In this document: piece after piece, positions 1 to 64,000 of the stretch
Layout of the letters: each line of letters starts with the position of its first letter
Numbering within the stretch: position 1 is the stretch's first letter
Assembly: GCA_963748625.1 (NCBI GenBank)
Contig: CAVVJT010000007.1
Span: 640,001 to 704,000, forward strand
Length of the DNA: 64,000 nt
Origin: an uncultured Chloroflexia bacterium
GTDB lineage: Bacteria > Chloroflexota > Limnocylindria > Limnocylindrales > CSP1-4
Direction: 5' to 3'
Notes under the pieces: generated by a model
The model's database searches: none
Told to the model about the DNA's origin: nothing
What the model saw: the letters and a program-made list of their open reading frames with translations, nothing else
Program-made: the position numbers and the translations under genes

Positions 1-163
1 CCGCCGATGCCGACTCCGACGTTGCCGATGCCGAAGCCTCCGCCGACTCCGACTCCGGTGCCGAACCTTCGAAACCCGACTCCGAAGCCGAAGCGATCTC
101 GGGGGCGTCGACGTCGGCCGCATTGGCGGCGGTCTCCTCGACAGGACCCTCGGGATCGCTCAT
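1..163 (-). CDS. Partial hypothetical protein with acidic Ala/Ser-rich N-terminus, runs off the window
   Basis: ATG at 163, 12 bp downstream of the resA-like stop; reads MSDPEGPVEETAANAADVDAPEIASASESG with no stop to the edge. Confidence 0.4.
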   Translation of the reverse strand, partial: MSDPEGPVEETAANAADVDAPEIASASESGFEGSAPESESAEASASATSESASA

Positions 164-174
164 GCCCTACTGCC

Positions 175-780
175 TCAGTTCTGGATCGCGGCCAGTGCGC
201 GATCCATGTCGGAGCGACTCATCGCGCCGATCCGGACCTCGCGGACCGTGCCGTCGGCACCGATGAAGAAGTGCGTGGGGATCCCCATCGTGCGGTAGCC
301 CGCAGCGATGTCCGCGTTCTCGTCCACCAGGATCGGGAACGTCAGCCCCGCGCGGGACGCGTACCCGGCGATCGCGTCGGCCGGCTCGTTCATGAACACG
401 CCGACCACATCCACCTTGTCCTTGTTCGCGAGATACGCGGCCTCCACGTCCGGCGCCTCATTGCGGCAGTCCGGGCACCACGAGGCGCCGAACGTCAGCC
501 ACACCGGCCGTCCGGACGACAAGTAGGTCGAGAAATCAACAGGCTCACCGTCGTAGGTCACCCCGCGGAAGGACGGCGGAACCGTCCCGATCTTGGGGGC
601 ATTCGCGGCGGCGGCGGAACCCAGGTCCACCTCCGTGACCCCATCGGAGGAGGATGCGCCGCCCCCGATGAGGAAGGCGGCCAGCCCGATGACGCCCACG
701 GTGATCGCGATCACCACGATCGTCTGCAGCCGTCCGGCCGAACGGCCAGCCGGCCGCTCCGCCACATCCGCTGCACTCAT
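175..780 (-). CDS. resA: Membrane-anchored TlpA/ResA-family thiol-disulfide oxidoreductase
   Basis: N-terminal TM; FGASWCPDCRNEAP active site, GIPTHFFIG cis-Pro motif; adjacent to ccsA/resB/ccdA. Confidence 0.85.
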   Translation of the reverse strand: MSAADVAERPAGRSAGRLQTIVVIAITVGVIGLAAFLIGGGASSSDGVTEVDLGSAAAANAPKIGTVPPSFRGVTYDGEPVDFSTYLSSGRPVWLTFGASWCPDCRNEAPDVEAAYLANKDKVDVVGVFMNEPADAIAGYASRAGLTFPILVDENADIAAGYRTMGIPTHFFIGADGTVREVRIGAMSRSDMDRALAAIQN

Positions 781-810
781 AGACGAACTCCCTTCACACC
801 AGACCCGGGC

Positions 811-1881
811 TCAGCCCAGGCCGGAGTAGCTGTGGAGCCCGCCGAAGAACAGGTTCCCGAAGTAGGTGAACAGCGTGGCCACGAAGCCCAGGACCAGCAG
901 CCAGGCGGCGCGATCGCCGCGCCAGCCGCGCATCACGCGGGCGTGGAGGTAGGCGCCGTAGATGAACCAGGTCACCAGCGACGCGGTCTCCTTGGGATCC
1001 CAGCTCCAGTAGGTGCCCCACGCGGTGTCGGCCCAGACGGCGCCCAGGATGATCGTCAGGGTCAGGAACGGGAAGCCGATGACCACGGCGCGGTACCCGA
1101 TCTCGTCGAGCACCTGCGGCTTGGGCAGGCCCCAGCGGCCGCCATCGGAGTCGGAGAGCGAGGCGCCAACCCCGGACCAGCGGGCGATCCCGCCGATGAG
1201 ACCACCGACGACCGCGCCAAGCAGGAGGCCCGCGAGGAGCCCGGTGACCTGGCCCATGATCAGGCGCCGACGATCGCGCCCGGGACCGCGCCGATCAGCA
1301 TGCCCGCGGCCACCATCACCCACCGGCCCTGGAGCAGGAACAGCAGCGAGGCGGCGAACGCGATGGCGAAGGAGCCGTAGGCAACGATCGCGACCGCGAC
1401 GTGGACGGTGAGGAGCAGGTTGTTCTGGAGGGCGGGGACGAGCGGCTCGACGGTCGGCCGGAATGGTTGCCGCGTACAGCAGCATCGCCAGCGCGACCGG
1501 CAGGGCGATCAGGGCGAGGATGCGCTGGTGGTACTTGTGCTCGAACCAGGAGTACGTGACCAGGATGCCGAAGGCGAACGCCATCGAGAACTCGTACATG
1601 TTCGCGAACGGCCCGTGGCCGGTCACAACGGCCCGGAACACCATGCTGGCGCCCAGGAGGGCGGTGGCCAGCCACACGAAGATGGACGCGTACCGTCCTA
1701 GCTCGCCGGTGCGCGGGCCGGACATGAAGCCCACGGTGCCGCCGGCGCCTGAGCCAGGACCGCCCGCCGTCTGCATCCGCGCAGCGCGGACGCCGGAGAC
1801 GGCGTAGAAGATGTAGAGGACGAGCGCGAACGCCGTCATCAGGATTGACGCGATGAACGCGTACTCGGACATCTTTGCCAT
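811..1881 (-). CDS. ccsA: System II cytochrome c synthase CcsA/ResC, with two compensating frameshifts near 1260-1460
   Basis: WWD domain [41 protein letters not shown]-terminal GLHSY; the [13 protein letters not shown] segment lies in another frame. Confidence 0.9.
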
Positions 1882-1894
1882 GGTGGGGACTCCC

Positions 1895-3337
1895 TCAGCC
1901 GTTCGCCGGCGTTCGCAGCGCCGTGCGGATGTCGTTGACGATGCTTTCGAACTCGGTGCCCTGCGCCACATCCTTCTGGGTGAGGGTGGCCAGGGCCAGG
2001 ACGGCGCCGCCGTTCGGACGGCTGGTGATGCGGCCCCACACGCGCTTGTGCGGGAACATGAAGCGGATGGCAAAGCCTCCGAAGAGGAGGAACGAGCCCA
2101 GCCACACGAGGGTGACACCCGGGTCGCGCGCGACACTGAGCCGGGTGTACTGGGTCTCACGGTCGAATGTCACGTCGAAGCCCGCAAGACTGGCGGCCTT
2201 GCCCTGGTCGATGACCTCCTGGGCGATCGGCGCGTTGTCCTGCCCGTGCTGCCAGACCTGCACCTCCACCTGCCCCGGCTTGATGCGCGGGTCGCTGGAG
2301 CCGGTGGTGCCCAGGACCCAGAGCGTCTTGTCCGAGTCCGGCACGGACCAGATGGCGAGCTGGCGGTCGTCGGCAGACAAGGACCACTCGTAGGGCAGGC
2401 CCTCGGAGATGAGGACGGCTCCGTCCTCGCCCTTGATCGTCATCGCCGCCGCCGAGCCGAAGCCGGACTGGTAGAAGGTCGTGTCCTTGTAGCGCAGCGG
2501 GTCGTTGACCCGGATGACGTGCTCATCGATCTTCTGGCCGTCCTTGTACAGGACGACGGTGCTGGCGTAGTCGATCGGCTGGCCCGTGGTGGTGTCGTAC
2601 GAGTCCATGAAGTCCAGGACCTCGAGCGCGAGGCCCGCCTCCGCGCCCACGGCCCGGGTGCTGCCCTCGGCCACGGCGAAGCCGCTGTCGCGGTAGCCCC
2701 AGGTGCCGCCGATGATCGCGCCTGCCAGGATCAGGATGATCGAGACATGGGCGATGAGGCCGGCGAACGAGAGCCAGCGGTGCTTGTCCGCGTAGACGTG
2801 GACCGTCCCGTCGTCGGCGTCGAGCACCCGGTAGCCGCGCTTCTTGAGGACGCCCTGTGCGGCGGCGGTCGTCTCGCTCGCGGACTGGCGGGACACGATC
2901 GCCTCGTGCTGGGGCGCATGCTCGAAGAACGCTGCCCCCACGTCCACGCGCGGCTTGGTGGCGGTCCGCCACATGCCGGGCGTGCGATGGACGGAGCAGG
3001 CGATCAGGCTGATCGTCAGGAACGCGACCAGGCCGCGGAAGATCAGCGAGTTGAAGATGTTGAATGCGTCGACCGCCGCGAGCGGGTCCGTCCAGCCCCC
3101 GAATGTCGGGCGGATGCCGTCAAGCCAGTCCGCGCGCGAGGCCGGGTCGGCCCACACGGTGGACGGCGCCTGGATCACGAGCGAGCCGATCACGCCAAGC
3201 ACGGCGATCGCAAGCATCACGACCATGGCCACGCGCATCGAGCTCAGGAAGTGCCAGAGGCCTTCCAGCACGCCGTCAACGCGGTCCATGGCTGAGGGAG
3301 ACGCGGTTGCGGGCCGCGTTTCGACCTTCTGGGTCAT
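1895..3337 (-). CDS. resB: Cytochrome c biogenesis protein ResB/Ccs1
   Basis: [44 protein letters not shown] and SVARDPG motifs. Confidence 0.9.
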
Positions 3338-3348
3338 CGCCAGCCTCC

Positions 3349-4130
3349 TCAGATCCCGAACGGCGTGCCGAAGGTCGACAGCCGCCCGAGGGTGTTGGTG
3401 AACATCAGGACGCCGAGGATCACGAGCAGGGCGCCCGTGACCAGGTTGACGGCGTGGTTGTGGCGGCCGAACCAGCTCATCCGGCGGGCGACCCAGGAGG
3501 CGCCCATGGCGACCGCGATGAACGGGATGGCGAGGCCGGCGGCGTACGCGACCAGGAGCAGGGTGCCCTGGGCGAACGTCGCCGTGGCGGTGGCGATGCC
3601 GAGGATCCCGCCGAGGATGGGCCCGATGCACGGGCTCCAGCCGGCGGCGAACAGCAGGCCGAAGACGAAGGAACGGGGGTAGGCCGGAGTGCCGGGGCGG
3701 CTGGCGACGGCGCTCGATAGCGCCGCTGCCCGTGCCCGGGCCGCCGGCCATCACGAGGCCGCCGCCCATGGAGGGCATCACGCGGGTGTCGCGCCAGAGC
3801 GCGCGGACGTTGATGACGCCCGCGACCTGGAGGCCCATGAAGATCATCAGCGCGCCGATGATCATGTTCAGGTAGCGCCGGTCCACGAAGGCGCCGATCA
3901 CGCCCAGCAGGGCGTAGAAGGCGATGAACACGAGCGAGAAGCCCGCGCTGAACGCGAGGCCGTGGAAGAAGGCCGGGCGACGACCGGTGGTGCCCTCACC
4001 GGTCGCGCCCAGCATGTAGGAGACGTAGGCAGGAACGAGCGGCAGGCAGCAGGGGGATGCGAAGGACGCCAGCCCGCGCCAGGAAGGCGAGGCCGATGCC
4101 CAGCACGCTGCCGAGCTCGAGAGCGGTCAT
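3349..4130 (-). CDS. ccdA: Cytochrome c biogenesis protein CcdA (frameshifted)
   Basis: SFASPCCLPLVPAYVSY and FAAGWSPCIGPILGGIL motifs in different frames; stop at 3349-3351. Confidence 0.85.
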
Positions 4131-4133
4131 GGC

Positions 4134-5487
4134 TCAGGCTCCCACCGCGCGTGCGCCGGTCCTGGCGGGATTGACGTTCCCGGCCGGGCTGGCCGACGGG
4201 GCGGGGCTGGCCGAGGGCGCTGCCGACGGGGCCGCCGACGGGGCGCCGGAGGGCGCTGTCGACGGGGCAGCCGGAGCGCACAGGCATCATCGAGTTGCGT
4301 TGCCAGCGACTCCAGGTGGGACTTGGCCGTCTGGGCGAGGTCGGTCGTCGGGTCGATCTCGACGACCTGCTCCCACTCGCGCTGTGACGGCTGTCCAGTC
4401 CGGTTCGGCCTGGTTCAGGTAGAGGAACCCGAGGTCGTAGTGGACCTCCTGGTTGTCAGGGAACTTCGTCGGCGAACGCGGTCCACACCTTCTCGGCGTT
4501 CTCGACGTCACCAACGTTGAAGTAGACGGCGCCGCGCGCGAGGACGGCCCGCTCGTTGTCCGGCTCGATGGCGATGACCTTGTCCAGCCACGTGCCGGCC
4601 GTCTCGTACTCGCTCGACCGCGTAGTACTCGTTCGCGAGGGCGATGCAGCGTCTCCACGTCCTCGGGGTTCGCCTGGAGCTTGGTCATCAGCTCGGTGAT
4701 CCTCGCCGCGTCGACCGTCGGGGCGCTCGGCCTGCGCGGTGCGCCGTACCGGTGTTGCCCGAGGTGATCGGCGCTGCGGAGGACGAGCTGCCGAACAGGA
4801 AGTTGAAGCCCAGGAACCCGACCACCAGGACGCCGATGATGGAGAACGTGGCGATGTAGAGCCGCTTCCAGGGGTTCGTGGCGGTCGCAGCAGCCGGCGA
4901 CCGGCGCCGCCTTGGTGGCGGCTGGCCACCTTGCGCGCCTCGCGGCGATCCTTCTTGGTGGGCCGCTTGGCGTTGGGCGCCATGTCCGCGTGGGCGCTCG
5001 GCGTCACCGAGGCGTACAGCGCGGCCAGGTCCTCGGCGTCGGGCTCGCCCTCGATGGCGGCCGCGACGTCCTCGGGAGACTCGGCCTCGTCGGCCGGCTC
5101 CGCGACGCTCGTCAGCCTCGGTCGTCGGCGTCCACTGCAGCGGCATCCGCCACGGCAGCCGGGATCTCCTCGTCGAGGGAGATCCCGGCGGGCCGGAGGT
5201 GTCGCCGGCCCGCCGGGTACGACCACGGACGGACTCGTCGGGCTCCTGAGGGCCGAGCCCTCGAGACCGACCGGGTCGGTGAGTTTGAGGTACGCCGCGT
5301 CAAGCGCGGCGACCTGGGCGTGGGCCCATCCTCGCAGTTGCGGGGGTGCGGACGCGAGGTACTCGCTCGCGGCCTCGTGGAGGCGGTCCACGTCGTCGGG
5401 GGAAGCGCTGGCTGCCAGGCCGAGCTGGGCCAGCAGCTCGTTCTGGGCCTGCTCGGCCTCAGTGACCGGGACGCCGCGCGGGCTCAT
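4134..5487 (-). CDS. Membrane-anchored TPR protein (frameshifted), candidate apocytochrome chaperone
   Basis: Fragments give a helical N-terminal region, TM WKRLYIATFSIIGVLVVGFLGFNFLF, TPR-like LQANPEDVETL / VIAIEPDNERAVLARGAVYFN / PDNQEVHYDLGFLYL, and a Pro/Ser/Ala tail. Confidence 0.6.
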
Positions 5488-5687
5488 GCCGCGCTCCGGG
5501 CCCGGCGCGCGCGCGTGCTCACGCGCGCGGTCGTGCGAAACATGTTGATTGCCCTCAGCTATGTGCCGCGAGGGGCCGCGGCTTGACACCTGCTGAGATT
5601 GTCCGGGCACCAGGCGCTGCTCGCCCATGCGTAAGGCGGCACATTTCCGCGGGACCGTGACGGGCCAGAGGGTGGAGAAACGGACGC

Positions 5688-5716
5688 GGCCCCTGTATCC
5701 GCTCGATACAGGGGCC
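5688..5716 (-). terminator. Perfect 12-bp hairpin after the multiheme cytochrome genes
   Basis: GGCCCCTGTATC-CGCTC-GATACAGGGGCC, 28 bp downstream of the 5744 stop. Confidence 0.7.
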
Positions 5717-5743
5717 TCGAGAACCACGGTGCCGCGCGGTCGC

Positions 5744-8083
5744 CTAGTAGCGGAACGCCTGGTGGTCCTTGCCGTGGCACATCATCGTGCAGGTGCCCAG
5801 CGCCGTTGGCGTCTTCACGATGAACTGGAACCCCAGGCCGGGCGAGTCCACGACGTTGGGCGCGAAGTTGACGAGCCGCGGGTTGTCCGCCTGCCCGCCG
5901 ATGGCCAGGCTGCTGCCATGGATCCGGAAGTGGCACTCGGCGCACAGGGCGTTGCCCTGGCCGGCGCCGGCGACGTCGATGTCCCGGCCCCCGGACCCGC
6001 TGCCCCGGATGCCCGACATGTGCAGTCCGTGGTACCGGAAGTTGGAGTCCGCGCGGTTGGTGCGGCTCGTGTCGGTCATGGGCGGCTCTGTGTGGCAGAG
6101 GTAGCACTCGGCGAAGTTGCCGACCGCGTAGAGCGTGCCCGATGCCGATAGGACCCGGTCCTCGTACTTGCGGAGCAGGATCCCGCGGTTGGCCGATGCG
6201 TGGTTGTCGATCGACGCGTCCGCCGTGACCGCTGCGACCGTCGATGAACCGTGGCAGTTCTGGCAGCGGATCGTGGAGGTCGTCGTGAACGTCCACAACT
6301 TGTACGGCGATGTCCCGGCCAGGTTCGTGTTCATCTTCACGGTCTGGTTGGTGCCCGCAGCCTCGACCGGGTGGAACGAGGCGTTGGACGGGTTGAACTC
6401 AAGTGCCTTGTCGAGCGCCCAGCGGCTCGGGTGCGCCGGGTCCTGGGCGCGAAGGTCCGTGAACGCGGAGTGGCACTTGAAGCAGAGCTCGTACTCCTTG
6501 GCCGAGGTGAGGTTCCAGGTGTACGCCGGTGCCGTGTTCGCGGCCCCGTTGACGACCGAGACGCCGGAGGCACCCTTGAGAGCGCCGCTTGCGGACCACG
6601 CCGTGGCCTTGCCGTCAGGGCCCGCCGGCCCCATCACGGGCAGGGTCGAGTCAGCCAGGTGTGGCTGGTGGCAGTCTGAGCACTCGCTGTGCCGGTTCTC
6701 CACGCCCTCGAACTCGTTGGTGCGGTCGGACACGTGGTCCGATGCGACGGTTGCCGGGTGGCGGAAGAAGCTCGACGTCGCCGGGTCGTTGGCCGGGAAC
6801 GCCGGGTTGGTGAACTCGGCCTTCGTATTGGCATCCGCACCCGACCCGTCGTGACAGCTGAAGCACATCGTGGAGATCGGCGAGAACGTCGCCTTCTGCA
6901 GCATCGCGCCTTCGGCGGTGTGGGTCCGATGGCAGGACGCGCAGGCATCGCTCTCGAGGGAGGCCTCCGCAAGGTGCGGTGAGGAGAACGATCCGGCGAG
7001 GGGCCCGAGGTCCAGCGGGGTGAGCTGTTCGGCGGCCGCGGCGTGCCGGGTTGCCATCAGCTGCTCCGGCTTGGCGAGCGGGAAGGCGGGCTCCTCCGAC
7101 GGGGCGCCCTCGACCTCCTCGGCAGAACGCTGCCCGGGGGTGATGACCTGCTCCGGCTGCGGCTCCATCGTCAGCTGCGCGTCGATGCGATCGGTGACGG
7201 CCGCCTCGCCCAGGCCAAGCCGGAGGTTGAACTCCGCCAGCCACGGTGCCGCATCAGTGGCGCGCACACGGAACTCGATGTCCGTGTAGGAGTCGGCGGG
7301 GAGCTGGAGGTGCGGGGCAGGGTTCTCACCCGCGCTGATGAGTCCCTTGACCGGGTTGCCTGGGGTTTCCCCCACCGTCGCCCGCAGGTCCGCAGGCAGG
7401 ATGTCAGTTGTCCGGACCTCATACTCGCGACCCTTGTCCGATGCTGCGTAGAAGGGCACATCGGGCACCGGATTGACCTCGGGTACCGCGTCCCAGGCGG
7501 GGGCATCGGCGGCAGCGCTCCACAGGAGCTTGGGAGTGACCTGCTCGTCCGTCGCGCCGTCGTTCACCACCCGGAACCGGACCCGGTACACGACCGAGAA
7601 GGTCATGCCGGCCAGCGGCTCGTCCTCAGCGCCAGCGACAGCGAGGGCGCCGAGGTCGGTCTCGGTGTCAACCCACACGTGCTCGATGCGGACGCCCTTC
7701 TCGGGCGCCGGCGTCGCGGACGGCTCGGGGAGCGGCGTGGAGGACGGATCGGGGGTCGGGTCCGTCGACGGGCCAGGGGTCGGCTCCGGTCCGACAACCG
7801 GACTCGCGCTCGGGTCGGGCAGGGCCGAGGGGTCGGGCACAGCCGAGGGGTCGGGCACGGGCGTCGTGCCGGGCTGCTCGGAGGCAGCCGGTGCGGGCGT
7901 GGCGCCCGGGTCGAAGAACGGCTGTGCGGCGGGGTCAACAGGCGTGGCAGTGGGCTGCGGTTCAGGCGTCGGATCCAGGGCCGACGCCACCGGGATCGCC
8001 GGGGAGACCGTCGCCAGCAGGCCAGCCAGAACCAGCCACGCTCCGAGGAGCGGGCCGGCACGGCGGGTGATTGCTGACTTCAT
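5744..8083 (-). CDS. Secreted or anchored octaheme c-type cytochrome with Pro-rich linker
   Basis: Signal peptide, PDPSA-type repeats, a beta-rich domain, then CASCH, CFSCH, CSDCH, CFKCH, CQNCH, CYLCH, CAECH and terminal CTMMCH. Confidence 0.9.
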   Translation of the reverse strand: MKSAITRRAGPLLGAWLVLAGLLATVSPAIPVASALDPTPEPQPTATPVDPAAQPFFDPGATPAPAASEQPGTTPVPDPSAVPDPSALPDPSASPVVGPEPTPGPSTDPTPDPSSTPLPEPSATPAPEKGVRIEHVWVDTETDLGALAVAGAEDEPLAGMTFSVVYRVRFRVVNDGATDEQVTPKLLWSAAADAPAWDAVPEVNPVPDVPFYAASDKGREYEVRTTDILPADLRATVGETPGNPVKGLISAGENPAPHLQLPADSYTDIEFRVRATDAAPWLAEFNLRLGLGEAAVTDRIDAQLTMEPQPEQVITPGQRSAEEVEGAPSEEPAFPLAKPEQLMATRHAAAAEQLTPLDLGPLAGSFSSPHLAEASLESDACASCHRTHTAEGAMLQKATFSPISTMCFSCHDGSGADANTKAEFTNPAFPANDPATSSFFRHPATVASDHVSDRTNEFEGVENRHSECSDCHQPHLADSTLPVMGPAGPDGKATAWSASGALKGASGVSVVNGAANTAPAYTWNLTSAKEYELCFKCHSAFTDLRAQDPAHPSRWALDKALEFNPSNASFHPVEAAGTNQTVKMNTNLAGTSPYKLWTFTTTSTIRCQNCHGSSTVAAVTADASIDNHASANRGILLRKYEDRVLSASGTLYAVGNFAECYLCHTEPPMTDTSRTNRADSNFRYHGLHMSGIRGSGSGGRDIDVAGAGQGNALCAECHFRIHGSSLAIGGQADNPRLVNFAPNVVDSPGLGFQFIVKTPTALGTCTMMCHGKDHQAFRY

Positions 8084-8131
8084 GAGGCGGGACGTCCTCT
8101 CGGTTGTGATTGGTGGGGTTGCGTGGATGAG

Positions 8132-9394
8132 TTACGGGTTCCTGAAGTTCCCGGTGTACGGGATGGTGTTCGTCGGGTCGTGGCAGGCCTGGCAGGTGCC
8201 ACGGTTGTCGATCTTGAGCAGGCGGCTGTTGAGGTACGTGGTGGTCGGGCCGGTGCCGACGGTCGTCGGTGCGGACCCGTCCGGGTAGTCCATCGCCCCC
8301 GAGTTGCCGATCATCGTGGCGTTGCTGCCGTGCGAGACGTGGCACTGGGTGCAGGCGACGGTCTGAGTGAGGTGACGGTACGTGTAGATGGAGTCGCCAC
8401 TCGGTGTCGTGATGTCGGACGACGTCGCGTGGTACCGGCTATGGCACGTGGAGCACCAGGCCTCGATCTCGACGTTGAAGGTGACGAGATTGTCCGGGGC
8501 GCCGACCACGTACATCGGGATGTCGCCCGGGACGCCGGTGCCAGCCTCGTCCTCGAAGCCGTTCCAGGTCGGTACGCCGTCCCAGGGCAGCCACTTGCGC
8601 CAGTAATCGCCGGCCGTGGGGCCGAGCGCGGCGGTGACCACGTCCTGGAGGGTACGACCGTTCTGGACGGTGTAGTTGCGCGTGCCTGCGGCGCCGCTCC
8701 CGCTCGGGAGCTCCGCGTCATTGACCGTCGCCCCCGGCTCGCCGACGCGCACGAAGTCAGCGCCGTCAGCCTCGGGGCGGGGGTTCAGGATCCGGTACTG
8801 GCCGTTGCCATGCGGGTTGTGGCACGTGCCGCAGCTGATCGTCGCGGTGGGTCCGGCGCCGCTGTCGATCGCGCCGTTGCCCCAGACAACATCGCGGGCC
8901 ACCACGCCACCGGCACCATCGACATCGAGGTGCGCGGACGTGACGGGGGCGCCATCGACGAGGGCAGGGACCAGCATGGAGAAGCTGGTGCGGAACTCGG
9001 TGGGGGCGAGGAACGGGTAGGAGATGCGCGAGGGGTTGGCGGAGTCGATGCGTGCATCCACAAAGCCGCCGGCCCGCAGAGCACCGGCGATCACTCCGGT
9101 GTCGCGTTCGCCGGTCGCGAGGCCGTATTGGATGCCGCTCTGGACATCAGTCGTGGCGCCTGTGCTTGACGCGCCGTGGCAGGTGAAGCAGAGCTCCTCC
9201 TCCGTCGCGGTCTTGAGCAGTTTCGCCCCTTGGGCGGTGTGCGTCCGATGGCAGCCGGCACAGCTGTCCGCAGTCAGCGACGAGAGGCCGTTGTTGCTGC
9301 CGGCAACGTGAGGGCCGCCGTCCGCAAGGACGGGGAACGCGGCGAGGAACAGCCACAGCGTGCCGGCTGCCATCAGCAGCGTCAGCTTCTTCAC
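8132..9394 (-). CDS. Hexaheme c-type cytochrome, OmcS-like (paralog B, intact)
   Basis: AGGAGG 8 nt before GTG 9394; signal peptide; CAGCH, CFTCH, CGTCH, CSTCH, CTQCH, CQACH in about 420 aa. Confidence 0.85.
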   Translation of the reverse strand: MKKLTLLMAAGTLWLFLAAFPVLADGGPHVAGSNNGLSSLTADSCAGCHRTHTAQGAKLLKTATEEELCFTCHGASSTGATTDVQSGIQYGLATGERDTGVIAGALRAGGFVDARIDSANPSRISYPFLAPTEFRTSFSMLVPALVDGAPVTSAHLDVDGAGGVVARDVVWGNGAIDSGAGPTATISCGTCHNPHGNGQYRILNPRPEADGADFVRVGEPGATVNDAELPSGSGAAGTRNYTVQNGRTLQDVVTAALGPTAGDYWRKWLPWDGVPTWNGFEDEAGTGVPGDIPMYVVGAPDNLVTFNVEIEAWCSTCHSRYHATSSDITTPSGDSIYTYRHLTQTVACTQCHVSHGSNATMIGNSGAMDYPDGSAPTTVGTGPTTTYLNSRLLKIDNRGTCQACHDPTNTIPYTGNFRNP

Positions 9395-9456
9395 TGTCCT
9401 CACCTCCTTTCCTTCGGGTTGGACGCAGGGGTTGGCGTGTGGTGTTGAGTCGGGGT

Positions 9457-9490
9457 GAGCCCGGTGGCGCCGGAGGCGACCACCGGGCTC
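9457..9490 (-). terminator. Strong intergenic stem-loop between the two hexaheme genes
   Basis: GAGCCCGGTGG...CCACCGGGCTC 11-bp stem with inner CGCC/GGCG; no U-tract. Confidence 0.55.
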
Positions 9491-9505
9491 TTCAGTATCG
9501 GGGTG

Positions 9506-11766
9506 TTACGGGGTCGCCGGCATGATGCCGACGGACCCGCCCGTGCCAGCCAGCGATGATGTCGACGTCGGCGCCGGAAGAGTCGTGGAGGTACCGTGAA
9601 GTCGTGGCTCAAGGATGCGACCTGACGATGACTGGCGGTTGGCGGTGCCAGTCGACTCTGGTGATACCAGCGATGTTGACCTGGTCGCCGACCGCGAGGC
9701 CGTGAGCACGCCGACGTGAAGTACGTCGGTGGTCGGCAGTCCACGCCGAGGCGAGTGCGACCTTCTGGAACGGAGCACGACCGGGAACTGGTCGCCAGCG
9801 ACCGTCGTGCCCGTGGGCTCGTGGCACTGCTGGCAGGTTCCGCGGTTGTCGATCTTCAGCAGCCGGCTGTTGCCGACCGCATCTGGTCCCATCCGGGAAG
9901 GTGAAGTTGGCGCTGTACTCGCCGGTCATCTGCGGCATTGGAGCCGTGCGAGACGTGGCAGGTGAGGCAGCCGCGACCGGAGCTCGCACCGCGAGTGCGG
10001 TGCTGGTACGAGAAGATCGCGTCGCCGGGGCGCGGGTTGCTGTAAGCCGGGCCGGTGGCGGTGCCGTCGGTCGGATCCTCGGTCGGCTCGGACCAGGCGT
10101 AGTAGCGGCTGTGGCACGAGGTGCACCACGCTGCCATCTGCTCGCCGAAGCCGCCGGTGAACTGCAGGCGGTGCCGCCGCCGGGGATGGCCGTTCGGTGC
10201 GTCGTAGGTTCGACGCGCCGCTGGGCCGTGTTCCACGGCACGCGGTAGTGGAAGTAGTCGCCGTCGGTCGGGTCGAACGCGGCCGCCTCGCAGGCGAGGA
10301 GGACGTCGTTCTGGCGACGGCTGCGCACCGCCGATGGCGTCGGTTGCGGAGGACACGCCGGCGAGCGTGAAGGTCGTCGTCGTTGCGGTGGCGACCTTGA
10401 CGGTGGTGTTCGAGCTGCACGGCGCTCGTGGAGCCACCAACGGTCATCCCGGTGACGTTGACCGTGTCACCGACCGCGAAACCGTGGGCGGCGGCGGTCG
10501 TGTAGACAAAGGTCGTTCCGACTGTAGCTGACCACGACGGCCCAGGACTTGGGTCCTGGATGACGGTGTAGTTGCGGGCATCGCGCAGCCGGCGAGGGCC
10601 GCAGCGTCGGTGACCCGAACGCCACCGTTGCGGATCGACCTTGCCACCGAGACGGTGGTGCCATCGGTGACGCCGGTAATCGTGAAGGTCAGGTCGGACG
10701 GAACGGTGGCAACCGCGCCCGTGACGTTGGCCGCACCCAGCGCGTTGCCGCGTGACGGTGACGTTGTCGCCGATCAGCAGGCCGTGGCTGGCCACAGTCG
10801 TGTAGACCTTGTTGGAGTAGCTGAGCGAGGGCGACGCCCTGCGGCAGCACGGTGCCGCCGGTGCCGGTGCCGGCAGCCAGCTTGAAGGAGACGACCGGAG
10901 TGACCCGCCGGCAGGCTCGTCTTGGCGGTGAACTCGGTCGTGGGAGACGATCGTGTCGATCCACAGCGTCCGGTTGGCGGCCGTGGTGGAGTTACCGGCT
11001 ACCACGATCTGGTTGTTGACCGCCAGATCGTGGTTGGCGCCGGTGGTGAACAGCGCTGCGGCGTTGGCGGTAGCGGTGCCATAACCGATCACGCTGGTGA
11101 GCGCGGTCGTCGGGTACTGGCCGCCACCCCACGTGGCGTCAATGCCAGTAGCGCCGGGGATGGTGTTCAGGATGCGGTACTGCCCGTTCCCGTGCGGGTT
11201 GTGGCAGGAGCCGCAGGAGACGTCGGCAGCCGGGCCGGCACCGGAGCCGTTGGCCCCGTTGCCCCAGGCGATGCCGGGCTGCGTCAGGCCGGCAAGGCCG
11301 GGCATGTGCGCAGAGGTGACCGCCTCGAGACGGTGCGAGACGGTGACCTTGCCGTAGCGCGAGCTGTTGCCCGTCGCGCTGGTCTGGAGTGAGAACGGAA
11401 GGGATCGCCGATGCGGGCCTCTTCGAAGCCGCCGCCGCGGAGGGCGCCCAGGTCGGCCGTGCCGCTGCGCGGTTCTTCAGCGATCGTCGGAGGGCTCGTA
11501 CTGGACGCCCATGACGACGTCCGTGGTTGCGCCCGTCAGGCCGCACCGTGGCACGCGAGGCACAGGTCCTCTTCCGTGGTCTGGTTCAGCAGCAAGGGGC
11601 CCTTGGCGGTATGGACCCGGTGGCAGCCGGCGCAACTATCGGCCGTCAGCGACGTGACGCCGTTGTTGATCGACGACGTGTGGGGTCCACCATCCGCGAA
11701 CGCAGGAACCGCGGCAAGGAACAGCCAAAGTGTGCCGGCTGCGATCAGCAGCGTCAGCTTCTTCAC
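9506..11766 (-). CDS. Hexaheme c-type cytochrome, OmcS-like (paralog A) with four inserted beta-modules; multiple frameshifts
   Basis: ORF fragments reassemble as CAGCH, CLACH, CGSCH, CTSCH, CLTCH, CQQCH, colinear with paralog B (shared DGGPH, CHNPHGNGQYRILN, CHVSHGSNA, NSRLLKIDNRGTCQ). Confidence 0.8.
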
Positions 11767-11879
11767 TGTCCAAGCCTCCTTTCTGTAACTAACTACGTGC
11801 GTGTTGATTGACGTGGGCCGCCAATGGGGCGGCGGCTAGTTGGTCGGAAACACCTCCTGCTACTCCCTCTCATCTACCT

Positions 11880-12946
11880 CTAGTAGCTCCACAACTGGAC
11901 GCGGTCGTTGCCGGTGTCGGCCACATAGACCCTCCCTCTCGCATCGACAGCGACCCCGTTGGGGTATTGGAACGTCCCGTTGTCGGCGCCCCTGGCCCCC
12001 GAAGGAGCCAAGGAATTTGAGCTCCACGGGACCCGACGTCGAGATCTCGTAGACGAACACCCCGTGACCGGTGGAGTCGCCGACGTAGACGCGGTTCTGG
12101 CCGTCGATGGCGACGCCACGCGGGAGGCCGAGGTTGCCCTCACCCGACCCGCGGCCGATGCTCGCCACAACGCTGTTGTCGGCCCCGAACACCAGCAGGC
12201 GGCCGTTGCTGCTGTCCGCGACGACGACGTTGCCGTTGGCATCGACGGCGACGCCGTTCGGAAAGTTGAGGCCCTCGGTCTCGCCCATCGTGCGCAGGAC
12301 GGCGCCGCTGCGGTCGAAGACGACCACGCGCTGCGCCGGGCCGCCGACGTCGGTCACGTACAGGTTGCCGGTCTTGTCGAACGCGAGGGCCAGCGGCTGC
12401 CAGCCCTAGAATCGTCCTCGCCAGGGTCGAATGTCCGGGCGTAGGTGCCGTTGGCGTCGTACACGTGGATGGCGCCCGCCGGACGGTCTGTCACGTAGAC
12501 CTCGCCAGCCAGCGGATCGACGGCTAGGTACACCGGCACGTGGTCCACATCCGGGTTGGGCGCTGCCATGACGGCGAGCTCGTTGCCGCTGGCGTCGAAC
12601 ACGCGCGCGATCCGGTCACCGCCTGTCTCGCCGACGTAGATGCGGCTGCCGTCCGCCGTGACCGCGACGCCGACGGGGTGCATTCGCGCCGTACATGGAC
12701 GTCACGTAGCCAGGCATGACGACCTGGCCGGGGAGTGTCGGCAGCGGGCACGGGCTGGCGGAAAAGCAGGTACCAGATGGCGAGTCCGAGCAGCATGGCG
12801 AGGGCTGCCAGCAGGACGAGCAGGAGCACGACCTTGCGGCGGCGGGACTTGCCTTCGCCGGTGCCATCGAGGGGCTGGCTGTCGGTGCCCTCGGGGGCCT
12901 CAGCCCCTTCGGGGATGGCGGTGGGGACGGCGGGGGACGCAGTCAT
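11880..12946 (-). CDS. Membrane-anchored NHL-repeat beta-propeller protein (frameshifted)
   Basis: TM after RRRK; repeats PVGVAVTADG.RIYV, FPNGVAVDANGNVVVADSSN, LPRGVAIDGQNRVYVGDS, YPNGVAVDARGRVYVADTGNDRVQ; TGATG overlap with the upstream gene. Confidence 0.85.
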
Positions 12947-13943
12947 CAGTTGGATCCTTCGCTCGGGGACGCGGCCGGGGAGGCCGAGGGCTTGACCGGG
13001 ACGGTGACCCGGCTCAGGCCGAACTTGGCGGTGTCGTCCTCGGGATCGATGGCGAGCGCCTTGCGGTACCAGTCGGCGGCGGCGGCGGTGTCGCCGGTCG
13101 TCTCGGCGATCAGGCCCAGGCCGACGAACGCCTCGATGGCATGCTCGCCGCCGGTGATTGCCTTGAGCCGCTGCTCCGCGGTGGGGATGTCGCCGCTGTT
13201 GAACGCGGCCATGGCGCCTGCCCACTCGGCGAGCTCGGCATCTCCGGTCGCCTTGTAGGCGGTCTCCGAGGAGCGCGTACGGCTCAGCCCAGCCGGCCGG
13301 CACCAGTGCGATCGCCTTACGCAGGATCTCGACGGCCTCGGGGGCGCGATCCGTCGCAAGGTATGCCTTCGCAATCGCATACATCGCATCAGCGTTGGTG
13401 CGCTCGATCTCGAGGGCCCGCCCAAGCTGGTCGATAGCCTCGTCGTTGTTTCCCTGGGCCAGGGCGATCTCACCGCGGCCGAAGTAGGCGGCCGCAAGCG
13501 TGCGGTCCACGTTCGCCATCTCACCGCCTGCAGCGAACTCGACCACGGCGTCGTAGTCCTTGATCGCGTCGTCGTACCGCTCCATCGCCTGGTAGACGCG
13601 GGCGCGGCCCAAGGCTCGCGAGCTCGACCTCCTGGTCGGCATCGATCAGCAGCGTGTACTGGACGATGGCGTCCTCGTAGCGGCCCTTGGCGGCGTACGT
13701 GTCGGCGAGCAGGCCGCGGGCGGCGATGTTCTCAGGCTCTGCGCGGACCTTCTCCTCCATCGCGACGAGCTGCTGGTCAACGATCTCAGCAGTCGGCATG
13801 CGGAAGCGGTCGATGACGTAGAACGCCACGAAGGCGATGAGGACAACAACAAAGAGGAGCGCGATCCGCTTGATCCAGCGGTTCAGCTGCTCCTCAGGCA
13901 TGTTGGTCAGGGACGTGACCCGGGACATGAATGGCACCTTCAC
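12946..13943 (-). CDS. Membrane-anchored multi-TPR protein (two frameshifts)
   Basis: N-terminal TM, then TPRs such as ARGLLADTYAAKGRYEDAI, AYFGRGEIALAQGNNDEAI, AFVGLGLIAE...WYRKALAIDP. Confidence 0.8.
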
Positions 13944-14333
13944 TCCATGGTCGGCGGATTCGGACGGACCGACCTATGGCAATGCTCGCGGGCGCGACGC
14001 TTCGTTTGCATCCGTCGGGGGATAGAACTGCGATATACGCCGGTGCCTGGGTGCACCAGTTCGTCTATACCCTTTGGCCCATTGGAGCCGCGCTCGCGCG
14101 TGCGCACGCGAGCGAGGGCGTCACCAGGCGGGCAGGTCTAGGTCAGGCCGCACCTCAGTTCGCCGGGTTAGCGAAGCCTTTCCTGTTTGGCAGACGACCC
14201 GCGCTGGAACACGGCCACCGGCTGGCTCATCGTGTCGGTCACCGACACCACGCCGCCGGCTGTCTCGATCACGGGTGCCTTGGCCTCCTAAGGACTCGAT
14301 TCGGCCGCGTCGAGCACGGCGACTGCTGAGGAC

Positions 14334-14750
14334 GTGGTCGACGGCGGCCTCGTGCCCGCGTGCACGCTGGCGCGTGACGGCGGTTCGGCGGAGGCGGTGG
14401 ACTGCACTATGGGCGGCTTCGGCTGGGAGCTCGGCCCGGGTGCGTTCGTGTTCGCGGCGAGCGCGTCGGATGCCGCGGGCAACGGTCCTGTTGTTGAAGC
14501 CGTGTCGTTCTCGGTGGCGGCCACGTACCCGTCGATGGTCAATCTCACCCGCCAGTGGGTCACCAAGCCGGGCGTGGCCAAGGACCTCGTCGGGCTCCTC
14601 AACGGGGCGGCGACGGCCGAGGCCCGCAACCAGCTCCAGGACGAGGCCAGCAAGCTCGCCCAGTACCGGGCCCTGCTGGCGGCCCAGTCCGGCAAGGGGG
14701 TCCCGCCGGACAAGGCAGTACTGCTGTCGATGTTCTCCATGGGGCTCTGA
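14334..14750 (+). pseudogene. Probable C-terminal remnant of a secreted Ig-like/FIMAH-type protein
   Basis: ASASDAAGN beta motif followed by a short helical tail; no signal peptide or clear RBS. Confidence 0.35.
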
Positions 14751-14834
14751 GCTCCCGCTGATCGCACGCCGCGCCTCACCACATTGGGCAACGTGCCGGA
14801 TCGGGGGGCGATCGTGAAGGGAGGCGCTCGTGCG

Positions 14835-14864
14835 TTGACTTCAGATGTTGTTCTGAACTACGAT
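14835..14864 (+). promoter_or_regulatory. Sigma70-type promoter with palindromic operator; probably leaderless TA transcript
   Basis: TTGACT-18bp-TACGAT; spacer holds TTCAGA-N6-TCTGAA; ATG at 14871 with no SD. Confidence 0.6.
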
Positions 14865-14870
14865 GCCCAC

Positions 14871-15338
14871 ATGACCGCAGCGAACGCCATCCCCTCGACC
14901 ACCTGGAGCTCGTTCCAGCGCGATGCCAAGCGCGTGGCGGACCAGGCCGCAGAGTCCGACATCCTGCTTGAGCGGCGCGATGGACCGGATCTCGTGATCG
15001 GGACGGCGGAACGGCGCGAGGAGCTCGTCGAGAGTGTCACGGTGCTCACCCGTCTGCTGTCCGCCGTGATCCGCGATGTCGAGATGCTCCGCAGGGTCTC
15101 GGATCCGTCGGTGCTGCCCTGGCTCGCGTTCCTCCCCGACCGGGATCGGGAGACGTTTGCCGCCGAGTTCGTCTCGACGACCGCAGCTGCGATCGAGCTG
15201 GGGACGCTGGCCCCTGTCACCGTGCTGCTCCACGAGTGGAAGAACACGGCCCTCGTGCACGCCGATCCGAGGCTTGCCGCCGCGATGCGCCGGGATCACC
15301 CGGGCGCGGGCGAGGCTGTCCCCCGCCCCGGCGGCTGA
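14871..15338 (+). CDS. Putative Phd/YefM-like antitoxin
   Basis: N-terminal WSSFQRDAKRVA...ILLERRDGPDLVI Phd-like pattern; directly upstream of a RelE-like gene. Confidence 0.6.
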   Translation: MTAANAIPSTTWSSFQRDAKRVADQAAESDILLERRDGPDLVIGTAERREELVESVTVLTRLLSAVIRDVEMLRRVSDPSVLPWLAFLPDRDRETFAAEFVSTTAAAIELGTLAPVTVLLHEWKNTALVHADPRLAAAMRRDHPGAGEAVPRPGG

Positions 15339-15346
15339 CGAACCCC

Positions 15347-15712
15347 ATGGCAGGCAGGCGCGGAGGACGGGTTCCACCGCCACCGCCTCCGGGCGGCTGG
15401 ACCCTGCGCTTTGACGGGAACGCGCCGGCGGAGGGCTGGGAGCAGCTCGTCGGCCAGTTCCCCGGTCCGACCCGGAAGGCGTTCGAGCAACTCGAGAAAG
15501 AGCCGATTGCTCGCTCAGAGCGGCAGCACCGGCTTCGGGGCAGCGAGAGCACGACCACCGTGGGCGGCACGCCGCTCGAGCAGTGGCAGTACGAGCTCAC
15601 CGGTGGCGCCCGCATCCTGTACGCGATCGACCCGGAGAGCCGGACAGTCTGGATCCTCGAGGCGTCGCCGGGACACCCGAAACACACGGAGCGGGTGAAG
15701 GGGAAGCGGTAG
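15347..15712 (+). CDS. Putative RelE/ParE-fold toxin
   Basis: 121 aa; HRLRG...QWQYELTGGARILYAIDPESRTVWI...GHP pattern. Confidence 0.6.
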   Translation: MAGRRGGRVPPPPPPGGWTLRFDGNAPAEGWEQLVGQFPGPTRKAFEQLEKEPIARSERQHRLRGSESTTTVGGTPLEQWQYELTGGARILYAIDPESRTVWILEASPGHPKHTERVKGKR

Positions 15713-15859
15713 GACCACAACAGGACGGCCCCGTGGTGCGAGTCCCCCACGTAGGGCAGAGTGCGCGACCTGACACGGGCTCCCCCTCCGGCAAATGCAC
15801 ATCTGTATTTTTCGGATCGCCTAATTGACTTGTGCGCCTGCCCGTCGCATGCTGGTCCC

Positions 15860-16747
15860 ATGCGCTCGACCGATAGCCTGGAACCGGCCCTCGCTGACGC
15901 CGCCGCCGCCGCCTGGATTGCGTTGGGTGCCCAGCTGGAGGGGCTGCCGATGCATGCTGTCGTTGACCTCGAGGGTCTCGTCGTGGCGACGGCCCGGCTG
16001 GGTGATCGTGCCGATGCGCGCACGCGCGGCGTGGCCCTCGACTGGTGCGTCCGCTTCGGTTCAGTGATCAGTGGCAACCGCCTGATGCGCGTAGCAGAGG
16101 AGGCGCTGGCGATTGACCAGACCGCCTCCTTCGCAGCCACCGTCGCGGCGTCAGGCGGTCCGGCGTGGCCGATCGCGGTGCGTGGCCAGCCGTCGGCATC
16201 CGAGATCCGGGATCGCGTCCGTGTGGCGGACCTCGTCTCCACGAGTCGCCTTGCGTGGCGGCTGCGCGCGGCGTTCGGGGCGGTGTCCCGCGCCGACATC
16301 CTCCTCGCGGTCCTGCTTTCCCCGGTCCCACTCACGGTCGCCGAGATCGCGCGCCGGGCCCGCTACACAAAGGGAGCGGTCGCGGCCGCGATCCCGGGCC
16401 TCGCCCTGGCGGGGCTGATCGAAGTCGTGCGCGTCGGACACGAGGACCGCGTCTCGCTCGCGCCCGACTCGGTGGTCGCCGCCTGGCGGCCATCGCCCGC
16501 ACTGCCATACATCGATTGGGTGGCCCGGTGGAAGGTCGGGCTCGAGGTGCTCGACTGCCTCGCGGCAACACGCGATCTCGGCACCGCCGCTGCCGCCGTG
16601 CAGCGGCGGGCCTCGGTGTCGGCATTGCAGGCGGACATCCACGCCTCGGCGCTGCCTCGTGTTGACACGAAAGTGCTCGGGGAGGCGTTCGCGATCGAGT
16701 ACGAGCGCTGGGCAGAGGCCATCGCTGCCGACTTCGTGCCCGTGTAG
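15860..16747 (+). CDS. Hypothetical protein with central winged HTH
   Basis: RADILLAVLL...LTVAEIARRARYTKGAVAAAIPGLALAGLI. Confidence 0.55.
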   Translation: MRSTDSLEPALADAAAAAWIALGAQLEGLPMHAVVDLEGLVVATARLGDRADARTRGVALDWCVRFGSVISGNRLMRVAEEALAIDQTASFAATVAASGGPAWPIAVRGQPSASEIRDRVRVADLVSTSRLAWRLRAAFGAVSRADILLAVLLSPVPLTVAEIARRARYTKGAVAAAIPGLALAGLIEVVRVGHEDRVSLAPDSVVAAWRPSPALPYIDWVARWKVGLEVLDCLAATRDLGTAAAAVQRRASVSALQADIHASALPRVDTKVLGEAFAIEYERWAEAIAADFVPV

Positions 16748-16758
16748 TCCGGGGCCCG

Positions 16759-16870
16759 TGATGCGCCTGTGACTCACCCGCGGGGCTAGCGAGCGTGACC
16801 GCGTCGCGAAACCCGACCTTCGCGTCGTGATCGTGCAGGGCCGGGCTGGATCTGATGCGGCGGTGACTCA
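16759..16870 (-). repeat. Repeat family A, solo copy
   Basis: Boxes TGATGCGCCTGTGACTCA (16759) and TGATGCGGCGGTGACTCA (16853), 94 bp apart; core CGCGAAACCCGACCTTCGCG; reverse complement aligns with 21161-21272. Confidence 0.85.
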
Positions 16871-16984
16871 GGCGGGTGGCGGATCAGCCGAGAGGCGGCA
16901 GCAGCGGGGCGCGGGGACACTTCGAGCCGGTCGGCAGTTGGCGCTCGGTCGGTCCGCCGATACGGTCGGGCGCGGAGGTGGCGG

Positions 16985-17656
16985 ATGCTGGCTGTGGTCA
17001 TCGTCGCGGGGCTGGTGGCGGCCGTCGGGTTCGTCGTGATCGCGGCAGGCGGCGTCATCCCCGTGCTCGGTGATCCGATGGCCGCGTGGCGGGAGCCGGC
17101 ATCGTCTCTGGTGCTCCCGGCGCTGCTCCTGCTTGTGAGCACCGGGTTGCTGGTCGTCGGGGGGCTCGGCCGGGTCCGTCGGCGGGGTGCCAGCGGACGG
17201 CGCCAGGCGGTGGTGATCGGGGCCGTCGCGATCTGGCTCGCGGTCGGTGTCGGCGGTCTGGTGGTCCTGGGCCGCGATCTCGTGCTGCCCGGCACCGCGC
17301 GCGTCGAGGGCCTCCCGGGGCAGGCCGAGCCATGGTCGGGCCCGATGGTGTGCCGGCGCTACCGGTGGGGATCGTTCGAGAGCACGGGTCGGTCGGCCGA
17401 AGTCCAAGTGCCGGCATCGGCCACGGGGGGTGAGGTGACGTTCGCCCTGGTGCTGGCCGGCGTGGACGGGGACAACCCGAGCCTCATCGCCGGTGACGCG
17501 AGGTGGGGGTGGTCGACGGGATCCAGCATGTCGATGGCATCGGCGGACATCAGCGACGACGGTCTGCGGGGCACGATCCTCACGCTGCCCACCCCGATCC
17601 TCCACCGGGACGCCGCTCCGTCGATGGTCTCGTTGACCTGGGACTGCCTCGGGTAG
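16985..17656 (+). CDS. Hypothetical membrane protein (3 TM plus C-terminal extracytoplasmic domain)
   Basis: Three hydrophobic segments; C-terminus ends LTWDC, like the LTWEC end of 30231-30959. Confidence 0.5.
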   Translation: MLAVVIVAGLVAAVGFVVIAAGGVIPVLGDPMAAWREPASSLVLPALLLLVSTGLLVVGGLGRVRRRGASGRRQAVVIGAVAIWLAVGVGGLVVLGRDLVLPGTARVEGLPGQAEPWSGPMVCRRYRWGSFESTGRSAEVQVPASATGGEVTFALVLAGVDGDNPSLIAGDARWGWSTGSSMSMASADISDDGLRGTILTLPTPILHRDAAPSMVSLTWDCLG

Positions 17657-17692
17657 CGGTAGGACGACCGGCGCGGTGCGGCAGTGCAGCGC

Positions 17693-17749
17693 GCCCCGCC
17701 TGTGGGGCGAATCCGGACCGCGGCCGCACGGCCTGCGCGCCAAACCCCG
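17693..17749 (+). repeat. Repeat family B, left half (interrupted by IS30)
   Basis: GCCCCGCCTGTGGGGCGAAT...GCCAAACCCCG matches 19876-19932. Confidence 0.85.
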
Positions 17750-18999
17750 GGTGAATTCAGCCGGTCGATGCAACATCACCTCCGGAGGTCGTGTGGCGTA
17801 CTGGAGGTGACGGATGCGGCGACGGAGATCGGCCAGGGGCAAGCTCCGTGACGGGGACATCGCGGAGATCTGGCGGCTGTTCCATGACGGCCTCGGGCCA
17901 AAGGCGATCGCGAGGACCGTCGGCGCCTCGCACCAGGCGGTCGGCCGGGTGATCGCGGCACGCGGCGGCGTGATGCCCGTCGCCCACGCGGTCCTGCCGT
18001 GGAGGCGGTCGGGCCACCGCCTGCGGCTCGCGGACCGGGAGGAGATCAGCCGGGGCCTTGCCGCAGGCGAGTCCTTCCGGCAGATCGCCGGCCGCCTCGG
18101 TCGGGCGGCATCGACGGTCGCCCGGGAGGTCGGCCGCAACGGGGGCCGCGACGGGTACCGGGCCCACGAGGCCCACGAGGCCACCCGGGAGCGCGAGTGC
18201 CGCCCGAAGCCCACGCGCCTCGCCCGCAGCCCGCAGCTGCAGGCCGAGGTCGAGCGGCTGCTCCTCCTGCGCTGGTCGCCCGTCCAGATCGCGAGCCACC
18301 TGCGGCTGGCGCATCCTGCGGACGAGGAGATGCACGTGAGCCACGAGACGATCTACCGCGCGCTCTACATCCAGGGCCGGGGCGAGCTGCGCCGGGAGCT
18401 CGCCGCCTGCCTGCGCACGGGCCGGGCGAGGCGGCGGGCGATGGCCACGCCCGAGGACCGCGGGCGCATGGCGGGCATGGTCCTGATCAGCGAGCGTCCG
18501 GCCGAGATCGAGGACCGGGCGGTCCCCGGACACTGGGAGGGCGACCTGCTCATCGGCCGGGCCCAGGGCTCCGCCGTCGCCACCCTGGTCGAGCGGACGA
18601 CCCGGTACACCATGGTCGCCGCCCTGCCCGGCGGCCGCTCGGCCCCCGAGGTCCGCGACGCCCTGGTCGGGCTGGTCGCCCGGCTCCCCGACCACCTCCG
18701 GCGCTCGCTCACGTGGGACCGCGGGCACGAGATGGCCGAGCACCTGCGGTTCACGGTCGAGACCGGTGTTGCTGTCTACTTCTGCGACCCCTCGAGTCCC
18801 TGGCAGCGCGGCACCAACGAGAACACCAACGGGCTCCTCCGCCAGTACCTGCCCCGCACCATGGACCTGCGCGAGGTCGGCCAGGCGCAGCTCGACGCGA
18901 TCGCCGCCGAGCTCAACGGCAGGCCTCGACAGACGCTCGGCTGGAGGTCACCATCCGAGGTGTTCGCGGAGGCCGTTGCATCGACCGGCTGAATCCGCC
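17750..18999 (+). mobile_element. IS30-family insertion sequence, 1250 bp, about 25-bp terminal IRs, probable 2-bp CG target duplication
   Basis: IRL GGTGAATTCAGCCGGTCGATGCAAC, IRR GTTGCATCGACCGGCTGAATCCGCC; CG at 17748-49 and 19000-01. Confidence 0.92.
17814..18992 (+). CDS. IS30-family DDE transposase
   Basis: HTH LGRAASTVAREV, VSHETIY, GHWEGDL, SLTWDRG.EM, PWQRGTNENTNGLLRQYLP. Confidence 0.95.
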   Translation: MRRRRSARGKLRDGDIAEIWRLFHDGLGPKAIARTVGASHQAVGRVIAARGGVMPVAHAVLPWRRSGHRLRLADREEISRGLAAGESFRQIAGRLGRAASTVAREVGRNGGRDGYRAHEAHEATRERECRPKPTRLARSPQLQAEVERLLLLRWSPVQIASHLRLAHPADEEMHVSHETIYRALYIQGRGELRRELAACLRTGRARRRAMATPEDRGRMAGMVLISERPAEIEDRAVPGHWEGDLLIGRAQGSAVATLVERTTRYTMVAALPGGRSAPEVRDALVGLVARLPDHLRRSLTWDRGHEMAEHLRFTVETGVAVYFCDPSSPWQRGTNENTNGLLRQYLPRTMDLREVGQAQLDAIAAELNGRPRQTLGWRSPSEVFAEAVASTG

Positions 19000-19001
19000 C
19001 G

Positions 19002-19055
19002 ACATTGGCGCCCGGACCACGCTCACGACCCGCCGAAATGCCCCACAGGTGGGGC
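19002..19055 (+). repeat. Repeat family B, right half
   Basis: ...CCACGCTCAC...GCCGAAATGCCCCACAGGTGGGGC matches 19933-19986. Confidence 0.85.
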
Positions 19056-19120
19056 AGCGTGCAGGTAATCGGGGGCCGCGAGGTGGGCCGGAGTGCGGTG
19101 GCGAGACGGCGCGGATGTCG

Positions 19121-19540
19121 TCAGATCGAGCCGGGCGCGGCGACCCAGCGCACCGGCTGGCCCGTCACCGAGGCGATGACGTCGTAGTCGTGGTCGTAGT
19201 GGACGATCATCACCCCATGGCGGGCTGCGACTGCTGCGATGAGGAGATCGGGGATCTTGACCTGGCGGTGGTGCAGCGGCCCTCGGGCAGCCAGCTCACG
19301 GAAGACGCGGCGCGCCTCGTCCCAGTCCGCCGGCTCGGTCCGCAGCCACGGGCAGGCACGCAGGCCCTCCTCCACGGCCTGGAAGTCTGCCCCGTCGCGG
19401 GCGCTCCAGAGCAGCTCCATCGCGACCATGTCGCAGACGGCGATCAGGCCGTCCTCCAGCGCCGGTCCGAACCATGCCAGGCCCGGCTTGCCCTTCCGGG
19501 CCCAGGCCGACGTGTCCGCCAGCTCGAGGCGTTCGTCCAT
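19121..19540 (-). CDS. vapC: VapC PIN-domain toxin
   Basis: ADTSAW, MELL, DLLIAAVA, VHYDHDYD acidic PIN residues. Confidence 0.9.
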   Translation of the reverse strand: MDERLELADTSAWARKGKPGLAWFGPALEDGLIAVCDMVAMELLWSARDGADFQAVEEGLRACPWLRTEPADWDEARRVFRELAARGPLHHRQVKIPDLLIAAVAARHGVMIVHYDHDYDVIASVTGQPVRWVAAPGSI

Positions 19541-19545
19541 GGCCG

Positions 19546-19758
19546 TCAGCGCGGAAGGTCGCGCTGTGCCCGAAGGGTTGGCAGCACATCCTCGAGCTCC
19601 GAGAAGTCACGACGTGCGAGGCCGGCTCGCCGGCGGCGCGCGACGACGTCACGGAGGGCGGCGTGCACCGTTTCGGTGGTCCGCGTGGTGCCGAGCGCCT
19701 CGGCGGCGTCACGCAGCAGGTCGCGATCGAGGTCGAGCGTGGTGTGGGTCCTGGCCAT
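19546..19758 (-). CDS. vapB: VapB ribbon-helix-helix antitoxin
   Basis: MARTHTTLDLDRDLLRDAAEALGTTRTTETVHAALRD, upstream of vapC. Confidence 0.85.
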   Translation of the reverse strand: MARTHTTLDLDRDLLRDAAEALGTTRTTETVHAALRDVVARRRRAGLARRDFSELEDVLPTLRAQRDLPR

Positions 19759-19875
19759 CGGAGGTGCCTCCGCCCGTGCGTTCTCGTGATGCGTGAACTC
19801 TATCACCGCGTCCACGCATCCATCAGGCGATTGATCACGCATTCGGCCCGATGCTCGGTCGGCCACGCAGCGCGC

Positions 19876-19986
19876 GCCCCACCTGTGGGGCGAATTGGGA
19901 TGTCGAACGCAGGGTCTGCGTGCCAAACCCCGGGATGCGCACCCGGCCCACGCTCACAGCGGGCCGAAACGCCCCACAGGTGGGGC
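19876..19986 (+). repeat. Repeat family B, intact copy
   Basis: Boxes GCCCCACCTGTGGGGC (19876) and GCCCCACAGGTGGGGC (19971), 95 bp apart. Confidence 0.85.
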
Positions 19987-20022
19987 AGGTGCGCGATCGG
20001 GGACTAGAGCGCAGGCGCCCGA

Positions 20023-20550
20023 TCAGGCCGGCAGTGACTCCTTCGGCGTCTCGAAGTTGGACGGGACGTCCACCTCGATGCCAGTGCCGGGGATCTCGCG
20101 GACCGGGAACCGGACCAGCGGCTTGGGCGGCGCGCCGGCGAGGACGGTGCCGTCAAGCGCGAACTCGCCCTCGTGGCACGCGCACTCGAACTTGGAGATG
20201 GCGGCCGTCCAGGAGTAGCGGCACAGGCCGTGCGTGCAGCGCGGGTCGTAGGCGACGAGGTCGCCCTCGGCCGTGCGCAGGAGCCAGGTGGAGCCGGGGA
20301 TCCGCTCGCCGTTGGACGCGACGACGCTGAACGGGACTTCCTGCGGGGTGCCGGGGACGAGACTCGCGGGGTCGATGTCGAGGGCGATGGTCTGCGGGGG
20401 TCCCGAACAGGCAGCAAGGACCGCGCCGAGGCCGCCCGAGGCCACGACGGCACCTGCGCCCATGAGGATCAGCATCGATCGTCGCGGGACGGGCGTGGAA
20501 CGCGGATCGAACGCCGGACCCTCCTCGGGCCGGCGGCCTGTGTTGCCCAT
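20023..20550 (-). CDS. Rieske [2Fe-2S] protein, probable Tat lipoprotein
   Basis: PRRSMLIL twin-Arg, VLAAC lipobox, CTHGLC and CACH motifs. Confidence 0.85.
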   Translation of the reverse strand: MGNTGRRPEEGPAFDPRSTPVPRRSMLILMGAGAVVASGGLGAVLAACSGPPQTIALDIDPASLVPGTPQEVPFSVVASNGERIPGSTWLLRTAEGDLVAYDPRCTHGLCRYSWTAAISKFECACHEGEFALDGTVLAGAPPKPLVRFPVREIPGTGIEVDVPSNFETPKESLPA

Positions 20551-20562
20551 GTTCGGGAGAGC

Positions 20563-20952
20563 CTACCCCGAGACCGCGCTCGGCTGCAGGCCGCGATCCT
20601 GGTCGTTGCGCGCAACACCGCTGACAGCCTGGCGGATGGCGGCCAGGAAGTCGTCCGGCTTCGACGCCAGGGACTCCCGCTTGAGGGTCCACGCGCTGGT
20701 GGTGGTGATGTCGACGTCGAGCACGAGGGCCGATCCGGATCGCCGCACGATGTCCGCGGCGTCGATCCTGCCGCCCTCCTCCACCACGATCACGGCGGGC
20801 GCGCTGGCGAGCGCGGCATCGACGGCAGCCGTCTCGCAGACGTCCACGGCCTCGACGATGATGCCGGGTTCGGCGGCCAGCATCCGGCCCAAGCCCTCCC
20901 CCATCAGGGGATGGCTGTACAGGACGAGGACCCTGACGGGCTCCGGTGACAC
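20563..20952 (-). CDS. Stand-alone degenerate receiver-domain protein
   Basis: VRVLVLYSHPLMGEGLGRML...DDFLAAIRQA resembles a NarL receiver but lacks the acidic pocket and phospho-Asp. Confidence 0.55.
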   Translation of the reverse strand: MSPEPVRVLVLYSHPLMGEGLGRMLAAEPGIIVEAVDVCETAAVDAALASAPAVIVVEEGGRIDAADIVRRSGSALVLDVDITTTSAWTLKRESLASKPDDFLAAIRQAVSGVARNDQDRGLQPSAVSG

Positions 20953-21160
20953 GTTCTCCCACCCACTCCACAGCCCGCGACGGGGCCGTGCTCCGATGCT
21001 AGGGGAGGGTCCGATGTCGTCCAATCCGTCGCAGGGCACAGCCGGACCCGCGAATCCCTGTATCCGAAGGGCTACCGGCCCAAGGAATCCGTGCCGAACG
21101 GCGCATCCGGCCGACGGCACCCACCGCGTCGGGACCTCAATCCACCCCCGTTGCCCCGAC

Positions 21161-21272
21161 TGAGTCACGTATGCATCAATTCAGGTCCGGCCCCGCACGA
21201 CCAGGCCGCGAAGGTCGGGTTTCGAGGCCCGGCCACGCACGTACCGGGGCGGATTGAGTCACAGCCGCATCA
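21161..21272 (+). repeat. Repeat family A, copy upstream of the HTH-nuclease gene
   Basis: Boxes TGAGTCACGTATGCATCA (21161) and TGAGTCACAGCCGCATCA (21255), 94 bp apart; core CGCGAAGGTCGGGTTTCG. Confidence 0.85.
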
Positions 21273-21365
21273 AGTTCCCGAAGGTGCTGTCGATGCCACC
21301 AATGTGCGGCATAAGCGCGGCATACGCGCGGTCTAAGTACGACGTGAGCGGACTCCGCTACAACC

Positions 21366-22184
21366 ATGGCCATGGACAGCCGAACCGTGCGACTGGGCGA
21401 GGACGCGACGGTCGGCAGTGTCGCGACGATCATCAAGAACGCCCGCGAACTGACGGGCTGGTCGCAGCGCGAGCTCGCGGGGCGCGCCGGAACATCGCAA
21501 TCAGCGATCTGCCGGCTGGAGTCCGGGAGTGCCTCTGCGGTAGAGATGCTCGTGCTCGGCAAGGTGCTCGACGCGCTCGGACTGGACGCGCAGCTCGTCG
21601 TCGAAGGCCGCCACCTCTTCGACAGGGTGCGCCAGAAGGATGGCGTACACGCGAAGGTCACGGGGTTCGTCGGCCGACGCCTCACGCGGTGGGATTGGCT
21701 GACCGCCGGTGAAGCGCTGATCGGCATCGATCGGCCGCGCGGCTGGATCGACCTTCTGGCCTTCCGGTGGGCCGATCGCGCACTCCTGGTCGAGGAGACC
21801 AAGACAGAGATCCCGGACATGGGCCAACTCCAGCGCAGCCTCGCCTTCTATGAGCGGGAGGCGATGGCGGTGGCACGGGGGTTCGGGTGGGAACCGCGCA
21901 GCGTGAATGTGCTTCTTGTCACCTTGGACAGCGCGGCCATCGCCCGGCGCCTCGCAGACAACCGGGACCTCGTCAGACTCGCCTTCCCCGCGCCGGTCTC
22001 GGATGTTCTCCGCTGGCTCGAGCACCCGACTGCGGCGCGGCCGCGAGAGTGGGCCATCGGCACGTGCGACCCAGCGTCACGGAGGGTGACGTGGCTCCGG
22101 CCAACGACGCTCGGCTCGCGTCGCACGCCTCCGGCCTATGCGAACTACGCGGATGCGGCGGCCCGCCTGCTCCTGCCGGGGTGA
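21366..22184 (+). CDS. XRE-family HTH fused to a PD-(D/E)XK restriction-endonuclease-like domain
   Basis: ARELTGWSQRELAGRAGTSQSAICRLESG; GWIDLLAF...LLVEETKT (D...ExK). Confidence 0.75.
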   Translation: MAMDSRTVRLGEDATVGSVATIIKNARELTGWSQRELAGRAGTSQSAICRLESGSASAVEMLVLGKVLDALGLDAQLVVEGRHLFDRVRQKDGVHAKVTGFVGRRLTRWDWLTAGEALIGIDRPRGWIDLLAFRWADRALLVEETKTEIPDMGQLQRSLAFYEREAMAVARGFGWEPRSVNVLLVTLDSAAIARRLADNRDLVRLAFPAPVSDVLRWLEHPTAARPREWAIGTCDPASRRVTWLRPTTLGSRRTPPAYANYADAAARLLLPG

Positions 22185-22247
22185 ACTAACCGCGTGCGCA
22201 GGGCCCGAGCGGTGGTCGCGGGGCGGGTCCCGCTCGCGTCGGCTGGC

Positions 22248-22359
22248 TGAGTCGCCTGCGACTCACCGCGTGAGATCCACGCAGGGGTGCGCCCCCGAAG
22301 TCGAGGTTCGCGTGTTGGGCTGTGCGGGGACGAGGGCCGAATGAGTCCGGCGCGACTCA
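22248..22359 (-). repeat. Repeat family A, inverted copy downstream of the HTH-nuclease gene
   Basis: Boxes TGAGTCGCCTGCGACTCA (22248) and TGAGTCCGGCGCGACTCA (22342), 94 bp apart; core CGAAGTCGAGGTTCGCG. Confidence 0.8.
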
Positions 22360-22449
22360 GGCGCCGGGGCGAGCGTGCCCAGACCGACTCAGGCGCCACG
22401 GCGCGGCGCGAGGAATCCGCGCCCGAGGCGCAGGCCGCGAGACCCCGCG

Positions 22450-23145
22450 TCAGCCCCGGGGGTTGTCCTGGCTCGTCATCCCCTGGCGCACCGCGTAGGC
22501 CGCGGCCTGCACCCGGTTCGTGAGGTGGAGCTTCTCGAGGGCGTTGTGGACGTGGTTCTTGACCGTGCCCTCGGTGATCGTCAGCTCGTTGGCGATCTCC
22601 TTGTTGGACATCCCCGCAGCGACGAGCTGGAGGATCTCCGACTCACGCCGGGTGAGGACGGTGTCCTCGGGCGCCAGCGTCGAGCCAGATCCGCGCGTGG
22701 GGATCCCGCCGGTGCGCAGGGCCTCCAGCAGCTTGGTCGCGACCGCGGGTGCGATGGGCGACTCACCGCGCATGACACCGCGCAGGTCCTCGAACAGCTG
22801 CTCCGGCCGGACGTTCTTGAGGAGATACCCGTTGGCGCCGGCCTTGATCGCGTTGAACAGGTCGTCGTCGTCCTCGGACACCGTGAGCATCACGATGGGG
22901 GTCGTGAAGCCGGCCGACCGGATCGCGATCACCCCGTCGACGCCGTCGGCATCGGGCATGTTCACGTCCATCACGACGAGGTCCGGCTTGAACTGGCGGA
23001 CCTTCTCCAGGGCGTCACGGCCGTTCTCGCCCTCGCCCACGACCGTCATGTCGAACTGGCCGCCGATCAGGGTCGCCAGTGCCCTCCGGAAGAGCGGCTG
23101 GTCGTCAACGAGCAGCACCCTGATTTTCGGCGGAAGGTGTTCCAA
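22450..23145 (-). CDS. NarL/LuxR-family response regulator
   Basis: VLLVDDQ, VVMDVNMP, GYLLK, LTRRESEILQLVAAGMSNKEIA; probable TTG start. Confidence 0.92.
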   Translation of the reverse strand: MEHLPPKIRVLLVDDQPLFRRALATLIGGQFDMTVVGEGENGRDALEKVRQFKPDLVVMDVNMPDADGVDGVIAIRSAGFTTPIVMLTVSEDDDDLFNAIKAGANGYLLKNVRPEQLFEDLRGVMRGESPIAPAVATKLLEALRTGGIPTRGSGSTLAPEDTVLTRRESEILQLVAAGMSNKEIANELTITEGTVKNHVHNALEKLHLTNRVQAAAYAVRQGMTSQDNPRG

Positions 23146-24913
23146 CAGTGTCCTCGGCGTCGAGTCGGACGACGATCGTCGTCCCGGCATTCGGAGCAGT
23201 ATGCACATCGATCGAGCCGCCGATCTGCTGGACCCGCTCCCGCATGGAGGCGAGCCCGAAGCCCCCCTCCATCGAACCGGCGACGGTCGAAGGATCGAAG
23301 CCTACCCCATCATCCTCGATCGAGAGAGTGGTGCCACTGGGCGCGCACTCGATCCGGACGCTGACCTTGGAGGCCTGGGCGTACTTGCGTGTGTTGGTCA
23401 GGGCCTCCTGTACGACGCGCAGGAGCTGGACCTCGGAGCGGGGGCTGATCGAGCGGCGGGCGTCGCCCTGGCAGGAGACGGTGGCGGCGATACCCGTCTG
23501 GCGGCTGTACTTGCGCAGGTACTCGCGAAGGGATCCCTCGAGGCCCGCGTCCTCGCGGACGGTCTCGCGGAGGCCAAGGATCGCCTCGCGGACGTCCTGG
23601 TAGGCCTCGTCGGCGGTGTCGGCCAGGTCGCTGAGCTCATCGGCGAGGTCGCTGCTGGCCTCGTCCTTGGCGCGCAGCTCGAGCGCGCGCAGCTGGAGGT
23701 GGATGACGCCGAGGACCTGCGCGAGGCTGTCGTGCAGCTCGCGGGCGATGCGATCGCGCTCGGCGTGGATGGTCCACTGCTCCTCGGACTCGTGGAGGTG
23801 GGCGGTGCGGACCGCGATCGCGGCCATGTCCGCGAGGGCACCGAGGAGGCTGCGCTCGCTCTCGGTGAACGGGCGGCCGTGGCGGACGACGCACAGCTCA
23901 CCGAGCACGCCGTCGGGGCCGCGGAGCGGACGGGCTGCCCACTGGGTGTCACCGTCGCGCAACACGGTCGGGCAGTGCGCGTTGTGCGTGCGGCCCGCTG
24001 CTGCATGCTCATCGGCCACGTGGCAGACGGGGCCGTCGTCGGCCATCGCGAGCAGGTCACGGATCGCAGGCGTGCGGGCGGCGACGTCTCGCCGGTCGGA
24101 CAGGCAGGCCACGGCGCGCTCGGCGCCCAGCAGGTCGCGGGCGTGCTGGGTGATGGTGTCGAGGACCTCGCGCAGCTCGGCGCGGCCGGTCAGCTGGAGG
24201 GCGACGGCGTACAGGGCTCCGCGCTCGAGCTCGCGGCGGTGCAGGTCGGCGACCGTCAGGCCCAGCTGGGCAGCGCCAGCGATCTCGCCCGCGATGTCGG
24301 CGAGGGCCGCGTCCGAGATGTCGGGCTCGACGGGCGGGTGGAACGCGAGGCGCAAGTGGCCGATGCGCGCGCCGCCACGGACGAGCGGCAGGTCCAGAAT
24401 GCCGGTGTCGATGCCGGCCCGGCGGGTGTAGCGCGGATCGAGGAAGGCGGCGTCGGGGGGCTCGGTGAGGAGCGGGGAGAGCCAGGCGAGACCGGGCGAC
24501 AGGGCGGCCGGCCGACGGATCTCGATGGGCGGTCCATCCGGCTGCGCGATGGTGACGATCCCCGCGAGGGCGCCGGTCTGGGTCATCACGCGATCGAGGC
24601 TCTGCTCCAGCAGGTCCGGCAGGGAGAGGCCGCCGCGGACCGCCGAGCTCACGGCATGGGTGGCCGTGAGGTCCTTGTTCTGGCTCACCAGGTGGCGCTG
24701 GGCGCGGTCGAGGTAGACCGAGACGATCATCGCGAAGGCAACGATCGCGCCGCCCATGACCATCGCGGCGGCGACGTGCGACTCATCGGACGTCAGCTGC
24801 GGGTCGAGGACGAGGAAGCGGACGAGCTCGAAGCCCCAGACGAAGACGATGGGCAGGACGATCGTCACCCACTTGAGGCGGTTGAGGTCGCGGAGGCCTC
24901 GGGGGTCGCTCAT
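23105..24913 (-). CDS. GAF-domain HisKA_3 sensor histidine kinase
   Basis: 2 TM, GAF domains, ERDRIARELHDSLAQ, QEALTN, IEDDGVGF, GFGLASMRER. Confidence 0.92.
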   Translation of the reverse strand: MSDPRGLRDLNRLKWVTIVLPIVFVWGFELVRFLVLDPQLTSDESHVAAAMVMGGAIVAFAMIVSVYLDRAQRHLVSQNKDLTATHAVSSAVRGGLSLPDLLEQSLDRVMTQTGALAGIVTIAQPDGPPIEIRRPAALSPGLAWLSPLLTEPPDAAFLDPRYTRRAGIDTGILDLPLVRGGARIGHLRLAFHPPVEPDISDAALADIAGEIAGAAQLGLTVADLHRRELERGALYAVALQLTGRAELREVLDTITQHARDLLGAERAVACLSDRRDVAARTPAIRDLLAMADDGPVCHVADEHAAAGRTHNAHCPTVLRDGDTQWAARPLRGPDGVLGELCVVRHGRPFTESERSLLGALADMAAIAVRTAHLHESEEQWTIHAERDRIARELHDSLAQVLGVIHLQLRALELRAKDEASSDLADELSDLADTADEAYQDVREAILGLRETVREDAGLEGSLREYLRKYSRQTGIAATVSCQGDARRSISPRSEVQLLRVVQEALTNTRKYAQASKVSVRIECAPSGTTLSIEDDGVGFDPSTVAGSMEGGFGLASMRERVQQIGGSIDVHTAPNAGTTIVVRLDAEDTVGTPSAENQGAAR

Positions 24914-24929
24914 GTGTGGGGGTCGCTCA

Positions 24930-25015
24930 TGCGGGGATGACGCGGGCTGCGCGGGGGACGCGAGCTGCGCTGGGGACGCCGGGGACGCGGATTGCCCGCG
25001 GGACGCTGGGGACGT
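24930..25015 (+). repeat. Degenerate 9/18-bp tandem repeat (GGGGACGC-like)
   Basis: Several ggggacgc-like units upstream of the kinase. Confidence 0.45.
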
Positions 25016-25132
25016 TCATTGCCTCGACTGTGCCGTTCGATACAGCTGTCGGGTCAGTGCCGACTGGCCCGTACGATACAGGGCCGTGCGGACCGGAGGG
25101 CCGGGACGCGTGCGGCCGGGGGGCGTCGCGCC

Positions 25133-25286
25133 AGCCTGCGCACCGATCGCGCCCACTGTGCAGCGCCGTCGCTGGATGCGCGATCGATGCGCAGCTCAGG
25201 CGCCGGCTCGGGTCGAACTCGCCACGGGCTGCGCGCTCATCAGACACCCAGCGACGTGAGTGCCTGGTGTGCGCGACTGATGCGCA
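25133..25286 (+). repeat. Repeat family C, copy 1
   Basis: First 54 bp identical to 26151-26204; remainder colinear; TGCGC-N7-GCGCA-like boxes at 25137, 25177, 25230, 25270. Confidence 0.85.
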
Positions 25287-25375
25287 CGGCTCGCGGCCCG
25301 GGGTTGTGGGTCGCAGCTCGGGGGTTGTGCACAGGCGAATTGGTCCGGGATAAGCGGGACGTGCCACAGTCCGCC

Positions 25376-26032
25376 ATGGGAACTCACCAACGAGCCGTGG
25401 ACCTCGCCGCCGAGGATGCACGGATGATCCTCGAACGGCTGCGCAAAGAGGTCCGCGACACGCGGATTGCCCTCGGGCTCAGCCAGGTCGAGCTCGCCGC
25501 CGTGTCCGGGGTATCGCGCTGGAAGGTGGGGCGGTTCGAGGCTGGCGACGCCGGCGCCATTCCGCTCGCGGACCTGTGCGCGTTGCTGCGTGGGGTCGGA
25601 CTGGCGCCGTATGTGAACACCGCCCCCACCGGGGTGCGGGTCCGCGACGGCGCCTCGCTGCGGATCCTCGATCGCTTCGCGGAGGTCGTGGCATCACCCC
25701 TGCGACTCCCGCGTGAGGTGCTCCTCCCTGCACCGGGCGAGCTGCGCGCCTGGGACGCCGCTGTCATGGCGGAGCGGCAGCGTGCCTTCGTGGAGGTCAT
25801 CTCGAAGTTGGGCGACGTGCAGGCGCTGGCCCGATACCTGGCGATCAAGCTGCGCGACGATGGCCGCAGCCAGACGCTCATCCTGGTTGTCGGGCGGACC
25901 GCGCACAACCGGGAGGTGCTTGCAGCCCACCGCGAGGCGCTTCGCCTGGCGTTCCCGCTCGACGGGGCGGCCATCGCACGAGCGCTGCGGTCGGGACGTC
26001 TGCCAGCGGCCAGCGGGATCATCGTCGTGTGA
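25376..26032 (+). CDS. XRE-family HTH fused to a degenerate PD-(D/E)XK-like domain
   Basis: TRIALGLSQVELAAVSGVSRWKVGRFEAG; RAWDAAV...FVEVISKLGDVQAL; C-terminal LRLAFP, compared with VRLAFP in 21366-22184. Confidence 0.7.
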   Translation: MGTHQRAVDLAAEDARMILERLRKEVRDTRIALGLSQVELAAVSGVSRWKVGRFEAGDAGAIPLADLCALLRGVGLAPYVNTAPTGVRVRDGASLRILDRFAEVVASPLRLPREVLLPAPGELRAWDAAVMAERQRAFVEVISKLGDVQALARYLAIKLRDDGRSQTLILVVGRTAHNREVLAAHREALRLAFPLDGAAIARALRSGRLPAASGIIVV

Positions 26033-26103
26033 GCTCGGCAGTCCGCCGGCCTGGCGCCGGCTTTCCGCTGGGTGTGCGCCGGGCCCCCGCCGGGAGTCCC
26101 CCA

Positions 26104-26145
26104 GCCCCCGGCCCCCGGCCCCCGGCCCCCGGCCCCCGGCCCCCG
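26104..26145 (+). repeat. Perfect heptamer tandem repeat (GCCCCCG)x6
   Basis: Read directly; six G5 runs on the minus strand. Confidence 0.9.
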
Positions 26146-26150
26146 CGCGG

Positions 26151-26304
26151 AGCCTGCGCACCGATCGCGCCCACTGTGCAGCGCCGTCGCTGGATGCGCG
26201 ATCGGCACGCAGCCCAGGCGCTGCGAGACGGCCGCGACCGTCCAGGCTGCGCATGGCTCAGACAACCAGCGACGTGACCGCACGGTGTGCCTGCGGTGCG
26301 CGCA
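26151..26304 (+). repeat. Repeat family C, copy 2 (direct orientation)
   Basis: Offset by 1018 bp from copy 1, with boxes at the same relative positions. Confidence 0.85.
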
Positions 26305-26402
26305 GACGAGCGCCGCGCGCAGACGAGCGGTGCGCGCAGGCCGGCGAGATCAGGCGCGGGCCGGCGAGATCAGGCGCGCCGGCCGGACGGGCGCCCGGGC
26401 GT

Positions 26403-27449
26403 TCAGCCCTCCCGGCGCGACCCCTTCGGCAGCAGCTGCACGAACTCGAAGCCGAAGCGGCCCTTCACGCACAGGTTGCCCTCGGTCACGTACGAGTCCG
26501 TCGGCGAGAGCACCTTCACGATCCTGCCGTCCTGCGCATGCAGCGACAGCGTGCACCCAACGCCGCAGTACGGGCAGATCGTGTTCGTCACGGTCTGCAC
26601 CGACTCGTCCCAGGTCCCCGCCTCGCGCATGTCGTACTCGGACTTGAACATCAGCGCCCCGGTGGGGCAGACGTTGATGCAGTTCCCGCACCAGACGCAC
26701 GCCGACTGGTCGAGCGGGACGGCGTACTCGGTGGAGACGCGCGCATCGAACCCGCGACCTGCGATCGAGATCGCGAAGGTGTTCTGGGCATCGGCGCCGC
26801 ACGCCTCGACGCACTTGTAGCAGAGGATGCACTTGGCGTAGTCGCGGACGAAGAGGTCGTTGTCGATCTTGACCGGCTGGGCCACGTTGGACGCGGTGGC
26901 CCCGGAGGGATCGTGGTGGTGGCCGGCATGGATGGCATCGCGCTCGCCGGCGGCCGCGGGCGGCGACGGCGGCCCGAACCGGGTCAGGTCGGCGCCGTAG
27001 CGCTCCACGTACTCCGCGAACTTGCCGTCAGGCAGCACGGAACCAGCGAGGCTGACATCCACGGACGAGCCCAGCAGCTCCAGCACGAGCTTGCGCGAGA
27101 GGCGGACCTTCTCGCTGTCCGTCTCGACCGACATGCCCTGGGAGACCTTGGCCGAGCAGGACGGGGTGAGCGCGCGGGCGCCCGTGTCCACCACGCACAT
27201 CCGGCACACGCCCTCGGGCGTGAGCGTGGACAGCTGGCAGAGCGTGGGGATGTCCTTGCCCTGCGCCAGGCAGGCGTCGAGGATCGTCGCGTCGGCGGGA
27301 GCCGTCACCGGCACCCCGTCGATGGTGATCTCCACCATCCGCGGCGCCTTGCGCTCGGGGCGCGCAGGAATGGACGGCGAACGTGCCGGCGACGTTGTGA
27401 AGATGATCGGGTCGACGCCCGTGTAGATGGGCTTGGGGGCGTGGCTCAC
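26403..27449 (-). CDS. Formate dehydrogenase Fe-S subunit (2Fe-2S, 2x4Fe-4S, molybdopterin-proximal 4Fe-4S)
   Basis: PTLC...CRMC...PSC; CILCYKCVEAC; CVWCGNCINVCP; TICPYCGVGC...LCVKGRFG. Confidence 0.9.
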   Translation of the reverse strand: MSHAPKPIYTGVDPIIFTTSPARSPSIPARPERKAPRMVEITIDGVPVTAPADATILDACLAQGKDIPTLCQLSTLTPEGVCRMCVVDTGARALTPSCSAKVSQGMSVETDSEKVRLSRKLVLELLGSSVDVSLAGSVLPDGKFAEYVERYGADLTRFGPPSPPAAAGERDAIHAGHHHDPSGATASNVAQPVKIDNDLFVRDYAKCILCYKCVEACGADAQNTFAISIAGRGFDARVSTEYAVPLDQSACVWCGNCINVCPTGALMFKSEYDMREAGTWDESVQTVTNTICPYCGVGCTLSLHAQDGRIVKVLSPTDSYVTEGNLCVKGRFGFEFVQLLPKGSRREG

Positions 27450-29359
27450 GATCCAACCTCCGCGAGCCGGATGCCCGTCCGCAGCGCGTCATTGGCGGTC
27501 TGGCCGAGACCGCAGATCGAGGCGTCGCGCAGGACCTGGCCGAGGTCCTCGAGCAGGGCGAGCTCATCCTCCACGCTGCCCCGTGGTTGCCTCGCCGCCA
27601 GCCGGGCGAGCAGCTCCTCCTGGCGGACGGTGCCCACGCGACAGGGCACGCACTGGCCGCAGGACTCGTCGCGGAAGAACTGGGCGATGCGGCGCAGGAT
27701 GTCGAGCATGTCGGTGGTCTCGTCGAACACGACGACGGCGCCCGCGCCGATCGTCACGCCCAGCTCCTTGGCGGCCTCGAAGGTGAGCGGCATGTGGAGC
27801 GACTCCGGCCCGACGAAGGCGCCCGCGGCCCCGCCGAGGTTGACGGCCTTGACCTTGCGGCCACCGGGCACGCCGCCCGCCATGTCGATCAGGTCACGCA
27901 GGGTGATGCCGAACTCGGCCTCGTAGACGCCCGGCCGGTTGACGTGGCCGGAAACCGAGAACAGCTTGTGGCCGTTCGACCCGTGGGACCCGAGCGCCGC
28001 GTAGACATCGCCGCCCTCGAGGACGATCCCCGGGATGTTGGCCAGCGTCTCGACGTTGTTGAGCACGGTGGGCTTCTGGAAGAGGCCGGCGGTGGTCGAA
28101 CGGGCCGCCTTGTTGCGCGGCTCGCCGCGCTTGCCCTCGATGCTCTCGTAGATCGCGGTGCCCTCACCGCAGACGTAGGCGCCGCCGCCGCGGCGGATCT
28201 CGATGTCGAAGGCGAAGCCCGCGCCCATCACGTCGCCGCCGAGCAGGCCCTTCTCACGGGCGGTGTCGATGGCGCCCTGGAGGCGCTCCTCGGCGAGGGG
28301 ATACTCGCCGCGCAGGTAGACGAAGCCCAGCTCCGCCCCCACAGCGAAGCCCCCGATGGTCATCGACTCGACCAGGCTGAACGGGTCCTCCTCCAGGATG
28401 ATCCGGTCCTTGAAGGTGCCCGGCTCCGCCTCGTCGGCGTTGCACACGATGTTCTTGGGCCAGGCCTGGGTGGCGCGCGCGGCGGCCCACTTCTTGCCCG
28501 CGGGGAACGCGGCGCCGCCACGTCCGAGGACCTCGGCCGTGATGACCTCCTCGATCACCCGGTCTGGACCCACCGCGATCGCCTCCTTGAGGGCGCGGTA
28601 GCCGCCGTTGGCGAGATAGTCGGTGAGGCTGGTGGGATCGATCCGGCCGACACGGGCCAGGAGGCGCAGGTCGGGATCGCCGGCCTGGGGCGCGAACTGG
28701 CGCACCGCCTCAAGCCGCTCCGCCGTGGGGGCGGTCTCGAGGCCGTGGACGTGGCCCTCGGGGTGGGGATGCTCGGCGTCCTCGAGGCGGCGGTGGATGG
28801 CCGCGGCGTCAAGAGGCCCCGTGGAAAGGCGCACGCACGGGTCGCCCGCAAACGTGAACAGCGCGGCAGGGGCGCGGTCGCACTGGCCCAGGCAGGGGCT
28901 GCGCATCCAGGATGCCGTGGCGCCGGGCTTGGGATGGCCGGCAGGCCCGAGGGTCCGCTCCAGGTCTGCCGCGATCTCCTCGGCACCGGCAAGGCGGCAG
29001 GCCATGTCGTCGCAGACATGAACGACGGAGGCCGGCATGGGCGTCATCGTGAACAGGGCGTAGAACGTGGCCACGCCGTACGCGTCGGCCGGCGGGATCG
29101 TCAGGCGCTTGCAGGCGTAGTTGAGGGCGGACTGGCTGATCCAGCCGAGCCGGTCCTGCATCGCGTGCAGGGTGGGCAGCAGCAGGTCGCGGTGGCTGCG
29201 CGCGTCGTGGCCGCCCCTTGCCATGCGCGAGTCCTTGGCGACGTCACGCTCTCCGCCATCCCAGCCGCTGGTCGCCGGGCCGATCCGGCCATCGAGGAAG
29301 GAGTCGACCGCGGCCCGCTCTTCGGCAGTTGCGGCGGGTCCGACGAAATGCAGATCCAT
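27446..29359 (-). CDS. NuoE-NuoF fusion diaphorase subunit of NAD-linked formate dehydrogenase
   Basis: CDDMAC...CLGQC; GRGGAAFPAGKKW, CNADEAEPGTFKDR, GAYVCGEG, ESCGQCVPCRVG...SICGLG. Confidence 0.9.
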   Translation of the reverse strand: MDLHFVGPAATAEERAAVDSFLDGRIGPATSGWDGGERDVAKDSRMARGGHDARSHRDLLLPTLHAMQDRLGWISQSALNYACKRLTIPPADAYGVATFYALFTMTPMPASVVHVCDDMACRLAGAEEIAADLERTLGPAGHPKPGATASWMRSPCLGQCDRAPAALFTFAGDPCVRLSTGPLDAAAIHRRLEDAEHPHPEGHVHGLETAPTAERLEAVRQFAPQAGDPDLRLLARVGRIDPTSLTDYLANGGYRALKEAIAVGPDRVIEEVITAEVLGRGGAAFPAGKKWAAARATQAWPKNIVCNADEAEPGTFKDRIILEEDPFSLVESMTIGGFAVGAELGFVYLRGEYPLAEERLQGAIDTAREKGLLGGDVMGAGFAFDIEIRRGGGAYVCGEGTAIYESIEGKRGEPRNKAARSTTAGLFQKPTVLNNVETLANIPGIVLEGGDVYAALGSHGSNGHKLFSVSGHVNRPGVYEAEFGITLRDLIDMAGGVPGGRKVKAVNLGGAAGAFVGPESLHMPLTFEAAKELGVTIGAGAVVVFDETTDMLDILRRIAQFFRDESCGQCVPCRVGTVRQEELLARLAARQPRGSVEDELALLEDLGQVLRDASICGLGQTANDALRTGIRLAEVGS

Positions 29360-29474
29360 AGGCAGCCGAGTGTAAACAATCGACGGCAGGCCGCAACAGG
29401 TATCTCGGCCCGGTCAGAAGGGGCATGATCGTCCGTGATTCCACCTGCGTCCGCCCTGCCGTGAGGCCCCAGCC

Positions 29475-30216
29475 ATGTCCCTGCGCCACCACGAGATCGC
29501 CGAGGCCCGCCACCGGATCCTCGACCCGTTCACGCACGAGAAGCTTCGGCTGCTGGGCGAGGTCTGCTGGCGTTGGACCGGGCACCCGGATCCTCGACCT
29601 GGCCTGCGGCAAGGGCGAGATGCTGTCGTCCTGGGCGACGTGGTTCGGCAGCAGCGGCGTCGGGGTCGACTTGTCGCACGTGTTCCTGGCAGCGGCGGTC
29701 GAGCGGGCATCGGAGCTGGGGGTGTCGGCGCGGGTGTCCTTCGTGCAGGGCGACGCTGGCGTGTATTCGGCTGAAGCGGGCGCGTTCGACATCGCGTCGT
29801 GCCTGGGGGCGACCTGGATCGGTGGCGGGCTCGGCGGGACGCTGGACCTGCTGCGGCCCGCGGTGCGGGAGGGCGGGCTGGTCGTTGTCGGGGAGCCGTT
29901 CTTCCACGAGGAGCCGCCGGCCGAGGCGATCTCGGCGTGGGGCTTCGGGCCGGACGACTACACGTCGCTGGCGGGGACGGCTGCGCGGATTCGCGACGCC
30001 GGCTTCGAGCTGGTCGAGATGGTGCTGGCGGACCAGGATTCGTGGGATCGGTATGAGGCCGCACACTGGCCGACGATCCTGGACTGGCTGGCGGCCAACC
30101 CGTCCGACCCGGACTGGGGCGCGATGCGCGAGATGCTGGACCGGGATCGCGCGACGTACCTGCGCTGGGGCCGGCGGTACCTCGGCTGGGGCGTGTTCGT
30201 CTGCCGGCCGGTCTAG
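29475..30216 (+). CDS. Class I SAM-dependent methyltransferase (YjhP-like), frameshift near 29570
   Basis: HRILDPFTHEKL then ILDLACGKGEML, CLGATWIGGG, DSWDRYEA, RYLGWGVF. Confidence 0.8.
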
Positions 30217-30230
30217 GGTCCGCCGCAGGC

Positions 30231-30959
30231 TCAGAACTCGCCGCACTCCCAGGTGAGGGTGCCTGACCAGCCGTTCGGCCAAGGATCCATCGCGCCGTCG
30301 ACCGGGCCGAACTCGGCCGTGCCCGAGAGGCCGTCGTCGGCAAGGTCCACGGTGACGGGTCCCTGCCAGAAGGGCTGCCCGACGCCCTTGGAGGCGCCGT
30401 CATCGTCGAAGAGGTCGCCGCCGTCGATGAGCAGCTCGAGCGTCCAGTCGGCCGTCGTGTCCATCCGCTGCACGCCGCCGCGGAGGGTGCCCTCGATGCC
30501 GCCGGCCCAGATCGTGCCAAGGTCCATGCCGAAGGCCGCGCCCAGCTCCCGGGTATCGGGAACGGAGTCGCACGTCGCCCCACCGGAGCCCCCTTCCCCG
30601 GCATCGCCGAGGCCCGCGGGCTCGAGCGACATGGTGCCCTCGCTGCGGATGGTCACCGGTTCGTGGTACCCGAGGCTGAGCACGGGGACCAGGACGAACG
30701 CCACCGCCGCGGTCGCCGCTGCGACACCGGTCCCGCGCAGGAGCGCCCTCCCTGCCGCCTGCGTCTTCGTCCAGCGCGCCAGGGCCCACGCGATCAGCGC
30801 GATGATGCCGAGGAGCGCGGCGGCCATGAGCACCAGGATCGGCGCCCCGAGGGAGGCGAAGCCGCCCACGGTCAGTGGATAGGCGCAGTACCAGCCGATC
30901 AGGTAGCCAACGATGACCCCCGGGATCGCGGGCCACCAGCGCTTGGCGGTGCCTCTCAC
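30231..30959 (-). CDS. Hypothetical membrane protein
   Basis: Three TM segments plus acidic/Gly-rich C-terminal domain. Confidence 0.55.
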   Translation of the reverse strand: MRGTAKRWWPAIPGVIVGYLIGWYCAYPLTVGGFASLGAPILVLMAAALLGIIALIAWALARWTKTQAAGRALLRGTGVAAATAAVAFVLVPVLSLGYHEPVTIRSEGTMSLEPAGLGDAGEGGSGGATCDSVPDTRELGAAFGMDLGTIWAGGIEGTLRGGVQRMDTTADWTLELLIDGGDLFDDDGASKGVGQPFWQGPVTVDLADDGLSGTAEFGPVDGAMDPWPNGWSGTLTWECGEF

Positions 30960-31035
30960 GTTCCATCTCCACGCTTCGGTGGGACGCGCGGTGCCGTCAA
31001 GTCTAGTCGCCTCGCATTGTGCTACCCTGTGCTAC

Positions 31036-31339
31036 ATGAGTGAGGCGGGAGCGCGGCCGGCGCGGGTCGGGGTCCGGGAGCTGCGGCAGAACCTGTCCGT
31101 GTACCTGGACCGCGTGAAGGCCGGTGAGACCCTGGAGGTGACCGAGCACGGGCACCCCGTCGGGCATCCTTGCGCCACTCCCGGTGAAGCCGATGTCGAT
31201 CGTGGACCGGGGCATCGCCGAGGGCTGGATCACACCCGCAACCACGGACCATCGCAGCACGCCGCCGCCACCCAAGATCCCCGGGCGCCCCCTCAGCGAG
31301 ATCCTCCAGGAGATGCGGGACGAGGAGCGCATGCTGTGA
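31036..31339 (+). CDS. Phd/YefM-family antitoxin (frameshift near 31165)
   Basis: VGVRELRQNLSVYLDRVKAGETLEVTEHGHPV; true C-terminus LSEILQEMRDEERML in another frame; TGTGCTAC direct repeat just upstream. Confidence 0.8.
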
Positions 31340-31725
31340 GTCTGGCCTACCTGGATGCCTCGGCGCTGGTCAGGCTGATCGTGGACGAAGCCGAGTCGGC
31401 GGGTCTCAACCGCTGGTACGTGGAGGCGGAGCGCCTGATGACCAGTCGTGTCGGGGTCATCGAGACGATCAGGGCCACGGGCCGGCGCACATTCGACAAG
31501 CGCCAGCGGGACCGGATCCTCTCGGATGTCGAGGTCATGGAGCTCGGACCGGCGATCGCGGCGTCGGCCGCCGTCGTCGGCTCGCCGCTCCTGCGGACGC
31601 TCGATGCGATCCACCTCGCCTCGGCGATGGCGCTGATGCCGGAGCTAGACGCCTTCGTCACGTACGACGACCGCCTCGCCGAGGCCGCGCGGAGCCTGGG
31701 GCTGCCGGTGGTGCGGCCGGCCTGA
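31336..31725 (+). CDS. vapC: VapC PIN-domain toxin
   Basis: YLDASALVRL...EAES, LRTLDAIHLASA, FVTYDDRLAEAA; GTGA overlap with the antitoxin. Confidence 0.9.
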   Translation: MSLAYLDASALVRLIVDEAESAGLNRWYVEAERLMTSRVGVIETIRATGRRTFDKRQRDRILSDVEVMELGPAIAASAAVVGSPLLRTLDAIHLASAMALMPELDAFVTYDDRLAEAARSLGLPVVRPA

Positions 31726-31753
31726 CCGGGGCACGGAGGCGCACCTGGAACGG

Positions 31754-31783
31754 CGAAGGCGGACCCTCGCGGATCCGCCTTCG
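31754..31783. terminator. Hairpin between convergent vapC and fdhF
   Basis: CGAAGGCGGA-N10-TCCGCCTTCG. Confidence 0.65.
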
Positions 31784-31804
31784 AGTTTCGTGCGTGGGCG
31801 AACG

Positions 31805-33727
31805 TCAGGCCAGGACGGGTGCCTCGAGCTTCTCGACGCGGATCGCGGCGGCCTTGAACTCGGCCGTGCCGGACTTCCAGTCCGTGGCGTCGATCGTCAG
31901 GACGTTCACCGGGACGTCGTCCTGGTGGTGGAAGGTGATGAACGCGAGGCCGGGCCGGAGACCCGGGTCCGCCGCGACGGGGACCTCGATGGAGCCGCGC
32001 CGGGAGGTGACCCGGACCAGCTCGCCCTCGGCCAGGCCCATGGTGACCAGGTCCTCCGGACAGAGGTCAAGGGTCTCCATCCGCCGGTGCGGGTGCTTGA
32101 ACGAGTTCGACTGGACGCCCGTGTTGTAGGACTCGAGCCGGCGGCCAGTGGTGAGCCGGATCGGGAACTCCGGGGTGAGCTTGTCCACGGGCAGTTCGTG
32201 CTCCACGGGGACGAACGGCGCGCGGTTGCCCGGCACCGGGTCAGCCCAGAGGCGCGAGTGCAGGAACGGCTCGCCCGGGTGGGTCTCGTCGTAGCAAGGC
32301 CACTGGATGCCGTCGAGCTCCTCGAGGCGCTGGTAGCTCATGCCCCGGTGCGCCGGCGACAGGGTCCGGAACTCGTTCCAGAGCGCCTCCGCCGAATAGT
32401 CACCCCAGTCCTTGCCGAGGCGCCGGGCGATCTCGAAGATGATCCAGAGATCGTCGCGGGCGTCGCCGGGCGGGTCGATCGCCTTGCGGACACGCTGGAC
32501 GCGCCGCTCGGAGTTGGTGACGGTGCCCTCGGTCTCGGCCCAGGCGGCCGCGGCCGGGAGGACGACGTCCGCGATCTCCGCGGTGGCGGTCCGGAAGATG
32601 TCCTGGACGACGAGGAGATCGAGGCCCGAGAGCAGGCGCGTGGTCCGCTCCATGTCGGCCTCGGACTGGACCGGGTTCTCTCCGATGCAGTAGACGGCCG
32701 TGAGCTCGCCGCGCTCCATGGCGTCGTACATGGCCGTGAGGTTCAGGCCGCGCTTGGGCGGGATGGTGACCCCATAAGCCGCGTCGAACGGGGCGCGCAG
32801 GGCGTCGTTCTCGACATGCTGGAAGCCCGGCAGGCGGTCCGGCAGGGCGCCCGAGTCGCCGCCGCCCTGGACGTTGTTCTGGCCGCGCAGCGGGTTGAGG
32901 CCGGAGCCCCACTTGCCCACGTGCCCGCAGAGGAGCGCCAGGTTGATGAGGCTCAGGACGTTGTCCACGGCGTTGTGGTGCTCGGTGATCCCGAGCGTCC
33001 AGCAGATCATCGCCTTCTCGGCCTTGGCGAAGGCATGCGCCGTCTCACGGATGGCCGCTGCCGGCACACCCGTCTCCCGCTCCACCCACTCGAGCGTGTA
33101 GGGCTCAACGGCCGCCTTGTACGCCTCGAAACCACTCGTGGCACGCCCGATGAACTCGTCGTGCGCGAGGCCAGCCGCGATGATCTCGCGACCCATGGCG
33201 TTGGCGAGGGCGATGTCGGTGCCCACGTCGAGGCCGAGCCAGAGATCGGCCCACTCCACCGATGAGGTCCGCCGCGGGTCGACCGCGATCATGCGCGCGC
33301 CGTTGCGGATCCCCTTGAGGATGTGGTGGAAGTAGATCGGATGCGTCTCCCGGGCGTTCGAGCCCCACAGGAGGATCAGGTCCGTCTCTTCGATCTCTTT
33401 ATATGAGCTGGTGCATCCGCCAGCGCCGAACACGGTCGCCAGACCGGCGACAGAGGGGGCGTGTCAGGTGCGGTTGCAGCTGTCGATGTTGTTGCTGCCC
33501 AAGACCTGGCGGGAGAGCTTCTGGGCCGCGTAGTTGACCTCGTTGGTCGAGCGGCTGCAGGAGAAGATTCCGTAGGTCGTGGGGCCGTGCGCCTCGCCCG
33601 CTGCCCGCAGCCCGGCGACCACCCGGTCCAGCGCCTCGTCCCAGGTGGCTGGGCGGAGAGGGGCGCCAGAACGACGGTCACCATCGCGCACGAGCGGTGT
33701 GGTGAGACGGACGTACTCCTTCGGCAC
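31805..33727 (-). CDS. fdhF: Selenocysteine-containing formate dehydrogenase catalytic (molybdopterin) subunit
   Basis: In-frame TGA at 33464-33466 in NNIDSCNRT-U-HAPSVAGL; PLRGQNNVQG, GTVTNSERRVQ, LTTGRRL, TAEFKAAA. Confidence 0.9.
33435..33451 (-). promoter_or_regulatory. Bacterial SECIS-like hairpin
   Basis: GTCGCC-GGTCT-GGCGAC starting 12 nt after the UGA codon. Confidence 0.75.
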
Positions 33728-33800
33728 TGGTGTACCTCTGGTATGGGGTCCGATCGGGGGAGTGTAAACCGGCATGCAAGAGGGCGATAGGCTGCTTGGC

Positions 33801-34835
33801 ATGCGCGAGGCCGTCCCCGGGAACCCTGTTGACGGGCCGGATGGCGATGTCCGCCTCCCGGTCGAGGGCAGGCTCGACCTGCGCCAGGTCCTGGGCATCC
33901 ACCAGCGGGGGTACGGCGATCCGGCCCTGCGGTTCGAGGTGTCGGGCTCCTGCTGGCGGGCGTCGCGCACGCCCGACGGACCGGTGACGCTGTTCGTGGA
34001 GACGTTCGCGGGGGCGGGCGAGGGGCTCGACGGGACGGGCGAGGGGCTCGACGGCGGGCACGCTCGGGTGCGCGCGTGGGGCCCCGGGACCGCGTGGGCG
34101 CTCGCGCAGGCGCCGGCGCTCCTGGGCCTTGATGACGTGCACCGGACCGTGACGCCGGCCCATCCCGCGGTGGCCGCGGCCCAGCGCAAAGTGCGCGAGG
34201 TGCGCATCGGGCGGACCGGTCGTGTCCTCGAGGCGCTCATCCCGGCGATCCTCGAGCAGAAGGTGACCGGCGACGAGGCACGGCGGGCGTACCGCGGACT
34301 GATCGCGCGGTGGGGCGAGGACGCGCCGGGGCCGTCCGGGCTCCGGCTGCTGCCCGCACCCGATGTCATCGCGGGACTCCCCTACCACGCGCTGCACCGG
34401 GTGGACGTCGAGCGGCGGCGGGCCGAGCTGCTGGCCCGGGTCTGTCGGGACGCCGCGCGGCTGGAGGCCCTGGGTGCGGCCGCCGCGACGCACGGCGCAA
34501 CGTCCCACGCGACGCACGGCGCAACGTCCGACGCGCGGGCGGCGGTGTACGCCGCCCTTCGCGCCTATCCGGGCATCGGCCCCTGGACGGCCGCCGAAGT
34601 GGGCATCCGGGCCCTCGGCGATCCCGACGCCGTGAGCGTCGGCGACTTCCACATCCCGAACATGGTCGCGTGGGCGCTCGCACGCGAGCCGCGCGGCACC
34701 GACGAGCGGATGCTCGAGCTGCTGGAGCCGTACCGGGGCCAGCGGGGGCGAGTGGTGCGGCTGCTGGAGCTGGCCGGGATCAAGGCGCCGCGGTACGGCC
34801 CGCGCCTCTCAGCGCGCCGCATCGGTGAGCTCTGA
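33801..34835 (+). CDS. AlkA-like DNA-3-methyladenine glycosylase (HhH-GPD)
   Basis: AILEQKVTG, PGIGPWTAAEV...GDPDAVSVGDFH, LEPYRGQRG. Confidence 0.85.
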   Translation: MREAVPGNPVDGPDGDVRLPVEGRLDLRQVLGIHQRGYGDPALRFEVSGSCWRASRTPDGPVTLFVETFAGAGEGLDGTGEGLDGGHARVRAWGPGTAWALAQAPALLGLDDVHRTVTPAHPAVAAAQRKVREVRIGRTGRVLEALIPAILEQKVTGDEARRAYRGLIARWGEDAPGPSGLRLLPAPDVIAGLPYHALHRVDVERRRAELLARVCRDAARLEALGAAAATHGATSHATHGATSDARAAVYAALRAYPGIGPWTAAEVGIRALGDPDAVSVGDFHIPNMVAWALAREPRGTDERMLELLEPYRGQRGRVVRLLELAGIKAPRYGPRLSARRIGEL

Positions 34836-34871
34836 CCAGCTGAGCGTGAGCCAACGCTGGCCGCGCGCGAC

Positions 34872-36095
34872 TCACGCAGCCGGAACCGGCTCCTCCCGCA
34901 TCCCCCAGGGCGACCCGTACTCCACGAGCAGGTCGAGGAATGGCTTCGGCGCGAACGCCTCAGGCCCCAGCACGCCCGCGCCGGACCACACGCCCCGCGA
35001 GAGCAGCTCCATCCCCACGATCGGGTTGATCGCGGTCTGCCAGACGACGGCCTGCGACCCGTACTCGCGCCACGACCAGTCGCTGTCCACCACGTGGTAG
35101 AGGTACACGGCACGCGGCGAACCATCCTTGCCCAGACCGGTCACGAACGTGCCCGCGCAGGTCTTCCCATGCATGCGGTCGCCCAGGCCGGCCGGGTCGG
35201 GCAGGCATGCGGCCACAACGTCCCGCGGCGAGACCTCGACGCCCTTCACCTTCACCGGCGTGGTGCGATCCAGCCCGAGCGTGTGCAGCACCTTGAGGAC
35301 GTTGATGAACTCGTCGCCCAGGCCGTACTTGAAGGTCACGCGCTTGGCCTTGACCCAGCGCGGGATCAGCAGGACCTCCTCATGCTCCACGTTCACGCAC
35401 TCGACCGGGCCGATGCCCTCCGGGAACTCGAACGTCTCGGGCTCCGAGAACGGCGGTGTCGTGTACCAGCCGCGACCCTCCTCGAAGATCACCGGCGGGT
35501 TCAGGCACTCCTCGATCGTCGTCCAGATGGAGAACGACGGGGCGAAGTCGTACCCGTCCACGACCAGGTTGGCACCATCCCGGACACCGGCCTCGTCGAT
35601 CTCCGAGAACAGCTCGTCGGCCGCATACCGCGCGAAGATGTCGGACAGGCCGGGCTCGATGCCCAGGCCCACCAGCGCCAGGCGCCCGGCCGCCTCCCAC
35701 TCCCCCGCCTTGGCGAACTGCTCGTCGCCGAGCTTGAGCCCGGACAGCTCGTAGGGCTTCTCCGGATGCGGCTTGGACAGGCTCATCGCCATGTCCATGT
35801 AGTTCACGCCGGCCTCGGCGCAGGCATCGAAGATCGGCATGACGAAGCGCGGGTCCACCGCGTTGAGCACGTGCGTGACCGCGTGCTCGCGGATGAGCGC
35901 AGCGACGGACGCCACGTTCGACGCATCGACCTGCGCGCCGCTGAAGCGGGCGTCACCCGCGACCTGGGCAAGCGCGTGCTCGACGCGGCGCGGATCGTAG
36001 TCGGCCACGACCATGTGCTCGAAAAAGGCGCGGCGGGCGGCGATGGCCACGGCCGCAGTGCCGACGCCACCAGCGCCGACGACCAGGATTCGCAT
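34872..36095 (-). CDS. Saccharopine dehydrogenase / carboxyspermidine dehydrogenase family protein
   Basis: MRILVVGAGGVG, YMDMA, GIEPGLSD, HEEV. Confidence 0.85.
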   Translation of the reverse strand: MRILVVGAGGVGTAAVAIAARRAFFEHMVVADYDPRRVEHALAQVAGDARFSGAQVDASNVASVAALIREHAVTHVLNAVDPRFVMPIFDACAEAGVNYMDMAMSLSKPHPEKPYELSGLKLGDEQFAKAGEWEAAGRLALVGLGIEPGLSDIFARYAADELFSEIDEAGVRDGANLVVDGYDFAPSFSIWTTIEECLNPPVIFEEGRGWYTTPPFSEPETFEFPEGIGPVECVNVEHEEVLLIPRWVKAKRVTFKYGLGDEFINVLKVLHTLGLDRTTPVKVKGVEVSPRDVVAACLPDPAGLGDRMHGKTCAGTFVTGLGKDGSPRAVYLYHVVDSDWSWREYGSQAVVWQTAINPIVGMELLSRGVWSGAGVLGPEAFAPKPFLDLLVEYGSPWGMREEPVPAA

Positions 36096-36193
36096 GGTGA
36101 GGATCACCTCGTGGCGGGGGCGGCGGCACCGGATCGACCGCCGCCCGGACTGGTGGGGGACGGGACGGTCCCCCTGGGGTTGCACCGATTGTG

Positions 36194-37768
36194 TCAGCCG
36201 GCAGACTCGGGCTTCGGCTGGTAGACCTCACGCTTCCGCCGGAAGAACTCCGGCGCCTTCAGCCTCCAGGCCACGAGCAGGATCACACCAAGGATCCCGA
36301 GCAGGATCGAGAGCGCCAGCGGGACACCGATGCCGAACAGGCTGGCGCAGGTGGCGACATCCTCGGGATCGGTGCACGTGTAGGAGCTCAGCGGGCTCAT
36401 GAGATCGACGACCGACTGCCAGAACGCCCAGGTGAGGACCAGCGCGCCGAACAGGGGCAGGAGCCCCATCCCGATGAAGTCCTTGGCGCTGCGGAACAGG
36501 ACCTTCCGGTAGTAGACCACTGACGCGTAGCCGGTGATGCCGTAGTAGAAGGCGATCATCAGGCCCAGCGCGGTGAGCGCGTCCCAGTACACGTTCTCCG
36601 AGATGAGCTTGAGCCCGATGTACCAGAGGACGGCCAGGATGCCCGTCCAGATGGTGGCATTCGCGGGCGTCAGGTAGCGCGGGTGGATCTGGGCCCAGTA
36701 CTTCGGGGCCGCACCCTTCGCCCCCATGGACAGGGCGGTACGCGCGCACGGCAGGATCGTGGTCTGCGTGGACGCCGCGGCGGAGGTCAGGACAGCAATG
36801 ATCAACAGCACGTTGAGCGGCTCGCCCAGGATCTCAGCGCCGAGGCTCGCAAGGATGTCGCTCTCGCCCTGCTCGGCCAGGTACTCGGCCCCGTGGATCG
36901 CCTGCGCGGCGATCGTCACGAGGACGTATGTCCCGACCAGGATGAGAACGGAGAAGATCGTCGCCCGGCCCGGCTGCTCGGTGGGGTTGCCGCTCTCCTC
37001 GTTGACCGAGGCGGTTGTGTCCCAGCCCCAGTAGATGAACAGGGTGATGAGCATGGCGGCGGCGAAGGCACTGGCGTCCCAGGCACCGTTCTCGCCGACG
37101 ATCGACAGGGGGTTGAGCCACTCGAGCGTCGGCATCACCGACCCCTCGAGGCCGCCGAAGACCTTGACCAGCGCGACGACCGAGAAGATGCCGAGCGTGA
37201 TCAGCTCGACGCTGAGCAGGACCGCCTGCGATCGCGCCGAGAGCTCGATGCCGCGCCAGCAGATCCACGTCATGGCGGCGACGAACAGGATGCCCAGGGC
37301 GACGACACCGACGTCAAAGGTGACCTCGCCGACCATGATCGGGAGGACCGGGTTCGCGAAGACGTCGATCCCGAACAGGCTGAACGTGTACTGCGCCGCA
37401 ACCTCGGCGAGGCTGGCGATGACGATGACCTGGGCGACGATCATCACCCAGCCGGTGAACCAGCCCAGGTGTGGGCCGGCGGCAGTGGTGACCCAGGTGA
37501 AGCTGGTGCCGCAGTCGGGGTCGGCGCGGTTCATGTAGTAGTAGGCCATCGCGATGCAGAACATCGGGATGAATGCCACCCACATGATCGAAGGCGCAGC
37601 AAGCCCGACGGCGGCCGCCACGAGGCCCAGCGAGACCGCGAGGCTGTAGGCCGGAGCCGTGGATGCCACCCCGATGACGACGTTCTCCGCCATCCCGAGG
37701 GCACCGGTCTTCAGGCCCTTGCTGCCTGGGGATCCCTCGCCTGTCAGCTCTTCGCTAACGACCGCCAT
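36194..37768 (-). CDS. APC-family amino acid/polyamine permease
   Basis: About 12 TM; STAPAYS, PDCGTSFTW, YWGWD, EES. Confidence 0.9.
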   Translation of the reverse strand: MAVVSEELTGEGSPGSKGLKTGALGMAENVVIGVASTAPAYSLAVSLGLVAAAVGLAAPSIMWVAFIPMFCIAMAYYYMNRADPDCGTSFTWVTTAAGPHLGWFTGWVMIVAQVIVIASLAEVAAQYTFSLFGIDVFANPVLPIMVGEVTFDVGVVALGILFVAAMTWICWRGIELSARSQAVLLSVELITLGIFSVVALVKVFGGLEGSVMPTLEWLNPLSIVGENGAWDASAFAAAMLITLFIYWGWDTTASVNEESGNPTEQPGRATIFSVLILVGTYVLVTIAAQAIHGAEYLAEQGESDILASLGAEILGEPLNVLLIIAVLTSAAASTQTTILPCARTALSMGAKGAAPKYWAQIHPRYLTPANATIWTGILAVLWYIGLKLISENVYWDALTALGLMIAFYYGITGYASVVYYRKVLFRSAKDFIGMGLLPLFGALVLTWAFWQSVVDLMSPLSSYTCTDPEDVATCASLFGIGVPLALSILLGILGVILLVAWRLKAPEFFRRKREVYQPKPESAG

Positions 37769-38100
37769 TCGGCTCTCCTTCTAGCCTCGACAGGAATGGC
37801 GGGACGCTCCGCGTGATGGCACACCCGCGGGCACGACCGCAACAAGGCCAGACGGCATGCCGTCCTCGGTCCGGATGGCGGGTAGGACCGGGTGCGGACC
37901 CCTGCGCGTACCGGGTCGTGCGTGGATGTGCGGCCTGCGGCGCGAAATGACGTTGCCCCGAGCCCGCGGTGGCGGGCGGACGGGACGGGCGCACCCGCGA
38001 TGTTGCGCCCTGCGGGTCAGGCCCCGGTGGACTCCCCCGGCGCGGGGGCCGTTGGGGCGTTGATCGCCGCCGTCGGCTGACCGGATTGCGGAGCGGGCCG

Positions 38101-38490
38101 TCAGCGCCCGGTCGAACGGGCCTCGGTGGACTCCCCGAACGACATGGCGATGAGCACGACCAGGATCACGAGCACGACGGCCCCGAGGAGGAGCGGGGCG
38201 AGGGACTCAGCGGGCGTCGGGCTGGTGCGAACCCAAGCGGCGCCGGTCTCGGTCGAGCCCGGCTCTCCCGGCTTGGGCGTCGCGGCCGGCGCCGGGGTGG
38301 CGTCGGTCGTTGCAGCCACGATCGGGGCGGCGTCGCTGCTACCGGCGGTGGCGGAAGCCGTGGTCGCGAGGACGATGGACGGCAGGGCGGCCGCGAGCAT
38401 CAGGCCGAGCATGACGACGAGTACACCGGTCCTCCGGCGCGCGCGGGTCAGCAGTTGTCGAGTCACGAGATGCGGCACGCGGTCAGCCAT
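38101..38490 (-). CDS. Small hypothetical protein with signal peptide and C-terminal TM
   Basis: Two hydrophobic segments flanking an Ala/Thr/Pro-rich region. Confidence 0.45.
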   Translation of the reverse strand: MADRVPHLVTRQLLTRARRRTGVLVVMLGLMLAAALPSIVLATTASATAGSSDAAPIVAATTDATPAPAATPKPGEPGSTETGAAWVRTSPTPAESLAPLLLGAVVLVILVVLIAMSFGESTEARSTGR

Positions 38491-38655
38491 GAGACATCCT
38501 CCACCCTGCCGCCCGGACTCGGCGGCCGTCGGGAAGTGTAGCCGCCGCCGGTCGCGCAGGCTACGGCGTGATGGCCGGCACTCCGGACCATGCGACGGCC
38601 GCCGGGTCGTCCCGACGGCCGTCCTGCCTCGCTGGATCCGCCGTCCGGCGGTGCG

Positions 38656-39267
38656 TCAGCCCCCGAAGAAGTCCGTCACGAGCCGCGTGTGACCGTTGGC
38701 CTTCCACACGCCGATGCCGACCTTCTTGTACCGGCTGTTCTTGATGTTCTTCCAGTGGCCGCCACCGGTTGCCTTCTCCCTCTGGAAGGCGAGGTGCGTG
38801 TACAAGACCGACTTGTAGGCGCTCGAGGCGTCCCAGCAGCCGATGTTCTCGCCCCACGTGTAGCCGCTGAAGCCGGCGTTCGCGAGCCGACCGGTGACGT
38901 TGCCGTGGTAGCAGGCACCCGCGGTGGCCAGCTTCTTCGCCCAGCGACGCGCGACCCCCGACAGGTCCGCGTTGCGCTTGAGCGGCGCCACGTACTTGGA
39001 GTAGGTGCCCGTGCCGTAGGCCTTGCAGGTGCCGTCCTTGAGCACCCATCCGCCGGTCCGGGTGCAGTTGAGCAGCTTGAGGTAGTAGGTCTCGACGCCG
39101 TACCAGGACGGATCGGCCGCGGCGACGCCCGTCGGGGCGGCTGCGCTGGTGCCGAAGGCTGCGAGCGACGCGAGCAGGCTCACGGCGAGCATCGTGGCGA
39201 AGCGCGAGGTCAAGCGCGAGCGGATGGACGCCCGCTGGGCGCCGGGGTGAAGCAGTCGCACGACCAT
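38656..39267 (-). CDS. Secreted CAP/SCP-domain protein
   Basis: LLNCTR, WGENIG, GHWKNI, VGIGV...TDF; GAGAGGAA before ATG 39267. Confidence 0.8.
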   Translation of the reverse strand: MVVRLLHPGAQRASIRSRLTSRFATMLAVSLLASLAAFGTSAAAPTGVAAADPSWYGVETYYLKLLNCTRTGGWVLKDGTCKAYGTGTYSKYVAPLKRNADLSGVARRWAKKLATAGACYHGNVTGRLANAGFSGYTWGENIGCWDASSAYKSVLYTHLAFQREKATGGGHWKNIKNSRYKKVGIGVWKANGHTRLVTDFFGG

Positions 39268-39471
39268 TTCCTCTCTACCCGACGGCACCGGGAAGGCCGA
39301 TGCCGACGATCTGCTTGGGTGCCGGGGCTCGTGCGGCCACCGGACCATTGGACCGGCCGAAGGCTACCGGGTCATCGTCGATCGCGCCCTGACCCGGTGG
39401 TACTGGCCGGGTTCCGGGGCCAGACCGCGCCGCCACTGCCCGCGCCCGCGGCCGAACCGGCGATTCCGACG

Positions 39472-39500
39472 CTCATGTGAGGCATTGCCGCTCAGGCGAG
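39472..39500 (+). promoter_or_regulatory. Paired palindromic operators upstream of the SorC-type regulator
   Basis: CTCATGTGAG (39472) and CTCAGGCGAG (39491), 19 bp apart. Confidence 0.55.
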
Positions 39501-39514
39501 GTAGCATGTTCCCC

Positions 39515-40480
39515 ATGACTGACCTCGGCAGCAGCGGCAAGGATCGGCTCAGCCTGGTCACCGCCGTGCTCGCCGCGCGCCGCTACTTCCTCGATGGCGC
39601 CACCAAGAGCGAGATCGCCACCGAGCTCGGCATCTCCCGGTTCAAGGTCGCGCGCCTGCTCGACGATGCCGTTCGCGACGGGATCGTCAAGATCGAGATC
39701 GAGGCCGTCCCGGAGATCGACGAGGTGCTCTCCAGGGAGCTGGCCGTCGCCACGGGGATCCGCAGCGCGGTCGTGGTCCGGGACATGGGCGGCCCACCGG
39801 AGCTGGAGCGCTCGCAGTTGGGCCGGGCCGCCGCCACCGTCCTCGCGGACGCCCTCGACGACGGCGACATCCTGGGCATCTCGTGGGGGCGCTCGCTGCA
39901 CGCGATGATCGGCCACCTCCCCGCCCTGCCCGGCTGCGATGTCGTGCAGCTCGTGGGCATCGTCCCCACGCTGGACCTCGCGGTGAACTCGCTGGAGCTC
40001 GTGCGCCGCCTCGCCAACCGGGCCGGGGGCCACGTGCACCCGCTCCACGTCCCGATCGTGGTGGAGCGCCCGGAGCTGGCATCCGCGCTGCGCGAGGATC
40101 CGCACGTCGGGCGGACGATGGCGATGTACCCCCGCCTGACGCGCGCGGTGGTGGGCATCGGGGCCTGGCGCACGGGCTCGTCGTCCCTGCGCGAAGCACT
40201 GTCAGGAGCCGATGCGCGCACGATCGATGCGGCGGGCGCCGTCGCCGACTGCTGCTCGATCCTGCTCGACGCCGACGGGCGCGAGGTCCATGCGGCCGGC
40301 CTGCCGGAGCGCTGCCTCGCGATCTCCGCGGACGAGCTGCGGCGCGTCCCCGACGTCCTCGCGATCTCGGCCGGCACCGAGAAGGTGGAGGGGATCCGGG
40401 CGACGCTGCGCTCAGGCCTGGTGCACCGGCTGGTGACCACCGAGGCGACGGCGCGCGCCCTGCTGGCCGGCGCGGGCTGA
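39515..40480 (+). CDS. SorC/DeoR-family sugar-binding transcriptional regulator
   Basis: ARRYFLDGATKSEIATELGISRFKVARLL, GISWGRSL, VVGIG, LVT. Confidence 0.9.
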   Translation: MTDLGSSGKDRLSLVTAVLAARRYFLDGATKSEIATELGISRFKVARLLDDAVRDGIVKIEIEAVPEIDEVLSRELAVATGIRSAVVVRDMGGPPELERSQLGRAAATVLADALDDGDILGISWGRSLHAMIGHLPALPGCDVVQLVGIVPTLDLAVNSLELVRRLANRAGGHVHPLHVPIVVERPELASALREDPHVGRTMAMYPRLTRAVVGIGAWRTGSSSLREALSGADARTIDAAGAVADCCSILLDADGREVHAAGLPERCLAISADELRRVPDVLAISAGTEKVEGIRATLRSGLVHRLVTTEATARALLAGAG

Positions 40481-40524
40481 CCTCGGGCGCCGGGGGCTGA
40501 TCCCCGGGCGCCTGGGCGGGCGCT

Positions 40525-40637
40525 TGAGTCATCACCGCATCAGTTCGGCCTGCTGCGTGCGATGGTCGCGGGCGGAAGGTCGACTTCAGGTGCTGACCCA
40601 CGCACGGTGGTAGCGGATCTGATGCACAGCCGAATTG
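40525..40637 (+). repeat. Repeat family A, diverged solo copy
   Basis: TGAGTCATCACCGCATCA (40525), core GAAGGTCGACTTC, CCACGCACG, degenerate box TGATGCACAGCCGAATTG (40620), 95 bp apart. Confidence 0.65.
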
Positions 40638-40674
40638 CGACGCCGGCGAGCCCCCGACCGGGGCTACAAGGGGG

Positions 40675-40734
40675 TTTACGCGCGCCGTCGGCCGGAGTAT
40701 GGTTACTCATGCGAGCGGTTATCTCTCATATGAG
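40675..40734 (+). promoter_or_regulatory. Promoter with paired operators for the E1/E2 operon
   Basis: TTTACG-17bp-TATGGT, then CTCATGCGAG (40706) and CTCATATGAG (40725), 19 bp apart. Confidence 0.65.
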
Positions 40735-40781
40735 CATCGAGAGTGTGCCGCTCGCCCAACCACAGAAGGACGAAGCCGGCA

Positions 40782-43088
40782 ATGACGCAGACGCAGGACC
40801 CCGCCCAGCGTGAGCAGGTCTACCACTCCGACCATCGCCCGGACTTCACGCCGTTCGTGAAGTCGGCCGGGACGATCAGGGGCTTCACGTACGCGGGCAA
40901 CCTCGCGTCCGAGCTCGAGGCAGGCACCATCACGCAGCCCGAGGCGCTCGAGCTGCTCGACGACATGCTCGCCATCCGCGAGCTCGAGGAGATGATCGTC
41001 CGCCTCCGCTCCGGCGGCTACGACGCACTCCCCGGCTACGACTACCGCGGCCCCACGCACGTCTCCATCGGCCAGGAGGGTGCGGCGGTTGGCGCGAGCT
41101 CCGTCCTGCGCACCGACGACAACATCACCAGCTCCCACCGCGGCCACGGCGACGCCATCGCCAAGGGCTTCTCCGCCCTGCGCAAGATGAGCGACGTCCA
41201 GCTCGCCGTCCGCACCGGCCGCACGGGCACCCGCGAGGAGCTCCTCGGCGCCGCCCTCGAGGACCACGTCTTCAAGACCATCGCGGAGCTGTTCGGCAAG
41301 GAGGACGGCTACAACAAGGGCCGCGGCGGCGGCATGCACATCGCCGACTACTCCACTGGCAACCTGGGGGCCAACGCCATCGTGGGCGGGTCCGTGCCGA
41401 TCGCCACGGGCGCCGCCATGGCCGCGCGCTACGAGGGCTCGGATCGGGTCGTCTGCTGCTTCGCGGGCGACGGGTCGTATGCCAACGGCGTGGTGCTCGA
41501 GTCCCTCAACTGGGCCGCCCAGGTCCAGTGGACCAACCACCTGGCCGAAACGCCGTACGGCCTGCCGGCGATCTACGTCATCCAGAACAACCACTACGGC
41601 ATGACCGGCCGCGCCGACGACGAGGTCATGGGCGTCCAGTTCCTCGCCCAGCGTGCTGCGGGCTTCGCCGAGAACACGATGCACGCCGAGGTCGTCAACG
41701 GCATGGACGTGCTCGCCGTGCGCGAGGCCGTCCAGCGCGCCGCCGCGATCTGCCGCCGTGGCGAGGGCCCGGTCCTGCTCGAGGTGAGCACGTACCGCTA
41801 CTACGGCCACTCGCTCTCCGACCCGCGCAACGAGTACCGGACCCGGGACGAGGAGGCCGCGTGGCGCGCCATCGACCCGATCGCACAGCTCCGCGAGCAG
41901 CTCCTCGCGGCCGGCGTCGACGCCGGAACCGTCGAGGCCGTCGAACAGGGCGCCACCGCCCGCAACGCCCGCGCCGCCCAGCGCGCAGCCGTCTCGCCCG
42001 AGCCCGCCGCCTCCGCCGTGCTCGACTACATGTACACCGACACCACCTCGGCCGGCACCGAGGTCGCGTCCCCCGCCCTCCTGGCCCCGCTTCCCGAGGC
42101 CAAGCGCGACGCCAACGGCCAGATCAGCTACAAGGACGCCCTGCGCGAGGCGCTCGCCCAGGAGATGGTCCGCGACGCCCGTGTCATCCACTACGGCGAG
42201 GACGTGGCCGACTACGGCGGCGCCTTCAAGCTGACCAAGGGCCTGCTGGAGAGCTTCGGACGCAACCGCGTCTTCAACACGCCGATCTCCGAAGCCGCCA
42301 TCTGCGGCACCGCGGTTGGCGCGGCGATCGCCGGCACCCGCCCGGTCGTCGAGTTGATGTACATGGACTTCGCGCTGATGGCGTCCGACCAGATCGCCAA
42401 CCAGGCCGCGAAGTGGCACTTCATGTCGGGCGGCCAGATCGAGGTCCCGCTCGTGATCCGCGCCTCGGTCGGCGCGGGCAAGGGCTACGGCGGCCAGCAC
42501 AGCCAGAGCCTCGAGTCGATTTTCACCCACACCCCCGGCCTCTACGTCGTCTACCCGTCCACCGCGGCTGACGCGAAGGGCCTTCTCGCCTCCTCGATCC
42601 GGACCAACAACCCGGTCCTCTTCGTGGAGAGCCAGGGCCTCTACACCACCAAGGGCGTCGTGCCCGAGGGCGAGCATCTCGTCGAGATCGGCACGGCCGC
42701 GGTCCGGCGCGAAGGCGACGGGGTCACGCTCGTGTCCTGGGGCCCGGCGGTCCTGGACTGCCTCAAGGCCGCTGAGACGCTGGCCGCCGAGCACGGCCTG
42801 GAGGCCGAGGTCATCGACCTGCGCTCGCTGGTCCCGCTCGATCTCGAGACCGTCCTGACGTCCGTCCGCAAGACCGGGCGCGCCGTGGTGGTCGCCCAGG
42901 CGATCCTGCGCGGCTCATTCGTGAACGAGATCGTGGCCTCGATCCAGCTGGAGGCGTTCGACGACCTCGATGCGCCGGTGGGCCGCGTGGGCGCCGTCCC
43001 GGGCATCTCGCCCCAGAGCGAGATCCTCGAGGCAGCGTTCCTGCCCAACGCGGGCGACATCGTCAGCGCCGTCCTGGCGATCGGCTGA
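40782..43088 (+). CDS. Fused E1 alpha/beta TPP-dependent 2-oxoacid/acetoin dehydrogenase
   Basis: HVSIGQEG, GRGGGMH, GDGSYANG..N, YRYYGHS; GEDV, NTPISEAAI, GGQHSQS, IDLRSLVPLD. Confidence 0.92.
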   Translation: MTQTQDPAQREQVYHSDHRPDFTPFVKSAGTIRGFTYAGNLASELEAGTITQPEALELLDDMLAIRELEEMIVRLRSGGYDALPGYDYRGPTHVSIGQEGAAVGASSVLRTDDNITSSHRGHGDAIAKGFSALRKMSDVQLAVRTGRTGTREELLGAALEDHVFKTIAELFGKEDGYNKGRGGGMHIADYSTGNLGANAIVGGSVPIATGAAMAARYEGSDRVVCCFAGDGSYANGVVLESLNWAAQVQWTNHLAETPYGLPAIYVIQNNHYGMTGRADDEVMGVQFLAQRAAGFAENTMHAEVVNGMDVLAVREAVQRAAAICRRGEGPVLLEVSTYRYYGHSLSDPRNEYRTRDEEAAWRAIDPIAQLREQLLAAGVDAGTVEAVEQGATARNARAAQRAAVSPEPAASAVLDYMYTDTTSAGTEVASPALLAPLPEAKRDANGQISYKDALREALAQEMVRDARVIHYGEDVADYGGAFKLTKGLLESFGRNRVFNTPISEAAICGTAVGAAIAGTRPVVELMYMDFALMASDQIANQAAKWHFMSGGQIEVPLVIRASVGAGKGYGGQHSQSLESIFTHTPGLYVVYPSTAADAKGLLASSIRTNNPVLFVESQGLYTTKGVVPEGEHLVEIGTAAVRREGDGVTLVSWGPAVLDCLKAAETLAAEHGLEAEVIDLRSLVPLDLETVLTSVRKTGRAVVVAQAILRGSFVNEIVASIQLEAFDDLDAPVGRVGAVPGISPQSEILEAAFLPNAGDIVSAVLAIG

Positions 43089-43117
43089 GCGGCCCCGAGC
43101 GACACGGAGAGACGACG

Positions 43118-44476
43118 ATGGCGCACCCGATCCTGATGCCGAAGCCCGGTCAGATGACCGAGGAATGCACGATCATCGCCTGGCACAAGGCCGAGGGCGA
43201 CAGCATCGCGAAGGGCGATGTGGTCTTCGAGATCGAGACCGACAAGTCCGCGATGGAGGTCGAGTCCTGGGAGGCCGGCGTCCTGCTCAAGCAGGTGGTC
43301 GCCGCGGGCGAGACGGTGCCCGTGAACGCGGTCTGCGCGTGGATCGGGCAGCCCGGGGAGGCGATCCCGGAGACGCCGGCCGCGCCCGTGGCCGCCGTCG
43401 CACCGGCGCCCGCAGCCGCGCCTGAGCCCACCCCGGCCCCAGCGCCCGCTCCGGCTCCGGCCGCGGTTGTGCCGGCCCCAGTCGACGCCGTCCCCGCACC
43501 GGCAGCTCCGGCAGCTCCGGCCGCGCCAGGCGAACGCGTGAGGATCAGTCCGCGCGCGAGCCGCCTGGCCGCGTCCGCCGGCCTCGACCCTCGAACGATC
43601 GCGGGCTCCGGCCCCGGCGGGCGGATCGTCGAGAAGGACATCCACGCCGCCATCGAGGCCGCGAAGGCGGCTTCGGCTTCGGCTTCGGCTTCGGCTTCGG
43701 CTTCGGCTTCGGCAAGCGTGGTAGCCGCGCCCGTGGCAGCTGCATCGGCCAGCGCCCCGTCCGCCATCCAGATCCCCATCGATGCTGACGCCTCGGTCGA
43801 GCCGATGTCGCGGATGCGCCGCGTCATCGCGGACCGCCTCACCCACAGCTGGACGACGACGCCGCACTTCACGGTCACCGTTGCCGTGAACATGCAGCGC
43901 CTGTTCAACCTGCGCACCGAGCTCAAGGCCCAGGGCACCAACCTGTCGGTGACCGACTTCATCCTCGCGGCAACGTCGCAGACCCTGGTCGAGTTCCCGG
44001 ACGTCAACACCCGGGTCGACGGGACCAACCTCGTCCGCCGGCGCCACGTCCACCTCGGGCTTGCCGTCTCGGTGACCGGCGGCCTCCTCGTGCCGGTGAT
44101 CCGGGACGCGGACCTGCTCTCCGTCACGGGCATCCACGACCGGTCACAGGCCCTCATCCAGGGCGCACGTGCCGGCACCCTCGGCCCGGACGAGCTGTCG
44201 GGCTCCACCTTCTCGGTGTCCAACTTGGGCATGTTCGAGGTGGAGGAGTTCTCCGCGATCATCAACCCAGGCGAGGGCGCGATCCTCGCGGTCTCGTCGG
44301 CCGTGCCCACGCCGGTCGTCGTCGGGGAGGGCATCGCCGTCCGGCCGATCATGAAGCTCACGCTGTCGGCCGACCACCGCGTGGTGGACGGCGAGACGGC
44401 GGCCCGCTTCCTGGGCGCGCTGCGCCGGCGGCTCGAGGACGCCGACGCGTTCCGGACGCAGGTGCTCCTGGACTGA
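43118..44476 (+). CDS. Dihydrolipoamide acyltransferase E2
   Basis: Lipoyl IETDKSAME, E3-binding SPRASRLA...GSGPGGRI, catalytic ADHRVVDG. Confidence 0.92.
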   Translation: MAHPILMPKPGQMTEECTIIAWHKAEGDSIAKGDVVFEIETDKSAMEVESWEAGVLLKQVVAAGETVPVNAVCAWIGQPGEAIPETPAAPVAAVAPAPAAAPEPTPAPAPAPAPAAVVPAPVDAVPAPAAPAAPAAPGERVRISPRASRLAASAGLDPRTIAGSGPGGRIVEKDIHAAIEAAKAASASASASASASASASVVAAPVAAASASAPSAIQIPIDADASVEPMSRMRRVIADRLTHSWTTTPHFTVTVAVNMQRLFNLRTELKAQGTNLSVTDFILAATSQTLVEFPDVNTRVDGTNLVRRRHVHLGLAVSVTGGLLVPVIRDADLLSVTGIHDRSQALIQGARAGTLGPDELSGSTFSVSNLGMFEVEEFSAIINPGEGAILAVSSAVPTPVVVGEGIAVRPIMKLTLSADHRVVDGETAARFLGALRRRLEDADAFRTQVLLD

Positions 44477-44602
44477 CGCCTCCGGGTGCGGGGCAGGCCC
44501 GGGTCGCCTGCCCCGGCCGCCTGCCCCCATCGCCCGCCCCAGACCGCACGCCGCACCGGCGATACTCCGGGCCTACACACGACCGCCCCGGAGCCAGACC
44601 CG

Positions 44603-45631
44603 ATGCCCACGCTTGCCGACTATCCGCGCGAGAACCTCCGCTTCGGCCCCTCGCCCATCCAGCGCCTGCCGCGCCTGTCGAAGCACCTCGGCGGGGCGAT
44701 GGTCTGGGCGAAGCGCGAGGACGTGAACTCCGGGCTCGCGTTCGGCGGCAACAAGGTCCGCAAGCTCGAATACCTCCTCGCCGACGCCCTGGAGCAGGGC
44801 GCGGACACCCTCGTGTCGATCGGCGGCGTCCAGTCCAACCACACCCGCCAGGTGGCGGCGGTCGCGGCGCATGCAGGCCTCGGATGCGTGCTGGTCCAGG
44901 AGCACTGGGTCGAGTGGCCGGACGTGACCTACGACCGCACCGGGAACATCCTCATGAGCCGCCTGATGGGCGCCGAGGTCCGCCTCGACCCGGCCGGCTT
45001 CTCCATCGGCTTCCGCGACAGCTGGAAGCAGGCGCTCGACGATGTCGAGGCGCGCGGCGGCAGGCCCTATGCGATCCCGGCCGGCGCCTCGGACCATCCG
45101 CTGGGAGGCCACGGCTTCGCGGGCTGGGCGTACGAGGTCGCGGAGCAGGAGGAGGAGATGGACGTCTTCTTCGACACGATCATCGTGTGCTCGGTGACCG
45201 GGTCCACGCAGGCGGGCATGATCGCGGGCTTCGCGGTCCTGGAGGATGCGGGCGGCCGCAAGCGGCAGGTCATCGGCATCGACGGATCCGCCACGGTGCC
45301 CGAGACCCGCGAGCAGGTCGCGCGGATCGCCCGCCGGACCGCGGGGATGATCGGCCTGGAGCGGGACCTGCGCGATGACGAGATCATCCTCGACGACCGG
45401 TACCACGGTGGCGTCTACGGTCTCCCCGACGAGCGGACGCTCGACGCGATGCGCCTGGTCGCGCGCCTGGAAGGGATGATCACGGACCCCGTGTACGAGG
45501 GGAAGTCGATGGCGGGCCTGGTCGACCTGGTGGCCCGTGGCGAGATCGGCAAGGACAGCAACGTCCTCTACGCGCACCTCGGTGGGCAGCCGGCGATCAA
45601 CGCCTACGCCTCGCTGTTCACGGGCGGCTGA
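44603..45631 (+). CDS. acdS: 1-aminocyclopropane-1-carboxylate deaminase
   Basis: [50 protein letters not shown] and AHLGG (Glu/Leu residues that distinguish it from D-cysteine desulfhydrase). Confidence 0.92.
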
Positions 45632-45922
45632 CTTCGGCGGCAGATCACCGGCCGACGACCCGTGGGCCGTCCCCGTTCACCGTGCGCCGTGCATCTGAGG
45701 CAATAGATCGCGGGTGTCGCGTCGCCGCGTTGCCGCTCTCGCACCTGCACGACGGCGATTGGGCGTCACGAGCGCCAGTGGGTGCAGCTGGCGTGCTCCC
45801 CTAGCAACGGCGCGACACATGGGGCCCCAACCATTGCGTGGCGTGCACCGCAGGTCCGCACGAATGGCGGCAACCACGCGGATTGAGCCGTCCCTGCAGG
45901 CTTTCGGCGCCGCCGTTGCGAG

Positions 45923-46804
45923 CTACGAGAGGCCCAGGAGCTCCGCGAGCAGGGCCGCCACCGCGGGATGCGGCCGGCGCTCCGGCTTGAGGGCGATCAG
46001 CACGCGCCGGTGGACCGGCGGGTCGAAGGCGGCGATCGTCGCCCGGATCTCCCGGTCCCGGAGCGCCAGGCCCGGCAGCGGCGCGATGCCCAGGCCCGCC
46101 TCCACGAGGGCGATGATCACGCTGTAGTCGCGGCAGTTCGAGCGGACCCGGGGCTCGAAGCCCGCCCGTCGGCAGGCACCGGTGACCGCAGCGTGGATCG
46201 TGCTGGCCTCGGTGTCCATGATCCAACGCTCCCCGGCGAGCGAGGCGAAGGTCACCGGCGCCGCGCGCCCGCCCGAGCCCGGTCGCGCGAGGAACAACGG
46301 GTCCTCCATCAGCGGCAGCCACTCGAGCGCGGGGTCCAGCGGCGCATCGGGGTCGTACTCGTCCACCACCGCGAGGTCCACGTCGTCGTGGCGCAGGGCG
46401 GCGAGGCTCTCGGCCGTCTCCAAGTCACGCAGGAGGATCCGCAGGTGCGGGTGGGCCTGCCCGAGGCGACTGATGACGGTGGGGAGGAGCGCCCGCGCCG
46501 CCGTCGGGAAGGCGGCGATCCGCAGGGTGCCGGTGATCTCGTCACGCCGCGCCGCCAGCTCCGACTCCGCAGTGGACAGGGCCTGGGCAATGACATCCGC
46601 GTGCTCGACGAGCATCGTGCCGGCCTCGGTGAGGCGCACCAGCCGCCCGTGCGGCTCCAGGAGCGGCATGCCGGCCTCGTCCTCCAGGATCCGGAGCTGC
46701 TGGCTCACAGCCGACGGCGTGACCGACATCGCCTCCGCCGCCGCGCGGATGGTTCCCCGTCGCGCGACCTCGCGCAGGAGCTGCAGGCGCCAGACCCCGA
46801 GCAT
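45923..46804 (-). CDS. LysR-family transcriptional regulator
   Basis: TIRAAAEAMSVTPSAVSQQLRILE, LTEAG, LVEAGLGIAPLP. Confidence 0.92.
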   Translation of the reverse strand: MLGVWRLQLLREVARRGTIRAAAEAMSVTPSAVSQQLRILEDEAGMPLLEPHGRLVRLTEAGTMLVEHADVIAQALSTAESELAARRDEITGTLRIAAFPTAARALLPTVISRLGQAHPHLRILLRDLETAESLAALRHDDVDLAVVDEYDPDAPLDPALEWLPLMEDPLFLARPGSGGRAAPVTFASLAGERWIMDTEASTIHAAVTGACRRAGFEPRVRSNCRDYSVIIALVEAGLGIAPLPGLALRDREIRATIAAFDPPVHRRVLIALKPERRPHPAVAALLAELLGLS

Positions 46805-47089
46805 CGGCCGACCCTCCCGTTGATGAAGTAGTCCTGCTACCGGATTGTGCAAGAAGTCTGCACTTGATGTTCGCTGTTGGCCAAGCGAGCATGCGCGCAA
46901 GCGAGAAGCTGCCCACCGTCCCGGTTCCGGTCGCCTCAGGCCTCCGGACCCGCACCTCCGCGGCCCCCCACTGGCCCGGTCCGTCGCCCCCCCCGACGGG
47001 CCGGGCCCTCCTCGTTCCCGCGGGGCGATCGACGATCCGGCCACGGGCGGGCGTCACGCGGGCCGGCCGGCGGTGCGGTCAGCGGCCGG

Positions 47090-47650
47090 CTACCGCGGAA
47101 GGCGGTCGAGCAGGTCCCGGGTCGACACCACCGTCGCGAACTCGCCGTGCAGGTTGGCGGCCGTCGCGCGGGCAAGGTCGTCGGCCACAACCACCTGGCC
47201 GTCTGGGCCCCGCCGGTCGAACGTGTGCGTGGCGTCCAGCGCGAAGCTGACCTCGTAGCCGAGGTTGCCGGCCATGCGCGCGGTCGTCTCGCAGCAGTGG
47301 TTGGTGGTGATGCCGCAGATCACCAGCGCGTCGATGTCGCGGGCGCGCAGCCAGGCATCGAGGTCCGGCGTTCCGTAGAAGGCGGAGTTGACGCTCTTGC
47401 TGACGAGGACGTCATGCGGGCCATCGACCCCTGCCTTGAAAGCGTTGCCGGGCTGGCCCGGCCGGAGCGGCGAGCCCGGAACGACCGAGTCGTGGCGGAC
47501 CAGGACGACCGGCAGGCCACGCGCGCGCCATGCCTCGAGCAGGCGGGCGATGTTCGCCTCGCAGGCCGGGTTGTTGCGCGGGCCCCAGGCCGGGTCGTCG
47601 AAGCCCTGCTGGACGTCCACGACGATGAGGGCGGCGGGTTTGCTGGTCAT
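47090..47650 (-). CDS. Isochorismatase/cysteine hydrolase family protein
   Basis: [32 protein letters not shown]. Confidence 0.9.
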
Positions 47651-47764
47651 CGGCCGATCCTACAGGGCAGGGCAGGCACGGAGGTCGGGCTCCCGCCACG
47701 GAGGTCGCCGGTCCCCCGGGTGCTACCCTCCGGCACCACTGCGATCCCGCACGAGAGGACCTCC

Positions 47765-49726
47765 GTGACCGATCCGAAGCCGCTGGATCCCAGCTCCTGG
47801 GACAGCGCGAGCCCACTGGCCGAGGACTTCTACCACCACGTCAACCGGGCGTGGCTGGACGCGAACCCGGTGCCGGCCGAGTACCCCGCCTGGGGCGCCT
47901 TCATCGAGCTCGACCACCGGAACAAGGAGCTCACGCGAGACCTGCTGGAGGCAGCGGCCGACGCGTCGGTCGCCGGGACGGCCGATGCTGTCACGCGCCT
48001 CGTCGGCGACTTCTACGCGTCCGGGATGGACGAGGCGGCGATCGCTGCGGCGGGCGCGGAGCCACTGCGCCCGTTCCTGGACCGGATCGATACGCTCGCC
48101 TCGGTCGAGGATGTCCGCGCCTTCAACCTCGAGCTCCACATGAGCGGACTCGGCGCCTTCTTCGGCGTCGGCGTGGAGGCCGACTTCGAGGACGCGAACC
48201 AGTACCTGGCCTACGTGCAGCAGGCGGGCTTGTCGCTGCCGGAGAAGGGCTACTACCAGAACGACGACGAGAAGTCGGTGGCGCTGCGCGCGGCCTTCAC
48301 CGCCCACGTCGGCAACCAGTTCCGGAACCTCGGCTACCAGGATGACCGGGCGACTGGCGCGGCGGACGCGGTCCTCGCCTTCGAGACCCGCCTCGCCGGG
48401 GTGTCGCTGTCGCGCGAGGAGCAGCGGGATCCGCGCCGGACGATGAACCGCTTTGCGGTGGCCGCGCTCGACGACCTGATGCCGCTCACCCGCCTCTCAG
48501 CGTTCCTGCGCGAGCTTGGCGTCGGCAGCGAGACGGTCAGCGTGCAAAACCCCGCGTTCATGACCGCGCTGGACGCGATCCTCGTGGAGACCCCGCTCGA
48601 CACGGTCAAGGACGCCCTGCGCTGGCACCTCGTGCACGCCACCGCATCATCCCTGGCGCCGGCCTTCGAGAACGAGGCCTTCGCCTTCTTCGGACGGATC
48701 CTCGGTGGCCAGCAGGAGCAGCACCCTCGCTGGAAGCGCATCGTGGGCGCCGCATCGTCGGACCTGGGCGAGGCCGTCGGACAGCTGTTCGTGCGGGTGA
48801 CGTTCCCGCCCGAGGCCAAGGCACGGGTCGAGACGCTCGTGGGCCACCTGCTCACGTCGATGGGCGAGGCCATCCGCCGCAACGCGTGGATGACCGACAC
48901 GACCCGCGAGCAGGCCCTCACCAAGCTCGCCGGCTTCGGCTACAAGATCGGCTACCCGGACGAGTGGCGGGACTACGCCGCCCTCACGATGGACCGCTCC
49001 TCGTACCTCGCGAACCGCCTGGCCGCGGCGGCGTTCGAGCAGCGCCGGCAGCTGGGCCAGCTGGGCAAGCCGATGGACCGCGGCGAGTGGGCGATGCCGC
49101 CGCACGTCGTGAACGCCTACTACCACCCACTGCGCAACGAGATCGTCTTCCCGGCCGGAATCCTGCAGCCCCCGTTCTTCTGGCGCGAGGCGGACGACGC
49201 CGTCAACTACGGGGGCATCGGGACGGTGATCGGCCACGAGGTCACGCACGGCTTCGACGACACCGGGTCCCGCTTCGACGCCGCGGGCGCCCTGCGCGAC
49301 TGGTGGACCGAGGCCGACCGGACGGAGTTCGAGCGGCGCGCCGCCGTGCTGGTGGAGCAGTTCAGCGGCTACGAGGTGCTCGACGGCGTCAACGTCAACG
49401 GCCGCCTCACCCTGGGCGAGAACATCGCGGACCTCGGCGGTATCGCGGTCTCGCTCGACGCCATGCACGACGCCGTTCCCGCGGACGCGCCGCTCATCGA
49501 CGGCCTCACGCCGGACCAGCGCTTCTTCGCGGCCTACGCGACGATGTGGCGGACGGGATACACGGAGGCGTACGCACGCCTGCTGGCCAACGTGGACACC
49601 CACTCGCCGTCGATGTACCGGGTCAACGGCCCGCTCTCGAACACGCCGGCGTTCGCCGCCGCCTTCGGCATCGCCGAAGGGTCGCCCATGGCGCTCCGGG
49701 ACATCGAGCGCGCGAGGATCTGGTAG
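47765..49726 (+). CDS. M13-family metallopeptidase (PepO/neprilysin-like)
   Basis: DFYHHVN, VNAYY, FPAGILQPPFF, GHEVTHGFDD, GENIADLGG. Confidence 0.93.
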   Translation: MTDPKPLDPSSWDSASPLAEDFYHHVNRAWLDANPVPAEYPAWGAFIELDHRNKELTRDLLEAAADASVAGTADAVTRLVGDFYASGMDEAAIAAAGAEPLRPFLDRIDTLASVEDVRAFNLELHMSGLGAFFGVGVEADFEDANQYLAYVQQAGLSLPEKGYYQNDDEKSVALRAAFTAHVGNQFRNLGYQDDRATGAADAVLAFETRLAGVSLSREEQRDPRRTMNRFAVAALDDLMPLTRLSAFLRELGVGSETVSVQNPAFMTALDAILVETPLDTVKDALRWHLVHATASSLAPAFENEAFAFFGRILGGQQEQHPRWKRIVGAASSDLGEAVGQLFVRVTFPPEAKARVETLVGHLLTSMGEAIRRNAWMTDTTREQALTKLAGFGYKIGYPDEWRDYAALTMDRSSYLANRLAAAAFEQRRQLGQLGKPMDRGEWAMPPHVVNAYYHPLRNEIVFPAGILQPPFFWREADDAVNYGGIGTVIGHEVTHGFDDTGSRFDAAGALRDWWTEADRTEFERRAAVLVEQFSGYEVLDGVNVNGRLTLGENIADLGGIAVSLDAMHDAVPADAPLIDGLTPDQRFFAAYATMWRTGYTEAYARLLANVDTHSPSMYRVNGPLSNTPAFAAAFGIAEGSPMALRDIERARIW

Positions 49727-49756
49727 CCGGCACAGCCGGCCGAGGGAGGATCGAGG

Positions 49757-50602
49757 ATGACGTTTTCCATCGTCGCGCGGGACCCGGAGACCGGGGACGT
49801 CGGCATCGCGATCGCCTCCAAGGTGGTGGCCGTTGGGGCGGTTGCTCCGTTTGCGAAGGCGCTGGTGGGGGCGGTGGCGTCACAGTCGGCGCCCAACGTG
49901 ACCTACGGGCCGGACGGCCTCGCCCGCCTGGCCGCCGGGGAGCACCCCAAGGCGATCCTCCAGGCGCTCACCGCGCCCGACAGCATGGCCGCCATGCGCC
50001 AGGTGGGCATCGTGGACGCGACCGGGCGGGCGGCGAGCTACACCGGCGCCGAGTGCGTCGAGTGGGCCGGGGGCCGCGTCGGGCCGGGCGTTGCCGCGCA
50101 AGGCAACATGCTCACAGGCCCCGCGGTCGTGGACGCCCTGATCGACTCCTACCTCGCGGCCACCGGAAGCTTCCCCGAGCGGCTGCTCGCAGCGCTCCGC
50201 GCGGGTGACGCGGCCGGCGGGGACAAGCGCGGGCGCCAGTCGGCCGCGCTCCTCGTCCGCCGCGAGAAGGGCGGGATCGCGGGGCTCGACGACCGCTGGA
50301 TCGACCTCCGCGTGGATGACCACACGGATCCGACCGCGGAGCTTGCGCGCCTGTACGACCTGCTGGCGAAGCAGAACAACCCGCTGACGGCGGAGAACCT
50401 GCCCAAGGTCGCCTCGATGCTCGTGGGCACCGTGGCCAACTCCATCAAGCAGGCGATGTCGGGCGAGCCCAAGCCGGAGCCGCTGCTCGTGGCCTGGGAG
50501 CCGGAGGCACCCGCGGGCGACGACGCGCAGGCCCGGCGCGCACCGGCCGGGAGCGCACCGGCGGCGGGCGGGACGGCCGACGACGGCTCCATCGGCGGCT
50601 GA
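49757..50602 (+). CDS. DUF1028 family Ntn-hydrolase-like protein
   Basis: MTFSIVARD, AQGNML, GGDKRGRQSAALLV, DLRVDDH. Confidence 0.85.
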   Translation: MTFSIVARDPETGDVGIAIASKVVAVGAVAPFAKALVGAVASQSAPNVTYGPDGLARLAAGEHPKAILQALTAPDSMAAMRQVGIVDATGRAASYTGAECVEWAGGRVGPGVAAQGNMLTGPAVVDALIDSYLAATGSFPERLLAALRAGDAAGGDKRGRQSAALLVRREKGGIAGLDDRWIDLRVDDHTDPTAELARLYDLLAKQNNPLTAENLPKVASMLVGTVANSIKQAMSGEPKPEPLLVAWEPEAPAGDDAQARRAPAGSAPAAGGTADDGSIGG

Positions 50603-50610
50603 CCACCGCC

Positions 50611-51663
50611 GTGAGACTGCCCTCCCTCGGAGCCCGTCGCGACCACGCCGAGCGCTACCTCTTCCTGGTCGTCGCCGCCTTCGCAATCAGCGTGGCCGTG
50701 ACCCGCGTCTTCCTCGCCGCCACGGGTTACCCGAAGGTGGGCGGTGGCGGGCTGCACATCGCCCACATGCTCTGGGGCGGCCTGCTGCTCGTGGTCGCGT
50801 CGATCCTGCCACTGATGCTGGTGGGCAGCCGGGTACTCGTCGTGTCCGCGATCGCGGGCGGCGTGGGCGTGGGCCTGTTCATCGACGAGGTCGGCAAGTT
50901 CATCACCGAGAACAACAACTACTTCTTCGCCCCGGCGGCCCCGCTCATCTACGGCGCGGTCCTGCTCATGGTCTCGCTGCTGGTCATCGTGTCCCGACGG
51001 GGAGGCACCAGCCGCGACGCGCTCCAGGCGGCCGTCGAGGCAGCCCGCGAGAACGTTGACGGCCGCCTCACCCGCGAGCACCGGGACGAGGTCCTTGCAG
51101 GCCTCGAGCGGGTCCAGGAGGGTGGGGATCCAGCCCTCGCGTCGCTCGCGTCGCGATACACGGAGCTGCTGGTCTCACCAGAGGTCGAGGCCCGGCTCGG
51201 CACCACCGGCTGGCTGGACAACGGCGGACCCCAACGCCTCATCGAGCGCCTGCTGCCCGTCCGGCTCGAGCGCGCGCTCGTCTACCTGGGGCTGGGCTAC
51301 ACCGCCCTTGGCGCCGTCGTCTCGGCGCTGCTGCTCGTCGCCCTCCTCGGCTACGGGCCGCTGCCGCCGGTCGCGGACAACGGGCCCGTCGAGTTCCCGT
51401 CGGAGCCGTTCTGGACCTACGCGCTGCTCGCGGTCGCGACCGGGGTTGGCATCGCATCGGGGATCGCGGTGGTCCTGCTGGCGACCGGGCGCGCGCGCAG
51501 GGGCCTGCGCGTCGGAGCGGGGGCGACGCTCGTCAACCTGGTCGCCGGCGGCCTGCTCACCTTCTATGTGCAGCAGTTCGCGGCACTCGGCTCCACGGTC
51601 CTGCACCTCGCCATCCTTGGCCTCCTTCTCGACATGGGCCGGCGACTGGAGCAGCGGAGGTGA
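50611..51663 (+). CDS. Hypothetical multi-pass membrane protein
   Basis: HIAHMLWGG, GLFIDEVGKFIT...YFF; about 8 TM. Confidence 0.7.
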   Translation: MRLPSLGARRDHAERYLFLVVAAFAISVAVTRVFLAATGYPKVGGGGLHIAHMLWGGLLLVVASILPLMLVGSRVLVVSAIAGGVGVGLFIDEVGKFITENNNYFFAPAAPLIYGAVLLMVSLLVIVSRRGGTSRDALQAAVEAARENVDGRLTREHRDEVLAGLERVQEGGDPALASLASRYTELLVSPEVEARLGTTGWLDNGGPQRLIERLLPVRLERALVYLGLGYTALGAVVSALLLVALLGYGPLPPVADNGPVEFPSEPFWTYALLAVATGVGIASGIAVVLLATGRARRGLRVGAGATLVNLVAGGLLTFYVQQFAALGSTVLHLAILGLLLDMGRRLEQRR

Positions 51664-51997
51664 GGCGCCGGTGAGGCGCCCGCCGCTGCCCGCGGTGCTC
51701 CGGGAGGTGATCGACGACCGGGCAGGGCCCGGACCGGAGTCCAGAAGGGGGCAGAAGCGGGGCCGGGACGCACCGGATTCGGGTGCAGGTTGCGGTTTGG
51801 ATGCGCCCCGGCGTGCGTCGAGGCGAGGCAAGTTGGACAGTTCGCGCGACAGGCGGGCAAAGATGGCGTATTCTGCCGCGACGCCCCACCGTCGGGCGCA
51901 AGCACCAGCACGGCCGACTCGATCCCTCCCTCCCGGTCTCCGCAGAGGACTCGATCGCGGAAACCGGCACAAGACCACGAGGAGTGGATCAACCTTC

Positions 51998-52348
51998 ATG
52001 AACGTCGACCGGACGCTCACCTGCAGCGACTGCAACCAGTCGTTCACCTTCACTGTCAGCGAGCAGGACTTCTACGCCCAGAAGGGCTTCTCGGAGCCCC
52101 GCCGCTGCCCCAACTGCCGTGCCGCCCGCAAGGCGCAGCGCGGTGACTCCGGTGGTGGCAGCTACTCCAGCGGTGGCGGCTACTCCAGCGGCTCCAGCTT
52201 CGGTAGCGGCTACGGCTCCTCGCGCGGTCCGCGCGAGATGTTCACCGCAACCTGCTCGGCATGCGGCCAGGAGACCCAGGTCCCCTTCCGCCCCACGTCC
52301 GGCAAGCCGGTCTACTGCAGCGCCTGCTTCGCACAGCGCCGCGCCTGA
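51998..52348 (+). CDS. Double zinc-ribbon protein (CxxC-x17-CxxC type)
   Basis: CSDC...EQDFY..KGF.EPRRCPNC, Gly/Ser linker, CSAC...VPFRP...PVYCSAC. Confidence 0.88.
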   Translation: MNVDRTLTCSDCNQSFTFTVSEQDFYAQKGFSEPRRCPNCRAARKAQRGDSGGGSYSSGGGYSSGSSFGSGYGSSRGPREMFTATCSACGQETQVPFRPTSGKPVYCSACFAQRRA

Positions 52349-52392
52349 CCGCCGCCCGGGACGTTGACGTCCCGGATCCGCGCGCAACGACT

Positions 52393-52420
52393 ACGGCCCC
52401 CGGTCACCCGGGGGCCGTTT
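52393..52420 (+). terminator. Intrinsic terminator-like hairpin
   Basis: ACGGCCCCCGG-TCAC-CCGGGGGCCGT followed by TT; between convergent genes. Confidence 0.7.
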
Positions 52421-52562
52421 CGATTCACTGTGGGGTCGTGCGCCAGGCGGCCGGGATCGATCTCCTCCAACGCGATCCCGGCCGCGCGGCGCACGACCCG
52501 CGCACGGCCGCAGGCTGCCGCCGGCGCTCAGCCCTCGCCGACCAGCAGCCCTTGCCGGCCGC

Positions 52563-54008
52563 TTAGCCTTCGCCGGCCAGCAGCTCGAGCGCCTTGAGCA
52601 GCTGCGCGTCCCCCGCATCGACCAGCTGCTGCCAGGTGAGCCCCTTGACGTCATCGGGCTGGAGCGGTGCGACCGTGTCATCGAGCGTGACGGTCACGTC
52701 CGGCGCCAGTCCCTCGTGCCAGATCGGCCGGCCGTTGCGGGTGAGCCAGCGCTCCACGCCGATCCGCAGCGACGAGCCGTCCTTGAGGTCGTACTGGCCC
52801 AGGACGGTGCCGGTGCCGAACGTCTTCTCGCCCACGACCTTGCCGCGGCCCGCATCCTGAATCGCCCCGGACACGATCTCCGCCGAGCTGGCCGAGTCGC
52901 CGTCCGCGAGGACGATCAGTGGGATGTCGGTGGCCAGACCGCCCGGCTCGACCTTGTTGTCCTTGCGCTCCCCGCTGCGGTCGAACGCCTGGAACACGAC
53001 ACCGTCGGGCACGAACTGGCTCGCGACGGTGAGTGCCTCGCCGACATACCCACCGGGGTTGCCGCGCAGGTCGAAGACGATCGCCGTCGCGCCGGCCTCC
53101 TTCGCCTCGGTGATCGCCTTCTTGAGGGCGTCGCCTGCCCCGTTGGCGAACTGGTCCAGCCGGATCATCGCCACCGTGCGGTCCGGGATCATGGCCCAGG
53201 ACACGAGCGGCAGGTCGAACTTGCGGCGGGTGATGGTGACATCGAAGTCCGCCGACCCGGCACGGCCGATGGTCAGGGTGACGTCCTCGCCCTCCGGGCC
53301 GCGGACGCGCGAGATCGTCTGGTCGATGGCCTCGTCGGTGGTTGCCTTGCCGTCCACTTCGAGGATGCGGTCGCCCCGCTGAAGACCGGCCTCCTCGGCG
53401 GGCGTGTTCGGGATCACGGAGAAGACGTACGGCACGCCGTCCTTCTCCTCCTCGTTGACGCGGATGCCGACACCCACGAACGTGCCCGACAGCGACTCGT
53501 TGACGGCCTTGGACTCCTCGGCCGTGAGGAACGAAGTGTGGCCCTCGTCGCCGACGGCCTCCACAAGACCGCGGATCGCCGCGTACGCGAGCTCCTGGCT
53601 GTCCAGGTTCTCGGCATCGACGTAGTGCTCCTGGATGTCGTTCCAGGCCTCCTCGATCAGGGCCAGCTCCGCGTCGGGGTCACCGACGGCGAAGGACGGG
53701 CTGGTCGTGGCGATGGTGCCTGCTGCCGCTGCCGTGCCGGCCCGGCCGACGACGACGCCGCCGGCGAACAGGGTGATGGCAAGCACGGGGGCCAGCACGA
53801 GGGCGATGGCCTTGCCCAGGCCCTTGCCCCCGGTGGATGGAGCCGGAGTCGCGACCCCGACCGGTTCGCCAGCCGGGGTGGGCGTCGCGAGGGCCGGAGA
53901 CGCGAGGACCGGCGTGGGCGGAGTCAGCGTGGGCGGAGCCGGCGGCTCGATGGGTGCGGGGGCCGGTCCCTCGAGCGGGGACGCGTGATCGGGGGTCGGT
54001 TCGGTCAT
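52563..54008 (-). CDS. ctpA: S41-family C-terminal processing protease with PDZ domain
   Basis: GVGI, PAEEAGL, DLRGNPGG, SASSAEI, GEKTFGTG. Confidence 0.88.
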   Translation of the reverse strand: MTEPTPDHASPLEGPAPAPIEPPAPPTLTPPTPVLASPALATPTPAGEPVGVATPAPSTGGKGLGKAIALVLAPVLAITLFAGGVVVGRAGTAAAAGTIATTSPSFAVGDPDAELALIEEAWNDIQEHYVDAENLDSQELAYAAIRGLVEAVGDEGHTSFLTAEESKAVNESLSGTFVGVGIRVNEEEKDGVPYVFSVIPNTPAEEAGLQRGDRILEVDGKATTDEAIDQTISRVRGPEGEDVTLTIGRAGSADFDVTITRRKFDLPLVSWAMIPDRTVAMIRLDQFANGAGDALKKAITEAKEAGATAIVFDLRGNPGGYVGEALTVASQFVPDGVVFQAFDRSGERKDNKVEPGGLATDIPLIVLADGDSASSAEIVSGAIQDAGRGKVVGEKTFGTGTVLGQYDLKDGSSLRIGVERWLTRNGRPIWHEGLAPDVTVTLDDTVAPLQPDDVKGLTWQQLVDAGDAQLLKALELLAGEG

Positions 54009-54156
54009 GGTTCTCAGGGCTGCAAAGGATGGCCGAGACATGGTCGGCGGTTGACAGGATGCCTTGTCCACGCTTCAAGCGCGGTGGACGGATGGTGAAG
54101 TTGCCTTAGCCGAACCCGACTGTGGCCGCGCGGGCGGGCACGTGCAGGCGCGGATT

Positions 54157-54349
54157 CCATGCCCATGCGGATGAACGACCGTTCCATCCCTGCGCGGATG
54201 GATTCGGCCAACAATCCCCGTGGTGAGATCCGACCCGGGCGTACGGGGGTCACGCACCGAACCTCGAGTTCGGGCACCGGGCCCTGCGTGCAGGGCGCCG
54301 AAACCATCCGCAGGGGGATTGATTGGCGATTCGATCCCCGTGGGAATGA
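54157..54349. repeat. Repeat family D: five 18-bp boxes around a central hairpin
   Basis: CCATCC-N6-GGATGG-like boxes at 54157, 54184, 54212, 54304, 54332; core CCGAACCTCGAGTTCGG at 54257-54273. Confidence 0.6.
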
Positions 54350-54383
54350 AGTCGGGGCTGGGCAGGGCGGGCGGGGCGGGCAG

Positions 54384-54416
54384 GGCGTGGCGTGGCGTGG
54401 CATGGCGTGGCGTGGC
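54384..54416 (+). repeat. (GGCGT)n pentamer tandem repeat
   Basis: About six units with one mismatch, preceded by G-rich runs. Confidence 0.7.
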
Positions 54417-54443
54417 GGCGCGCGACCACGTGCAGCCTCCGGT

Positions 54444-55160
54444 CTACGGCTCCCGCATCAGCCGGCGTGCCGCCCGGGTCGCACGGACGAAGTGGCGCAG
54501 GTGGGCCACCGGCTTCACATGGCTCGGTTCGCCCGCGTAGATCGTGGAGATCGGCACCCAGTCCAGCGTCCACCCGCTGCGCAGGCAGACGGCGATCATC
54601 TCGACCTCGAACTCGAAGCCGCGTTCCTGCGATCCGAGCGTCGCGGCCATCAGCCGCCGCCCGAGAAGCCGGTAGCCCGACTGGTTGTCCGGGACGTGGC
54701 GGCCCACGGCCCACGAGAAGGCGGCCGTGCCAACCGTGTTCGACAGCCGGCGGACCGGCGGCATCCGGGCGAAGTCCCGCCGCCCGATGATCAGCTCCGG
54801 CCGCGGGCCCGATGCCCCCGGTGCCGCGAACGCCGCCACGAACCGCGGGATCTCGTCGGGATCGTGCTGGCCGTCCGCGTCCAGCGTGAGCACCGCGTCC
54901 CAGCCCTCGTCGAGCGCGAGGCGGAACCCGGCCCGGAGTGCCGCGCCCTTGCCCTGGTTGGGGACCTGGCGCAGGACCCGCGCGCCCGCAGCCTCCGCGA
55001 CGTCCGCCGTGTCATCGGAGGAGCCGTCATCCACGACGAGCACCGGCAGGTGGCGCAGCGTGCGCTCGACCACGGACCCGATCCGGGGGCCCTCCTCGTA
55101 GCCGGGGACGAGCGCCAGGATCCGGACCCCGGGCGCAGCATCCCCGACCGCAGGCGTCAC
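54444..55160 (-). CDS. Glycosyltransferase family 2
   Basis: VVDDGSSDDT, NQGKGAAL, LDADGQH, DNQSGYR, FEFEVEM. Confidence 0.9.
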   Translation of the reverse strand: MTPAVGDAAPGVRILALVPGYEEGPRIGSVVERTLRHLPVLVVDDGSSDDTADVAEAAGARVLRQVPNQGKGAALRAGFRLALDEGWDAVLTLDADGQHDPDEIPRFVAAFAAPGASGPRPELIIGRRDFARMPPVRRLSNTVGTAAFSWAVGRHVPDNQSGYRLLGRRLMAATLGSQERGFEFEVEMIAVCLRSGWTLDWVPISTIYAGEPSHVKPVAHLRHFVRATRAARRLMREP

Positions 55161-55843
55161 GACCCCGTCTTGAACTGGAGGCTCTTGACGATCGGAATCG
55201 CCTGGTTGAGCAGCCCGTCGAACACGGAGCCGTCGAAGGCATCGACGTCCACGACCACCGTGCCGCCGCCGGGCAGGTCGAGCAGGTAGAGGCGGAGCCG
55301 CTCGTTGCCCACCACGATCCAGTGGTAGCCCGCGTCACCGCCGTTGAACAGCGGCACGGTGGGCAGACCACCCGCGAAGGGGCAGGACGTGGTCCAGCCC
55401 TCCTTGATGCCCACGTCGATCATCTGGCCCGGCAGGCCGCCGATGGTGACCATCGCGGGCGGGCTGACCGTGAGGCCCGGGCGCTCCCGGATCCACTTGA
55501 CGAGCTCGGTGGAGGTGGTGCCCACCGTGGTGTCGGGCGCCGACGTGCAGGCGGCGTCCTGGATCGCGGCCTTCGGCGTGGCGAAGAAGTGGATGCCCGC
55601 GATCTCCGAGCCGAACGGGCGCATCTCCAGGTAGGCCGCACGGTCCACGGGGATCTCCCAGCCGTCGGGCAGGGTGTAGGTCGCGGTGGGCAGGAAGCCG
55701 AGCGAGGAGTAGGTGCCGGCCGGCAGTGCCTTGCCGCCCGAGGCGCTCGGGGCGGCGGTTGCAGCTCCCGAGCCACCGCACGCGGCGACGGCAAGGGCGG
55801 CCAGGGCAAGGACGAGGGCAAGGAACGGGCGGCGCCGGTTCAC
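55157..55843 (-). CDS. Hypothetical lipoprotein
   Basis: VNRRRPFLALVLALAALAVAAC lipobox; start position uncertain. Confidence 0.65.
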   Translation of the reverse strand: MNRRRPFLALVLALAALAVAACGGSGAATAAPSASGGKALPAGTYSSLGFLPTATYTLPDGWEIPVDRAAYLEMRPFGSEIAGIHFFATPKAAIQDAACTSAPDTTVGTTSTELVKWIRERPGLTVSPPAMVTIGGLPGQMIDVGIKEGWTTSCPFAGGLPTVPLFNGGDAGYHWIVVGNERLRLYLLDLPGGGTVVVDVDAFDGSVFDGLLNQAIPIVKSLQFKTGS

Positions 55844-55959
55844 GCGTTCGGACCTCCGGGTCGCGGTGGGACCGGCGGTGAGGCCGGCGGTTGTGGGGAC
55901 GCCGGCGGTCAGGCCGGCGGTTGAAGGGGCGCCGAGAGGGGCACCGCTTGGCGTCATTG

Positions 55960-56904
55960 TCAGGCCACCGGGGTGGTTCGGGCGAGTCCCTCGCCGAGGA
56001 GTCGGACCTGGTCCGGCGTGACACGGCAGCAGCCACCCACGAGGCGGGCCCCGGCAGCGCGCCAGCGCGCGGCAGCGGCCCCATCCACGTGCCCGGGGCC
56101 GGTGCCGGTCCAGCGCCGCTGCACCGCGTCCCAGCCCTCGCCGCTGTTGGGGTAGACGACGATTGGCAGTGCCGTGACCGCGTGCATCCGCTCGACCAAT
56201 TCGTCGGCGTGCTCGGGCGCCGTGCAGTTGAAGCCGACGGCAAGCACGCCGGGCATCCCGCTCACCGCCTGCACCGCCTCCTCCACCGGCACCCCGCTGT
56301 TGAGGTGGCCGCCGTCAGCGCACGAGAAGCTGATCCAGGCGGCCGCGCCGTCGACCTCACCGAGAAAGCTCGCGACGGCCACCGCCTCCTCGAGCTCCGG
56401 GATCGTCTCCACCGCCAGCACGTCGGGTCCCGCGGCGGCGAGCACCTCCAGGCGCTCGCGGTGGAAGTCGCGCAGCTGCTCCACGCTGAGGCCGTAGCGG
56501 CCCCGGTACTCCGAACCGTCGGCGAGCATCGCGCCGTAGGGTCCCACGGACGCCGCGACGAACAGCGGGACCTCGATCCCCTCGGATGCCGCGCGCTGGC
56601 GCGCCCGGTCGGCGAGGTCAACCGATCGACCCAGCAGGCCGACCGCGTCGTCGTGGGTGAGGCCACGCCGGGCGAAGCCCTCGAACGTCGCCTGGTAGCT
56701 GGCCGTGGTCGCCACGCGGGCGCCCGCCCGGAAGTAGGCGAGGTGCGCGTCGGCGATGGCCTCGGGCTCCTCGACCAGGAGGCGGGCCGACCAGAGGCGG
56801 TCTGACAGGTCGGCGCCCTGCGCCTCGAGCTGGGTGGCGAGGCCGCCGTCGAGGAGGAGGGCCCCCTCATCGGCCAGGGCGGAACGGAAGGCGCGGGAAT
56901 CCAT
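55960..56904 (-). CDS. mmuM: Homocysteine S-methyltransferase
   Basis: LDGGLATQLE, LWSA, SVGPYGA.LADGSEYRG, GFNC, YPNSGE, VGGCCR. Confidence 0.92.
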   Translation of the reverse strand: MDSRAFRSALADEGALLLDGGLATQLEAQGADLSDRLWSARLLVEEPEAIADAHLAYFRAGARVATTASYQATFEGFARRGLTHDDAVGLLGRSVDLADRARQRAASEGIEVPLFVAASVGPYGAMLADGSEYRGRYGLSVEQLRDFHRERLEVLAAAGPDVLAVETIPELEEAVAVASFLGEVDGAAAWISFSCADGGHLNSGVPVEEAVQAVSGMPGVLAVGFNCTAPEHADELVERMHAVTALPIVVYPNSGEGWDAVQRRWTGTGPGHVDGAAAARWRAAGARLVGGCCRVTPDQVRLLGEGLARTTPVA

Positions 56905-57010
56905 GGCGCGATGGTGCCACGTCCGTGCGCAGAGGGCTGCGGGACGGGCTGCGGGACGGGATCCGCGGGCGATACGCTCGCGGATGTCACCCTGTCACCC
57001 GGAGGTCCCC

Positions 57011-58138
57011 GTGCGCTACCGGCGGATGCCGATCGAGGAAGAATCGCCCGAGCAGCTGGGCTACGGCGCCATCCGCCGGAACCTGGCCGAGAGCTCCGTG
57101 TCGGACGCCACCCTGGGCGACCTGGGGGCGGGCCTCGAAGGTCTGGTGCTCCAGTATGGGGACCACCTGGGCCTGCCAGCGCTGCGGTCGGAGATCGCGG
57201 GAGACGTGCCCGGTGCCGACCCGGATGACGTGATGGTCACGCCCGGTGCGGTGGCGGCGCTGTTCATCCTCCACACATCGCTGCTGGAGCCCGGTGACCA
57301 CATCGTCGTAGCACGCCCCAACTACGCCACGAACGTGGAGACGCCGCGGGCGATCGGGGCGGACGTGAGCTACCTGGACCTGGAGTTCGAGGACGGCTGG
57401 GGCGTGGACCCTGCCCGGATCGCGGCGCTGATGACGCCCCGGACGCGGCTGGTCAGCCTCACCACGCCCCACAACCCCACCGGGACCACGCTCGACGAGG
57501 CGACCCTGCGCGAGGTGATCACGCTGGTCGAGCGGGCCGGGGCACGCCTGCTGGTGGACGAGACCTATCGCGAGATGACGTTCGCCGAGCCGCTGCCGGT
57601 GGCGGCGAGCCTGAGCCCCAGCGTGATCTCGGTCTCGTCGCTGTCGAAGACCTACGGCCTGCCGGGGATCCGCATCGGCTGGCTCGTCACCCGTGACCGT
57701 TCGCTGCGCGACCGGTTCCTGGCGGCCAAGGAGCAGATCCTGATCAGCGGGTCACTGGTCGATGAGACCATCGCGCTCGAGGCACTCCGGCGCCGGCCCG
57801 CGTGGCTGCCCGTCATCCGCGAGCGGATCGACACGGCATTCACGCTCACGGCGGAGTGGCTCGACGGTCACGAGCGGCTGGAGTGGATCCCGCCCCAAGG
57901 CGGCGTGGTCGGCTTCCCGCGCATCCGGCCGGGCGCCGGAATCAACGCCGACACGTTCCACCGTGTGCTCTTCGAGGAGCACGGCACGATCGTGGGCCCC
58001 GGCCACTGGTTCGAGCGCCCTCGCAGCTACTTCCGGCTGGGCTACGGCTGGCCGACGCTCGACGAGCTGCGCGAGGGTCTCGCCGCGATCGATGCCGCCC
58101 TCCAGACGGCCGAAGGGCCCGATCACCCGGACCTGTAA
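57011..58138 (+). CDS. PLP-dependent class I/II aminotransferase
   Basis: PHNPTG, VDETY, SLSKTYGLPGIRIGW, FRLGY. Confidence 0.9.
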   Translation: MRYRRMPIEEESPEQLGYGAIRRNLAESSVSDATLGDLGAGLEGLVLQYGDHLGLPALRSEIAGDVPGADPDDVMVTPGAVAALFILHTSLLEPGDHIVVARPNYATNVETPRAIGADVSYLDLEFEDGWGVDPARIAALMTPRTRLVSLTTPHNPTGTTLDEATLREVITLVERAGARLLVDETYREMTFAEPLPVAASLSPSVISVSSLSKTYGLPGIRIGWLVTRDRSLRDRFLAAKEQILISGSLVDETIALEALRRRPAWLPVIRERIDTAFTLTAEWLDGHERLEWIPPQGGVVGFPRIRPGAGINADTFHRVLFEEHGTIVGPGHWFERPRSYFRLGYGWPTLDELREGLAAIDAALQTAEGPDHPDL

Positions 58139-58194
58139 CGCCCGCGCCAGTCGACCGGCTGCTCGTCCGCCGATCGCCCTCGCCGGTCGACCAC

Positions 58195-58827
58195 CTACTC
58201 GCCCGACGTGATCGTGACGTCGGTGGCCGTGATGGCGCCCGAGCCGCTCACGGGCGCCGCGCTCGCATCAGGCCGGCGGAAGCCGAAGCCCTCGGTGGCG
58301 ACGGTCACCTCGCTGCCCACCTGGACGTCGGCCGCGGAGGCGTTGGCCTGGGCGTGGAAGTCTGCGCCGGACACGTCGATCGTGGTCTGACCACCGCTCG
58401 CCGTCGTGATGACCAGCGTGGAGCCGTCGAAGCTGGTGACGGTGCCGGAGATGCTCATCGTGCGGTCACCACCGCCCGGCATACCACCCGGACCCGCCTG
58501 GCCGGGGTCGAAGCTGCCGCCGGGCAGGCCACCCGCGAAACCCGGGGGCATGCCCTGGCCACCGGGAAAGACCGACGCCTGCGCCGGCGCGGTTGACCGG
58601 CCCACCGCGAAGGCCACGCCACCTACCGCCACCAGCGCGGCGACGACCAGGACGGCGTTGACGAGCGCGCCGCTCTTCTTCTTCGGCGTCGCAACGGGCA
58701 CGGCCGACTGGGGCACGGGTGCCTGGGGCGCGAGCGGGGGCGACTGGAGCGCGGGCGGTGCGTTCTCGGGCGTGGGTGCCTGACGCTCGCCCTCCGGCGT
58801 CGCCCAGTTCGTGTTCGGCTCGGTCAT
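58195..58827 (-). CDS. Membrane-anchored hypothetical protein (DUF5666-like OB domain)
   Basis: Single TM, Gly-rich linker, SGTVTSFDGSTLVITT...ITATDVTI. Confidence 0.6.
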   Translation of the reverse strand: MTEPNTNWATPEGERQAPTPENAPPALQSPPLAPQAPVPQSAVPVATPKKKSGALVNAVLVVAALVAVGGVAFAVGRSTAPAQASVFPGGQGMPPGFAGGLPGGSFDPGQAGPGGMPGGGDRTMSISGTVTSFDGSTLVITTASGGQTTIDVSGADFHAQANASAADVQVGSEVTVATEGFGFRRPDASAAPVSGSGAITATDVTITSGE

Positions 58828-58838
58828 GACGGTTCTCC

Positions 58839-60056
58839 CTACTCGAAGCGCAGCGCGGCGATGGGGTTGAGGCGGGCGGCCTGCCGCGCGGGCCAGACGC
58901 CGAAGATCACGCCGACGACCAGGCTGAACACCATGGCCACGACGAGGGTGAGCGGGTTGAAGGTGAAGGCCCAGCCGGCGAGGGTGCTGATCAGGAGGGA
59001 CGTCGTCAGCCCCACGACCACGCCGATCAGCCCGCCCAACACGGACAGCACCAGGGCCTCGACGAGGAACTGGAGCAGGATGTCCCGGTTGCGGGCGCCG
59101 ATCGCCTTGCGGATCCCGATCTCACGGGTCCGCTCGCGAACGCTCACCAGCATGATGTTCATGATCCCGATGCCACCCACGAGGAGGCTGATGCTCGCGA
59201 CGCCCACGAGAAGCACCGTGAGCACGCCGTAGATCGAGGTCGCCGTCGCCAGCAGCTGCGTCTGGTCGGCCACCGAGAAGTCGTCGGTCTCGTCGGCGCC
59301 GATCTCGTGGCGCTCCTGGAGGAGGGCCGTGACGTCGGACTTGACGGCGGACATCTGCTCGGCCGTGGCGACCGACACGCCGATGGAGCGCACGCCCGAC
59401 GTCGCGGACCCGGTGAAGTACTTCTTGAGCGTGGCCACCGGCACGAGCACCTGGTCGTCGGCGGAGGTGGACGTCGTGGAGCCCTTGGACTGCAGGATGC
59501 CCACCACCTCGAACGGGATGCCGCCGATGGAGACGGTGGAGCCGATCGCGTCCGCGCCGAGCTCCAGGTCGTCGGCGGTGGTGGAGCCGAGGACGGCGAC
59601 CCGGAGCGCCTGCTCGTTCGCCGTGTCGGTGAGGAACGAGCCCTGCCAGAGCTCGTAGGCGCGGACGGTGAGGTAGTCCTGGCTGGTGCCGAGGATCGTC
59701 GTGGTGGTGTTGAGGTCGCCTGCGACCACCGTCTGCGACGAGGACAGCTCCGGCGAGACGGCGGCCACACCGTCGATCGCCTTGACGGCCTCGGCGTCCT
59801 CAAGGGTGAGCGTGGTCGCCGAGCCCGCGACCTGCCGGAAGCCGCCGCTGAACGAGGCACCCGCGTTGATCGTGAGCAGGTTGGTGCCCAGGCTGCTGAT
59901 CCGGTCGGTGATCCCCGACGAGGCGCCCTGGCCGACCGCCACGAGGGCGACGACGGAGCCAACGCCGATGATGATCCCCAGCATCGTGAGGAAGGAGCGC
60001 ACGCGGCTCGTGCCAAGGCGCGAGATCGCGAGCCGGACGAGCTCGGTGAGGCTCAT
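58839..60056 (-). CDS. MacB/FtsX-family ABC transporter permease
   Basis: RSFLTMLGIIIGV, GGIGIMNIMLVSVRERTREIGIRKAIGA. Confidence 0.93.
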   Translation of the reverse strand: MSLTELVRLAISRLGTSRVRSFLTMLGIIIGVGSVVALVAVGQGASSGITDRISSLGTNLLTINAGASFSGGFRQVAGSATTLTLEDAEAVKAIDGVAAVSPELSSSQTVVAGDLNTTTTILGTSQDYLTVRAYELWQGSFLTDTANEQALRVAVLGSTTADDLELGADAIGSTVSIGGIPFEVVGILQSKGSTTSTSADDQVLVPVATLKKYFTGSATSGVRSIGVSVATAEQMSAVKSDVTALLQERHEIGADETDDFSVADQTQLLATATSIYGVLTVLLVGVASISLLVGGIGIMNIMLVSVRERTREIGIRKAIGARNRDILLQFLVEALVLSVLGGLIGVVVGLTTSLLISTLAGWAFTFNPLTLVVAMVFSLVVGVIFGVWPARQAARLNPIAALRFE

Positions 60057-60727
60057 GCCGCGATCCTCCCGTCGAGGACGTGGATCTGGCGCCCTGCCCG
60101 GACGGCCACGTCCGAGTCGTGGGTGATGAGCACGATCGTGACGCCCTGGTCGTTGAGGTCGTGGAAGAGCTGGAGGACCTCCTCGCCCGTGTGCGAGTCG
60201 AGGTTGCCGGTCGGCTCGTCGGCAAGGATCAGGCTCGGGTTGGTGACCAGCGCCCGCGCGATCGCCACGCGCTGCTGCTGGCCGCCGGAGAGCTCGTTGG
60301 GCTCGTGATCGAGGCGGTCGCCGAGGCCCATCCGCTCGAGAGCGGCCGTGGCGCGCGCGAGGCGCTCCTTCTTGGGGACCCCCTGGTAGAGGAGGGGCGT
60401 CGCCACGTTCTCCAGCGCGCTGGTGCGCGGCAGGAGGTTGTAGCTCTGGAACACGAAGCCGATCATCCGGCTGCGCACCCGGGCCAGCCCGTCGTCGTCG
60501 AGCTCCTCGACCGGGGTACCGTCGAGGACGTACCGGCCCGAGGTCGGCCGGTCAAGGCAGCCGAGGATGTTCATCAGGGTTGACTTGCCGGACCCCGACG
60601 GGCCGATCACGGCCACGAACTCGCCCTCGTCCACGTGGAGGCTGGCGCCGGCAAGCGCATGCACCTGCACCCGGCCGAGGTCGTAGGTCCGGTAGGCGTC
60701 GGTGAGGTCGATGATGGTGCGGCCCAT
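60053..60727 (-). CDS. MacB/LolD-type ABC transporter ATP-binding protein
   Basis: GPSGSGKST, FVFQSYNL, LSGGQQQRVA, ILADEPTGNLD. Confidence 0.95.
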   Translation of the reverse strand: MGRTIIDLTDAYRTYDLGRVQVHALAGASLHVDEGEFVAVIGPSGSGKSTLMNILGCLDRPTSGRYVLDGTPVEELDDDGLARVRSRMIGFVFQSYNLLPRTSALENVATPLLYQGVPKKERLARATAALERMGLGDRLDHEPNELSGGQQQRVAIARALVTNPSLILADEPTGNLDSHTGEEVLQLFHDLNDQGVTIVLITHDSDVAVRAGRQIHVLDGRIAA

Positions 60728-60730
60728 GGC

Positions 60731-62386
60731 TCAGTTCCCGCCCGGGAAGCCGCCGGCAGGCGGCTGGGGCATGCCGCCGGCACCGCTGATGCCACCCATG
60801 CCAGGCCCGAACTGGTCGCGGCCGGACGAGGTCGTCGTCGTGGTGGTCCGGTCCGCCGATGAGCCGGTGACGACGGTCTCGCCCGCCGCGATGCCGCTCG
60901 TGATCTGGGCGTAGTCGTCAGCGATCAGGCCGACCTCGACGGCGCGGCTCTCGACGCTGCCGTCCGTGCCCAGGACGCGTACCGTGTAGCTCCCTGACGT
61001 CCCGGAGAGGGCGATGGCCGGGACCGCGGTCACGTTCTCGGCGGACGCGATGACGATGGTGATCTCGGCCGACATGCCGGCGAGCGGCGCAGTGGCAGCG
61101 GTTGCCGAGGGGGCCGGGGAGGTGGCCGCTGCGGTCGCCGCGCCGGTGCCGCCCGTCTCGTCGAGCGTGACCACCACCGCGTAGCTCACCACCGACGAGG
61201 TGCCCGACGACGATGCGACCGGGTCGATCGCCGTCACCGTGCCGGTGGCCGTGGTCCCGGTCGCGCTGATGTCGACCGTCGCCTGCTGCCCCAGCTGGAG
61301 GCTGAGGATGTCATCCTCGGTCACGCTCACCGAGAGCGCCATCTGCGTGGACTGCATCTCGATGGCGGTCCCGGTGCTCTCCTCGCCCACCACCGCGTTC
61401 ACCACGGTGACGCGCCCGTCCATTGGGGCGACGAGGGTGGCCGCCTCGAGGGCCCCCTGGGCATCGGCGAGGGCGGCCTCGGCGTTGGCGATGGCGATGT
61501 CGTCGGCGACGAGGACCGCGTTGTCGGCGGCGGTCGTGGCGCTGTCGTAGGAGCGGTTGGCGGACTTGAGCGAGGCCTTCGCGTTCGCGATGCTGCCCGA
61601 CGCCTGGCTGTTGCTGCTGGCGACCTGGAGCCGCGTCGAGGCGAGGCTCTGCTCGGCCTGGCTGATCGCGGCCCTGTCCTGCTTCAGGGTCTGGGCCGGG
61701 GCTCCCGCCTTCTTGTCCGCGGCGAGCTGGTCCCGGGCATCGGCCAGCGCACGCCTCGCCTGCGCGAGCTTGAGGTTGCCCTCGGCGACCGTGTTCGAGT
61801 AGGAGCTGCGGGCCTGGGAGAGCTGCCGCTGTGCGCTGTTGACCTGGTCCCTTGCCTGCGCCCGCGCGTCCGAGGTGCTTCCGGCAAGGTCGATCCTGCG
61901 CTGCTTGCGGGCCGCGGCAAGGTTCGCCTCCGCCTCGCGAACCGCCAGCTCGGCCGTCGCGGTGTCGGCCGTGGCGAGGATGTCGCCCTCGGCAACGAGG
62001 TCCCCGACCCCGACGTTGACCGCGGTCACGGGCCAGGTGACGGTGACGGATGCGCCTGAGGCGCCCGACGCAGACGTCGAGGTCGAGCTTCCGGTGCTCG
62101 CGCCGGTGGTCGCCGTGGTACTGCCGGTCGTGGCGCCGCCGCTTGCGGTGGTGGCCGACGTGCCGGACGAGATGACGGCGTCCTCACCGAAGGCCAGGGT
62201 GGCGACCTTCGCCGCCACGAGGTTGCCGCTGGCGGCAGCCGTCTGCTCGACGGTGGTGGTGGTCGCAGCGGAGGTCCGGTAGGTGGTGGACGTGGCGGTC
62301 GGCGATCCGATCCCGACGATGCTGATGCCGACGGCGGCGACGCCGATGGCCAGCAGCCCGATGGCCGCAACGGCCTTGATGTTCAT
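60731..62386 (-). CDS. MacA-like membrane fusion (adaptor) protein
   Basis: N-terminal TM, lipoyl-like halves VNVGVGDLV / LVAPMDGRV flanking a coiled coil. Confidence 0.85.
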   Translation of the reverse strand: MNIKAVAAIGLLAIGVAAVGISIVGIGSPTATSTTYRTSAATTTTVEQTAAASGNLVAAKVATLAFGEDAVISSGTSATTASGGATTGSTTATTGASTGSSTSTSASGASGASVTVTWPVTAVNVGVGDLVAEGDILATADTATAELAVREAEANLAAARKQRRIDLAGSTSDARAQARDQVNSAQRQLSQARSSYSNTVAEGNLKLAQARRALADARDQLAADKKAGAPAQTLKQDRAAISQAEQSLASTRLQVASSNSQASGSIANAKASLKSANRSYDSATTAADNAVLVADDIAIANAEAALADAQGALEAATLVAPMDGRVTVVNAVVGEESTGTAIEMQSTQMALSVSVTEDDILSLQLGQQATVDISATGTTATGTVTAIDPVASSSGTSSVVSYAVVVTLDETGGTGAATAAATSPAPSATAATAPLAGMSAEITIVIASAENVTAVPAIALSGTSGSYTVRVLGTDGSVESRAVEVGLIADDYAQITSGIAAGETVVTGSSADRTTTTTTSSGRDQFGPGMGGISGAGGMPQPPAGGFPGGN

Positions 62387-62536
62387 GTGCGCGCACTCCC
62401 GCTGGGACCCGGGCGCGGCGCGATGCGGCGTGCGCCCAGGCAGGAACTCTCAGCGGTGATCGTCGGCGTCGCTACCTTTCGATCGGGTGACGCCGGGCAG
62501 CGTCATGCCCGGTCGACCGTCAGGCGCGGCCGACCG

Positions 62537-63580
62537 CTAGGCGCGCTGGTCCGTCGCAGGCTTGTCCCAGAGGTTGACGCCACCTTCCACGGCGTACGTG
62601 TCGATCTCGGCCAGCTCATCGGCGGTGAACGGCGGCGCCCCCACGACGCGCAGGTTCTCGCGCACCTGCTCAGCGGACGACGCCCCGATCAGCGTGGTCG
62701 TCATGCGCGGATCGCGCAGGACCCACTGGTACGCCATCTGGGCCAGCGTCTGACCGCGGCTCGCGGCGATCCCGTTGAGGGCGCGGACCCGGGCCAGGTT
62801 CTCCTCCGAGAGCATCTCCGGCGTGAGCGATCCGCCGCCGGGCCGGTTGACACGGGCATCGGCCGGGATGCCGTCGAGGTACTTGTCGGTCAGGAGTCCC
62901 TGCGCGAGGGCCGTGAACGCGATCACGCCGGCGCCCACCTCCTCGACCGCGTCGAGCAGGCCGCCCTCGATCCAGCGGTTGAACATGCTGTACGAGGGCT
63001 GGTGGATCAGCAGCGGCACGCCCTCGGCGCGCAGGAGCGCAGCGACCTCCCGGGTCTTGCCGGCTGAGTACGACGAGATGCCCACGTACAGCGCCTTGCC
63101 CTGGCGGACGGCGTGGGCGAGCGCCCCGATCGTCTCCTCCAGCCGCGTGTCCAGGTCGAAGCGGTGGCTGTAGAAGATGTCGACGTATTCGACGCCGATC
63201 CGCGCGAGGCTCTGGTCCAGCGATGCCAGCATGTGCTTGCGCGACCCGCCGCCCTGGCCGTACGGGCCCGGCCACATCTCCCAGCCGGCCTTGCTCGAGA
63301 TGACCAGCTCGTCGCGGTGCGCGGCGAGGTCCTCGCGCAGGATGCGCCCGAAGTTGATCTCGGCCGAGCCGAAGGGCGGTCCGTAGTTGTTGGCGAGATC
63401 GAAGTGGGTGATCCCGCCGTCGAACGCCGTGTGCACGATCTCGCGCTGGACGGTGGCCGGGGTGGCGTCGCCGAAGTTGTGCCACAGCCCCAGGGACAGG
63501 ATCGGCAGGCGGAGGCCGCTCCGGCCGCAGGCCCGGTACTCCATGGCGTCATAGCGGGCGGCGGCGGGCTGGTACGACAC
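62537..63580 (-). CDS. Aldo/keto reductase, L-glyceraldehyde-3-phosphate reductase (YghZ/Gpr) type
   Basis: LSLGLWHNFG, HFDLANNYGPP.GSAE, YVDIFYSHR, IHQPSYSM. Confidence 0.9.
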   Translation of the reverse strand: MSYQPAAARYDAMEYRACGRSGLRLPILSLGLWHNFGDATPATVQREIVHTAFDGGITHFDLANNYGPPFGSAEINFGRILREDLAAHRDELVISSKAGWEMWPGPYGQGGGSRKHMLASLDQSLARIGVEYVDIFYSHRFDLDTRLEETIGALAHAVRQGKALYVGISSYSAGKTREVAALLRAEGVPLLIHQPSYSMFNRWIEGGLLDAVEEVGAGVIAFTALAQGLLTDKYLDGIPADARVNRPGGGSLTPEMLSEENLARVRALNGIAASRGQTLAQMAYQWVLRDPRMTTTLIGASSAEQVRENLRVVGAPPFTADELAEIDTYAVEGGVNLWDKPATDQRA

Positions 63581-63698
63581 GGGGGCTCCTGCTGCAGGGG
63601 GTCCGGCGGTTGCGTGCTCCAACCCTACCCTGCGGGGCGGATAATCGGCGGGCGCCGGCACGCGGCGCCATCCCATCGACCCTGATTGGAGGCCCATC

Positions 63699-64000
63699 GT
63701 GACCCGAGCCAAGCGCGTCGGCATCCTGACCGCGGGCGGCGACAGCCCGGGCCTCAACGCGGCCATCCGCGGCTTCGGCAAGGCGGCGATCGGCGTCCAC
63801 GGCATGGAGCTGTACGGGTTCCGCGACGGGTTCCGTGGCCTGGCGGAGGACCGCTTCCTCAAGCTCGACTCGCGCGAGCTGTCGGGCATCCTCACGGTGG
63901 GCGGCACGATCCTGGGCACCAGCCGCGACAAGCCGCACCGCATGCCGTTCGACGGCAAGGTGGTGGACGCCACCGAGCGCATCGTGGACACCTGCAAGCG
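63699..64000 (+). CDS. pfkA: 6-phosphofructokinase, 5-prime part
   Basis: [35 protein letters not shown]; GGAGG before GTG. Confidence 0.88.

What the first reader, a model, noticed from the sequence alone, without database searches (positions are those of the whole stretch)
16759..54349. Different repeat families share one architecture: variable boxes, constant spacing, common core
Seen: family A boxes (TGAGTC..GACTCA) are 94-95 bp apart, family B (GCCCCAC..GTGGGGC) 95 bp, family C (TGCGC..GCGCA) 93 bp and family D inner boxes (CCATCC..GGATGG-like) 92 bp. Cores are related: A CGCGAA-ACCCGACC-TTCGCG versus reconstructed B GCGCCAA-ACCCCGACA-TTGGCGC, and D CGAACCTCGAGTTCG versus the 22.3 kb A copy (reverse complement) CGAACCTCGACTTCG. 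About 94 bp is nine helical turns, placing boxes on the same DNA face. Inference: a diversified superfamily in which each paralogous protein recognises its own box while geometry and core are mechanistically constrained.
Basis: partly seen in the sequence, partly recalled or inferred. Interest (0 to 1): 0.75.

Follow-up and report, generated by a model that had tools for sequence, protein, structure and literature searches.

The report
Palindromic repeats partnered with HTH-nuclease genes
The repeat "families" are variants of one 115-base DNA element scattered over a hundred times through this soil or freshwater bacterium's genome. Each variant is matched to its own gene for a DNA-binding, DNA-cutting protein, much like the known REP-repeat/transposase partnerships but with an unrelated enzyme.

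Summary
Families A, B and D are subfamilies (B1, B2, A, A2, D) of one intergenic repeat of about 115 bp, with 126 loci genome-wide. Each copy has two 18-bp dyad boxes (6-bp half-site, 6-bp centre, 6-bp half-site) in inverted orientation, 94-95 bp apart, around a fixed-length interior. Shuffled genomes give 0-1 such pairs against 36.

Family C is a different repeat.

The partner is a 272-aa protein (window 21366-22184) with an XRE helix-turn-helix and a restriction-endonuclease-fold (PD-(D/E)xK) domain whose catalytic residues are invariant. Its four paralogs are each flanked by elements of one box type: A2, A, B2 or B1. Recognition-helix differences track box half-site differences (Mantel r 0.45, p 0.0002). 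Repeats and protein co-occur across relatives. One locus exists as empty, solo-element and element-gene-element alleles.

There is no covariation and no fold signal in the interior, so this is a double-stranded protein-binding platform, not an RNA.

Best reading: a REPIN/RAYT-like repeat-enzyme partnership with an unrelated enzyme. Binding, cleavage and mobility are inferred, not shown. Five literature searches found no description. This scan had already noted the same pairing in five other Chloroflexota genomes.

The parts
16755..16874 (+). Element copy, subfamily A2. Its boxes are TGATGCGCCTGTGACTCA at 16759-16776 and TGATGCGGCGGTGACTCA at 16853-16870.
17692..17751 (+). Left half of a B1 element that is interrupted at its centre.
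   Evidence: (D15)
17752..18997 (+). IS30-family insertion sequence (transposase at 17814-18992, HTH_38 + rve domains) inserted in the core of the B1 element, with a CCC duplication. It is an interrupter, not part of the system.
18998..19057 (+). Right half of the interrupted B1 element.
   Evidence: (D17)
19871..19991 (.). Intact B1 element, with boxes CGCCCCACCTGTGGGGCG and CGCCCCACAGGTGGGGCA 95 bp apart.
21157..21276 (-). A2 element upstream of the partner gene (left flank of the cassette).
21366..22184 (+). Partner gene: a 272-aa protein with an XRE HTH (about residues 13-78) and a PD-(D/E)xK nuclease-fold domain (about residues 94-246; E116, D129, E144, K146 invariant).
22244..22363 (+). 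A2-like element downstream of the partner gene (right flank), with boxes TGAGTCGCCTGCGACTCA and TGAGTCCGGCGCGACTCA 94 bp apart.
21093..22449 (.). The whole cassette (leader, element, gene, element, trailer). It is absent from the same site in at least four same-genus genomes.
40521..40641 (-). Dispersed A2-like element in a 301-bp spacer. The same spacer is about 25-95 bp in at least 13 syntenic relatives.
54202..54328 (+). D-type element (ATCC..GGAT boxes) with further D-type boxes on both sides.
25133..25290 (+). Family C repeat upstream of a second, distantly related HTH gene. It has a different architecture.
   Evidence: (D11)
25397..26032 (+). A 211-aa HTH_31 protein (P0121), a distant relative of the partner family. 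It has three paralogs in the genome.
26151..26300 (+). Family C repeat downstream of P0121.

Best explanation
The boxes belong to a genome-wide population of intergenic DNA elements of about 115 bp (about 135 bp counting outer flank motifs).

**Element anatomy.** Each element has two 18-bp dyad-symmetric boxes in inverted orientation, 95 bp apart start to start. Between them lies a fixed-length interior with a few conserved motifs.

**Partner protein.** Each box type is the cognate site of one paralog of a 272-aa protein that joins an XRE-type helix-turn-helix to a PD-(D/E)xK nuclease domain. The gene for each paralog sits between two elements of its own type.

**Inferred mechanism.** HTH dimers bind each box on double-stranded DNA. 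Two dimers bridge the boxes, which lie on one face about nine helical turns apart, and position the nuclease domains. The protein thereby maintains, and probably copies or moves, its own elements in trans, as RAYT transposases are thought to do for REPINs. The flanking boxes probably also autoregulate the gene.

**Shown here:** the architecture, its dispersal, the protein-box pairing, the conserved catalytic motif, co-occurrence across genomes, and insertion/deletion alleles of the cassette.

**Inferred only:** binding, looping, cleavage, and any transposition chemistry.
For: 1. One superfamily with fixed geometry. There are 126 loci. Sixty copies align almost without gaps. Of 81 scored copies, 75 have a spacing of 94-95 bp. 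The model-free scan gives 36 pairs at 93-97 bp against 0-1 in shuffled genomes.
2. The two boxes of a copy match each other. 87.3% of cells pair against 70.7% when shuffled, 0 of 500 shuffles reaching that. Each box is also a dyad: 85.9% against 73.4%, 0 of 500.
3. Box words are nearly confined to elements. For B1, 83 of 88 occurrences lie in elements; for A, 21 of 22.
4. Four of four close paralogs are flanked by a single, different box type.
5. At relatives' loci with at least 250 nt on both sides, 22 of 41 have flanking repeats or architecture hits. The control gives 2 of 16.
6. Mantel test: recognition helix against half-site gives r 0.45, p 0.0002; the rest of the HTH gives r 0.03.
7. E116, D129, E144 and K146 are invariant in 47 sequences. 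The model has mean pLDDT 92.8. Fold matches are R2 RLE, PfoI, EndoMS, an XisH-like protein and NucS.
8. Across 30 relatives, 9 of the 12 genomes with the close protein have elements, against 1 of the 18 without it. Fisher p is 1.3e-4, or 0.03 within the genus.
9. One locus occurs in three states: empty in four genomes, a solo element in two, and the full cassette in four.
10. Elements avoid promoters. Convergent spacers hold 46 against 21 expected; divergent spacers hold 16 against 29 expected.
Against: - No target-site duplication or exact insertion boundary was found.
- Copies are old, 62-72% identical within a subfamily. The only near-identical pairs share their flanks, so they are segmental duplicates rather than fresh insertions.
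- A PD-(D/E)xK nuclease alone has no known strand-transfer chemistry (recalled), so how a copy would be made is open.
- The partner of the largest subfamily (B1, 48 copies) carries a frameshift, and D has no partner in this assembly. Yet their boxes are still well kept.
- Three genomes have the protein without detected elements, and one has a weak element hit without the protein.
- At the orthologous cassette the boxes differ strongly between genomes while the recognition helices differ only subtly, so the 'code' is not simple.
- Kin are not independent, and only 113 candidates per genome were scored.
Confidence: 0.6

Rival explanations
1. The elements are fixed chromosomal binding platforms (decoy, nucleoid-organising or regulatory sites) for an HTH-nuclease-fold protein that is not a mobilising enzyme. 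Their spread is ancient and no longer continues, and the nuclease domain serves repair, resolution or oligomerisation.
For: - Copies are old and diverged, at 62-72% identity.
- No target-site duplication and no fresh insertions were seen.
- The interior shows conserved motifs at fixed positions without pairing, as a protein platform would.
- B1 and D boxes stay conserved although their partner gene is broken or missing.
Against: - The distribution within one genus is patchy, and empty, solo and full alleles occur at one site.
- Elements sit mostly downstream of genes, not at promoters.
- Catalytic residues are invariant.
- Many homologs lie on 1.1-3 kb metagenome contigs. Assemblies often break at repeats, which would fit (my inference).
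Confidence: 0.22
2. The protein is a restriction-like or defence nuclease, and the boxes are its recognition sites, tolerated or protected in the host genome.
For: - The fold matches type IIP restriction enzymes PfoI, BstEII and PspGI.
- The HTH resembles R-M controller proteins.
- There is a weak capH-like HTH hit in PADLOC.
Against: - No methyltransferase lies next to the gene. The neighbours are a Rieske protein, hypothetical proteins and a two-component pair.
- The sites are not free-standing. They are embedded in a conserved 115-bp architecture and flank the gene itself.
- PADLOC hits cover only the HTH.
Confidence: 0.06
3. The elements are structured RNAs or transcription terminators (a hairpin at each end plus a core hairpin).
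For: - The boxes are palindromes.
- The elements are enriched downstream of genes.
- RNAalifold draws a long hairpin.
- The B1 consensus has G-T rather than A-C at some symmetric positions.
Against: - No Rfam family matches.
- There is no within-subfamily covariation and there are no stacked covarying pairs.
- Interiors fold no better than shuffles, with z of -0.02, -0.87 and -0.43.
- B1 shows no strand preference relative to neighbouring genes, 14 same strand against 9 opposite.
Confidence: 0.04
4. The elements are ordinary MITEs derived from a DDE transposon in the genome, such as the IS30-family element in the window.
For: - An IS30-family element lies between two half-elements at 17692-19057.
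- The terminal boxes behave like inverted terminal repeats.
Against: - The IS has its own different inverted repeats and a CCC duplication. It splits the element's core, so it is an insertion into an element.
- It is single-copy.
- No larger element is bounded by the boxes.
Confidence: 0.03

Closest known systems
REPIN-RAYT systems (REP doublets with REP-associated tyrosine transposases; Bertels & Rainey 2011, PMC3116915, passages read; RAREFAN preprint 10.1101/2022.05.22.493013, abstract in listing)
   Same: - Two conserved short palindromic units in inverted orientation sit at the ends of an extragenic element of about 100 bp with a spacer of fixed length.
- There are tens to hundreds of copies.
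- Several families coexist in one genome, each with its own single-copy enzyme gene that lies next to its repeats.
- The population is old, and orthologous cassettes at one conserved locus suggest largely vertical inheritance.
   Different: - The enzyme is an XRE HTH plus a PD-(D/E)xK nuclease, not an HUH Y1 transposase. No PF01797 match exists in the genome.
- The boxes are 6-6-6 dyads suited to a double-stranded HTH dimer site.
- The spacer arms do not pair and show no compensatory changes, whereas REPIN spacers form hairpins.
- The host phylum is Chloroflexota.
BIME-1 / RIP elements of E. coli (two inverted REPs around an IHF site; recalled, not checked here)
   Same: Two inverted palindromic units flank a conserved central motif within about 100 bp, and the elements lie between genes.
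   Different: The central motif here is not known to bind IHF. The partner protein differs. The sequences are unrelated.
PD-(D/E)xK nucleases of mobile elements: Tn7 TnsA (recalled) and the restriction-like endonuclease of R2 retrotransposons (9dou_A, 8iby_C)
   Same: A restriction-endonuclease fold serves a mobile element. R2's endonuclease domain is the top Foldseek match (E 7e-4).
   Different: Both work together with a second enzyme that does the joining or copying (TnsB or reverse transcriptase; recalled). No such partner is seen beside this gene.
Phage 434/P22-type repressors and R-M controller proteins with dyad operators (1y7y, 2r1j, 1per)
   Same: The N-terminal domain has the same fold (Z 8.8-10.7). 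The dyad sites are of similar size, with conserved outer half-sites and a variable centre.
   Different: These are small regulators without a nuclease domain. Their operators lie at promoters and are not dispersed in more than 100 structured repeats.

Membership tests
REPIN-RAYT system | Two conserved palindromic units in inverted orientation separated by a fixed-length spacer | tested here: met
REPIN-RAYT system | Spacer arms pair into a long hairpin with compensatory changes (PMC3116915, passages) | tested here: not met
   Symmetric interior columns pair at the shuffled level. No stacked covariation was found. Interior fold z is about 0.
REPIN-RAYT system | Partner enzyme is a Y1 HUH tyrosine transposase (PF01797) | tested here: not met
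   There are 0 matches in the genome, which is 98.3% complete. The partner has HTH_3 plus a PD-(D/E)xK fold.
REPIN-RAYT system | Single-copy partner gene lies beside or between its cognate repeats, with one partner per repeat family | tested here: met
   Four of four close paralogs meet this. D has no partner in the assembly.
REPIN-RAYT system | Elements replicate within the genome (excision or insertion events) | tested here: inconclusive
   The cassette shows empty, solo and full alleles, and a spacer is expanded at 40521. No target-site duplication and no recent copies were found. Reads were uninformative.
MITE of a DDE transposon | Terminal inverted repeats shared with an autonomous element that encodes a DDE transposase, plus a target-site duplication | tested here: not met
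   No larger unit is bounded by the boxes. The IS30 element has other ends and interrupts an element. No target-site duplication was seen.
PD-(D/E)xK nuclease superfamily (protein) | Alpha/beta core with E...D...(D/E)xK catalytic residues | tested here: met
   E116, D129, E144 and K146 are invariant in 47 sequences. Fold matches have Z 7.5-8.4 over residues 94-246 and Foldseek E of 7e-4 to 9e-3. No Pfam model covers the domain. Catalysis is not testable here.
XRE-family HTH (Pfam HTH_3) | Score over the Pfam gathering cut-off, and the five-helix fold | tested here: met
   34.4 bits against a cut-off of 23. Z up to 10.7 to C.AhdI, ClgR and HipB.
Known structured RNA families (Rfam 15) | Match at the gathering score | tested here: not met
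   0 matches in the window.
Type II restriction-modification system | Cognate methyltransferase gene beside the nuclease | tested here: not met
   The six proteins scanned beside the window copy show no methyltransferase domain. Other loci were not examined.

The most novel reading that the evidence does not exclude
This is a second, independently evolved class of repeat-enzyme symbiosis in bacteria. A sequence-specific HTH-guided restriction-fold nuclease acts as the mobilising enzyme of 115-bp double-stranded palindromic elements. Four orthogonal protein/box specificities coexist and co-evolve in one genome. In effect it would be a new transposase type and a natural library of matched HTH-DNA recognition pairs.
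Probability: 0.4. Interest if true: 0.85.

Novelty: new variant of a known kind. Interest (0 to 1): 0.72.

Why it matters
REP/REPIN-RAYT has been the one well-studied case of long-lived, mostly vertically inherited repeat populations kept by a single-copy enzyme. A look-alike built from an unrelated enzyme in a distant phylum would show that this lifestyle evolved more than once. It would also raise the question of how a restriction-fold nuclease can propagate DNA.

The four matched protein/box pairs in one genome, and many more in metagenomes, form a ready-made test set for how an XRE recognition helix reads a 6-bp half-site. They are also candidates for orthogonal DNA-binding or cutting modules.

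For annotation, several hundred genes now called 'XRE-family regulator' carry an unrecognised nuclease domain.

Tried and rejected
- **Rfam scan of the window:** nothing found.
- **tRNA scan:** none found.
- **Y1/RAYT search of the genome:** none found.
- **Local-hairpin register first tried for the boxes:** it was wrong and was corrected to the 6-6-6 register.
- **Long-hairpin or RNA reading:** RNAalifold draws one, but covariation and fold controls do not support it.
- **Target-site duplication search by eye on 109 copies:** none seen. B1 copies instead show an outer TCCTGCr ... yGCAGGA inverted motif.
- **Near-identical copy pairs as evidence of fresh transposition:** rejected because they share their flanks.
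- **Exact insertion boundaries at 40521:** the relatives' spacers are too diverged to define them.
- **Family C as a member of the architecture:** rejected.
- **IS30 as the mobiliser:** rejected.
- **The 223-aa ORF at 16985-17656 as a relative of the partner protein:** hhalign probability 0.1%.
- **Pfam, NCBIfam and PADLOC on the C-terminal domain:** no family matched.
- **PDB sequence profile search:** only HTH matches.
- **Protein atlas:** only unnamed Chloroflexota clusters.
- **Public runs:** the best holders carry at most 0.18 of the sampled words. Laid contigs were short and shallow, with no trustworthy joint at an element end. The joint 19056 to 20017 has 34 other letters between its sides and depth 2.2.
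- **Homodimer prediction (complex prediction):** never ran because the queue was full, so oligomeric state is untested.
- **Literature searches**: no paper on this pairing. One search was a malformed term.
Full report
**1. Setting.**
The window is G000:C7:640001-704000 of a 4.63-Mb, 10-contig assembly with about 71% G+C. Named homologs and earlier notes place it in uncultivated Chloroflexota of the Limnocylindria group.

**2. The observation.**
- TGATGCGCCTGTGACTCA at 16759 and its near-copy at 16853, 94 bp apart.
- TGAGTC..GACTCA at 22248 and 22342, 94 bp apart.
- GCCCCAC..GTGGGGC at 19876 and 19971, 95 bp apart.

A search for pairs of identical short hairpins 85-105 bp apart across the genome found the same design elsewhere with other box words. 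Eight such copies aligned without gaps.

An HMM from them, iterated once, finds 126 loci at E<1e-3: 47 on C7, 46 on C10, 18 on C4, and none on C1, C6 or C9. Eight hits lie in the window. Two of them are the halves of one copy (17692-17751 and 18998-19057) split by a 1,246-bp IS30-family element.

Of these loci, 111 were near-full, and 109 of those fell into five clusters:

| Subfamily | Copies | Box |
|---|---|---|
| B1 | 48 | CGCCCC..GGGGCG |
| A | 24 | TGACTC n6 GAGTCA |
| B2 | 18 | CGCCCCA n4 TGGGGCG |
| D | 15 | ATCC..GGAT |
| A2 | 4, plus one outlier | TGATGC n6 GACTCA |

Identity within a cluster is only 62-72%.

**3. More than chance.**
A model-free scan asked only for an 18-nt box whose outer 6+6 bases are at least 5/6 self-complementary, with an inverted copy (at least 14/18) 60-140 bp downstream.
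- The real genome gives 109 pairs. Of these, 36 lie at 93-97 bp (23 at exactly 95) and 73 are spread over the other 76 distances.
- Three dinucleotide-preserving shuffles give 34, 32 and 35 pairs, with 0, 1 and 1 at 93-97 bp.
- Of the 35 distinct real pairs at 93-97 bp, 23 lie inside HMM loci and one more is the window copy at 22248. Several of the rest are tandem repeats with a 93- or 96-bp period.
- Among 81 copies that pass a box-pair score, 64 have a spacing of 95 and 11 have 94. For B1 it is 44 of 46 at 95.

**4. Anatomy.**
Sixty copies from all five subfamilies align in 127 columns, of which 2 are mostly gaps. One register fits all of them. It is a 6-bp half-site, a 6-bp centre and a 6-bp half-site at columns 8-25, and the same again at columns 104-121.

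| Pairing tested | Cells paired | Shuffled | Shuffles reaching it |
|---|---|---|---|
| Each box as a dyad | 85.9% | 73.4% | 0 of 500 |
| The two boxes of a copy as inverted copies | 87.3% | 70.7% | 0 of 500 |
| Their non-palindromic centres | 62.7% | 52.5% | 0 of 500 |

For the inverted-copy test, 129 cells changed on both sides against 57.8 when shuffled.

Half-sites are 75-92% identical within a subfamily. Between subfamily consensus sequences they are only 53% identical on average, although B1 and B2 share theirs.

The interior arms and the central 20 columns are 51-69% identical within subfamilies and 49% identical between consensus sequences. The 'common core' (roughly GAA-n-n-CG-n-n-n-TT) is therefore real, but it is no better kept than the rest of the interior. 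What is strictly kept is length.

Box words occur almost only inside elements: 83 of 88 for B1, 45 of 53 for B2, 21 of 22 for A, 7 of 8 for A2 and 18 of 26 for D.

**5. Not an RNA or a long hairpin.**
- Rfam gives nothing.
- RNAalifold draws a full-length hairpin for each subfamily. Within B1 (48 copies), however, the symmetric interior columns pair no more often than after shuffling, with z near 0 or negative in the variable arms.
- An all-against-all column scan finds no stacked covarying pairs in any subfamily.
- Interiors fold no better than dinucleotide shuffles under DNA parameters. Mean z is -0.02 for B1, -0.87 for A and -0.43 for B2. Whole elements reach -2.4 to -3.1 because of the boxes.
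- In co-directional spacers the B1 strand agrees with the gene strand 14 times and disagrees 9 times.

The symmetry therefore comes from conserved motifs at fixed positions on double-stranded DNA.

**6. Where the elements lie.**
With a codon-usage gene call of my own, 117 of 126 loci are intergenic. Convergent spacers hold 46 against 21.1 expected from intergenic bases. Divergent spacers hold 16 against 28.8 expected (chi-square p 8e-9). This argues against promoter operators.

**7. The partner protein.**
Genes lying between two nearby elements included three of 271-272 aa. Two of these three are paralogs of each other. The window's copy (21366-22184) has HTH_3 at residues 23-75.

tblastn finds three close paralogs, 52-58% identical, and one distant one at 33%. 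Each close paralog is flanked by one box type:

| Paralog | Flanking elements | Box type |
|---|---|---|
| Window copy, 21366-22184 | 21157-21276 and 22244-22363 | A2 |
| C10:1357579-1358397 | 1357408-1357522 and 1358501-1358615 | A |
| C10:449623-450393 | 449334-449444 and 450490-450603 | B2 |
| C7:636321-636896 | 635929-636042, on one side only | B1 |

The B1 partner changes frame after FPGDV, so it is broken or mis-sequenced. No D partner exists in the assembly.

The family has 326 members at E<=1e-5 among the candidates scored. They are named only 'XRE-family regulator', and many sit on 1.1-3 kb contigs.

In a 47-sequence alignment E116, D129 (in GWIDLL), E144 and K146 (in EETK) are invariant. 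This is the PD-(D/E)xK pattern; the motif name is recalled.

The AlphaFold model has mean pLDDT 92.8.
- Foldseek's best matches beyond the HTH are the R2 retrotransposon endonuclease domain (9dou_A, E 7e-4), PfoI, BstEII, PspGI and EndoMS.
- VIA-align gives, over residues 94-246: Upx Z 8.4, an XisH-like protein 2okf Z 8.3, AF1548 Z 7.9, NucS Z 7.8 and Can2 Z 7.5. These Z values are middling, but all are restriction-endonuclease-fold proteins.
- No Pfam, NCBIfam or PADLOC model covers this domain.

**8. Protein and box go together elsewhere.**
All 17 full-length relatives in species genomes come from Chloroflexota MAGs, and 40 more loci came from metagenomes.

The HMM finds elements directly before and after the gene in several of them, for example L064 at 2739-2853 and 3813-3927 with the gene at 3001-3780.

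The architecture scan finds further box types next to the gene: GGCAC/GTGCC, GATCG/GGATC, CATCC/GGATG, CATTC/GAATG and AAGTC/GACTT.

Of 41 loci with at least 250 nt on both sides, 17 share a repeat between the upstream and downstream flank and 15 have an architecture hit, giving a union of 22. The control, upstream flank against a piece 1.2-1.65 kb beyond the stop, gives 2 of 16. The more distant homologs (37-48% identity) mostly show nothing.

Over 16 loci, Hamming distance between the 11-residue recognition-helix strings correlates with distance between half-site consensus sequences (Mantel r 0.45, p 0.0002, 5,000 permutations). The other 15 HTH residues do not correlate (r 0.03, p 0.43). 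This is a correlation among related loci, not a demonstration of binding.

**9. Co-occurrence.**
A covariance model from the 60-copy alignment finds elements in 10 of 18 same-genus genomes and in 0 of 12 genomes of the neighbouring family. At most 113 candidates per genome were scored.

The close protein (E<1e-80) is in 12 of those 30 genomes.
- Nine of the 12 have elements. G002, G009 and G018 do not.
- Of the 18 genomes without the protein, one (G015, a single hit at E 7.5e-4) has an element.
- Fisher one-sided p is 1.3e-4 over all 30 and 0.03 within the genus. Kin are not independent.

**10. Insertion and loss.**
The genes either side of the window cassette are syntenic across the genus.
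- In G036, G013, G041 and G034 the spacer is 39-62 bp, and the model finds no element at E<=1 with filters off.
- The alignment shows the conserved left flank running up to ...CCTGTATCCGAGGGGCTA, and then the stop of the response-regulator gene 10-20 nt later.
- G006 and G042 carry one element there and no gene (L197:200-324, L202:133-259).
- G000, G008, G014 and G016 carry element-gene-element.
- The boxes of these orthologous cassettes differ: G000 has TGATGC..GACTCA, G008 and G016 have TGATCG..GGTTCA, and G014 has GATCC..GGATCG. The recognition helices differ more subtly: SQSAIC, SQASIC, SQTTVC and SQASVS.

Separately, the element at 40521-40641 lies in a 301-bp spacer that is about 25-95 bp long in at least 13 syntenic relatives. 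Exact ends could not be read there.

I saw no target duplication. The only near-identical copies are segmental duplicates.

**11. Family C.**
The 71-nt repeats at 25133 and 26151 are 94% identical. They extend to about 140-150 nt and have at least 10 partial relatives in the genome. They flank a 211-aa HTH_31 protein (25397-26032) that aligns to the partner family over 189 columns (hhalign probability 94.4%, E 8e-8) and has three paralogs of its own. This looks like a second, distant protein-repeat pair, not a member of the 95-bp architecture.

**12. Reading.**
*Shown:* one repeat superfamily with fixed geometry; four cognate protein-box pairs in one genome; a conserved nuclease motif; co-occurrence across genomes; and empty, solo and full alleles.

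*Inferred:* HTH dimers bind the 18-bp dyads. Operators of this size for P22 c2 and 434 repressors are recalled. Two dimers bridge boxes 95 bp apart, about nine turns. The nuclease then acts on the element.

The nearest known system is REPIN-RAYT. Two of its defining features fail here, the Y1 enzyme and the hairpin spacer, so this works like that system but is not a member. How a restriction-fold nuclease alone could copy DNA is open. A non-mobile binding-platform reading keeps about one chance in five.

**13. Prior knowledge.**
Five full-text searches found no description of this pairing. Subscription-only papers and supplements were not searched.

This scan had already noted HTH-nuclease genes between dispersed palindromic repeats in five other Chloroflexota genomes. 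Those notes agree with this reading but are not independent proof.

New here:
- the co-resident subfamilies with one shared geometry;
- the recognition-helix/half-site correlation;
- the genus-wide co-occurrence table;
- the three allelic states at one locus.

Noticed in passing
window 17752-18997: A single-copy IS30-family insertion sequence (392-aa HTH_38+rve transposase). It has inverted repeats of about 24 bp (GAATTCAGCCGGTCGATGCAAC) and a CCC duplication, and it sits exactly in the central motif of a B1 element. This recalls IS elements that target REP sequences (PMC1525189, listing only).
   Followed up: partly
window about 21025-21092: An intergenic stretch (CGATGCTAGG ... CCAATCCGTCGCCCGGCACA ... 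CCTGTATCCGAGGGGCTA) upstream of the minus-strand gene 20563-21024. It is conserved in the five same-genus genomes aligned and may be a leader RNA or promoter region.
   Followed up: no
window 19121-19815 and G000:C7:12176-12810: Small two-gene pairs lie between two B1 elements or element halves: here a PIN-domain protein plus an 89-aa ORF, and elsewhere a 74 + 139 aa pair. These look like toxin-antitoxin cassettes bracketed by the repeats.
   Followed up: no
G000:C7:601000-663000 (ends inside the window): A hot spot holding about 15 element copies in 62 kb, against roughly one per 37 kb genome-wide. It lies together with the IS30 element, the toxin-antitoxin-like pairs and two partner genes.
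   Followed up: no
flanks of B1 copies genome-wide, e.g. window 19860-19870 and 19992-20002: Many B1 copies carry an extra outer inverted motif, TCCTGCr about 3-9 nt before box 1 and yGCAGGA after box 2. The element is therefore longer than the boxes, or it prefers such a target.
   Followed up: partly
G000:C7:636321-636941: The partner gene of the most abundant subfamily (B1) changes reading frame after FPGDV. It is either a pseudogene or an assembly error.
   Followed up: partly
window 26100-26145, 26300-26385, 54385-54425: Short tandem arrays: (GGCCCCC)x6; doubled 15- to 19-nt units (gcgcgcagacgagcg and gccggcgagatcaggcgcg); and (GGCGT/GGCAT)n runs next to repeat copies.
   Followed up: no
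window 40650-40781: The expanded spacer after the 40521 element holds a lower-G+C stretch (GGTTACTCATGCGAGCGGTTATCTCTCATATGAGCATCGAGAGTG) just upstream of gene 40782-43088. Relatives lack it.
   Followed up: no
G000:C7:828335-828450 (outside the window): A stretch of nearly pure A+T (TTTTATATATAAAAATT...) in a 71% G+C genome. It may be an assembly artefact or foreign DNA.
   Followed up: no
window 6400-11800: Three paralogous segments spaced about 2.37 kb apart, 73-83% identical over 100-130 nt pieces (repeat families D3, D4, D6, D7 and D9). They were not examined.
   Followed up: no
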